The notes under the pieces: model-generated
The model's input: the letters and a program-made list of their open reading frames with translations, nothing else
What the model was told of the DNA's origin: nothing
Databases searched by the model: none
Part shown: piece by piece, positions 1-54,052 of the stretch
How positions within the stretch are numbered: position 1 is the stretch's first letter
How the letters are laid out: every line of letters begins with the position of its first letter
Assembly (NCBI GenBank): GCA_963575745.1
Contig: CAUYUJ010000269.1
Span: 62,001 to 116,052, forward strand
Direction: 5' to 3'
DNA length: 54,052 nucleotides
DNA from: Prorocentrum cordatum
Taxonomy: Eukaryota
Made by a program: the position numbers and the translations under genes

Positions 1-534
1 TGCCTGCCGTGACATGGTTGTGATGGCGGCGCGTTGTCACTGCCCACCCCTCTCCTCGCATAAACTCGGCTCGCCCACGAGACCCCATCCCTATGACAGC
101 GGCGCACGGGAGCGAGGGGCGGTGAAAGGGGGGCCCCGCGGGACGGCCGCGGATGCGGCGGAGAGGGGGAACGAAAATACGACTGGTGGGGAGTCAAGCG
201 GAGGTCGGCTTAAACGGGAAAAGGCTAAACGCCAGGGCAGCTCGGGCAACGGGTCAGGGTCTCAGGGGCCAGAAGGTGGAGCTGGTCCCGAAACGGCGCA
301 ACGACTATGTGACGCAACGCCTGGCGCCTGCGTGAGGGCGCTCGTTGGCTTGCTCGTTGGTCTGCCCGTGGTCGTTTGTGAGACGATGTGGTGGCGAAGC
401 TGCTGGCGGCGACGCGAGTCTGGAGCCAGTTGGTGCCGTGGGGTTTGGCGGTTTGCCCCGAACCTCCACGACTTCCACGACAGCGCTGCACAAAAATGGG
501 CGGTGGACCCCCAAGGAGAAAACACTGCTGGGGG

Positions 535-2010
535 TCAGCAAGGTGTTGTTTTCGCATGTTCTGAGCACCGAGCCCATTGGTCAGAGGACTGGGAGGCGGC
601 GCTGAGGGAGATGGTGAGCAGATGATGGGGTGGTGGAGAGGCTGTGATACGTGGCGAGGTCTCGTTCAGATCTACGTGGCTGGGGAATGAGCCTCGCCCT
701 AGCCCTCGCTCGGTCCTCTCGCCAGTTGCTGCTTGGACAGGATAGCGGCTGAATTGCCACTTGCGAGACGCCTTGTGCAGGACGCCCGGCTCGATCGACG
801 TGTCCCGAATGATCACGGGCAGCCCTCGCACGAACGACGTCTGGAACTGTCGTGCAAGGCGTTCGCCGTCTTCGCGAAGGGACTGCACAGCAACGACGAT
901 CTCTTCCTCCCGGGTAGACAGGGCGGGCCAGGCAACAACAGGGCCCGGCACGCTGCCGGTGCGCGACAGGGACAGGGCCTGGCACGCTGTCGTGAGCAGG
1001 AGGGCCTGGAATGCCCTCGTCAGCAGCGCTGCTGGCGTCCGCCTCGGCACTGCGGCAGGCGGCAGCGCGGACCGTCGCGACGCCGATGCAGATGCCGCCC
1101 CCTGGGCGGGCGGCATATTTGAGGGCCTTCTGGGCGGAGTCGGGGGCGTCGGAGTGGTCAGCCCAGGGAGTGGCCATTCAGATTGGTGGCGACCCGGGTG
1201 GCATGGATGTGCCCGAGGAGGCCGAAGGTGTCGTTCACGGCATCCTCCTTGTTGCTCGGCGGCAGGTTCTCGACTAGGATGGCGCAGCGGTCCTCGTCGT
1301 CAGACGGGTCTCTGCCCCCGTGGGGTCCCGTGGAGGCAGGCAAGGGTGGGGTTGCAACCATGCCCATCGCCGGGTCCCCTCCCCCGTCAACTGGAGGGAA
1401 AGCAGCCACGGCTGGAGTGGTAATGCCTCGGCCCCGCCCTTGCTTGCGTACCTGCCACCTTATCGGTGGCTGGGTAGGCGCAGGCGTGGGTGCAAGCTTG
1501 GGCATCTTCGGTTTCCTTCCAGCGGCGTCTCTGGGCGTGGTGGATGGTGGACTCGATGTTCTGCTGCAACTGATCTTCCCTCGCGTACGCGACCGCGGGG
1601 AGGAATGTCGGGAGGACACATGGGCCGTAGTCGCCGTAGTAGTCCTCGAACTCCTTCTGGTAGCCGCACTGATTGTCCCAGTGGCCAGGCGGCCTGGCGG
1701 GGCAGCCGATGTCGACCATGGACGGGACGCAGTCGAGCGCCTACGGGTTGAGCTGCGGTTTCCTATCTCTGCTGTTGCTGACCTCGGTATGGTCGCAGGC
1801 GCTGGTGCTGGCGTGTGGGTCAATACGCTCGTTGATGTGGTTCCCGAGCTTCGACTTGACAGCGTCGCAGTGCTCTCCGCTCGGGCCTGCCGCGCCGACA
1901 GGGATGGCGATGCCCCGTACCCTATAAGTCCCCTCCGTGCTCGGGCCGTGTAGCCTAGCCGTTTGTGGTCGTGGTAAGCTCGCCTCGTCATCCCGAGGCC
2001 TGGGCACCCA
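535..2010 (-). pseudogene. Decayed intronless ORF with an RRM-like domain (about 1285-1060), possibly a retroelement ORF1 or a processed pseudogene
   Basis: AILVENLPPSNKEDAVNDTFGLLGHIHATRVATNLNGHSLG* and, after a frame change, DAPDSAQKALKYAARPGGGICIGVATVR follow the RRM RNP2/helix layout. Stops at 1741-1743 and 1158-1160 interrupt the reading frames. Confidence 0.5.
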
Positions 2011-2015
2011 GTTTA

Positions 2016-2198
2016 GGTCGGGCATGCCCCCCCCCACAGGCGGATGTTGGACGAAAAACAAAACATCGTCTGAAAATGTCCAAGCTAGCCAGAAGTGGTC
2101 AAACATGGTCAAATTTCTACAAAAATCGCAAGGACAGTGTCAACCACCCATCGCCCCCAGAGACTATTTTTGGAACATGTGTTTGATTTTCCCCATGT
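2016..2198. mobile_element. RGTCGGGC-family MITE, right end disrupted where a TCGG MITE begins
   Basis: TTA|GGTCGGGCATGCCCCCCCCCACAGGCGGAT...CAGAGACTATTTT matches the other copies. Confidence 0.6.
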
Positions 2199-2374
2199 TT
2201 GGCGGCGCGCACAAGGGGTTGGAGTGAGTGGGGTTGGGCTTCTCAGAAGGAGGCTGCTTCTCAGAAGGCGCCGGCCTTACGTCCATAGACAGGGCCCGCG
2301 CCTTCTGAGGAGCAGGGGTGCCTCTAAGGAGCCCTCCCCCCTGCCCCCCCCGCCCCCCGTCGGCGCGTGGCTGA
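2199..2374. mobile_element. TCGG-type MITE (CTTCTCAGAAG family)
   Basis: Decayed termini TTGGCGGCGCGC / GCGCGTGGCTGA; flanks CATGT / CATGC; homologous to 44591-44757. Confidence 0.7.
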
Positions 2375-2443
2375 CATGCAGCGGCGGAGGTGCCGAGCCA
2401 GGCGGCGGCCAGCCCGAACGGCGTGGCGCGGCGGGCGCCGCGC

Positions 2444-2487
2444 CTGGCCACCGCTCGCTGCGTCACCCCCGCCCCTGCGTCAGGGGC
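2444..2487 (-). CDS. Possible MYND gene exon 4 (APDAGAGVTQRAVA-R)
   Basis: C-rich CCGCCAG|GC acceptor in phase with the exon 3 donor and a CAG|GC donor; no domain motif to confirm it. Confidence 0.35.
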
Positions 2488-2719
2488 CTGGCGGGGGGGG
2501 GTCCACGCCCCCGGGTCGGGCAACGGCTTTCCTCCTCCTCCTCCTCCTCCGCCTCCTCCTCCTCCTCCTCCTCCTCCTCCGCCTCCTCCTCCTCCATCCC
2601 TTTTTCCTTCCCTTTTCCTTATATAAGTACCTCCTCCCTGCCTCACCCCGAGAGGTGCCGGCCGGGCGGGCCAGGCGGCTCGCCTGAAGACTCCCCTCCG
2701 CCGAGGATCCTGAGGCTCA

Positions 2720-3370
2720 AACTTGCAACAGCGGGCGGCGGGCGGGATTTGTTCTCAGAATGTGGCTCTCGCCAAAGCCCCGTGCACCTTCGCCCTAACA
2801 GCTTGCAGCAGCTTCACGGATGGAGGGCTGGTGGTTTTTCCAGCATGTGGCTCTCGCCTTGGCGCCGCGCACGCGCTTCGTAAAAGCAGGGGCTTCACAG
2901 ATGGAGGGCGGGTGGTTTTCAAAGTGTCGCTCTCGCCTTCGCCCCGCGCACATTCGTCTTAGAAGTTTGCAGTAGCTTCACGAATTGAGGTCGGTGCCTT
3001 TTCAAAATGTGGTTCTCGCCTTCGCCCCGCGCACATTCGTCTTAAACGTTCACAGCAGTTCCGACTATTCTTCTGGCTGACGTGGTGGACTGTCAGAGCG
3101 CAACAGTCACGTTGATCCGCGGTGTTGAAGTCCCACGAAAGGTTCTGGCACGATTCAGGACCGCCAGGACGCACCAGTAATGTTCATTCGCGGCGTGAGG
3201 TCCCAGGAATTGGTCTCTGACGCGGTTCAGGTTTTCCAACTGGTTGTCCTCCAAGGGGGCATTCCACACGAGTGAAGAGAAACCCTTGTAGGGAAACATG
3301 AAAAGGGAACTTGGAGGAAGGGCTGATTGCAATATCGTTGGTGAGCTTTGGGTTTGCACTGGTCCTCCCC
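2720..3370 (-). repeat. Inverted, diverged copy of the 15.05-15.95 kb element
   Basis: Same head (GAGGACCAGTGCAAACC), GGACTTCAACACCGCG block and GCGAGAACCACATTTTGAAAA units on the minus strand. Confidence 0.75.
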
Positions 3371-3656
3371 CTCCTGGTGATGAGGCGCCGAGCACCACCC
3401 GCCCGCAGGCGGCGACCCGCTGCAGCGAGCACATGCGATGAGAAGCAGGTGCTCCCTGCCGTGAGAAGCCATACCCCTGGACGCCCGAGGGAAACGGCCC
3501 ATGCCCCTCTCGGGGAGGGGGGGGGGGTCGGCCAGTGGGGCCCAGGCGACGCCCATGGGGATGCGAGTGGGGTTGGCTAAACGATTCTCATTCAGTGTTG
3601 CCTCAAGTCGGCAGGAGGAGTCTTCAAGAACAGCAAGAACATAGTCTCGGGCTTCA

Positions 3657-3900
3657 TGGGCCCTGGAAACGACAAGGCCGTTTTTTGACCGCTTCCGTTT
3701 TGCCGTTTTTTTTGCCGGTTCCGACGCCGTTTTTTACCGGTTCCGTCGCCGTTCTTATAAACGGGTTTCCGCTCCGGTTCCACTCCTGGAGCCGTTTTTT
3801 GTTGCCGTTTCTGGTCGCCGGTTTTTTTGCCATGTCCATTTTCAAGGGGCACTTTTTCGGAAACGGTGAAAAAACGGCCCTGCCGTTTCTGGGGCCCACT
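3657..3900. mobile_element. TGGGCCC-TIR MITE with internal CCGTTTTT repeats
   Basis: About 30-bp TIRs TGGGCCCTGGAAACGACAAGGCCGTTTTTT / AAAAAACGGCCCTGCCGTTTCTGGGGCCCA; second copy at 24545-24789. Confidence 0.75.
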
Positions 3901-4046
3901 GCGGTCTCGGGGCATGGCCGTCGTCCACCCTCCGCCTCCCTGCGGTGCCCCCCCCCCCCGGGCGCGTGCCCAGAGCCTCCCCCGGGGGCACTCCACGGCA
4001 GGACGGCTTCTGGTCCGGCGCGCCTGCTGCATGCAGTGCCTGCGTA

Positions 4047-4350
4047 TCGGGGATGGACAGAAACCCCTTTATCGGCGGTGGACAACCGAAACCGACGGAC
4101 CTGGACCCGCAAAAATGACGGCCGCGACGCCCTCTCGCGAACCGAAAACGGCCAATTCGCTAATCGACGTGTCAGGGTAGGAGGTCTGTCCACCCCCGAC
4201 TTTAGTGAAACGTGGTTTAGTGAAAACGACCTCGGGCCTAAACCTGGCGGGCGCGAGCATGGAAAGTGACGGCCGCGGCGCCCTCTCGAGAACCGAAAAC
4301 GGACAATTCACCAATCGACGCGTCAGGGTGAGGGTTCTGTCCACCTCCGA
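4047..4350. mobile_element. TCGG-type MITE (outer copy) containing a nested copy of the same family
   Basis: Terminal inverted repeats (TIRs) TCGGGGATGGACAGAA / TTCTGTCCACCTCCGA; flanks GCGTA / GAGTA. Confidence 0.75.
4072..4199. mobile_element. TCGG-type MITE (inner, nested copy)
   Basis: TIRs TCGGCGGTGGACA / TGTCCACCCCCGA; perfect 5-bp TSD CTTTA; its right half is similar to 4266-4350. Confidence 0.85.
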
Positions 4351-4662
4351 GAGTAGTGGCAGTCCTGCTGTAAAGAGCGGGGGGCTAGAATAACATCAAA
4401 CGTCCCGGATTGAAGGGCTTGTTTCCCCATAAGCAAGCACTTTGCAGTGCATGCTCTCCCCCGGGACCACGACGGGGAACCTCGGGGGGAACGGCCGCCT
4501 CGGGCGGCCAGCTCGGCGACGAAGGAGGGAACGCCTCACGGTGTTGCGCGAGAGGGCGTGGCGGCCTACCGCGGTGGCCTGCGCGAACTTGCAACGCGCA
4601 CACCACGCGGAGAGGAGGGCGCCTACGCGCGACCTCACGGTCGGGCGACGACGACGACGAGC

Positions 4663-4698
<36 letters not shown>

Positions 4699-5589
4699 AG
4701 CACGACGACGACGACGGCGACGAAGACGATGTTGACGACGACGACAGCGACGACGACGAGCACGACGACGACGAGCACGACGACGACGACGACGGCGACG
4801 AAGACGACGAAAACGACGACCACTACGACGACGTGTCTCAGCGGTGGCCCCGTCGACATTATGTTTCCTGTAAGCGGACAGCGTGCCGCTCCGATCCGCG
4901 GGGCGGGAGGCTGGCACAGGCTCGGGACGTGGATGCACCCAAGGCCAGGCTCACGGCGACGTTGCTTCACGGCGAGGAAGGAAGGCTGTAGGACATCACC
5001 AGCCACACTTTCCTGTACTGCCAGTCGGCGAACGCATCGAGCGAACACGACGCAGCGAATCGCAGGAAAGAGCGCGCGAGCTGCGCGCTCTCCCACGCCA
5101 CCGCAACCTGCGCCGCCGTGCGCCCGTCTGCGGGCCACGCGGCGGCGAGGTGCAGGCCTGAGCTGGCGGCAGGACACGCCTGGCAAGAGCTCCCGACCGC
5201 ACCTGCGGGCAGCCCCTGCGCGAACGCCTGCGCGGTCGACCCCGGCGGCCTGCGCCGCTCTGGCCGTCGCTCGGACGTTCACTCCCTGTGCTTTTGTTCG
5301 GTGTCGTGCGTGGCTTTTTTCGCCAAGTGATCCAGGATGCTCCTCGATGGTCCTCGCCGAAGGCAAAAGTGCTCCTCGATACTCCTCGCCGAAGGAAAAG
5401 GTGCACGCGTCCGAGCGATGCCAGGAGCCCGTGCGCGAACGCCTGCGCGGCCGACCCGGCTGCCTGCGCCGCTCACCCAAAGTCGGACGCCCGCCGGCGT
5501 CGACCACTGGCAGAGGGCAGAGCACGGGCAGAAAGGGCGCACGTGCGGGCGCCGAGAGGCCGAGCGCTGGCCGCAGCCCGCGCTCGGGA

Positions 5590-5675
5590 AAGAGCAGGAG
5601 CAGGAGCAGTTGCAGGAGCAGGGGAGCAGGAGCAGGAGCAGGAGCAGGAGTAGGAGCAGGAGTAGGAGGAGGAGT

Positions 5676-5706
<31 letters not shown>

Positions 5707-5804
5707 GGAGGAGGAGGAGGAGGAGGAGGAGGAGGAGGTGGAGGAGCCGGAGAGGAGCAGGAGCAGAGCAGGAGGAGGAGGAGGAGGAGGTTGGGAGAAG
5801 GAGG

Positions 5805-5839
<35 letters not shown>

Positions 5840-6427
5840 TGCGAGTAGGGGTAGTAGTAGGAGTAGAGTTGGAGGAATAGGAAGAGGAGGGGAGGAGGAG
5901 GAGGTGGAAGAGGAGGAGGAGGAGGAGGAGGAGGAGGTGGAGGAGCAGGAGCAGGAGCAGAAGCAGGAGGAGGAGGAGGTCGGGAGAAGGAGGAGGAGCA
6001 GGAGCAGGAGCAGGAGCAGGAGTGCAGTAGGGGGAGGAGGAGGAGTGGAATAGGAAGAGGAGGAGGAGGAGGAGGAGGAGGAGGAGGAGGTGGAGGAGTG
6101 GGAATAGGCATAGGCGGAGGAGGAGGAGGAGGAGGAGGAGGAGGAGGAGTGGGAATAAGAATAGAAGGAGGAGGAGGAGGAGGAGGAGGAGCTCTACTGA
6201 ACAGGTGTGGCCCTGTCGCGCCGCGGTTGCCTCGAGGTCCATGTCGCCCTCGCCCTTGCCCGCCTCGTCCCCGAGCGGAGCCGGCTTCTCCTCCGGCTTC
6301 CTGCACGTCCGCTTGTGGAATCGCCAATCCTCCTGGCGCGTCGGAATCGCCGCCATCGCCGCCGCCCACCGACGCAGTCCTCGATCGTCGTCGCCGCCGG
6401 CGCAACCCAGCGCCGTCGTCTTCAGCT

Positions 6428-6521
<94 letters not shown>

Positions 6522-6723
6522 GCTGTGGCCGCCGTCGTCGGTCGCCAATCGTCGAACTCAACCGTCATCGCCGTCGTCGGCATTGCCGCTGTCGCCACCA
6601 CCACCGTCGTCGTCACTGGTCGTCGTCGTCGTCGTCGGCGGCGGGGGCGTCGGCGGCGCTGTCGTCACCGTCGCCGTCGCAGTCGCCGTCGCCGTTGCCG
6701 TCGTCGTCATCGTCGTCGTCGAA

Positions 6724-6772
<49 letters not shown>

Positions 6773-6895
6773 TCGTCGTCGTCGTCGTCATCGTCCGTCG
6801 TCGTCAGCGGTCGTCGTCGTCGTCGTCATCGTCGTCAGCTGTCGTCGTCAGCCATTGTCGTCAGCAATCGTTGTCGGCGGTCGTCGTCATCGTCG
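5590..6895 (+). repeat. (GGA/GCAGGA)n and (GTC)n microsatellites bracketing MYND exon 3
   Basis: GGA tract at 5590-6190, GTC tract at 6428-6895. Other large tracts: (GAC)n 4646-4832, (CCT)n 7350-7676, (CCT)n 13580-13740, (GGA)n 19020-19360, 36290-36580, 37850-38085, (CAT/CAC)n 41900-42110. Confidence 0.95.
6231..6332 (-). CDS. MYND gene exon 3 ([34 protein letters not shown])
   Basis: CCAG acceptor; the W-x2-H-K-x2-C motif completes the MYND domain; probable GAG|GCAACC donor (3' boundary less certain). Confidence 0.85.
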
Positions 6896-9137
6896 CCCTT
6901 CCGCCGGCGTCCGCCGCGGAGGGGATGGCAACTCCTCCGATCCTCGAAGGCAAGGCCCTTCTTGGAACGCCTCACATCACTTTCGTGTCGCAGTGTCAGC
7001 TACACGCAAGAGTGACCCTGGGTAAGAGTGACCTTTGGTGCGCGGCTTTTTGGGGGCCGCGGGGAGGCCAAACCTGGGCGCGCAAGCCCCTGCTACCGCT
7101 TCGTTTTCAGCCATCTGGGGGCCCATCTGTGCCCGCACCAAAGGTCACTCCGGCGAAAGGTCACTCTTACGTCTAGTCGATAATGTGAACCTGCTTCTCA
7201 TCACAGGGGGGGGCGTCGGGCATCTCTGCAGAAGCCGTCTGGGAATCTGCGGCCCTCTGGGGGGCCACCGGAGGCCCGGCTCTGGGGACCGCTGAGGTCG
7301 TGGCCCGCGGCCGGGGAAAAAAACTTCACGGCTGCCCCGACCTGCTCACTACCTCCTCTCCTCTCCTCCTCCTCCTCCTCCTCCTCCTCCTCCTCCTCCC
7401 TCCTCCTCCTCCTCCCTCCTCCTCCCCCTCCTCCTCTCCTCCTCCTCCCTCTTCTCTTCTTCTCTTCCTCCTCCTCCTCCTTCCTCCTCCTCCCTCCTCC
7501 TCTCCTCCTCCTCCTCCTCCCTCCTCCCTCCTCCCTTCCTCCTCCTCCCTCCTCCTCCTCCCTCTCCTCCTCCTCCTCCTCCTCCTCCTCCTCCTCCTCC
7601 CTCCTCCTCCTCCTCTCCTCCTCCTCCTCCTCCTCCTCCTCCTCCTCCTCCTCCTCCTCCTCCTCCTCCTCCTCCCCCTTTTGCCCCGCAGACCATCGAT
7701 ATGGGCGGTGCTTGACTACGCTGCTGGATCGACGAGCTCCTGGGGCTGACCCAGGGTACGCCCTTCCTCGACAGTGCCTGGAGCAGTGGTTGAGGTGCTG
7801 GCTTGACTTCCCTCGCGGGCGGGAGCCTATCATGAAGGTCTGGCACGATGCCGTGCAGCAGTTCGTCCAGCTGGGCCCTCACCATCGAGCCAGGCATATC
7901 AGAGGACCGTTGACGGCGGTGATCTGCTTTTGGTGAACGCGGGGTGGGATCTCCTTCAACCTCACCTATGTTTCCCAGCTGGTGGATCTGATGGTGTCGA
8001 GGCTGATGGATGGTCTTCTGGGTCGGTTGAGTTCGAGACGTTCGATCAAGCCAGAAGGTTGGTCGACAACTTCTCACCCTGCAGAAGCGACAATGGAAGG
8101 ATGTTGCCAATTCTTATAATGGAGGCGGCGTGGAGGATGGAGTGGACAATTTCAGCTTGAGACGTCATGTTTTGCCTGGAGCAAGTACCAGAACACAGAC
8201 GGCAACTACGTAAATTGGTGCTCACGATTACTGTCGGAGGCTCATGGCCCGCTTCCAAGAAGAGCGAAACTGGCTACCCTGAACCAGCGAGGCTGCCGCC
8301 AGTGTGGGTCGCACACGAGACTCTCTTGCACCAGCGTGGCAGTGTGCGAGTGATCCAGGGTCGTCAGCGTTCGAAGCACCTGAGCATGTAGTTGCGCGTG
8401 CGTGTGTTCAGGCAGAAAGTTGACATTTGGCTGAGAGGGCTGACTCCCAGTGACGTGACCGAGCCAGAACCCTCAGGCAAAGATGACGTGTGGGTTCGCA
8501 GTCACCCGAACGGCGAAGACCTGCCCTCTCGTTTTGGCGAAGGGTGACCACGAGCGGCCCCCCTGCTTTTGCCTGGTAAGGCGCCCGGCCGATCGGGCGC
8601 CCTCGATACTGGGCGTAGGCGGGCAGGAGTCTCCACAGCGGCATGCCCAGAGGCCCAGAGCCCCAGCCAGGGAATGAGCGCAGCTTCATCTACGGACCCG
8701 TGCCGGGGCGGCATCAAAGCGTCCCGAGGGGTGAGCTATTCCGTATGCCGTTGCCTCTATCGCTACATACTCTAGAGGCCCCTTGGCTTTCGTTGCTGAC
8801 AGCGGGGGAGAGTGTAGGGGATACTGGGCGAGGCTTCATGAGGCCCCTCAAAGTCCCAATTCGGATATGAGGTGGAATCTTCAAAACTCCATGCAAACGA
8901 CGGACCGTCAGCCTGGTGACATTGCGGTGCCCGTGGGTCGTAAGTTGTCGGGGATCCCTCTCGCTGGCAACATGTTTGGGGACAATTCTCGTGGGAATTG
9001 CCTCCAAATATTTCCCCACATGTTTGGTCGTGGGGTTTTGGTGTTCTTCCCACCGGCGTCGCACCCACGTCTTCCTCACATCTCCCTCTTCCCTTTTCCC
9101 TATCCTCCCCTTCCGTTTTCCCTCCACCCACACTGCT

Positions 9138-9224
<87 letters not shown>

Positions 9225-12200
9225 TACACACACCATACAACGCTAGTGCACGTCTGGCCTGTTCACTGCATCATACACTCAAGGCGTATGCACAACAGAC
9301 TGGGCACCCACATGAGACACACGTCCCGAAATGGCCGCACACGCCTCATATACATACACATGACATGCCATATGCAAGGCGTGCGTTTGGGATTCGCAGT
9401 GCATGGCAGGCGTGCCACTTCCTCGACACAAGAGGAAGCGCACAACGCGTGGCAAGCGTGGCACTTCCTCGATATCGTAAGGGGGAGCGCTGGGGTTTCG
9501 GGCTCGCCAAGTGTGACACGCGCGGCATTTTCTCGACGTTACAAAAGGGGTGCCATGGGGAGCGGTCGCTACCCGTTTCGGGCTCGCAAAGCGTGGCAGG
9601 CGTTGCACTTTCTAGACGCCAACGAGGGCGCAAGGGATGCGGTCGCTATCCGTTCCGGGCTCGCCAAGTATGGCAGGCGTGGCACTTCCTCGATGCTGCA
9701 AAGGGGGGCGCTGGGGGTGCGGTCGCTACACGTTTCGGGCTCGCCAAGTGTGGCAAGCGTGAGTTTATCGGCGTTGCAGGGGGTGTCAAGGGGGTGCGGT
9801 CGCTATCCGCTTCGGGCTCGCAGAACATGGTTGGCGCGGCACTGCGTTGACGCCACAAGGGGTGCCTTAAAAGGTGCGGTCGCTATCCGTTTCGTGCTCG
9901 CAATGCGTGGCAGGCGTGGCAACGTATCGACGTTGCCGGGGGTGCCACGGAGGTGCGGTCGCTATCCGTTCCGGGCTGGGAAAACGTGGAAGGGTCGACA
10001 TTTCCTCGATGCCACAACTGGGTGCGCTGGGGGTGCGGTCGCTATCCGTTTCGGGCTCGCCAAGTGTGACACGCGCGGCATTTTCTCGACGCCAAAGAGG
10101 GCGCAAGGGGTGCGGTCGCTATCCGCTTCGGGCTCGCCGAATGTGGCAGGCGTGGCATTTCCTCGATGCTGCAGAGGGGTGCGCTGGTGGTGCGGTCGCT
10201 ACCCGTTTCGGGCTCGCCAAGTGTGGCAGGCGTGACAGCTCATCGGCTCACAGGGGGTGTCATGGGGGTGCGGTCGCCATCCGTTTCGAGCTCGCAAAAC
10301 ATGGTTGGCGCGGCACTGCGTTGACGCCACAAGGGGTGCCTTAAAAGGTGCGGTCGCTATCCGTTTCGTGCTGGCAATGCGCGGCAGGCGTGGCAACTTA
10401 TCGACGTTGCGGGGGTGCCACGGAGGTGCGGTCGCTATCCGTTCCGGGCTGGGAAAACGTGGAAGGGTCGACATTTCCTCGATGCCACAACTGGGTGCGC
10501 TGGGGGTGCGGTCGCTATCCGTTTCGGGCTCGCCAAATGCGGCACGCGCGGCATTTTCTCGACGCCGAAGAGGGCGCAAGGGGTGCAGTCGTTATCGGTT
10601 TCGGGCTCGCCAAGTGTGGCAGGCGTGGCACTTCCTCGATGCTGCAAGGGGGTGCGCTGGGGGTGCGGTCGCCATCCGTTTCTGTGGCAAGCGTGAGTTT
10701 ATCGGCGTTACAGGGGGTGTCATGGGGATGCGGTCGCTATCAGTTTCGGGTTCGCAGAGCATGGTTGGCGCGGCATTGTATTGACGCCACAGGGGGTGCC
10801 TTAAGGGGTGCGATCGCTATCCGTTTCGGGCTCGCAAGGTGTGGCAGGCGTGGCAACTTATCGACGCTGCTGAGGGTGTCACAAAGGTGCGGTCGTTATC
10901 CGTTTCGGGCTGGGAAAACGTGGCAGGGGCGACACTTTCGCGACGCCACAAAGGGGGTGCGCTGGGGGTGCGGTCACTATCCGTCTCGGGCTCGCCAAGT
11001 GTGGCACGCGTGGCATTTTCTCGACGCCAAAGTTGGCGCAGGGGGTGCGGTCGCTATCCGTTTTGGGTTCGCCTGCCCCGCCGCGGCGTGCGCCATCCGC
11101 CTGCCCACCGCGTCGAGACTCGTACGCCGTCCGCTTGCCTACCTACAGCCCCGCTCTCTTCCGTGGTCGCCATGGCTCAGGCTGCTGTTCGCACGGCGCG
11201 TCACTCTCCCAAGGCTTGACCGGCGTCACCAACGGTATCGGCGGGGCAACGGCCACCAGCACCAGTCTCGCATGTTCCACTCCAGCTATCATCACTCCAG
11301 ACATAACATCAGTATGTGGGGTCCCTCGGTAGCGTAATTTGCTGTCCCGAGCGCTCAGAGGAATAAACTTCTGCAGGTCGAGAACGACGCTCGGTTGATT
11401 AGGAAAAGATATGAGCTCTTTGGCCGCGAACAAGGGTGATGGGAAAAAAGTCCGGCGCCCATCCGTCTGCTGCCGGTCCCTCCCCCGCCTTCGAAAGCGG
11501 TTGCCCCCGTCCAATTCCAAGCGCACCCGTCTGAAGTGCAGGACGCGGTGTTCCAGGTGTCAGGGCTCGGCCACAAAGGCTGGCCAGGGCCAACTGGCTC
11601 TCCACAGAGTGCTCTGATCTCGTGTCCATGTCCGATCATCGTTCTAAGATTCCTCGGGATCGTCGTTTACGTCTCGCTGGGGGTGTGGTCCATGATATCC
11701 ACTCGATGGTTCATAAGGTTACACTTTCGCTGCAGTTTTGTCAGGAGTGTGGGCGTTACAGCCAGCTTGAACTTCGTGGACTTGCGAGTGGTCGTTCGGC
11801 TCGTCAAATCCCACCTAGCCCTTTAACGGAGTCACGGCGGGAATGTATTGACCATATTTCGCGAGACTTTTGGCCAAAAATTGTCAGCAAGGCTGAGAAG
11901 GCGGCTCGGAATCATGAACCGAAGACGCCTACGGCGAATCACCGCCGTCCCTTGCACTTTGGAATCGTCCATGAGGCCGAGCGTTGTGGCCAAAGCGCTG
12001 CCAAGCTATCGGACAATGTGTTCCCCCAGCCGTTGTGGAACCCCTTGGGACACTTGGGGGAGGATGACGGAGAAGACCAGGAGAAGGAGGATGGGGAGGA
12101 GGAGAAGGAGCAGGAGGAGGAGGAGGGGTCATCTTGGGAGCCTCTGGGGGCACTCTTGGGGCCTCCTAGGAGCTTCCCGGGCGCCTCTTGGAGGTACGTA

Positions 12201-14066
12201 TCTTGGGGGCCTCGTGGGTCTCTTGGGGGCCTTGGGGGACTGCTCGGGGGCTTCGTTGCCCGTCTTAAGGCGTTCCTGGCCCGTCTGACGCCGTCGGAAG
12301 CCGTCTCGGTGGCCTCTCTGGGCCGATTTGGGGCCCACTTGGGGTGATCCAGGGCCGGCTCGGAGGCCACCTTGGGCGTCTTGGAAAACTCTTGGGCCGT
12401 CCTGGGGCCCTCTCCGGGCCGTCTCGGGGGCCTCTTGGGGCCGTTCTGGGGCCATCCTGGAGGCCTAATGGACAGTCTTGGGGCGATTGTGGGGACTCTT
12501 GGTCTGGAGCCCTGGACCTCATCTTTCTGCGCCATTTGTCGAGCCGGATCGATCTGTGATGGTCCTGCGGCCCGAAACTGAGCGAAGACGCCCGTTGTGA
12601 AAAAAATACGGCAGGGGCTCGACCACGAGAAGCCTTCCACAAGAAACCCAATCCTGAGACCCCAGGACGTCCATTGATTTTTGGTGCGGGAGCGTCGCGC
12701 TCTCCATCGCAAAACCATCGAAACCCAAGAAACCCAGGTCAACCTGGAGGCAAGCGGGGTGTTCTTGGCATGGGTTTCCACTGTGCAGCGCCAGGATCTC
12801 GGGGAAGTCGGCGCACCGGCTGTGAGGCCGCACCCCTTGCCCTGCCCTACCTCGCAGCCCAGAGGCCCTCGCGGGCACAGCAGGAGAAAAGCATTGAGCG
12901 TTGCTCGTTGCTCGTTATCGATATCATTGGTCGTTATCGTTGTTCGTTACCGTTGATCGTTATAGGCGATCGTTATCGGTGATCGTTATCTTGATCTTTA
13001 TCATTGATCGTTTAACATTGGTCGTTATAGTTAATCGTCATAGGAGATCGTTATCAATAATCGTTATCATTGATCGTTGATCGTTATCATTGATCGTTAT
13101 CGTTGACCGTTCTCGTTGATCAGTGATCGTTGACCGATGCTCGTTATCGGAGCCACAAGAAGGGGGCGCGCACGCGTCTTTAGTGGCCACCACCAGCTCT
13201 CGGCTGAGGCCGCACCGCCCGCCCGTCGCCGTCGTTATCGCCGTCGTGATCGGCGTCGTGGCCGTCATGGTCGTCGTGGTCGTCGTGATCGCCGTGGTCG
13301 TCGTAGACATAGTCGTGGTCGTGGTCGTGGTCGTGGTCGCGGTCGTGGTCGTGGTCGTGGTCGTGGTCGTCGTCGTCGTCGTGGTCTTCGTGGTCCGTCG
13401 TTGTCGCCGCCTCTCAGCGCCGCGAGAGGACCGGGCCGACCAGCGCCGAGGGGCCCTGCGCTCGGGGCTGGCGTGCGCGGGCGGCAGGCAGCGGCAGGGC
13501 AGGCGGGGCCCGGCGGCGAGCCGAGTGGCGACGGTGCAGGAAAGAGCGGCGAGCCTGCCGCACACCGCCAGCTCCCATCCTCTTCCTGCTACTGCTCCTG
13601 CTGCTCCTCCTCCCCCTCCTCCTCCTCCTCCTCCCCCTCCCCCTCCTCCTCCTCCTCCTTCTCCTCCTCCTCCTCCCCTTCCCCCTCCTCCTCCTCCTCC
13701 TCCTCCTCCTCCTCCTCCTCCTCCTCCTCCTCCTCCTCCCCTTCGTTTCTAAGCTACACCAGCGTAGGCCTGCGTGAGCCGTCGCATCTTTCCCCCTCGC
13801 TCGCTTGCCCGAGACCTACGGACTATCAAGATAAACGCAAGCCATTATCTCATTTCCTCCTCCACCACCTCCACCTCCTCCTCCTCCTCGCCCACCGTCC
13901 ATGCTTGGGCCGCTGCGGCGAGGCGGCCATTCCGCGCGGGAGTCCGATGCGGCGGCGGCGGCGGGGGAGTGGCTCCTTCTGGCACTGGGCGCTGCAGTAG
14001 GTGGCCTTCTTGCAGACGCTGCACCTGTTCACCTGGTGCACTGGGAAGCCCGACAGACACGAACGC

Positions 14067-14100
<34 letters not shown>

Positions 14101-14141
14101 CACACACACACACACACACGCACATTCACACACGCACGCAG

Positions 14142-14172
<31 letters not shown>

Positions 14173-14234
14173 CACTCACACTCACACACACGCACACTCA
14201 CACTCACGCACACACACACACTCACGCACGCACG

Positions 14235-14329
<95 letters not shown>

Positions 14330-14605
14330 CACACACACACACACGCACGCACACGACTCACAATTCCTCCGGACTCGGATCCTCCCCCGCTCCCCTCTCC
14401 CTCCCCCCCACCATCCCGAAGTTAGGCCCCCCCTCACCTTTCCCTCCACACTTCCTCCCCCCTCCCTCCCTCCCCTCATCATCCCGCCTCACCTCCTCCC
14501 CCCATCCCCCCCTGCCCACTCCCTCCACCAGCCCTCCCCGCTCGCCTTGGTGATCGCCGTGCCGCAGTTGTTGCAAGTCTCTCCGGCGGCCTCCTCCCCA
14601 GCCAT
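6231..14605 (-). CDS. MYND-type zinc-finger protein, spliced; N-terminal part, 3 supported exons, probably continuing toward and beyond the window start
   Basis: Joining 14605-14546, 14032-13976 and 6332-6231 in phase 0 gives [55 protein letters not shown]..., a complete C-x2-C-x9-C-x2-C-x5-C-x3-C-x7-H-x3-C MYND pattern. Junctions are AAG|GC...CAG|GTG and AAG|GA...CAG|GAG. Confidence 0.88.
7690..8350 (+). mobile_element. Degenerate non-LTR retrotransposon (LINE-like) fragment, post-RT region
   Basis: Frameshifted translation TTLL...DP...W..CW...[17 protein letters not shown]...GGSW...GY, then C-R-Q-C-G...ETLLHQ-W-Q-C resembling the CCHC knuckle that follows LINE RT. Recognised by motif only. 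Confidence 0.55.
9395..11075 (+). repeat. Satellite of about 79 bp with a 6-monomer higher-order repeat
   Basis: Core GGTGCGGTCGCTATCCGTTTCGGGCTCGC recurs about 20 times; variant monomers recur every 460-474 bp. Confidence 0.9.
11330..11900 (+). mobile_element. Degenerate LINE-like C-terminal Cys/His-rich fragment
   Basis: RCSRCQ...(frameshift)WLSTEC and HDIHS...[21 protein letters not shown] motifs, interrupted by frameshifts. Confidence 0.4.
12900..13150 (+). repeat. AT-rich (GATCGTTATCATT)-like minisatellite
   Basis: Repeated ATCGTT/TTGATC units. Confidence 0.85.
13976..14032 (-). CDS. MYND gene exon 2 ([19 protein letters not shown])
   Basis: CCAG acceptor, 57 nt in frame, CxxC...YCSxxCQ MYND core, ends at AAG|GAGCCA (GA donor). 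Confidence 0.9.
14068..14355 (+). repeat. (CA)n/(CACG)n microsatellite filling most of MYND intron 1
   Basis: Direct read; similar tracts at 9138-9232 and 52200-52345. Confidence 0.95.
14546..14605 (-). CDS. MYND gene exon 1 ([20 protein letters not shown])
   Basis: ATG in a GCCATGG context at 14605, first CxxC of the MYND domain, ends at AAG|GCGAGC (GC donor). Further upstream exons cannot be excluded. Confidence 0.8.
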
Positions 14606-15051
14606 GGCCAACGCGCCCCCGTCCGCGCCCCCCTCCCCTCCTGCCCCCCAGATGTCCAGCGCTGCGTCCTCCAATCCGATTCTCGGGCGCACTCCACCAT
14701 GGATGACGGATCCAGGAAGGCAGCCCAGAAGCAGGAGTGGCTAATGCCGCCTGCTTTGGCAACGGAACGCGCCGATGCCGCACGCGAACGGGGCCCGTCG
14801 CGAACCCACGCGCCCGAAGCCATTTTCTTACGAGTCCCCAAGATGATCCCCCTCTTCCACGTCCGTGGGGGGAAGTCTTGGATCATGACGAGAGCTGGCT
14901 CGCCGCTGCAACATGCCATCCGGCTCGCAACAGCGCGCTTCTTCGAAGCCTGCCAGTCCTCGCCGAGCACGCGCCCAATCGTATAGCCCATGTCTAAAAA
15001 TCTGGGCGAGGAAGACGACGACGAGGAGGAGGAGGACGAGGACGAGGAGGA

Positions 15052-15950
15052 GGACCAGTGTAAACCGTTTACCCAATATTCATCAACGATGTTGAAATAC
15101 ACCCTCTCTCCAAGATCCCTCTTCGTAGGCCCCTATAAAAAGTCAGCTCCACTGAAAAATTGGCCCGTTGGGGGACAGCCGTGGCAAAACACAATTCTCG
15201 GGACTTCAACGCCACGATAAAGCCTGACTGGTACGTCTTGGCGATCGTGCACCGTCCCAGAACACCGTCCTGGGGACTTGAACACCGCGACGCGAATCAA
15301 CGCAACTGTTGCGCCTGGACAATCCTGAACCGCTCCAAAAACACGAACATGATTAAAAAAAACGCCCCGCTTTGAATTATAGACGCTCCTCAATCTGTTA
15401 GAAACGAATGCGCGCGGCGCTAAAGCGAGAAACCACATTTTCAAAACGAACCACCCTCAATCCGCGAAGCTCTGGCAAGTGCGTAAAACGGATGTGCGCG
15501 GCGCTAAAGCGAGAGCCACATTTTGAAAACGACCGGCCCTCAATCCGCAAAGCTCCTACAATCCAAAAGAATGACTGCGCGCGGCGCCAAGGCCGAAGCC
15601 ACATGTTGAAGACGACCCGCCCTCAATATGTGAAGCTCTTCCACATGTTGAAACGAATGTGCGCGGAGCTAAAGCCAAAGCCACATGTTGAAAACAACCC
15701 GCCCTCAATACGTGAAGCTCTTTCAATGTTTTAAACGAATGAACACGGCGCTGATGCGAGAACCACATCTTGAAAACGATCCGCCCTCAATCCGTGAAGA
15801 ATGTGCACGACGAGGATGCGAGAACCACATTTTGAAAACGAGCGGCCCTCAATCCGTGAAGCCCTGGCAACTTGTTCGAACGAATGTGCGCGGCGCTACA
15901 GCGAGAACCAGATTTTGAAAACCACCCGCCCTCGATCTGTGAAACTGTGG
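15052..15950 (+). repeat. Dispersed element: GAGGACCAGTGTAAACC head plus a tandem array of about 82 bp
   Basis: Units GAATGTGCGCGGCGCTAAAGCGAGAACCACATTTTGAAAACGACCCGCCCTCAAT...; inverted relative at 2720-3370. Confidence 0.8.
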
Positions 15951-16628
15951 TCATGTATTCGGCATCAGGGCCGTAAGCGGTGAGGTGGTCTCAGGCGAAA
16001 CGCCCAGCCCCGTCCTTTCGAGCGGCGTCGGGGGGTGACAGGAATGAGTTAGCTCTAAGGAATGGGGTAGGATGAGTACAGGAGGAGTTGGGAATTAGGA
16101 GGGGAGAGGCAGGAGGGAGGACAGGGGGTCTTCTTGGCAGACGCAGCGCAGGTCACTTGCCCCTCCCGCCCACCGCGCGCGAAAACACACCCCCTCCTTG
16201 ACGCTGGAAGCGGCGAGGGGGCGCCACCAGGGCCTCGAAGAAAGGCTGCATGCCATCCTTCTCATCCTCTGTCGTCGTCGCACCCTTCGTCGTCTTCCTC
16301 CTCCTCCCAGAAGCCGTTAGACTCGAAAACGTAAAAAGCAAGCGCGCACGACCACCCAAAGCCCACTACAACCGAACAATTGAAGGATACCGCGCACTCC
16401 GCCAGATTGCGTCAGATTCGCTGGAAACGTTGCGGGAAGCACTCTTGGCCCCTCCCCTGGTGCCGACTTCGCGAGGATGTCCCGAGCGAGGGAGCCGGTT
16501 TGGGATTATGAGCCGGATTTCGTGAGAACCCGTCACGTTCGCCAGAAGCGGCGCAGGAATCGCAGTTGTAGGCCTCACTTCCTCGCGCGCCCTGGGGAGC
16601 TCCACAGAAACCCCCTCGAAGGAATGAT

Positions 16629-16801
16629 CAAGGGCTCCCAACTTCGCGCTTCGCGCTGCGCGAAGCGCGAAGCGCGAATAACTTCGCGCTCTCGCGCCGC
16701 CCTCCCAAAGGGAGAATAAGAGGACGAGGAGGAGGGGGAGAAGGAACGAGGACCGCGAAGCGCGAAGCGCGAATAACTTCGCGCCCTCGAGGGAGCCCTT
16801 G
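16629..16801. mobile_element. Small TIR element with subterminal GCGAAGC repeats
   Basis: Perfect 11-bp TIR CAAGGGCTCCC / GGGAGCCCTTG; CGCGAAGCGCGAAGCGCGAATAACTTCGCGC occurs twice. Confidence 0.65.
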
Positions 16802-17011
16802 GCTAGCCGCTACAGTCCACGTGGCCAATGACGAGAAGAGGAGGAAAGGGCGGGGCAGGATGGACGGGGAAGGAGAGGATGAGGAGGGCGACGGCGAGGC
16901 CGAGAAGGACGAGGCCGAGGAATGGCTGGCTCGTTCTCGCCCGCTCAGTCCATGCGCCAGACCTCGCTGACCACTGCCAAGATTGGGTGTGGTGTGCGCG
17001 AGGGGGGGGGA

Positions 17012-17165
17012 GGTCGGGCATGTCCTCCTACAGGCGGATTCTGGAAGACACATTCAAAACACTCACAAACAAGTCGCAGCTTATCAAAAACAGTCGAGAT
17101 GGCGTCCCCAGACTACTTCTTCTACTGTTCTCGAATGCTCCTCCTGCAGAGGGACGCGCCCGACT
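17012..17165. mobile_element. RGTCGGGC-family MITE
   Basis: GTCGGGCATGTCCTCCTACAGG ... CCTGCAGAGGGACGCGCCCGAC, followed by TTTAA. Confidence 0.75.
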
Positions 17166-17815
17166 TTAAGGTACACCACGGCTGGATCGGAGCCTTCAGC
17201 TGGGTCGCTCGGGAGACACCGCTCGCGCGAACAAGAGCACGAGGAAAAGCAGGGCGGGAAGGAGGAGGAGGAGGACGCTACGGAAGAGCAGCTCACTGAA
17301 TGAACATCTCAGCACGGGGGAAGCGGGTCCTGGGGGAAACGTGCCCTGGACCCTGGGGCCTGCCCCCAGGACGAGCGCCTCATCCCGAAGCGTTCCCTGA
17401 CAGCCCCGGGGCCCCTGGGGTGCCCCGAGGGCCCGAGGACGGCGAAACGCTTCGGGCCCCCCTCCCCTCCCGTGGCGACCATCCCGAGAGGCTCTCCGCG
17501 CGGACTTTTTCCCGGGGGAGCGGCGCCGGAACGCGGGAGGCCCCCCCCCGCCCCGCCCGCCACGGAGCCTTCGCATGGCGCGCGCGCGGACGCAGCGCGC
17601 CCGAGGCCCAGGCCCCCCGGGGGGTGCGGGGTGCGGCGGGCCGCCGGGAGGGAGGGGGCTGGCCGGGAGCGAGGCGGAGGCGGCCGCCGCCGGGCGCCCC
17701 TTTCCAGGCGCTTGAGGGGCTCCGCCGCGCCCCCGCCGCCCAGCGCCGGGCCAGGGGCCGAGCGGCACCAGCCCACCGGCGACGCAGCGGCGTCAAAAGT
17801 CTATAGGCGCTTGCC

Positions 17816-17986
17816 TTGTGGATGCCGCGGCAAGGGACACCCTAACAGTCCGATCCTTGAATTTAGAATGTGCTTAGCATGCCGGAAGCATGGTCAAAGC
17901 ATGCTGCAAACATGTTCTTACGTGTTTCAGACATGTCTAACACATGTTTTAGACATGCTTCCTCTCCATTCGGTCGTCCTCCACAA
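17816..17986. mobile_element. TTGTGGA-type non-autonomous DNA transposon, 8-bp TSD
   Basis: TIRs TTGTGGA / TCCACAA; CGCTTGCC on both sides; homologous to 43148-43347. Confidence 0.88.
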
Positions 17987-18334
17987 CGCTTGCCCACCTA
18001 CGGCCACCTGTGGCCCACCCACGGCATCGCCCCGTCCACGACCCGCCTGCGACCCTCAGCGGGTCGCAGGTGGGCCGTGGTATGCATGGGTTCTTGGTCG
18101 TCTAGTTTCCATCGACCTCGGCTCTCCCCAGCTTGGAGGGGGAGGGGGAGGGGAGGGGGAGAGGGAGGGGGAGGAGGGCAAGCTAGCTGCGCTCGCGTCA
18201 TATCTGACGCTCGACCCCTCTCTCCCATTCCTTACCATGGCGTAGATATCTTCTCTATTCGCACAATCGAATGTCTTAGCATGGCATGGCATAGCATTAC
18301 ACGGCATAACATGGTGTTGAAAATCAACGTGTAG

Positions 18335-18870
18335 CATGACATAGCATGGCAACATGGCGTGGCGACGTGGGGGGCTTTTGTGGCCCAACAAATCAACGAA
18401 TTGACACCGAATGTGGAATCACTTCCAATGGTTTCTCTGGGAGTCCGTTTTCTAGATTTTGGGGCCTATTTGGAAGGACCGAAACCATGCCTTGGCATGG
18501 CGCTGGAAATAATGACGTCATTGCTGCAGCGGGAACACGATTCGGAACGACCGGAAACGCAGGAATGAGGCCAGCGCTGCAGCGGGAACACGATTCGGAG
18601 GACGCGGAACCTGACATAGCATGGCGTGGCGACGGCAGAAAATGGGTGGGGGCTTCTGCGACCCAAAAAATTAACGAATTGACGCCGAGTGTGGAATCAC
18701 TTCCGATGGAATTTGGTTGTGGCACGTTCTAGATTTAGGGGGTTACTTGGAAAAACCGAAAACCATGCCTTGGCATGGCGCTGGAAATAATGACGCCAGC
18801 GCTGCAGCGGGAGCACGATTCAGAACGAGCGGAGATACGGAAATGAGGCCAGCGCTTCAGCGGGAGCAGC
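18335..18870 (+). repeat. Tandem duplication of about 280 bp
   Basis: AACGAATTGAC.CCGA.TGTGGAATCACTTCC and AAACCATGCCTTGGCATGGCGCTGGAAATAATGACG each occur twice. Confidence 0.85.
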
Positions 18871-19874
18871 ATTTTTTGTAAACAACCAATCGAAAACCCG
18901 TTTCGCCGGAATCCTGTGCAGAAAATAATATACGCGGAGGGGGGCCAGATATCTTTCGGACACCATCAAGGGAGAGAACAGAGTAAGCAGTATTCGCATT
19001 GTGTAACTGTGGATGGGGGGAAGGGAGAGGAGGGGGGAGGGAGGAGGAAGTAGCGAGGAGCGAGGACGGAAGAGCGAGGAGGGAGGAGAGGAGGAGGAGG
19101 AAGAGGAGGAGGAGGAGGAGGAGGAGGAGGAGGAGGAGGAGGAGGAGGTGGAGCGAGGGAGGGAGGGCGATAAGGAGGGAGGAGGAGGAGGAGGAGCAGG
19201 AGGAAGGAGGGAGGAGGAGGAGGAGGAAGAGGAGGGGGAGGAGGAGGAGGGGGAGGAGGAGGAGGAGGAGGTGGAGGAGGAGGAGGTGGAGCGTGGCCTG
19301 GAGGCGAGGAGGAGGAGGAGGAGGAGGAGGAAGGAGGGAGGAGGGGGAGGGAGGAGGGAGGAGCCTCCGCCACGCCACGCCGCCCGACGCGGCCCCCCGA
19401 TCGATCGAGGCATTCCCACGGCCTCCACCTGCCCAGCGCCTTCCGCTCGACGGGCGCCGTCGCGGCCGTGCCGCGAGAGCCCAGGCGCCGAAAAAAGAAG
19501 AAGGAGAAGAAGAAGAAGAAGAAAAGGAGCACGGAGCCGAATGACAATCATCCAAGGCAAACTGACACTACTGCGAAGAATAACTAGCAGGAGACACAAC
19601 GGATCCTCAGAGCACTACTGAGACCACTGATGCAGTGAAGAGACGACTCATAACAAGGAGAAGAAACCTACCCAGAAAAGAAAAACAATGACCTCTGACG
19701 CACCGCTCGGCCCGACTCGCCCCGCGATCGCTCGGGGCCCCCCTCGACCTCCACCCTCCGGGCCGCCCTCGGCCCGACCCGCCCCACGATCGATCCGCGT
19801 CTCTCTCTCTACCGGCCTCCCGTGGGGAAACCGAGCCAAAAGGGACCTCTGCCGCTACTCCCCAAGAAGAATAA

Positions 19875-20061
19875 GAGAAAACAACTACATCAACATAAAC
19901 GTCTGGCGCTCCGCGTGGACTTCTCGGATCCGCGCTGGGCCCCCCCCGGCGGCGGCGCCTCCGGCGCCACCCCCGGCGCGCTTCCCGCGCCAGGAAGGGG
20001 GTCCCGGATCCAAGAAATCAGCGCGGAGCGCCAAAAGTTTATGTTCATGCTGTTTTTTCTC
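19875..20061. mobile_element. Foldback/MITE with imperfect TIRs of about 55 bp
   Basis: CATCAACATAAACGTCTGGCGCTCCGCGTGGACTTCTCGGATCC pairs with GGATCCAAGAAATCAGCGCGGAGCGCCAAAAGTTTATGTTCATG. Confidence 0.7.
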
Positions 20062-21489
20062 CTTCGATCCCTGGACCTTTTCTGGGGTGCGTTCTGACTG
20101 ACCAACATCTCGAAGCGAATCCCGCGGTGGCGACGGGGACTTCCTAGGAGGCCAGGGGACGGGCAAAAAGGGGGGTAAAACGAGGCAAGGGTGCTGCGGG
20201 GTATGGGTACGTATTTCTGTTATTGTAGGTTCTCGTGGGGCCCTTCTGTGGCTCTCTTGCGGGACATACGGGCCCTCTTGAGGGACATCGATCAAGAGGG
20301 GGGTTCTCCGCTTTGGGCCGCCCCGTCGGAGCCCAAATGATCCCCTCTTGGGGGCTCCCTTGGAAGCTTTCTTGAGGCGCTCTTGGGGTGCTCCTTGGGG
20401 CCGTCCTGGGGCCAGCTAGGGTCCTTCTGGGGGCTCATGCTGACCCCTCCGACTCGATTCGGGGTCGACAGACTCCGATTCCGATTCGATTCGACGTCGA
20501 TTCCGAAATCTCATGGGGGGTACCCTCTCCTCCTCTGTGGCCGCGGCGGCTGCTGCCGCGCGGCCGGCGCCGCCGCGGCCTTCGCTGGCGAGCGGCTCGC
20601 CCGTGCGCGCCGAGGGCGGAGGCCGAGGGCTCCCCGGGCCGAGCCCCTCCGCGACGGAGCCCGCGGGCCCGAGGCGGTCCCGAGGGCCTCCGGCGGAGGG
20701 GCCGCCTCGGCGCGCGGGGGCCCCTCGGCGCTCGCACCGACGGGGGGCCCACACGACGGTTAGCCCAAAGGAAGGAGCCCTGACCCTCTGGGAGGACACC
20801 CAGGTCAGGAGGGCCAGGAACACTGGGGGTATGGGGGTCTCTCCTGCAAGTGTGTGAAACCAAACCGCCTGTATTTATGTACCCCTGATGGGAAGACGGG
20901 GACCTCAGGGAGGCTGCGCCTTCATCGCGTTATCAGGGTTAGAGGTTCCTGTATCCTCAATGACTCGAGTGTTGCCAGAAGTGCCCCTGGCCCAGTGTGC
21001 CCCCAGGATCTCCGAGGAGGCCCCCGCTGCCTCCAGAGCACCCCTCACGAGGCCCAGAGGGCCCCAGAGGCTTCAAAATGGAGCGAAAAGCTGGGGGCGC
21101 CTTGGGCCAGGGGCACTTCTAGCAACACCCGATGCACTGACGGAGACTTGGGCAGCGACCCCGCGAAGACAACCCTGCCCAGTGTGGGCACCACGAGTAA
21201 GACGAGGCCAGGACAAGGGCAACATCGGGCGAGGACAACTCGGAAATCTCTACGATCTGGCGGTTGGGAGGGATCTATCGGGCGCTGCGGCCCTCTCAGA
21301 TGTTCCCGGAACGCTCTGGAACGGACTTACTTTCGTCCTAGCCCTGCCCATGGGAGGCCTTATTTGAAATAACACCTTCTTGCGTGGTTCCACAGCACCC
21401 GACCGCGAGTACGCGTTGCCATTGCGGTGCCGCTGGGATCGTGTTCTGTCGGCCCCGCGAACCCCCAGAGAGCGAATTTTTACATTCGC

Positions 21490-21923
21490 GGCCATAACGG
21501 GCGTTATGGGAGGCGGGGGGGGCGGGGGGGGGGGCATAACGTAACGCCCCCACCCCCCGCTCCACCGTGTGGCTCCGGCACAACAGCGCCTGTACGCATC
21601 ACAGCAGGCGCTACAGTGCGCAGCACAGTCTGCACCGCCGCAGCCGCGTGCACCACACCGCATACGCACTGCCCAGTACATACGTGCAGCACCAGAGTTT
21701 TTGTTCCCCCACACCCTGCTTCGACATTACTCTGTGCTGACCTTTGATGGACGACGAGGGCGCCCGAGCTCCGCACGATGGGGACGCAGACGAAGATGAT
21801 GCCGACGACGACGACGATGACGAGGAGGACGAGGAGGACGAGGACGAGGATGAAGACGACGATGCCGAGAAAAGAACAGGGACGACGACGACGAGGTCGC
21901 GGCCGAGGACCGACGACAAGGAC

Positions 21924-21965
<42 letters not shown>

Positions 21966-22729
21966 CGACGCCTCTGGAGGCGTCTGGAGACCCTTCGAGG
22001 CCCTCGGCGACGACGGACGAGGACGAGGACGAGGACGACGACGAGGACGACGACTACGCCAGGGACGAGACGAGGACGGGGACGACGAGGACGACGACGA
22101 CGACGAGGACGACGACAAGGACGAGCTTGACGAGGAGGACGAGGACAAGGACGAGGACGACGGCCGCCTGTAAAGGTCTCCAGAAGTCTGCGGAGGCGTA
22201 AGGAGGTCTCTGGAGACCTCTGGAGGCGTCTGGAGCCGTCTGGAGGCCCTTCGAGACCCTCGACGACGACGAGGACGAGGACAAGAACGAGGACAACGAC
22301 GACTACGATAACGACGACGACGACGATGAGGACGATGACGACGACGAGGGCAAGGACGACGACGGCCGCCTCTGAAGGTCTCTGGAGGTCTCCGGAGTCC
22401 TAAGGAGGTTTCTGGAGTCCTTCGAGACTCTCGGCGACGATGACGACGGCGACCACAGTGAGGACGAAGACGACGACGAGGACGGGGACGAGGGCGACGA
22501 CGACGACGAGGACGAGGACGACGACGGGGACGGGGACGAGGCCGACGATGACGACGACGAAAGCGACGACCACGACGACGACGATGACGACAACGCCGAC
22601 GACCGACGACGACGACGATGACAACGACGAGAGCAACGCCGCGACGACACAATCGACGACGGCGACGAGGACGACGACCACAACGAAGAAGAAAACGACG
22701 ACGACGACGACGACGACGGGGACGGGGAG

Positions 22730-22818
<89 letters not shown>

Positions 22819-23057
22819 CCGCCTCTGAACTTCTACATGCGTGTCCCAAGGTCTGGAGATCTCCGCAGGCCTCTAAAAGCGTCGGCAGGCCCTGCGAGGA
22901 CCTCGGACACAACGACGAACGTTCACACGGCAGCCTGCGAGCACCACAGCAGCCTGCGAGCACCAAAGTGGCAGTGCCGGAGGCGCACAACGAGGGGGAC
23001 GGGGGGGAGCGTTACGTTATTGGGGGGGATGGGTGGGGCATGACGCGCGTTATGGCC
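21490..23057. mobile_element. 1.57-kb TIR-bounded element with (GAC)n cargo
   Basis: GGCCATAACG.GCGT.ATG...ATAACGTAACGC at the left, its inverse GCGTTACGTTAT...CATGACGCGCGTTATGGCC at the right. Confidence 0.6.
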
Positions 23058-23436
23058 CAGAGGGTTCAACCAAAACGCTCCAAGGCACCTAGATCCCTGG
23101 AGGCGCAGACAGAAGTCGCCGGGATAATGAAGAAAATGTAACGAAAATGAGCAAGCCAGTCGGGCGGAGGCCGTGGGTGCAAGAATCACCGTTCGCGGCC
23201 TTTTCGCGGCGCTCGGGTCGGAGGGCTCCAGCACGCGTGAACGCACGGGCTAGGCCGCCCCAGCAGCAGCTCACGCAACTGGGGCAAGAAGGGGCGCCAT
23301 GCCAGCGGACAGGGAGTCTCCGGGGGAGGAGGACAAGCGATGGAGCAGGGGAGCACAATCGGACCGAGGCCAGAATAGCATCCCTCAAGAAAATGATATT
23401 CTCCCTCGGCCAAAACACACACAGAACATCCAAGGG

Positions 23437-23923
23437 TAACCGCAAGCCCCTGACAATAAGTCATCCCCCCCTTCCTAGCTAAGAGCTGGTTATCCCCGGC
23501 CAATACAGGAGTTGGTCGGGGAAGCGGGGCGGCAAGGCCTAAGTTTATCATCGCGGGGGAAAGTTACGAATAGAATTCGCTATCTTCGTATACTGTCAAG
23601 CAGCATCATCGAACACATGTGGCTGTGGCATGGCAGTGGGGGTCTCACCGTTTCGGCTTTCGCAGGTCTCGAACGTGTGGCGGGGATGTGGGGGTGTTCG
23701 CAAGGGAGGCTTCCTGGCGAGGAGCGCCATGGATCTGAAGAGCGCGGGCAAGCTTCAGGATCTCACGAGCACGTGCTAGAGATCTCAAGAGCACGGGCCA
23801 AGGATCTCAGAGCAGGAAGAACACGTCCTCGTCGTCGCCGTCGACATACCGGGACAAATCGTATCCCCCCTGGACCCCGAACTGTATTATCCCCCGGGTG
23901 TTATTATCAGGGGTGGTCGGTTA
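23437..23923. mobile_element. TIR element with TTATCCCC subterminal motifs
   Basis: TAACCG..CCCCTGACAATAA / TTATTATCAGGGG..CGGTTA; possible TA TSD. Confidence 0.5.
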
Positions 23924-24544
23924 TACCCCCCAGGATGCACAAGAGCACCCAACAAACACGAAGAACACTAGGGTACCCTCCACGAACCGACCTCGATCGT
24001 GTACCTCGGTCCGACTGTAGAGTAGGGGAAAGAGGGGGAAGGGGAGGCGGAAGAGGAGAACGAAGGTGGAGGAGGGGGCGTCCTGCACAGCTGCGGCCAG
24101 GTGGGCGGAGCCGAGGAAGAAAGGGCAAGAGGAACCTAAGGGCGAGAATGCTGAACTCTGTGAGCAAAACCCACGGTGGCTCAAGAGGTTTGGCCTCTTG
24201 GGGGCCTCCTTGGGCGGACGTTTGAAGCCCTCCTGGGGTGTATTTGGGTCATCTTGGTCACTCTTGGAGCGTCGGAGCCTGAGAAGGCCAGAACGCCGAA
24301 ATCTGTCAAAAACTGGCGGGAACTCAATGGACATCTTGGGGCGCTCTTGGGTGGCCTCTTGAAGCCTTCTTGGGGTGCGTTGGGGTCCTCTTGGGCCGCC
24401 CTGGAGCGTCGGAAGCCCGAAAAGGCGAGACCGCTGAAATCTTAAAACCAACAAGAAAAACCGTAGGGGTTCACGGAGCTGGGCCTCTTGGGGCCCTCAC
24501 TAGGTGGTCTCCTGGGGTCTCCTTATGGTACATTGGGGTCCTTA

Positions 24545-24789
24545 CTGGGCCCTGGGTGACAAGGCCGTCTCTTTACCAATTCCTTTCTGCCGCTTTTGTT
24601 GCTGGTTCCGACGCCGTTTTTTTGCCGATACCGTCGCCGTTGCGTTGTTTTTTCTGTTCCGGCTCGAGTGCCAATGCTGGAACCGTTTTTGTTCCCGTTT
24701 CCGGTCGCCGTTGTTTTGCCGTTTTCATTTTCAAGAGAAACATTTTCGGAAACGGTGGAAAAACGGCCCTGCCGCTTCCTGGGCCCACT
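24545..24789. mobile_element. TGGGCCC-TIR MITE, second copy, inserted in a tandem repeat
   Basis: Colinear similarity to 3657-3900, including TTTTCGGAAACGGTG.AAAAACGGCCCTGCCG. Confidence 0.75.
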
Positions 24790-25024
24790 AAGTTGGGGTC
24801 CTCTTGGTGCGTCCTGAAGCGTCGGAACCCGGAAAGGCGAGAACGCTGAACTCTTTCACAGAAATATGGGGAATCAGAATTTGTTGTAGCTTGGGGACTC
24901 TTGGAGGGCATTTTGAAACCTTCTTGGGGTGTATTGGGGTCCTCTAGGGCCATCCTCGAGCGTCGGAAACCGGAAAAGCGAGAAAAAGGAAGAAATCTAT
25001 CAAACACCAGTGGGGACTCAAATG

Positions 25025-25990
25025 TTCCCAACCATCCTGTGGTTTTGGGTTCTCGTTTTGAAAAGACAGCGCCCCGCGTCTCACTCCTTCCTCCCGCTGC
25101 CCCTTCCTCCCATCCTCTCCCTCTTCTCCTCTCCTCCCCCACTTTGGCACACCCCTGGCACGTTTCGTGGTCCCATAGGGAGCTCCACCAAAGGCCCAGA
25201 TCAGCCGAAGGCCCCAGTGCCTGCGCTCGCATGGCAGCGCCGCACTCATGTTGGCACACCCCTCACACGTTTCGTGTGGCCCCACAAGGAGCTCCACCGA
25301 AGGCCCCAGAGGCTGCGCTCGCAGCACGCCGCGCCCATTTCGGCACGCCCCTCACACGCTTCGTGGCCCCATAGGGAGCTCCACGTAAAGCCCCGGTGCC
25401 TGCGCTCGCATGGCACCGCCGCACGCATTTCGGCACATCCCTCACACGTTTCGTAGCCCCATAGGGAGGAGCTCCATCAACGGCCACAATGGCTGCGCTC
25501 GCATGGCACCGCCGCATGCATGTCGGCACACCCCTCACACGTTTCGTGGTCCCACAAGGAGCTCCACCGAAGGCCCCAATGGCTGCGCTCGCAGGGCAGC
25601 GCCGCACGCATTTCGGCACAACCCTCACACGTTTCGCGTGGCCCCACAAGGAGCTCCACCGAAGGCCCCAATGGCTGCGCTCGCATGGCATTGCCGCACG
25701 CATTTCGGCACAACCCACACACGTCTCGTGGCCCCATAAGGAGCTCCACCAAAGGCCACAATGGCTGCGCTCGCATGGCACCACCGCAAATGTCAGCACA
25801 CCCCTCACAAGTTTGGTGGCCCCACAAGGAGCTCCACCGAAGGCCCCAGTGGCTGCGCTCGCATGACACCACCACGCCCATGTTGGCACACCCCTCACCC
25901 GTTTCGCGTCGCATAAAAAGCTCCACCGAAGATCATACCACCAACTGAGTTACTCACAACTGCATATGGTTGGGCCCTTTGCCTGGATAG
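25025..25990 (-). repeat. Element with a head, a tandem array of about 89 bp (GGGGCCACGAAACGTGTGAGGGG...) and a tail
   Basis: Shared head CCCAACCATATGCAG and tail TTCAAAACGA..ACCCAA.ACCACAGGATG with the 27.9-29.3 kb copy. Confidence 0.85.
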
Positions 25991-27153
25991 TTTGGGCATC
26001 TCGGTGCCCTCCTAAGTGGTCTCTTGAAGCCTTCTTGGCGTGTGTTAGGGGTGATGTTGGGCCGTCTTGGAACGTTCGAAGCCCGAAATGGCAAGAACGC
26101 TGAAATAGTTTAACTAAGGTGGCTCAACGAGTTTGGCCTCTTGGGGCCCTCTTTTGCCGGTCTCTTGGGGCCTTCTTGGGATGTAGTTGCGTCATCTAAA
26201 GACATCTTGAAGCGTCGGAACCTGACAAGGCCAGAACGCCGAAATCTACCAAACACCGATGGGAACTCAATGGTTTTGGCATCTTGGGGCCCTCTTGAGT
26301 GGCCTCTTGTAGCCTTCTTGAGTGCGTCGGGGTCCTATTGGGCCGTCCTGGAGCGTCGGAAGCCCGAGAAGGCGAGAACGCTGAAATCTTTCCATCTAAC
26401 CCTGGTCGCTCAACAAATTTAGCTTCTTGGGGCCCTCGTTGGGCGGTCCCATGGGCCTTCTTGGGGTGTACTTGGGTCATCTTGGTAATTCTTGGAGCGT
26501 CGGAACCTTGAAAAGCGAGAACGCTGAAATCTATCGAAAACTGGTGGGGGAATCAATGGTTTGGGCATCTTGGGGCCCTCTTGGGTGGTCTCTTGGGGCC
26601 CTCTTTGAATGTCTTGGGTCGACTTAGGTCGCCGTGGAGCGTCGGAAGCCCGAAAAGGCGAGAGCGCTGACATCCTTCAACAACAGGCCATGGGGGCTCA
26701 GAGGGTTGTGCCTCTTGGAGCCCTCTTTGGGCAATCGCTTGGAGCCTTCTTGGGAGCGTCGGAAGCCCGGACAGGCGAGAATGTTGGATTCTTTCAAGGG
26801 GTCTCCCGAAGACGATGACGAGGCTGAGCAAGGAGGAAGACGTAGGAGGACGGAGGACGGGGGGATGAGGAGGGAGGGAAGAGGAGGAGGAGGAGGAGGA
26901 GGAGGAGGAGGAGGAGGAAGAGGAAGAAGAGGAGGAGGAGGAGGAGGAGGAGGAGGAGGAGGAGGGGGTGGGATCAAGGAGGTGGGCCTCTCGGGGCCCT
27001 CTGCGGGCGGCCTCTTGGGGCCCTCTTGGGCTGCACTGGGGGCCTCCTGGGCCGTCTCTTGGGACCATCCCGGGCGTCTTGGGGCGCTCCTGGGCCATCT
27101 CGCGGAACCCTTTGTGGCCCGTCGAGGGGGTGCCTCGGGACCTTCCTGAGACA

Positions 27154-27306
27154 AGCGCGCTCCACTATTCGCAAAGGTGCTGCTCGCGAGTGGCCTGGAT
27201 CCGCCGCGGGGGATTCACGACACATCACGCCGAGGCGAACACGTGTTTTCCTTGTCTTTCAGTCGGACGTTTGCGAGTGGGCACTTTGCGAGCAGCGGAG
27301 CGCGCT
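27154..27306. mobile_element. MITE with imperfect TIRs of about 35 bp
   Basis: AGCGCGCTCCACTATTCGCAAAGGTGC / GCACTTTGCGAGCAGCGGAGCGCGCT. Confidence 0.65.
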
Positions 27307-27859
27307 CAGTGATTCTTGACCCGCCGTCTTGGGGCCCTGGCCTCCGGAACAAAAAAAAACTGGCGGGAAGCCCAACAAGGCGATCGGGGGCACGCACCGC
27401 ACCCTGGGAGCGCCCTGAGGCTGGCACGCGAGGTCGGCGAAGCAGGCGTGCAAAATCGTAGTTCGCAGTGCAGATAGATTGGGAGCGTCCGCGCAGCGTG
27501 CACCCGAACCGCAAGCATTGTGGCTCGTGAGCCGCCTCGCGCGGCGTGCGTCGCAGGCAACGTACCTGTAGCCTTGATGTTGGGCAAAGCAATGCGTTTG
27601 AGGGCAGTTACAATACTCAATGCGACAACTGTTTTGGGAGCCTGAGGATACTCCAGCTCGTGCCTCAAGGCACGGTGCTGAATATCTGAATCTCCCAAAC
27701 CCCCGACGTCATGACTTGTTCATAACGTCGACCCCCACATATCTCGACCCGTTCCTCGGGATCCGCTTTTCATCCTGAATCGTTGTTTGACGGTCCTGAG
27801 GCCTGGTACGGGCCCCCACACGCAGAAAACAGAGGAAAACCTTCCAAGGTGATTTTTCT

Positions 27860-29333
27860 TTTCATCCTGTGGTGTTGGGTCATCGTTTTGAAGAGACAGC
27901 GCTCTGCGTCTCCACTCCTTTCCTTTCACCCCCCTCCCCCTCCCCCTCCCCCTCCCCCTCCTCCTCCTCCTCCTCCTCCTCCTCCTCCTCCTCCTCCTCC
28001 TCCTCCATTACCATCATCGTGTCGGCACACCCCTCACACGGTTTGCGCCCCTGTAGGCCCCAGTGGCGGTGTTCGCATGCGTCTCCTCCACCCAACTCAA
28101 CGCTTCGCGGCCCAATAGGGAGCTCCACCCAAGGCTCCAGCGGCGGTGTTCGCACGCGTCACCCCCACCCAGTACAAGGTTTCGTGGCCCCATAGAGGGC
28201 TCCAGCCCAGGCCCCAGTGGCGGTGTTCGCGTGCGTCCCCCCCGCCAAGTACAAAGTTTCGTGACCCCACAAGAGGCTCCACCGAAGGCCCCACTGGCGG
28301 TGTGCGCACGCGTCTCCCCCACCCAGTACAGCGCTTCGTGGCCCCATTAGGAGCTCCACCGAAGGCCCCAGTAGCGGTGTTCGCATGCGTCCCCCCAAAC
28401 GTTTCGTGGCCCTGTCTGGAGGTCCACCGAAGGCCCCAGTGGCGGTGTTCGCACGGTTCTCCCTCACCGAGTACAACGTTTCGTGGCCCCCTATGGAGCT
28501 CCAGCGGAAGCGCTAGTGGCGGTGTTCGCATGCCTCCTCCACCCAGTGCAATGTTTTGTGGCCAGCCGTGGGGAGCTCCACTGAATGCCCCAGTGGCGGT
28601 GTTCGCATGCATCCCCCCCACCCATTACAACGTTTCGTGGCCTCATAGGGAGCTCCACCGAAGGCCCCAGTATCGGTGTTCGCATGCGTCTCCCCCACTC
28701 AGTACAGCGCTTCGTGGTCCCATAGGGAGCGCCACCGAAGGCCCCAGAGGCGGTGTTCGCATGCGTCCTCCACTCAGCACAGCCCCTCGTGGCCCCATGA
28801 GGAGCTCCACTAAAATGTCCCAGTGGTGCTTTTCGCATGCGCCCCCCCCGCCCATTACAACGTTTCGTGGCTCCATCCATAAGGAGATCCACCGAAGGCC
28901 CCAGTGGCGGCGTTCGCATGCGTCTCCCCCACTCAGTACAGCGCTTCGTGGCCCTATTGGGAGCTCCACCGAAGGCCCCTGTAGCGGTGTTCGCATGGTT
29001 CTCCCCCACCCAGTGCAGCGTTTCGTGGCACCATTGGGAGCTCCACCGAATGCCCTAGTAGCGGTGTTCGCATGCGTCTCCCCCAACGTTTCGTGGCCCT
29101 GTCTGGAGGTCCACCGAAGGCCCCAATGGCGGTGTTCGCATGCGTCGCCCCCGCCGAATACAACGCTTCGTGGCCCCGTAATGAGCTCCACCGAAGGCCT
29201 TGGTGGCGGTGTGCGCATGCGTCTCCCCCACCCAGTACAGCGTTCGTGGCGCCCTAGGAAGCTCCACCGAAGACGATGTTCACGGATGTGGTACCAACAG
29301 CTGCATATGGTTGGGTGCTTCGCCCGGCGAATT
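27860..29333 (-). repeat. Second subfamily of the 89-bp-array element
   Basis: About 14 units containing GGAGCTCCACCGAAGGCCCCAGTGGCGGTGTTCGCATGC; same head and tail. Confidence 0.85.
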
Positions 29334-29557
29334 TGGAATGACTCGAAGGGGTCTGGGATTGAGGGGTCCGGGCTCCAGATTGCCAGATCTCCTGGAGTGT
29401 GCCGCGTGTGTCTGCGTGCCCGCTGGTGCTTTCTGCTACACTTTTTCCCGAGGCCTGAGGGCCCCTTGAGAGGGCCCCTGGACGGCCGAAGACGGCCCCA
29501 AGAGGCCGCTCGGACGGTCTAGGAGGGCCCCGAGACTGCCAAAGAGCGCTCCAAGAC

Positions 29558-29756
29558 TCGGTGGCGAGCGAGGGGGAGAAGTGAGAAGCAGAAGGCCTTT
29601 TCAAAAGGCGGCGGCGCTTTTCAGAAGCCCTCGCGCCTTCTGAAAGGCTTGCTGTGTCTCCGAGGGGGAGGCCCAGGAAACTTCTCAGAAGGCTGGGGGA
29701 CTTCCGAGCCTTCCGAGAAGCCCGCCCCTTCTCACTTCCCCCTCGCTCGCCGCCGA
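29558..29756. mobile_element. TCGG-type MITE
   Basis: About 30-bp TIRs TCGGTGGCGAGCGAGGGGGAGAAGTGAGAAG / CTTCTCACTTCCCCCTCGCTCGCCGCCGA; perfect 5-bp TSD AAGAC. Confidence 0.85.
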
Positions 29757-30069
29757 AAGACGACACAAGCGGGCCCAAAGGGCCCTTCAAGAGGCCCCCG
29801 ACATAAGAGAACAACAAATAGTTAGGTAATGGGAGAGGGAGGCAGGAAGAGAGACGCATGACGACATGGCACGCCTGGGGCGTAGCGGCCAGAGCGATGA
29901 TCACCGCTGCTGGTTCGGATACTGCGCCCGAGCGCCATGGACATCTGATGAAAATCCGGCGAAGCGGTGTTCGCAGTCAAGCCGGCCTACGAGGACGTAA
30001 GTGGGCAGCGGCGACAGAACCGCTGGCGGCGCCGCGCCCGAAAGTAGACGGTGGCGATGAAGAAAAAAA

Positions 30070-30606
30070 GTACCGTAGCACCCCGCAGTCGCGGATAAAA
30101 GGGGGCGGCGGGGACCTCTGCAGTCTGCGAGGCTCTGAAGAAGCCCGCCGCAGGCGCCAAACTCTTGACGGGCAGGCGCCGATTTTCCGTTGAAACCATG
30201 TGGGTGCGTCGCGGAGTAGGTCGCGGGTGGGTCGCCGGTGGGTCGCGGGTGGGTCGCGGGCGGGTCGCGGTGCGGGTAGCGGGTGGATCGCGGGCCGGTT
30301 GCGGGGTGGGTCGCGGGTGGTTCGCGGGTAGGTCGCGGGCGGGTCGCGGGTGGGTCGCGGACTGGTCGCGGGCTGGGTCGCGGGGGACGACGCAAAGCAA
30401 CAACAAACAGCAACAACAACAACAACAACAACAATAACAACAGCAGCAACAACAAGACCAACAACAACACCACCAGCAACAATCATTTTAGGTCTCTTCG
30501 CTCTTATCTGCTCGAGTGTCCGTTAACGCGTATTTCCCAAACCCTCGATACCCGCCCTCTTCGTCTTCGATCGTACCCCTTTGGGGGGGTATACGTTTCT
30601 TCCCTG
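30070..30606 (+). repeat. CCGTAGCACCCCGC head + (GGGTCGCG)n + (CAA)n + conserved box
   Basis: The head and GGGTCGCG array are shared with 38265-38790 (-) and 46539-47260 (+); the box is shared with 32870-33020 and 33600-33745 (-). Confidence 0.75.
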
Positions 30607-30814
30607 CAGGCAGGGCGCCGGCAAGCGGCGGGGCGGCCGCGGACACTCGGCCTGGCCAGCGGCAGCGCTGATCGGCGGCAGTCCGACCCCAAGAGGGACG
30701 GACAGGGGACCGACCACGACGACGACGACGACGACCACGTCGTCGACGACGACGACGACGACGACGGCGGCGACGACGACGACGACGACGAGCGAAAGCG
30801 AGAGAGAGAACGAC

Positions 30815-31700
30815 AGCAGGGCCACGAAGGGCAAGAAGTACGCCACGAAGGGCGGCAGCGGGAACACGAATGGAATGCGTATGGGGCCACGAAGAGCGCG
30901 AACGCACGGGGGCCCCGAAGGGCAGATAATGCGGGGCCACAAAAGGAAAGGACGGGGCCACTGAGGGTGGCAACTGGGCCACGTAGGACAACGAGGGGGC
31001 CACAAAGGGCGACAGCGGGGACACAAAGGGCATGCACATGGGGCCACGACGGGCGCGAACGAGCGGATGTCACGAAGGGCATACGTTTATGGGGCCGCGG
31101 AGGGGAAGGACGGGGCCACTAAGGGCAGCAACGGGGCCACGAAGGGCAGCGATGGGGGCCACGAAGGGCGACAGCGGGGCCACGAAGGGCATGCATATGG
31201 GGCCACGACGGGCGCGAAAGAGCGGGGGCCACGAAGGGCATACCTATATGGTGCCACGAAAGGCAGCGAGGGTGTCACGAAGGGCTGCAACGGGGCCACG
31301 TAGGGCAGCGAGGGGGCCACGAAGGGCTGCAACGGGGCCACGAAAGGCAGCGAGGGGGCCACGATGGGGCTGCAACGGGGCCACGACAAAAAAAAGCGAG
31401 GGGGCCACGGAGGGCTGCAACGGGGCCACGACGCGCAGCGAGGAGGCCACGAAAGGGTGTAACGGGGGGCCACGGAGGGCAGCGAAGAGGCCACGGAGGG
31501 CAGCGAAGGGGCCACGAAAAAAAAAAACGAAGGGGCCACGGAGAGCTGCAACGGGGCCACGAAACAAAGCGAGGGGGGCCACGAAGGGCTGTAACGGGGC
31601 CACGAAGGGGTGCAACGTGGCCACGAAGGGCAGCGAGGGGGGCACGAAGGGCTGCAACGGGTCCACGAAGGGCAGCGAGGAGGCCACGGAGGGCTGCAAG
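30815..31700 (+). repeat. GGGGCCACGAAGGGC minisatellite of about 22 bp
   Basis: Dozens of GGGGCCACGA cores, often alternating with CAGCGA / CTGCAAC linkers. Confidence 0.9.
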
Positions 31701-32247
31701 ATTCCTGAATAAACTGTGAGGGAGTCCTCAGCGTGAGCGCGACTCCTGGGTGCCTGACAGTCGGGAGCGCGGCGCTTGAATAAATTCCGGGAAATGCCAA
31801 CGCAAAGGCGCTATTCTCAACTAAATTGCAAGCGAGTCTCCAGCGAGAGCGCGACTCCAGAGCGCCGAGAGAGCGATTCCTCAATACATTGTAAGGAGTG
31901 CCCTTGCGAGAGCGCGATTCCTGAATCAAATGCGAGGCAATCTCGGGCGGGAGCAGGGGTCCTGGCTAAATTGTGAAGAAATCACTGGCGGGAGCCGTTG
32001 TTGTTGCAACTCGGGGGCCAACAAAGCAGTTTGAGGAGGAATATTTTCCTTGGTAAAAAACAAGGTACGAGCTCCGGGAGGGGCACTTCAATTGAAAAAT
32101 ACAATGTGCACCGGAGGGGGGATCAACAATAATTATTGTTCAGTCGTGAGAATTCAACACTAATCCGCATCGCGGAATCCAACTTCAGCCACGCACCCAT
32201 GGACAGTGAATGCCAGTTCGCCCCCCTCACACGCAGACACGCACACA

Positions 32248-32311
<64 letters not shown>

Positions 32312-33894
32312 CATATAGATAGACATATAAAGAATAAGCATGATGAGCAGTCCAAGGCGCACCAGGAGGAGGAGGAGGAGGAGGAGGAGGAGGAGGAGCA
32401 AACTGTGCCCCTGGCCCCCCGGCTGCAAGAACAACGGCTCCCGCATTATACGCCCTCGCAAAAAAAATGCGAATTCGCGGTCTCGCGCGGGACTTCCTTA
32501 CAAGTCATGCAAGAATCGGACTGTCGCGTGGGACTTCTTCGATTTGCTTCAGACGCCGCGCCCTCGACACGCAGGAGTATCGCTCTCGTTTTGGCTTTTC
32601 TCACGGTTTACTTGGACATCGCGCTATCGCTCGAGACTTCCTCGCGGTTCACGCAGGACTCACGCTTCAGCAACCCGCGTGCTCGACCTGGCCGCGCGGG
32701 CCCGCCTTCCCGACCCGCCCGCTAGGGTCTGCCCACCCGATCTGCCCGTCTGGTTTTGCCACGTGTTTTCTTCTCCTGGCACCCCTCCTGCTAAATTCTT
32801 TCGTGCTCCATTCTTCTCCCTCCCCCTTTCATTCGCCCTCCCTTCTTCTGTTTTAGGAGCTGCACTACATGCGCGCGAAAGGCAAGGAAGATATACCACC
32901 AATGGGAGTACAATCGAAGACGAGGAGGGCGGACACCGAGGGCTTGGGACAGACGTGTTGATTGGCACGCGAGCAGATAGGAGCGAACAATATTGAAATG
33001 ATTGTTGTTGCTGTTGTTGAGTGCCCGTCATCTTCAAATGATAAGGTCCCCCCTCTGGCGCACCTTGAGCTTCTCAATTAAGCTGCTCCTCATGGGGCTC
33101 AAAAGAATATCTTGCGCCTCAGGATGGGTTGTTGACCCCCTGTTTACAACAGAAGCGACTCCCGCCTGGTGCTTCCTCACAAGTGTGTCCAATTCGCGCT
33201 CGCGCGCGAGACTTCCTCATAATGTAGGCTGGAATCGCGCTGTCTCGTGTTATTTTCTTACAATATAAATTCCGGCGCCGTGCTCCCTAGACTCAGAAAT
33301 CACGCTCTGGCGTTGGATATCCTCACGATTTACTCGGGAATCCCACTTCCGCTTGAAACTTCTTTGCGACTCATGTTGGATTGACGCTTCAGCGGCCCGC
33401 CCGCTCGACCTGACCGCGTTGGCCCGCCCGCCCGACCTGCCAGTCGGGGTCCGCCCGCCCGACCCGCCCGTCTGGTTCTGCTGGTTGTACTCCTGCTCCT
33501 AAACCTCCTCCTGCAAATCTCTCTCGTGCTCCATCCTTCTCCCTCCCCCTTGTTTCTTCCCTCATCCCTTCCGTCCCCTGTTTGAGCGGCTTCGCCAACT
33601 ACACGCGGCAGGTAGGGAAAATATACCCCCAAGGGGGGTAAGATCGAAGACGAGGAGGGCGGGTATTGAGGGTTTCGGATACACGTGTTGAATGGCACGC
33701 ACGCAGATAATAGCGGACAAGATGAACCTGGTTGTAAGTGTGGTAGTTGTTGCTGCTGCTGCTGCTGCTGATGCTGCTGTTGTCGCTGCTGTTGTCGAAT
33801 GTGTTGCTGTCGGTGCTGTTGCTGTTTGATTGTGTGTTTGTGTGATTGGTTTGTTGGTTTGTTTGTTCGGTTGTGTGTTTGTTTGCTTGTTTGT

Positions 33895-34110
33895 CTACAT
33901 GCGACCCACCCGTTACCCACCCGCGACCCACCCGCGACCCACCCGTGACTGACTCGCGACCCACCCGCGACCCACCTGCGACTAACCCCGCGAAGCACCT
34001 GCGACCCACCCGCGACCAACCCCGCGACCCACCCGCGAACCACCCGCGACCCACCCGCGCCCCACCCGCGACCCACCCGCCGCCCAGCCGGCGACACACC
34101 CGCGACACAA
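33895..34110 (-). repeat. (CCCGCGACCCA)n array
   Basis: Same 10-12-bp unit as the GGGTCGCG arrays, next to a (TTG/CTG)n tract. Confidence 0.8.
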
Positions 34111-35702
34111 GGATGGTGGGCGCCCACAGTTTTCCCTATGTGCGCGGGCGCACCTGGCACTCTCCGCGCGCGCCCCGAACGTAGCGCACCATGCGCGGCT
34201 TGAGCATGCGGCACACTTGGCGCACGTGGAGCACGTGGCGCATCTGGCGCACCAGGCGTGCCTGGCACGCTTGGGCCCCAGGGGCGTCTGGCTCGCCCAG
34301 TGCGCGTGGCGCGCCTGGCACGCGTGGCACGCCTCGCCCCAGCGTCGCGCCCCTGGGGTCTGTACTGGTTCCGGGTAAAGCTGCCCATCCAACGACGACC
34401 GCTGAATATGCTGAGATTCGGGCACTGCTTATACATTGGGAGGGCGGGTGGGCGTGAGCCAACCAGTTTGCGTCTGGGAGAGGTGTCCTGGCCCATCCCC
34501 CTACCCCCTTCCTCGGGGCCTGGACGGGGGGGGGGGGGGGGGCGAGACGTCAGAGCGTCCAAGATGATTCCAAGAGGTAGGTCGCCCAAGATGGCCTCAA
34601 AGATGGCTCAAGAGAAGGCAAGGTCGCTGAAGATGGCTTCCAACGTGCTGCAAGCGGTCCCAAGGTGTGTCCAAGTGGCCTCGGCTCCTCCCAAAGACGC
34701 CCGTCAAGCTATAAGGGCAACATGCAGCGTGCCGTCCAGCCGTGCCGCTTCCGACGCGCGCGTATGGCCACAAGATGGATCCCCATGATGGCCCAAGAGG
34801 GCACCAAGAGATGCCCAAGATGTCTGCGCCGGCCACGGGGGCGTTCCATGAGCGTCCCAAGAGGCTATCCTTTTGGGCTCCAGAGGGGCAGGCTTAGTTA
34901 AGACCCCCCCTTCCTTCTTTGATCGATGTTCTCAGAAATGGCCCCAAGAGGACCCCCCCATGGCCTCCAAGACGGCCCCAAGAGACCCCCAGGAGTGTTC
35001 TTGGTTCCCAGGAAAAAAACACAAATGTGTCTCCACGATGAGCCACCAAGACTCCATCGAATAGCTCAAAAGGGATCGCTAAGGGAACACCAAAGGGGCC
35101 CCAAGAGGGAGAGAACTCGCCTTCAATGAGAACCCAAGATGGTTCCCACACGCCTCCATATCGGCCCGCCACCCAAAATGGCTCCAGGAGGCCTCCACGA
35201 GGCTCCTAAGGTCCTGAGGCAACACGCGCGGGCATCAGTTCTGGATGACGATGTTCGAGATCGACGAGCATGTACCCTTATGTGCGGCAAGGTGCTTCTT
35301 CCGTCCTGTATATACTGTTCACACCTCCACTTCTGCACAAACTCCTGCTCTTAATTGAATTTCTGCTACCCCGTATCAGACTCATACTCTTACGAATCCT
35401 TCTCCTGCTAATGCTGTTCCTCCTCGTGATCTCCCTCCTGTCGATGAAGCTGATCCTAATCCTGCTCCTCCTGCTCCTCAGGCTCCTCCTCCTCTCCCTC
35501 CTCCTCCTCCTCCTCCTCCTCCTCCTCCTTGTCCTGTTCCCTCTCCTCCCATCCTGTCCTGCTCTTCAGTTTCGTGCTCCTCCTCGTCCTCCTCCTCCTC
35601 GTTCTCCTGCGCGTCTTCTCCTCCTGCCCTACTTCCGGTGAGCTCCGCCGGGGCAGAACAAAAACACCCGCGCCAGGCCAAGGCGGCAGCGCACACCTCC
35701 GA

Positions 35703-35749
35703 GAGCCCTTCTGTGAAACGTTCGGGCGAGACGTTTCACAGAAGGGCTC
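35703..35749. other. Perfect 19-bp hairpin
   Basis: GAGCCCTTCTGTGAAACGT, 9-nt loop, ACGTTTCACAGAAGGGCTC. Confidence 0.9.
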
Positions 35750-36009
35750 CTCCGCGAACCCGATGCTGAGATGATGAAAGTTGCCAGCTTCCCCACCGGG
35801 GGACAGGGGATCCCACCACGCGAAGCACCAGACACGGAGGAGCAGGAAGAAGAGGAGGAGGAGGGGGAGGAGGAGGAGGAGGAGGAGGAGGAGGAGGAGG
35901 AGGAGGGGGGAGCAGGAGGGGGGAGCAGCGAGAGAGAGAGAGAGATCGACACCGTGCCTTCTCGCTCGGCGTCTTGCCTGCTTGCCTTCTCCCGCGCATG
36001 GCCCTCCGT

Positions 36010-36045
36010 TCACATCGTCAACAACTCGCGGTGCTTCGTCGCGTC
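36010..36045 (-). CDS. Probable terminal exon of the unknown gene (DATKHRELLTM*)
   Basis: The CCCCAG|GACGCG acceptor repeats the 8-nt AGGACGCG found at the 40487 donor; in-frame TGA ends at 36010. Confidence 0.45.
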   Translation of the reverse strand, partial: DATKHRELLTM

Positions 36046-36356
36046 CTGGGGCCCGGGCCGAAGGCACCCCACCCGCACCCCAGAGGAGGAGCAGTAGGAG
36101 GAGGCTTCCCTCCTGCTCCTCCTCCCCTCCTCCCTTCCTCCCCTCTCCTCCTCCCCTCCTCCCCGCCTTCCCTCTCCTCCCCCTCTCCTCCCCCCCTCCC
36201 CTCTCCTCCCCTCCTCCCCTCCTCCCCTCTTCCCCTCAGAAGGAGGGCCCAAGCCACCATGATTTTACAGGGCGGTCCCAGGGGCACCAGAGTCAGGAGG
36301 AGGGGGAGGAGGAGGAAGAGGAGGAGGACAAGGAGGAGGATGAGGAGGAGGACAGG

Positions 36357-36402
<46 letters not shown>

Positions 36403-36489
36403 ACGACGACGACGTCGACGACGACGCCGACAAGGCCGACAAGGGCGACGACGACGACGACGACAACGACGAGGACGAGGACGAGGACA

Positions 36490-36554
<65 letters not shown>

Positions 36555-39500
36555 AAGGCCGACGAGGACGACGACGAGGACGGCGGGGGGTGCGGCACTG
36601 GTGCCTCCTGCTGCTCCTCCCCCCCGCCTCTCCTCGTGCTGCTGGAGGAGGAGCGTCGCGCTGCTGACCGGGGAGAGAGGATGGTCCAAGGCGTCAGGCC
36701 GCGCAGCCTATCTGCACCAGCGCGGGGGGGGAGCTTTCCAGCAATGATCGCGTCGTGCAAGAAGTCCGGATGGGATGTTTCTGGCCAGCTGCGGCCTCTG
36801 GGGGCCTTTTACCGGGCCTCGGGGCCGACAAAGAACGACTCGGGACAAAAAGCCCAGTCCCGGGGAAATGGTCAGGACTTCCGGGGACCCCGTATTGAAA
36901 AGGTCAGAAGGCCGCCTGTCTGGCTTCGTCCGCATGTGCGACTGAACTGGGCTGGTTCATCATCTGGCGACTTCTCACATGCGGTGCTCATGCTATACAT
37001 TGCTTTGCTTCTCTGGCTGTTCGTCTGCGTCATTTGTGCGCTACGGTGTGATGTACATGGCGTTCTGCTGGCTCGCTGGTTCTTACGTATGTCATGTCGG
37101 GACGCCCCGTATTCGTCTGGCCACCACTGCGCCGAAATATGACCGCTCTTGCAGCGGCGTGTTCTGGTGAGGACGCAATCGCGAGACGACTTGGTTCGTC
37201 TGCCGACAAGGTCACATATCTGATCTATACCGTCCCTGGCTCTGCAATCCCAGCTCGATTTCCCGCTGCAAAGTTCATCGACGTTCTGTGCATCCTTGTA
37301 ATCGCCAGCGCGACTGAATTGGAAACGCCCCTGGTCAATCATTTGGCGCCTTCTCTATGTACGCCACACTCATGATATGATTTGCTGTGTTCCTCGGGCT
37401 TCTCGTCTGCGTAAGTTGTGCGCTACGGTATGGGATCCTTGGCGGTCTGCTGGCTCGCCGATGCTTATGTCATGTCGGCACGCCCCGTGCTCGTTTGGCC
37501 AACACTGCACCGACACATGGCCGTGATTGCGGTGGCGTGTCCTGAAGAGGACGAAATTACGACACGTTGTGGTTCACCCGCGTCAGGAGGCTGACAGGGT
37601 CATAATCGGGGCAGCAACACCAACAAGCATAGTATGTCGACCACTCCCCAACTGCCGCCACCAAGCATGTATGTATATACAATAGGATGTGTAACACATT
37701 ACACACCTGTGCTTCCAGCTGTTTCAGGAAAGAACTCCGAGGATGGGGGAAGAGGGGAGGAAGAGGAGTGAAAGGGTCAGAGGGGGTCGGGGTGAGATGG
37801 AGCTATTCGGGTAGGATGCTGAGGGTGCAGGAGGACGCCAGACGGGGGGAAGGGGCAGGGAAGAGGAGGAAGGGAGAAGGAGAAGGGCGGAGGAGGAGGT
37901 AGAGGAGAAGAGGAGGAGGGGAGGAGGAGGAGGGGGAGGAGAAAAAGGATAATGAGGATGAGGGAGGAAGAGGAGGTGGAGGAGGGAAGGAGGAGGAAAG
38001 GGAGGAGGAGGGGGAGGAGGAGGAGGAGGAGGAGGAGGAGGAGAAGGAGGAGGAGGAGGAGGAGGAGGAGGAGGAGGAGAAGGAGGTTGGGGGGGGGATG
38101 ATGTTGATCAGAAATTTCGGAGGCGGGGTGGCGGCGGGCAAGGACGGCCGACACAAGACGGGTGGGGGAACGGGCTCGCGATCCATCCGCGTAGCCCCCG
38201 CCAATTGCGCCACTGCGTGGAGCCTTTGGGGTGCGCCAGAGCTCTCCCCATTCGCTTGCTAACCCTGCGATCCACCCCGCGACCCCCCCCGCGACGCCCC
38301 GCGACCCACCCCGCGACCCACCTGCGACCCACCCCGCGACCCACCCCGCGACCCACCCCGCGACCCACCTGCGACGCACCCGCGACCCACCCCGCGGCGA
38401 CCCAACCCGCGAAACCCCGCGACCCACCGCGACCCCGCGCGACCCGCGACCCACCCCGCGACCCACCCGCGATCCACCCCGCGACCCACTCCGCGACCCA
38501 CCCGCGACCCATCCACGACCCACTCGCGACCCACCTGCGACCCACCCCGCGGCCCACCCGCGACCCACCCCGCGATCCATTTGCGACCCATTTGCGACCC
38601 ACCCGCGACCTACCCACATTGGTTTCACACAGCAGACAAACAAAACACAAAAAAGAAACGGCGCCTGCGGCGGGCTCGTTGTATACTTTGTGAACGGTTG
38701 GCTCCTGCGGCAGGCTTCTCCAGAGACTCGCAAACTGCCGCCGTCCCCGCCGTCCCCGCACTCGTATCCACAATTGCGGGGTGCTACGGTCTAGATGCAG
38801 ATGTGTGGCGTGGGATACGTGGTGCAAGCCACATTGTGCAAGATGATTGCTAGACACAAACGTGCTCCTCTATGTGGTGTGAGCTATGTGGTGTAAGCTA
38901 TGTGAAACACTGCGTGTGGTGCAACCGACTTGGTGCAAATACCTGATGTTCACTAGTGAGTCGTCAACTCAAGAGCTCGCGCAATCATCCCACCCTCCCA
39001 CCCGCCACTTGGCTTGCACAACTCATGCAGCGGCGATTGCGATGAGTGCTTGGCGCTGGCTGGCGCATCGCTACGGCCGTGCTAGTGCGCGCAGGCTCGC
39101 GCGCAGAGCGGCCAGCTAGTCAGGCGCGACCGACGCGGACGCCGCACTGACGTGCCATGGAGTCGATGCTGCTGTTGTTGATGTTGTTGTTGCTGTCGTT
39201 GTTGCTGGGTTTGATAATCTCGCTGCTGTTGTTGTTGCTGCTGTTGTTATTGAACATTATTAATTCTAAAGAATAATTATTGTTGGGGCCCCTGGTGCAC
39301 GGCCCCCCTGCGCCGCCTAGGCCGCAGCTACATTTTCATCATTTTCGTGGGGAAGCCTCAGGTAATACGATGTCATCAAGATCCGGTTGTTTTGTTGTAA
39401 TCCGTTTTCCCTTGCAAAAAACACTATAAAATGACATTTCTTGTTCTAATATAATCAAATTTCAAGAATCCCTTGCAAAAAATAAGGTAAAGTGGACATT

Positions 39501-42500
39501 CGCGCGCGCAAGACGAAATCCTTCCAAAAGCTTAGTGTTCGGAGCGATTTTAACATAAAAACATCAAAAAACCAATGGTTTTTCAACAAAAAAATGTCAA
39601 AATCTCATCCCGCGCGCTCTTGCGGATTCGTAGGAAACCCAACACTTTTTAAACATTTCTGTCAAACGGGCTTTTGCGAGCAACTTTTTCGAACTTCTGC
39701 GACAACGGTTGCGCACCTGCCAGGGCCATCATCCCTGTCAAATAATACCATGCGGGACACATTCGTTTTTTGCGCGCGCACGCCGAAATCTCCAAAAACC
39801 ATTGGGTCCTCGAAAAACACCTGCACGTCTTCCCTTGCGAGTACGTATCATGTGTATCATGTGTATCATGTACCATATGCATCATATGCAACAGATGTTC
39901 TGTGGAAGGCTTAACAACTTCTGTGGGTTAACAAGGCTTAACAACTTCTGTGGGTGTACGAACGTAGGCTTAACAACTTCTGTGGGTGTGTACTCCACGC
40001 CAGTGTAGTAGCCACGGTCGTCCGCAGGCCACGAAGTGAAGTGTCCGAACGTCATAGGGCGGGAAGCTGGGTGTGGGTGGTGGCGAAGAGTCGTGTGGAT
40101 ATTTGGTAGAGCTTGCATTGCCCCCCCACAAAGTGGGGGTATTGGCTGGCGTCGCATGAAAACCCTGGCACTGGTGAGAACACTGAGCGTTCGGGTAAAG
40201 TGAGTGGTGTTGCTGCTGTTGATGTTGCTGCGTTTGTTGTTTGTGGTGGTGTTGTTGTTGCTATCGGTGTTGCTGTTGTTGGTGTGACTGGTGTTGATGT
40301 TGCTGTTGCTGTTGCTATTGCTGTTGCTGCTGCTATCGCTGCTGCTATTATTCGAGAACTGTTCTGAATGAAAAGGGATAGGCGGGGGGGAGGGGCAAGG
40401 GCAACTCGAGATCGGCGGCAGCAGGGCGGCCGCCGACCCGAGTCGCGCGCAAGCCCATGCGCAGGCGCGTGTGCGCGAAACGCGTCCTCGACGTCCGCGA
40501 TGTGCGAACGGAGCACCGACTGCAGCTCCACGTCCAGCTTGCCGCGGTTCATGAAGACCCTCTCGGACCTCTCGCGAGGGAGGTTCCACTCCAGGTAAGG
40601 TGCGCTGTGCTAGCCAGCGGACCCGCTGGTTCTCATAATAGTTTATAGTGCATTGCAGTGCTCCACGTGGAAAAGGGGCACACTGTCGACTGGGTGGGGG
40701 CGCTCACACGCCTCTTCTGGGTGGGGGGCAGTGGCGAGGACGAGGAGGAGAAGGAGGAGGAGGAAGAGGAGGAGCAGGAGGAGCAGGAGGAGGAGAAGAA
40801 GAAGGAGGAGGAGGAGGAGGAAGGGGAGGGCAAGAAGAAGAAGGAGCACGCAGGAGCAGGAGCGACCCCCTGTGTGCCGTGGGCGCGGGCACTGGAGCGT
40901 GTGCCTCCAGCGTGGGCGCTCTGGTCGGGGAGCAGGGGGGTTGGGAGTGGACGCAGAGTGGGGGCGGGGCGAGAGAGGTGGTGGTCGAGAGCACTTCGCA
41001 GCACTCCTGGCCCCTTGTGAGAGGTGTGGCAGCGAGGGCAGGAGCAGACACGCACCTTCCGCCGCGGGGGAGGGAGGGGGGCCGGATGTGGAGGGGGGCC
41101 GCGAACAGAACCGACTGCAGCTGCCTTCCTCGCGGCCTCGCTGCCCATAGGGGCGCCCGCTCGGGAGGAGGAGCGAGGGGGGATCTGCTGGCGGGGCCCA
41201 AGGATGCGCGCGGACGGCGCCCCGGGTATTAGCGCTGAGCTGGCCTCTGCAGGCCCCCAGGTCCACCACTCCCACGTCCAGCATCCCTCCTCTCCTCCTT
41301 CTCCTGATCCTCCAGATCCTTCTATTCCTCGTCGCCGTCGGCGTCGTGCTCTCCATCCTCAAGATCCTCCTCATCATGCTTCTGAAAATCAATCTGCCGA
41401 CACTGTCGGCGTGTGCGAAACGCTATTCTGTTTGACTCGTCTTCGTCGTCGCCGTCGCCGCTCCCCCCACCCTTTCCCTGTGCCCGTCGCCGCTCCCCTT
41501 CTTTCCCTGAATCCTCCTTCTCAAGCGCGCCAGTCAAAATGAAATTGAGCAACGTCGCAGTTGAGTCGAAGGGAAGCCACTTCCCTTCAATCCCTTCCCC
41601 AGGATTCCCCCCCTCCAGGGGGTTGTCCCTGGGGGGGCGTCCTAGGGGGGGGGGGGGGTCCAGGGTCAGAATACCATGCCCCCAGCGGGTCCCAGGGCCG
41701 CCGCCGCCGCCGCCGCCGTCGTCGTCGTCGTCGTTGCCTTCTTCGTCGTCATCATCTTTGTCGTCCACCTTCAGGGTCGGCGGCACCGGCCGTGAGGGCT
41801 TCGCAATAAGCCCGCCCATGCTCTTTCTCATTATCCGTCTGATCTTCATCGTCAACATCGTCGCCGCTATACTCATCGTAACCATCGACCTCCACCACTC
41901 CGATCATCATCACCATCATCGCCACCAGCATCACCACCACCATTACCATCACCACCACAATCACCATCACTATCGCCATTGCCATCGCCATCACCATCAT
42001 CATGATTACCACCATCATAAACATCATCACAATCGTCGTCATCATGATCATGTTCATAATAATGATCACCATCCTCATCCTCATCCCCGTCCTCATCCTC
42101 AACCTCATCACCAGCATCCGCGTCTCCGCGTGGTCCGCGTCCACTTTCTGACAATGTGCTGCCGCATTCTGGTCCTGCACCTTGACACCGTGCTTTTCCT
42201 CACCCTCCTCTTCCTCCTAGCATAACACCACCCCTCCTCCAACTACATGTCCTTGGACTACTCTTCCCCGCTGCTCTTCCTCGTTTCCCCCCCCTCCTTC
42301 CCATCTTCGTCTATCCTCTTCTTCCTCCTCCTGCTCCTTCTCCTCCGTGTCCTCCTCAGTCTCTTCCTGCTCCCTGTTCCTTTGCCTCCGCATCCCGTCC
42401 CCCTCCTTCTCCTCCTGCGCTCCTGTGTCCACCCGATGCATCTGCTCTTTCTCTTCAGCCCCTCGCCTGCATTCCACACTCCCCCCCCTTCCTTCTCCTC

Positions 42501-45500
42501 CTCCTCCTCCTCCTCCTCCTCCTCCTCCTCCTCCTCTTCATCCTCCTCCTCCTCTTCCTCCTGCTCCTTTTTTCCTTAACCCCCCCCCTCGTCTCCCTCC
42601 TCCCCTGGGCTATCCATGATCCCTTTCCCCAGCCCTGATCATGCTGCTCCTCCTCCGACACACAACCCCACTAAATCGAAACCTCCGAAAACATCCGGCC
42701 GCCTTTCTAGGACTCAACGCATTCGGGCAGCCGACGAGCACGCCTGTCCCCCCTTTTCCCAGCCGACGGGATCCGCATGGCAGCACTGGCGTGGCTGCCC
42801 AGCCAGAGGTACGACGACGCCGGCGATGAATCGATCGTGGCCAGGCCCACCCTGGGTCCAGGCATCGGTTGCTACGCCCAGGTCCTGCAGCGCGACGGGA
42901 TCACAAGGGTGCGCGGCAGGGATGCAGGGCTCTCGGACGCCCAGATCGACGCCGACGCGGAAGCCCCGTGGCCCGTGGCTGCGGGCCAGGCTCTTGCGTC
43001 TAGCTCTGGGTCGGGCATGTTTTCCTACAGCCGGATGTTGCAAGAGGGATGACCAGTGTCAAGCATGCGCAAGCAAACCATCAAAAGAGCACGGAGAATC
43101 GTCCCCATACTGGTTTTTCACTATGCCTGAACACTCCTCCTGTAGAGTTGTGGATGCCACGGCAATGGACACCCTCACAGTTAGGCCCTAACAGTCCTAT
43201 CATTGAATTAGAGATGTGTTTAGAAGGTCGGAAAAATGTCCTGACAATGTTTAAAGCATGTGGTTGACATACCTAAAACATGTTTGGAGCATTCTTCAGA
43301 CATCTGGAAAGTGTTTGGCAGCATGCTTCCTCTCTCGACTTCCACAACTGTAGAGGGACACGCCCGAACGCCCGCCCGCCCGGTGGGCAGCGCAAACTCA
43401 GCGACGCGAAAGGGGCCGGGGGGGGGGACTTTTCATGGCTTTGAAGCCCCCCTCTCGAAAAACCAATCTTGGCTGCGAAAAGGAAGGGAGGGGGCATGGC
43501 TTCCGACGCCCCCCGCCCCCCTTTTTTTGAAGGGGGGAGGGGGGGGCTTCAAGGCTCAAGGCTCCGCTCGGCAAGAGCACTCCTCCTCCTCCTCCTCCTC
43601 TTACTCCTCCTCCTCCTCCTCTTCCTCTTACTCCTCCTCCTCCTTCTCTTCCTCCTCCTCCTCCTCCTCCTCCTCCTCCTCCTCCTTGACGAAAGGATTT
43701 CCGCGCGAGCGCACCGCCGGCCCGCTGCGCGGGCGGAGCAGGGGGGGCGCGCCGGGGGGGGGGGGGGGGGGGGCGGAACGGGGCAGGGAGGGACAGAAAG
43801 GGGCCCTGGGACACGCACACACAGATAGGCACAAATGCTAGGAGTCCCCTATCGTTTCCCCTAAATGTTCTGGGCTGTCGTCTTCCCCCCCCCGCCGCCC
43901 CTATTTTCCCAAAGCTTTCCTGGGAGTCGACGATGAATGGTGTCTGTCGGGTGCTTTCCCTCCTGAAGGGAGGGGACCAAGGCTCCCCCCCCCGTGCCCC
44001 GGAGTTGTGCTGCTCCCGTCGTACTCAAGGACCACATAATTACCAGACACAACTTCGAGCACCTAGACAAGTAGCGAAGCAATGTCGAGGACCACATGCC
44101 AGACACAATTTCGAGCAACAAATATTGAAGCAGTGTCGAACGGGCACTGCCTCCCGGGGCCCGACGCATGAGCAACCTCCAGTCTCGGTGCTTCCCTGCT
44201 GCTCGAAGTTCTTCCTGGCGATCAGCTGAAGTAGGTTTAGGGTTTAGGGTTTGCCCGCAAGGCGGCCTTTAAAGAAAAGGCGGCCTCTTCATACATCCCA
44301 TGCCGCTTTTTCTAAAATGCGTCTTACATCGCGACAGAAGCGTTAGAGGCCACGGGGGCCGTTGGGGCACGATTGATGCCCATGTTTGGCCTTCCTGTGG
44401 AACGCCATAGCCCCAAAGGTCTACCGTTGATGCTTGCTCTCTCCCGACCCGTGAAGGGCAACACACGCCCGTCGGAAGGAGCAGGCAACAGCAGGAGGAC
44501 GGGAGGCGGGTCGAGAGGATCGGGTCTGGGCCTCGGGGCCCTCCCGGGGAAGAACGCAACACAGCGAAAGCAGATCGGCTCTTGAAGTGCTCGGCGGCGC
44601 GCACAGGGGGGCGGACGGAGGGGGGGGCTTCTCAGAAAGAGGCTGCTTCTTAGAAGGCACCGGCCCTATACCTATACATAAGGCCCGCGCCTCTAAGAAG
44701 CAGGGGTTCTTCTAAGAAGCCCTGCCCCCTCCCCCACCCCGCTCTGCGCGTGGCTGAAATACCACCGAAAGCATGATTAAGAAAAGTGTCCTTTGAGAAA
44801 CCTGGGCCAGCTTTCCCGACCTTTCTTAAGACAAGCCTAGGCCAAGTGCTCGCGCGCGTGAACGCTGGAGGGGCGAACGCGCGCAAGAAACTGGGCCAGG
44901 TTTCTGGCAAGTCGGCTTGGAAACGCTGGCCTAGCTTTTCGGGAGGAGGTTTCTTAATCATGTGATCGACTGTAGGAAGGCGCTTGGAATATACTGGGAT
45001 CTGGGAATCCAAGAATACGCGTGTACTCCTCCTGATGGCCATGCTTGACTGCACTCAGGCTTGCCCAGGGCCGGTGCAGGTGCACGGCTGGCGAAGCTGG
45101 CACGCGCGGAGGAGGCTGCGGTGGAAAAGGACCTCACCAGACCCACCGCCAACCTGGAACAGTGGGGGGAGGGGGAGGCGTTGACAGACGAATGTGGCAC
45201 AGGAGGAGGAGGAGGAGGCGGAGGAAAGGGAGGAGGAGGAGGAGGTGTCCGCTATTTTCGCCGAGGCCTGCGTGGCCCTGCCGGGCTGCCCCCGGGTCTG
45301 CCATGGGGCCCGTGCGGGGGCACGGCCGGCCCCCCCGCCGAGGAGGGGCGGGGGGCCGCGCCGAGGCGCGATCGGACCTCCTCTTGGCCTCCAGCTGCCG
45401 CGCCGCCTCGCGCAGCAGGCCCCCGAAGTCGATCGTGGCCGTCGCCGCCTCGAGGCGCGCGTGCGCCGCCGCCGCCGCCGCGGCCGTCGCCGCGCGGTCG

Positions 45501-46442
45501 CTGCGCGGTCGCCGTCGCGCGCGTCGTCTGTCGCCGTCGTGGCGCCGCCGTGGTCGCCGCCGCCGCCGGACAAGAGGGAAAGACGACGGCCGGTGGTTCA
45601 GAGGTGGGGTCCCAGGGACGAGGAGCCTCAAACAGCGCACATCTACCCGTGGATCCTTTCCTATCCTTAGGACCCCGTCCCTCAGGATCCCACCTCTGAA
45701 CCACCGACACGGGCGCTCGTCTCGCGATGCTGGCTGCCCCCCCGGGGGCGGGGGCGCGAAGCCGATCCTGGTAGTCCGCCGCCGCGGGGGCCCACCCCCC
45801 AGAGGCCATCGAGAGAGGACCCTCTGGGAGGAGCGGCGGGTCCTGGGGCAGATGTGTCGTCGCGCCGCTTGTGCTCGACGCGCCCAGGTGGACGACGCCG
45901 ACACCACTGCAGACCCACGGCGAGCCCTGTGTCCCGCGCCCCACAAGGACGAAGACAAAGCCAACACCGCGGCAAGCCCCACGGCAAACCCGCCGCGCCC
46001 GAGGCGGAGTGTGCCCTCGCGGCCGCGGCGCCCTCCCCAAGACGCAGGGCCGCGCGTCGCAAGGGACGGCGCGGCGACACTGGAGCCACGGCAGCCGCCG
46101 ACGAGATGTGCTGTTGTTTTTGCGACGCGCGGCCCCCGAAGTGCCGACCCCTTTCCCGTGGTCAGTGCTTCGCCCTGGACCGATTCTTGATGGTCCTGGG
46201 GCCCGACAGCGGGCCCCAGAGGCCGAAACCATGGCGGACCGTCCGCATTGACGAAATCATGCATCCTACCCTTGGGGGGTTCGAGAGCCCGGGGGGGGCC
46301 CACAGCGTCGGGCGGGGCCGCGCCTCGCCCGCCTGCAGCGTGCGGCTGAGGTCTGGGCGGAGTGGCCATCCGTGCCTGGACTGCTCGAGCTGGCGTCGTT
46401 CGCGGAAACGTGTCTGCACCCACGGCCTCATGGGCCGGGCCC
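36010..46442 (-). CDS. Tentative multi-exon gene of unknown function; candidate exons 46442-46376, 45500-45381, 44214-44151, 42884-42813, 40609-40487, 36045-36010
   Basis: Islands of protein-like, GC3-rich codons bounded by AG acceptors and GC/GA/GT donors. They can be joined in frame (...TIDFGGLLREAARQLEAKR-KNFEQQ...; DLGVATDAWTQGGPGHDRFIAGVV; PYLEWNLPRERSERVFMNRGKLDVELQSVLRSHIADVE-DATKHRELLTM*). No recognisable domain. Confidence 0.4.
36937..37580 (+). repeat. Diverged direct repeat of about 270 bp (period about 372-378 bp)
   Basis: GCGACTGAA.TGG, TTGTGCGCTACGGT, CTGCTGGCTCGC and TATGTCATGTCGG.ACGCCCCGT occur in both copies. Confidence 0.8.
38265..38790 (-). repeat. GGGTCGCG-array element copy
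   Basis: On the minus strand ACCGTAGCACCCCGCAAT...GAAGCCTGCCGCAGG...AAACCAATGTGGGTAGGTCGCG, then the array. Confidence 0.8.
40487..40609 (-). CDS. Exon of the unknown gene (APYLEWNLPRERSERVFMNRGKLDVELQSVLRSHIADVE)
   Basis: Strongly protein-like, GC3-biased segment ending at a GAG|GACGCG GA donor. The acceptor is either TAG (exon starts 40609) or CAG (exon starts 40604). Confidence 0.55.
43009..43368. mobile_element. RGTCGGGC-family MITE interrupted by the TTGTGGA element
   Basis: Left end GGTCGGGCATGT..CCTACAG; right end CTGTAGAGGGACACGCCCGA. Confidence 0.7.
43148..43347. mobile_element. TTGTGGA-type non-autonomous DNA transposon, 8-bp TSD, nested in a GTCGGGC MITE
   Basis: TIRs TTGTGGA / TCCACAA; CTGTAGAG on both sides, duplicating part of the host's right TIR. 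Confidence 0.88.
44236..44252 (+). repeat. Short interstitial telomere-like (TTTAGGG)2 run
   Basis: TTTAGGGTTTAGGGTTT. Confidence 0.5.
44591..44757. mobile_element. TCGG-type MITE (CTTCTCAGAAG family)
   Basis: Termini TCGGCGGCGCGC / GCGCGTGGCTGA; flanks AGTGC / AATAC; homologous to 2199-2374. Confidence 0.7.
44772..44962. mobile_element. Foldback element
   Basis: Perfect 13-bp CATGATTAAGAAA / TTTCTTAATCATG ends, with imperfect symmetry throughout. Confidence 0.65.
45381..45500 (-). CDS. Candidate exon (DRAATAAAAAAAHARLEAATATIDFGGLLREAARQLEAK)
   Basis: GCAG acceptor, helical protein-like translation, AG|GA or AG|GT donor in phase 2. Confidence 0.45.
45590..45707. mobile_element. TCGG-type MITE
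   Basis: Perfect 18-bp inverted repeat CGGTGGTTCAGAGGTGGG / CCCACCTCTGAACCACCG; flanks GACGG / CACGG. Confidence 0.8.
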
Positions 46443-46538
46443 CTGGGCCACGATTCCGCGGATACGGGGCGTGGTTTGGCGGATGTCCACGCGACCGCGT
46501 GTTCAGACGAAGGAAACACCGAGACAAAGCCAGACACG

Positions 46539-47220
46539 TACGCAGCACCCCGCAAATGCGGATAAGAGCGAGGGGGCGGTGGAGACTTCGGCAGTTCGCG
46601 AGACTTTGGAGAAGCCCGCCGCAGGCACAACATTTTCACACATTATACAACAAACCCGCCGCAGGCGCAGATTTTTTCGTTAAACCAATGTGGGTAGGTC
46701 GCGTGTGGGTCGCGTGTGGGTCGCGAATGGGTCGCGGGTGGGTCGCGGGGTGGGTCGCGGGTGGGTCGCTGTTGGGTCGCGGGTGGTCGCGGGCAGAAAA
46801 TCCACCCCATAATCATCACCCCGACAAGCGAAGCCGCTTAGTAAACGCACGCAAGGAATGAATCGAACAGGGTAGGGCTGTTTAGTCAACGCCCAAGGCA
46901 GTTTAGTAAACGTCAATTGTCGGGTCCAGGTGTTTTTTCCTCCCTTGAGGGTGGGTTGCGGGGTGGGTCGCGGGTGGGTCGCGGATGGGTCGCGCATGGG
47001 TCGCGGGGTGGGTCGCGAGGTGGGTCGGGTGGGTCGTGGGTGGGTCGCGGGTGGGTCGCGGGGTGGGTCGGGTGGGTGTCGTGGGTTGGCTCGCGGGTGT
47101 GTCGCGGGGTGTGTCGCGGGGTGTGTCGCGGGGTGTGTCGCGGGGTGGGTCGCGGGATGTGTCGCGGGTGGGTCGCGGGTGGGACGACAACAACAACAGC
47201 AGCAGCAGCAGCAGCAACAA

Positions 47221-47259
<39 letters not shown>

Positions 47260-47260
47260 G
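46539..47260 (+). repeat. GGGTCGCG-array element copy
   Basis: GCAGCACCCCGCAAAT...GAAGCCCGCCGCAGG...AAACCAATGTGGGTAGGTCGCG, then the array and (CAA)n. Confidence 0.8.
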
Positions 47261-47389
47261 GTTAAGGCCGGCATGGCCCCCCCGGGGTGCGGGAGCGGAT
47301 CCGCCGGTTCCACCACAGTGGAGGAGGCCGCCACTGCCCCCCGGGTCAGTCCGAAAGGGGGGGGGGGAGGGCGAACAACACAACACAAC

Positions 47390-48920
47390 ATCCTAGGGAA
47401 TCCTTAGGGCACCCTTGAGAATCCCTAGGGGATCCATAAGAATCCCTAGGGAATCCCTAGGGAATCCATAAGAATCCCTAGGGAATCCCTAGGGACTCCC
47501 TAGGGAATCCTGAAGGAATCTCTAGGGAATCCTTAGGGAATCCCAAAGGAATCCCTAGGGAATCCTTCGGGAATCTTTAAGAAATCCTTCAAGAATCCCT
47601 CGGGGATCCTTAGGGAATCCTCACGAATCCCTCGGGCATCCTTGGAGAATCCTTAGGGGATCCTCAAGAATCCCTCAGGGATCCGAACGGGATCCTTGCG
47701 GAATCCTTAAGAATCCTTCAGGAATCCTTCAGAATCCCAAAAAGGAATCCTCAATAATCCACAGGAAATGCCTATTGAATCCTTAAGAATCCCGAGGGGG
47801 TCCTCAAGGAATCCTTAAGAATCCCTCAGGAATCTTTCAGAAACCCGAGGGAATCCTTAAGACTCCCTGGGGAATCCCTAGGGACTCCTGAAGCATCCCT
47901 AAGGAATCCTTTGGGAATCCTTCAGGGATCCTTGCGGAATCCTGAGGAATCCCTGAGGAATCCTTGAGAATCTCTAGGGGATCCTGAAGAATTCCTAAGG
48001 AATCCTTGCGAACCCCTAAGGAATCCCAAAGGAATCACTAAGGAATCCTTACGAATCCTTCAGGAATCCTTAAGATTCCCTAGAGAGTCCCTCGGGAATC
48101 CTTAAGAATCCAGAAGGAATCCTTGCGGAATCCTTGCGGAATCCTTAAGATTCCCTGGGGACTCCCGAGGGAATCCTTAAGAATCCCCTGGGAATCCTTA
48201 AGGAATGCGGAATCCTCAGGGACTCATTAAGAAACCCTAGGGGATCCTCCCGGAATCCTCAGGGAATCCATAAGAATCCGTAAGGAATCCCTAAAAGGAA
48301 TCCTTAAGAACCCCTGGGGCATCCTTCAGAAGCCCTCAGGAATCCTTGGGGAATCTTGAAGAATCCCTAAGGACTCCTTAGGGAATCCTTAAGAATCCGG
48401 GAATCTTCAAAGAATTCTTAAGAATCCATCAGGAATCTTTAAGAATTCCGAGGGTTTCCTTAGGGAATCCTTAGGGAATCCTTGGGAATCCTTAGGGAAT
48501 CATTGAGAATCCCTAAGGAACCATCAAGAATCCACAGGGAAGCCTCAGGGAACCCTTAGGGAACCGAGGAAATCGTTCAGAGTCCCGAGGGAACCCTCCG
48601 GGAATCCTGCAGAATCCATATGGGAATCAAAAAAAAATCCCGAGGGAATCCGTTGGGAAACCTTAGGGATCCCGAAGGAATCCTTTGGGAATCCTCAAGG
48701 CATCCTTTAGAATCCCTGGGGGATCCTTAAGAATCCTTACGGTATCCTTATGGAATCCAGAAGAAGCCCTAAGGTATCCTTACAGAATCCTCAAGAATCC
48801 AGTAGGTATCCTTGGGGACTCTCTAAGAATACCTAGAAGGTATCATTAAGGATTCCTTCCATATCCCTCAGGGGTTCCTAAGAAACCCTACGGAACCCTT
48901 AAGAAGCCCTAAGGTATCTG
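47390..48920 (+). repeat. Degenerate 10-11-bp GAATCCYTAGG satellite
   Basis: GAATCC recurs every 10-11 bp for about 1.5 kb. Confidence 0.92.
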
Positions 48921-48964
48921 TAGTATGGACATGAGTAATGGTAATCGACATAGTGATTGAGGTG

Positions 48965-49038
48965 TAGCACTAGTAGTAGTGTCAGCAGTATTAGTAGAAG
49001 CAGTACCCCAAAAAAATGTAGTGGATGCACTAGCACTG

Positions 49039-49070
<32 letters not shown>

Positions 49071-49083
49071 CGTAGTCGTAGTC

Positions 49084-49117
<34 letters not shown>

Positions 49118-49574
49118 CAGTAGCAGTAGTATTAGTAGTACTAATGCATTCGTAATAGTAGCAGCAGAAGCAGCAGTAGCTGTACAAGCAGTAATACTAG
49201 TAATAGTTGTAGTCGTCGTAGTAATAGTAGAAGCGGTATTCGCAATAGTAGTAGTAGTAGTAGAACTACAAGTATCAGTATCAGTCGTGATAGTAGTAGT
49301 CGTTGCAATAGTACTAGTGGCAGTGGGAGTAGTATTAGTAGTGGAACTAGTCGTAGTAGTAGTATCAGTAGTAGTAGTCGTAGTCGTAGCAGTAATAGTA
49401 GTGGCCGTGGTGGTAGTAGTAGTAAGACTAATATAATTGTTGTTTTTGCAAAAGTAAATGTAGAAATGCTAACAGTGGCAGTGGTAGCGGTGGCAGTGGT
49501 GATGGTAATGGTGGCAGTGGTGGTACCATTTGTAAAAATAGTAACACTAGTAGTAGTAGTAGTAGTAGTAGTAC

Positions 49575-49607
<33 letters not shown>

Positions 49608-49675
49608 AATTAGTAGTAGTAGTAGAAGTAGAAGTAGTAGAAGTAGTAGTAGTAGTGGCGGTCGCATTCGTAGTG

Positions 49676-49720
<45 letters not shown>

Positions 49721-49748
49721 CTAGTAGTATTAGTACTAGTACTAGTAC

Positions 49749-49793
<45 letters not shown>

Positions 49794-50047
49794 TAGTAGT
49801 AGTAGTAATCGTAGTAATAGTAGAAGTAGTAGTCGTCGTCGTCGTAGTCGTTGTCGTAATCGTATCAGTAATAGTAGTAGCCGTGATGGTAGTAGTAGTA
49901 AGAACAAGAATGGTTGTTGCTGTTGTAAACCAGAGTGTAGTAGCAATAACATTGGCAGTGGTGGTAGTACTAGTGGTAATGGTAGCACTGGTGCAAGTAT
50001 TGACGAAAAACAAATAGCAGCAGTAGTAGTAGTAGTAGTAGCAGCAG

Positions 50048-50138
<91 letters not shown>

Positions 50139-50157
50139 CGTAGTCGCAGTCGTAGTC

Positions 50158-50203
<46 letters not shown>

Positions 50204-50208
50204 CAGTG
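48965..50208 (+). repeat. (TAG)n compound microsatellite
   Basis: About 1.2 kb of degenerate GTA/TAG triplets. Confidence 0.95.
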
Positions 50209-50880
50209 GTACAAATTATAAAAATGAAGAGGATGACGGGGGGGGACGATGAGGAGGATCGGGAGGGGGAAGAGCACACACGCACACACGCACATACGCA
50301 CACGCGCACACACGCACACACACACACACACGCAACCCCCCATGGGGTTGCGTTGTGTTGTGTTGTGTTGTTCGCCCCCCCCCCCTCCTCTCTCCCCCCC
50401 GGGGGGGCCTGCCCCGCCTGTATCAACAACAACAACAACACCAACACCAACACCAACACCACCAACAACAACAACAACTACGCAACAAGCAGAATTCTCA
50501 CCACGAGTCCCTTATTCAGCCACGCACCCAGGAACAACGAATGACCATTCGGCCCCCTCGCTCGGACGAATCGGAACTCTCTGATAATCGGTGGGCGTGG
50601 AGGATGTATCGGGAGCCGCGGCCGTTTCAGAGCGTTCCCGAACACTCGTGCTGGAACGCTCTGGAACGGATTGATCTCAATCCTAGGCCCGTCCGACGTA
50701 TCCACGGAATCACGCCCCGGAATTCAGACCGCGAGGGCGCGGACGGTGCACAGGCTCGCGGCTCGCAGGGTCGAGAGCCCCGCGGGCCCGCGCCGGGAGT
50801 GGGCCACGCGGCGTCGTAAGCCTGCGGGGCGCGAGCGTCGATTACGCCGCCGACGCCGCCGCCGACGACGACGACGACAA

Positions 50881-50914
<34 letters not shown>

Positions 50915-51151
50915 GCCGACGGCGACGGCGACGCCGACGACGACGACGACGCCGATGCCGACGCCGACGCCGACGACGACGCTGACGCTGTGGCCATCCA
51001 GGCCCTAGGATGGTCGAGCGCGAGTGCCTCGCGGGCTTCGCACGCAGGGGCCTCTCGCCCAGCCCCAGGCACCCTGCGCTCCCGCCGGGGATCCTTCGCT
51101 GCGGCCGCACGGTCTCGGCCCTGCCCCCGCACGAGTGGGGACGCGCATCAA

Positions 51152-51342
51152 TCGGGAGCGGCCAAGAGGGGGGTGACCAAGAGGGGGGGGTGCAAATCAT
51201 GACCGGCGGCATGTGCGCGGCCCAGCGGGGGGCCAGGGACGTAATGAAGTAAGAAGAGGCGCCATGAGATCTGGGGAAATATCATGGCCTCCGCCATGAT
51301 ATCCACCCCCCTAGTCATCACCCCCCTCTTTTCCGCCCCCGA
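51152..51342. mobile_element. TCGG-type MITE
   Basis: Imperfect TIRs TCGGGAGCGG..AAGAGGGGGGTGA / TCACCCCCCTCTTTTCCGCCCCCGA; perfect 5-bp TSD ATCAA. Confidence 0.8.
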
Positions 51343-51459
51343 ATCAAGAGAACAGGTGCTTTGCGTCAGGGCACCCCGGGTTTGTTCCCTCCGCGCGCTG
51401 CGCGGTGACTCCCCGCGGCCGTTGAGGAAACTACTGCGCTAAGGGTGCTCTGGGGCTTC

Positions 51460-51559
51460 NNNNNNNNNNNNNNNNNNNNNNNNNNNNNNNNNNNNNNNNN
51501 NNNNNNNNNNNNNNNNNNNNNNNNNNNNNNNNNNNNNNNNNNNNNNNNNNNNNNNNNNN
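51460..51559. other. Assembly gap (100 N)
   Basis: Run of N. Confidence 1.
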
Positions 51560-51768
51560 AGAAGGAGGAGGAGGAGGAGTGGGCGAGGGGGGGCAGCAGT
51601 GGGGGGCAAACAAATTTTCCTCGCTTTTGACCACCCTCGCTTCCAAGAGGTACCAAGCGATGCCAAACTACGGCCTGTGCTGGTCAGGCCGCTTGACGAG
51701 GAGGCGGGTGGTATGACTCGGTTTTGCCTGGAAGCGAAATCGGGGTAGGTAATTCACGCTCTGAGTCA

Positions 51769-51921
51769 GGTCGGGCATGTCCTGCTACAGGCGGATTCTG
51801 GAAGAACATGGAAGAATAATGTGAAAATGCCCCCAAAGAGTCAAAACGGCACGAAACATGGTCCTCAGACTATTTTTCGACTACTCTTGAATATTCCTCC
51901 TGTAGCGGGACATGCCCGACT
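51769..51921. mobile_element. RGTCGGGC-family MITE (possibly Tourist/PIF-Harbinger-like)
   Basis: TIRs GTCGGGCATGTCC..CTACAGG / CCTGTAG..GGACATGCCCGAC; flanks TCA / TGA. Confidence 0.8.
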
Positions 51922-52981
51922 TGACGTCGACGTTGGGGAGCACGAGGCGGGGTGGGGGGGCGTCGACGAGCGGGGGCACGAGGCTTCGGTGGCAACTCAT
52001 GTGAGCGTCCCGCATCTTGTAGCTCTTGCGAATCGACGCTAAACCGACGCTAAATCGACGCTAATCGACGCTCCGCGACGCTAAATCAGCGCTCTCATCG
52101 GACGCTGATCGACGCTAAAGACGGTATTGAGAGGGTATGCCAGGCTCCCATGGTTTGCTACCGAGCGAGGCGGGGGGAAGGGCGGATGACGAAACAACAA
52201 CACACACACATTCACACAGTCACACACATATTCACACACACACACGCGCACAAACACACACACACACACACACACATTCACATTCGCATTCACATTCACA
52301 TTCACATTCACATTCACATTCACATTCACATTCACACACACACACCTACCTGTGATCCTGGCGACTCAATGTTTTCAAGTCGGGCGTTGTCGCTTCATTT
52401 CGGGAACACGGAATACTCACAGTTCGCTCCAGCTCGAAAAATGGCACAGCAAGATGGGGTCCGGGGCTCCAGTCGTGGTTTTTTGCGATGTTGCAGTTGT
52501 TCTGCAACGTCGGATCTCAGGGACACCCAGACTCGTAGGGGGGGCAGAGGGAGGAGGACTGGCTGTGGGTATGGGTATGCATGCGGGTTGTCGGACCTCG
52601 AGGGTGGCTTCCGTTCGAGCGGGCACCCCCATCCGACAACACGCGGCCATAGCCCTTTCTGTCCCCCCTGGTGGGTATGGGTGCGTGTTGTTCGCTCGTC
52701 AGGCGGAGGGCGGAGGAGCTGGAGGGGGTGCGGGGGGCGATGCTGCCCATGCGGTCGAGAGCATGAGCTAGGAATATTTCCCGTCAACAGTCCGGGACAA
52801 CTTCCCGGAAGTTTCCGAAAACAGACCTGGACGAACTGCGGCTCCTGACGCCGGAGGGGCGAACGTGCTACATGAACCGAGCTGGGCTTCTGGCACGCCG
52901 ACTCTGAGACGCTGGCCCAGCTCTGGGGGGGGAGGCTTCGGAATCGGACGCGCGACCGCGACGAAGGGGCTGCCAAGGTTA

Positions 52982-53206
52982 AGTCGGGCCTGTCCCCCTA
53001 CAGGGGGATTTTGGACAAAAAACTACAAGTACTCACAATTGTTTCAAAATTTGTATCCGAAATCCCCCTGTAGGGGGATGTTGGATACAAATTTTAAAAA
53101 TACTCAGAAAATACTCCCAAAAGGCTCAAAAATAGTCAGAACATAGTTCCCAGACTATGTCTTGACCATTTTTGAATACCCCTCCTGTAGAGGGACAGGC
53201 CCGACT
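52982..53206. mobile_element. RGTCGGGC-family MITE; a further left end starts at 53329
   Basis: AGTCGGGCCTGTCCC.CTACAGG ... CCTGTAGAGGGACAGGCCCGACT; preceded by TTA. Confidence 0.8.
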
Positions 53207-53509
53207 GAATGCCAAGGCCGAGCAGCGAGAAGGGCAGCGAGGCCTCGCTCCGCCCGGGCACTCGCCGCGAACCGAGGCAGACAGCCTCCAGGGCCTCGCA
53301 CCGGAGGGGGCCCACTGTTGCAAGGGTAAGTCGGGCGTGCCCCCCTACAGGGGGATTTGAGACGAAACATAAAAAATACCCTATACCCCAAAGATACCCC
53401 AAAATACTCAAAAAATAATCCCCAAGAATACCCATACTCCAAAAATACCCAATACTCCAAAGATACCCCAAAATACAATAAATAGATGCCAGCCAAAAAA
53501 TATACAAAA

Positions 53510-54052
53510 TTAGCCTGGCGAAGGACCCAACCATATGCAGTTGTGAGTAATGCTGGTGTGAGTACCGTCTTCAGTGGATATCCCTATGGGGCCACGAACC
53601 GTTTGAGGGGTGTGCCGAAATGGGTGTGGGGGCGGCATGCGAACGTTGCCACTGGGGCCTTCGGTGGAGCTCCTTATGGGGCCACGAAACGTGTGAGGGG
53701 TGCACCGAAGTTGGTGTGGGGGCGGCATGCGAACGCAGCCACTGGGGCCTTCGGTGGAGCTCCCTGTGGGGCCACGCAACGTGTGAGGGGTGCACCGAAG
53801 TTGGTGTGGGGGCGGCATGCGAACGCAGCCACTGGGGCCTTCGGTGGAGCTCCCTATGGTGCCACCAAACGTGTGAGGGGTGTGCCGAAATGGGTGTGGG
53901 GGCGCATGCGAACCCAGTCACTGGGGCCGTCAGTTGAAACCCCCATGGGGCCACGAAACGTGTGAGGGATGTGCCGACATGGGTGTGGGGGAGGCATACG
54001 AACCAGGCCACTGGGGCCTTCGGTGGAGCTCCCTAGGGGGCCACGAAACGTG
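53510..54052 (+). repeat. Third copy of the 89-bp-array element, running off the window end
   Basis: Head GCCTGGCGAAGGACCCAACCATATGCAGTTG followed by GGGGCCACGAAACGTGTGAGGGG units. Confidence 0.85.

Follow-up and report, generated by a model that had tools for sequence, protein, structure and literature searches.

Miniature inverted-repeat elements sharing TCGG...CCGA ends and 5-bp duplications in Prorocentrum cordatum

The window analysed here is a stretch of 54,052 nucleotides from the dinoflagellate Prorocentrum cordatum. It is repeat-rich and contains much low-complexity DNA, with tandem repeats covering 16.6 kb, and its G+C content of 60.6% compares with a published value of 59.7% for P. 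cordatum (PMC10666404). Domain searches of the window's ORFs recognised no genes around the elements described below. Pfam searches found no transposase domain in the 299 ORFs of at least 100 aa from the whole window, nor in 44 shorter ORFs at 40300-46200, so that the ORFs examined bear out the claim of the first-pass annotation that the window holds no autonomous partner. Seven MITEs, 118-199 bp in size, had been proposed, and when re-checked on the sequence all of their coordinates and flanks were as given. Positions are quoted without strand. The window also holds MITEs with 8-bp duplications (families H and K), whose ends differ from those of the TCGG set; their presence indicates that several DNA-transposon systems have been active in this genome.

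Three of the seven elements are flanked by exact 5-bp TSDs. MITE A-in (4072-4199, 128 bp) has TIRs matching at 12/13 positions, the ends TCGGCGGTGGACA / TCGGGGGTGGACA, and the TSD CTTTA/CTTTA at 4067-4071 and 4200-4204. MITE B (29558-29756, 199 bp) has TIRs matching at 19/20 positions (TCGGYGGCGAGCGAGGGGGA) and is enclosed by AAGAC/AAGAC at 29553-29557 and 29757-29761. MITE C (51152-51342, 191 bp; TIR 21/24) lies between the two copies of ATCAA/ATCAA at 51147-51151 and 51343-51347. In the other four elements, 3-4 of the 5 flanking bases match. MITE A-out (4047-4350) measures 176 bp without the A-in copy that is nested within it; its TIRs match at 16/19 positions, its ends are TCGGGGATGGACAGAA / TCGGAGGTGGACAGAA, and its flanks GCGTA / GAGTA agree at 4/5 bases. 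MITE D (45590-45707, 118 bp) carries CCGG/TCGG ends (CCGGTGGTTCAGAGGTGGG / TCGGTGGTTCAGAGGTGGG), TIRs matching at about 18/19 positions, and the flanks GACGG / CACGG (4/5). The remaining two are MITE F1 (2199-2374, 176 bp; ends TTGGCGGCGCGCACA / TCAGCCACGCGCCGA; flanks CATGT / CATGC, 4/5) and MITE F2 (44591-44757, 167 bp; ends TCGGCGGCGCGCACA / TCAGCCACGCGCAGA; flanks AGTGC / AATAC, 3/5). A possible eighth element, candidate G, lies at 51986-52164 (179 bp; ends TCGGTGGCAAC / TCGGTAGCAAA) as a single copy within the 54-kb window. The sequence CGAGGC occurs in both of its flanks with a one-base offset between the sides, which makes its TSD ambiguous.

The terminal tetramer is TCGG at 10 of the 14 ends, and the others are one base off (CCGG, TTGG and, twice, TCAG). 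Beyond the tetramer, the ends have the motif TCGGNGGYG in common. With candidate G counted in, the terminal motif is found at 12/16 ends and T is the first base at 15/16. Past about nine terminal bases, the TIRs diverge between families. Family F carries TCAG at its 3′ end, and only 12/16 positions pair with the 5′ end.

To compare this pattern with chance, TCGG...CCGA pairs lying 40-700 bp apart were collected as inverted-repeat pairs, of which the window contains 15. Three are flanked by an exact 5-bp duplication, and for lengths of 2-4 or 6-10 bp no exact duplication occurs at any of the 15. As a control, the right flank was shifted by 1-20 bp: 18 shifts gave no duplication and two gave one. 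When all 256 terminal tetramers were considered and tandem repeats excluded, 6 of 1113 pairs had a 5-bp duplication. TCGG accounted for 3 of its 13 pairs, versus 3 of about 1100 for all other termini, and was the sole tetramer with more than one such pair. In 100 dinucleotide shuffles, TCGG pairs occurred at a mean of 4.1, with zero duplications overall. Chance does not account for the combination of TCGG ends and 5-bp duplications. Within the window, the TCGG pairs thus exceed both shifted and shuffled controls, in agreement with the earlier claim that the end tetramer, or a one-base variant of it, and the duplication length are shared. The three exact TSDs contain only 4 G/C among 15 bases in a window of 60.6% G+C (P = 0.008), which fits a target preference.

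Evidence for insertion as such comes from the A-in site. Paralogous contigs provide three joints across it, with net skips of 133, 133 and 131 bp, and 133 bp corresponds to 128 + 5, i.e. A-in plus one TSD copy. Each joint is carried by one contig, with 23-24 nt on the short side and 80% likeness. Joints of this kind may arise from repeats, and at the A-in site repeats are the intended source. Outer-type peptides (three or four, including P0003, P0006 and P0007) run uninterrupted across the site, and P0004, a copy of the A-in type, shows homology from the TCGG end onwards. The empty-site check for 4072-4199 therefore recovers copies of the host repeat that lack A-in and exactly 5 bp; the joints are thin, and the peptides agree with them.

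Copy boundaries were also located. F1 and F2 are 80% identical and form one family, in which homology ends exactly at both proposed termini. In run X1, the contig depth over F1 is 2252-3373 in the bins of 2173-2354, compared with 0 in 2082-2172 and 1.4 in 2355-2445. The boundaries of family F are thus set independently by two-copy homology and by the X1 depth step. For A-out, the summed contig depth in the same run is 15057-39752 in the bins over 4084-4356 and 0 from 4357 on. Five peptide relatives of A-out, with 73-78% identity, were found, as well as one within an SHMT gene model of Prorocentrum cordatum. C has nine, and in 7/9 the conserved block ends at the codon with the CCGA end, after which the sequences diverge mutually. 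Relatives of A and C carry the label Prorocentrum cordatum (P0011, P0016/P0018, P0019) or stem from a EukProt set. These labels agree, if indirectly, with a host close to P. cordatum; one labelled source bears a green-alga name, at odds with the other. Multiple copies of families A, F and C exist elsewhere; B and D each occur as a single copy within the window, and a one-frame protein search returned no relatives of B.

One could suppose that the elements never transposed and are structural hairpin repeats or inverted repeats arisen by chance. Repeats abound in the window, and chance does produce weak, G+C-rich inverted repeats whose flanks match; the three 5-bp-duplication pairs with termini other than TCGG are of this G+C-rich, weak type. 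This reading is contradicted by the pair statistics against controls, by the empty sites of A-in and by the coincidence of copy boundaries with element ends, and we rejected it as extremely improbable.

BLAST comparison sorts the interiors into five groups (A, B, C, D and F), where the first-pass annotation had counted at least four families. A-in and A-out belong to the same family, their 3′ 88 bp being 86% identical. An internal palindrome, CTTCTNAGAAG, is common to B and F, and B has three CTTCTNAGAAG-like motifs. CTTCTNAGAAG is matched 13 times in the window, where 1.6 matches are expected, and 10/13 lie within F1, B and F2. Judged from these shared motifs, B and F are related. Such internal likeness also bears on whether several unrelated transposases could have arrived at TCGG ends and 5-bp TSDs by coincidence or convergence. 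The divergence of the TIRs beyond the outermost nine or so bases would fit this, as would the many mobilisation machineries that coexist in one dinoflagellate, Polarella (10.1101/2020.10.14.339549). However, the three families with perfect TSDs all have TCGG...CCGA ends and are also alike at positions 6-9, no other tetramer among the 256 recurs with the 5-bp duplication, and B and F share internal motifs. We consider separate, unrelated enzymes improbable, and infer instead that a single enzyme lineage may serve all the families.

Our data indicate, with a probability of roughly 80%, that the elements are gene-less MITEs of at least four to five families, with TCGGNGGYG ends and a 5-bp TSD, most probably moved in trans by cut-and-paste transposition. 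The inverted repeats, the fixed TSD length, the terminal motif, the empty sites of A-in, the multi-copy state of A, F and C and the lack of coding capacity are observed directly. In this probable mechanism, the shared TCGGNGGYG ends would be recognised by a DDE-type transposase whose gene lies at another place in the genome, and which would transpose the elements in trans by cut-and-paste. Integration would proceed through cuts staggered by 5 bp, giving the 5-bp TSD, at target sites that may lean towards A+T.

To which type this enzyme would belong can be approached through known ends and duplication lengths. Transib ends have the form CACNRTG, a typical hAT end is YARNG, and Ginger elements end in TGT..ACA. 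Miniature derivatives are common in hAT, and most miniature elements that are initially unassigned end up in known superfamilies. The elements resemble Transib in combining a 5-bp TSD with TIRs, but their TCGG...CCGA ends are unlike the CA..TG ends of the Transib/CMC group (PMC12730594). Transib had been taken as the familiar superfamily with 5-bp TSDs; this premise proved too narrow, since hAT5 and Polarella elements also produce duplications of 5 bp or 5 nt. The elements share the 5-bp TSD with hAT5; hAT5, however, is assigned to a hAT lineage of animals (PMC12730594). TCGGN does not fit YARNG. Nor do the ends resemble those of Ginger.

The closest likeness is to Polarella. Its elements, like ours, are gene-less, about 100-200 bp long and present in many copies and several families in a dinoflagellate, with inverted ends, a 5-nt TSD and a transposase that lacks a certain assignment. 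By description, the elements of the window are of the same kind as the Polarella introner-like elements with 5-nt duplications. There are differences. The miniature intron-forming elements of Polarella class 12, which have a 5-nt duplication, begin with C (10.1101/2020.10.14.339549, Roy et al.), whereas nearly all ends here begin with T. The Polarella elements are also defined as introns whose splice sites derive from NAGGH/NNAGG duplications, while AGG is found in the TSDs of 0/7 elements here. Within P. cordatum itself, "introner elements" with inverted repeats of 8-20 nt and direct repeats of 3-5 nt near the intron ends have been read as non-autonomous DNA transposons (PMC10666404). This pattern would fit our elements if they lay inside introns; that survey is a generic count of an intron pattern, and no families, end motifs or fixed TSD length were found in the part of it consulted. 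The elements are thus real and ordinary, and their general kind is already known in dinoflagellates.

It seems fairly likely that they belong, as non-autonomous elements, to an already described superfamily and have an unusual TSD length or unusual ends, the candidates being, in order, PIF/Harbinger-like, then hAT5-like, Transib/CMC or Ginger. In supplementary file 8 of PMC12130899, seven Polarella families with 5-bp duplications (fam25, fam61, fam8, fam19, fam34, fam89 and fam92) are tentatively filed as PIF/Harbinger, and a family from Amoebophrya that likewise duplicates 5 bp is placed under Ginger. The 5-bp duplication of hAT5 (PMC12730594) and the 8-bp-duplication MITEs, which show several DNA-transposon systems in this genome, point the same way. 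On the other hand, the PIF/Harbinger filing is itself tentative (PMC12130899), and the mismatched ends and the animal placement of hAT5 count against the other candidates.

The first-pass annotation had instead suggested one abundant transposase and an unclassified system. A lineage that is still unclassified, whether as a superfamily of its own or as a new deep branch, is in our view unlikely, if slightly less so than several unrelated enzymes. In its favour, TCGG...CCGA ends are unlike both the CA..TG ends of the EnSpm-Mirage-Chapaev-Transib group and Kyakuja and the TAYGG ends of IS3EU (PMC12730594); the elements of Polarella class 12 start with C instead (10.1101/2020.10.14.339549), and no description of TCGG...CCGA ends was found in the literature searched. 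Against it, terminal bases and TSD length vary inside known superfamilies, with duplications of 5-8 bp in hAT and 0-3 bp in Harbinger relatives (PMC12730594). The usual fate of unassigned miniature elements speaks against it as well.

Taken alone, the finding is ordinary repeat annotation. Its wider interest is that dinoflagellate genomes are huge and repeat-rich, with an intron load that stems partly from miniature transposons, few of which have a known enzyme. On both strands, the elements read T...A directly beside the 5-bp TSD, so that insertion at NNAGG would give a GT...AG intron in either orientation. A speculative extension, to which we give little credence, is that an unclassified transposase lineage moves the TCGGNGGYG families; if true, these would generate introns in both orientations, in a dinoflagellate whose introns are very long and rich in elements. 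One sharp end motif together with one TSD length offers a practical handle on such families, and the motif could serve to retrieve full-length copies and identify the transposase, to date bursts and to find out whether these families make introns too.

Re-reading of the sequence reproduced the coordinates and flanks of all seven MITEs reported in the first-pass annotation. Three of them are bordered by perfect 5-bp target-site duplications: A-in (4072-4199; CTTTA), B (29558-29756; AAGAC) and C (51152-51342; ATCAA), whose inverted ends match at 12/13, 19/20 and 21/24 bases, respectively. Flank identity is 4/5 for A-out (4047-4350), D (45590-45707) and F1 (2199-2374), and 3/5 for F2 (44591-44757). 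An eighth candidate, G (51986-52164), carries the same kind of ends and an ambiguous duplication. The tetramer TCGG is found at 10 of the 14 ends of the seven, the remainder being CCGG (once), TTGG (once) and TCAG (twice), and alignment of the ends gave the common motif TCGGNGGYG. A-in is nested in A-out, and the two belong to one family with 86% identity over the 3′ 88 bp. Similarity between F1 and F2, at 80% identity, breaks off exactly at the claimed termini. The interiors, previously assigned to at least four families, form four to five groups by sequence, B being related to F because both carry the internal palindrome CTTCTNAGAAG. This palindrome has 13 matches in the window where 1.6 would be expected, and F1, B and F2 together account for 10 of them. 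A further inverted-repeat element of ~190 bp, ATGATTAAGAAA...TTTCTTAATCAT, was observed directly after F2 (44773-44962).

The association of TCGG ends with 5-bp duplications was compared with chance in several ways. An end-blind scan for inverted repeats, with tandem repeats excluded, returned 542 pairs in the window, among which 3 had an exact 5-bp flank duplication. Two of these 3 have TCGG ends, from a total of 8 such pairs. When the end motif was used for the search, 15 TCGG...CCGA pairs were found at 40-700 bp; 3/15 showed an exact 5-bp duplication, and none of the 15 had an exact duplication of 2-4 or 6-10 bp. Displacing the right flank by 1-20 bp as a control gave no duplication at 18 shifts and one at each of the other two. 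Across all 256 terminal tetramers outside tandem repeats, 1113 pairs yielded 6 with a 5-bp duplication. TCGG accounted for three (3/13), and the other three, in CGCG (1/26), TGGC (1/4) and AGCA (1/3) pairs, are weak and G+C-rich. In 100 dinucleotide shuffles, TCGG pairs averaged 4.1 and duplications were absent; the Poisson estimate for the excess is 7e-6. The three perfect duplications hold G or C at 4/15 bases (P = 0.008), which hints at an A+T-leaning target.

Further copies were sought in sequencing run X1, which contains 12% of the words sampled from window positions 1-10000. Contigs were aligned to 1900-4600 at 80% likeness, and 8866 were placed. Summed contig depth, which according to the alignment tool is not a copy number, reached 2252-3373 in the two bins of F1, with 0 and 1.4 in the neighbouring bins, and 15057-39752 across 4084-4356 for family A, with 0 past 4357. 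These steps show both A and F to be highly repeated, with similarity that stops close to the claimed boundaries. Seven differences between F1 (at 2244-2322) and the majority of X1 contigs are listed; at each of them the window has C or G where the other copies have T or A. F2 matches the T/A state at some of the seven. The pattern may stem from different subfamilies or from a directional bias in substitution.

Empty sites, which the first-pass annotation had proposed as a check, were present in X1 as paralogous contigs that lack A-in. Joint 4071->4209 skips 137 bases and inserts 4 other letters (net 133 bp), joint 4069->4208 skips 138 and inserts 5 (net 133 bp), and joint 4067->4210 skips 142 and inserts 11 (net 131 bp). 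Since 133 bp corresponds to the 128-bp element plus one copy of the 5-bp duplication, we read these joints as paralogous empty sites. Each joint is represented by one contig with a short side of 23-24 nt, a length it cannot exceed because A-out has just 25 bp to the left of the A-in insertion. That A-in inserted into an already existing repeat, paralogues of which are empty, is established. Runs X2 and X3 leave the stretch uncovered or nearly so and carry no weight for or against. Metagenome matches to two internal family A patterns (0, then 10) were dismissed as chance; they are ~20 bp each, in contigs of 35-52% G+C.

Translated copies were also found among predicted proteins. The family A ORF has five peptide relatives with 73-78% identity. 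Mapped back, P0003, P0006 and P0007 run unbroken across the A-in insertion point, as does P0005 in a different frame, and in P0004, a copy of the A-in type, similarity starts at the TCGG end. A longer match, P0019, is a partial serine hydroxymethyltransferase model (PF00464) that carries a terminal family A segment. For the family C ORF nine relatives were found, and in 7 of the nine the conserved block stops at the codon containing the CCGA end, beyond which they diverge from one another. The similarity of P0011 to C begins at the opposite end of the element. The family B ORF, searched in one frame, gave no relatives.

By source label, P0011, P0016/P0018 and P0019 are from Prorocentrum cordatum, and P0008-P0010 and P0013, together with P0004 and P0005 (as Pyramimonas_sp.), from a EukProt set that bears the name Pyramimonas sp. 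CCMP1952; ENA and MERC also occur as labels. Six A or C relatives (P0004, P0005, P0008-P0010, P0013) are filed under a green alga, the other labelled ones being P. cordatum gene models; P0018 bears both the P. cordatum and the Polarella glacialis name. The host is probably a dinoflagellate near P. cordatum, with which the green-alga name disagrees. Protein numbers in the EukProt set exceed 450,000, and its label and content may be at odds. P0011, glycoside-hydrolase-like as judged by eye, and P0019 are partial P. cordatum gene models that read C-terminally into copies of families C and A, respectively. Either these MITEs are located within or beside genes, and perhaps inside introns, or the models overrun into them.

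Two other MITE families occur in the window. Family K (3652-3903 and 24541-24792; ~252 bp, ends CTTMNTGGGCCC) has two copies with 78% identity, both flanked by perfect 8-bp duplications (GTCTCGGG at 3644-3651 and 3904-3911; TTGGGGTC at 24533-24540 and 24793-24800), and X1 depth over the first copy is ~1000-1500. Family H has ends TYARG-TCGGGCMTGTCC...CTACAGG and three copies, with a fragment near 53327-53367. A perfect 8-bp duplication, TGCCAAGG, flanks the copy at 52979-53209; those at 51771-51919 and 17014-17163 show none. H was ruled out as a member of the TCGG group, as its TCGG occurs 5 nt into the inverted repeat and its duplication is 8 bp.

A 5.7-kb candidate at 40412-46101, with TCGGCGGC ends and a CGAGA/CGAGA duplication, was taken as chance. 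Its inverted repeat matches at just 10/11 bases, its ORFs of at least 40 aa contain no transposase domain, and by our own arithmetic ~0.1 such pairs are expected among 81, at ~0.0015 per pair. No Pfam family exceeded its curated cut-off in 299 window ORFs of at least 100 aa, nor in 44 shorter ORFs within 40300-46200. Rfam matched no family in the window, and a protein atlas query with an exon-like ORF returned no usable match.

The window has 60.6% G+C and includes a run of 100 N. Tandem repeats and microsatellites occupy ~16.6 kb of it, among them arrays with units of ~80 (9495-11073), 90 (25205-25931), 77 (28055-29272), 90 (53569-54052) and 11 bp (47390-48813) and a 1.2-kb GTA microsatellite (49039-50211). 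According to the TRF consensus, the two 90-bp arrays are apparent reverse complements of each other. An 83-bp tandem repeat (2755-3173; relatives on the opposite strand at 15402-15943) has the highest summed X1 depth, up to 43947, and many joints of variable register, which mark it as a major satellite of the genome.

The elements were initially compared with Transib only. The CA..TG ends of the Transib group (PMC12730594) indeed do not fit TCGG-ended elements, but the same source lists hAT5 as also making 5-bp duplications. The closest published analogue is from a dinoflagellate, the introner-like elements of Polarella glacialis, of which a preprint (10.1101/2020.10.14.339549) describes 15 classes, their duplications being 3, 4, 5 or 8 nt long. 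Elements of class 12 duplicate 5 nt and begin with C, whereas the elements described here start with T; the motif TCGGNGGYG is a further difference by description. Among 24 of the 78 Polarella rows in supplementary file 8 of PMC12130899, 5-bp families are tentatively placed in PIF-Harbinger from a terminal profile, and the file classes one Amoebophrya family, whose duplication is also 5 bp, as Ginger. In the literature searched, we found no description of the motif.

Our data establish inverted ends, a fixed 5-bp duplication, no coding capacity and, for A, F and C, many copies. A transposase encoded elsewhere would recognise the common ends and integrate the elements via cuts staggered by 5 bp, a single enzyme lineage probably acting on all families, and the B and F palindromes are possible subterminal binding sites. 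The first-pass interpretation holds in part, for real elements that share one terminal-motif group and 5-bp duplications, and its unclassified system is a candidate reading; the prior background, with hAT5 and Polarella, is less empty than it assumed. PMC10666404 gives the P. cordatum genome a G+C content of 59.7%, higher than in any other dinoflagellate compared there, and describes its 'introner elements' as abundant. The Polarella elements are introner-like, whereas the window elements were not seen as introns: A-in offers no G[T/C/A]...AG at any offset, and AGG is absent from every duplication. A really new transposase lineage, possibly making introns in both orientations, seems improbable to us.
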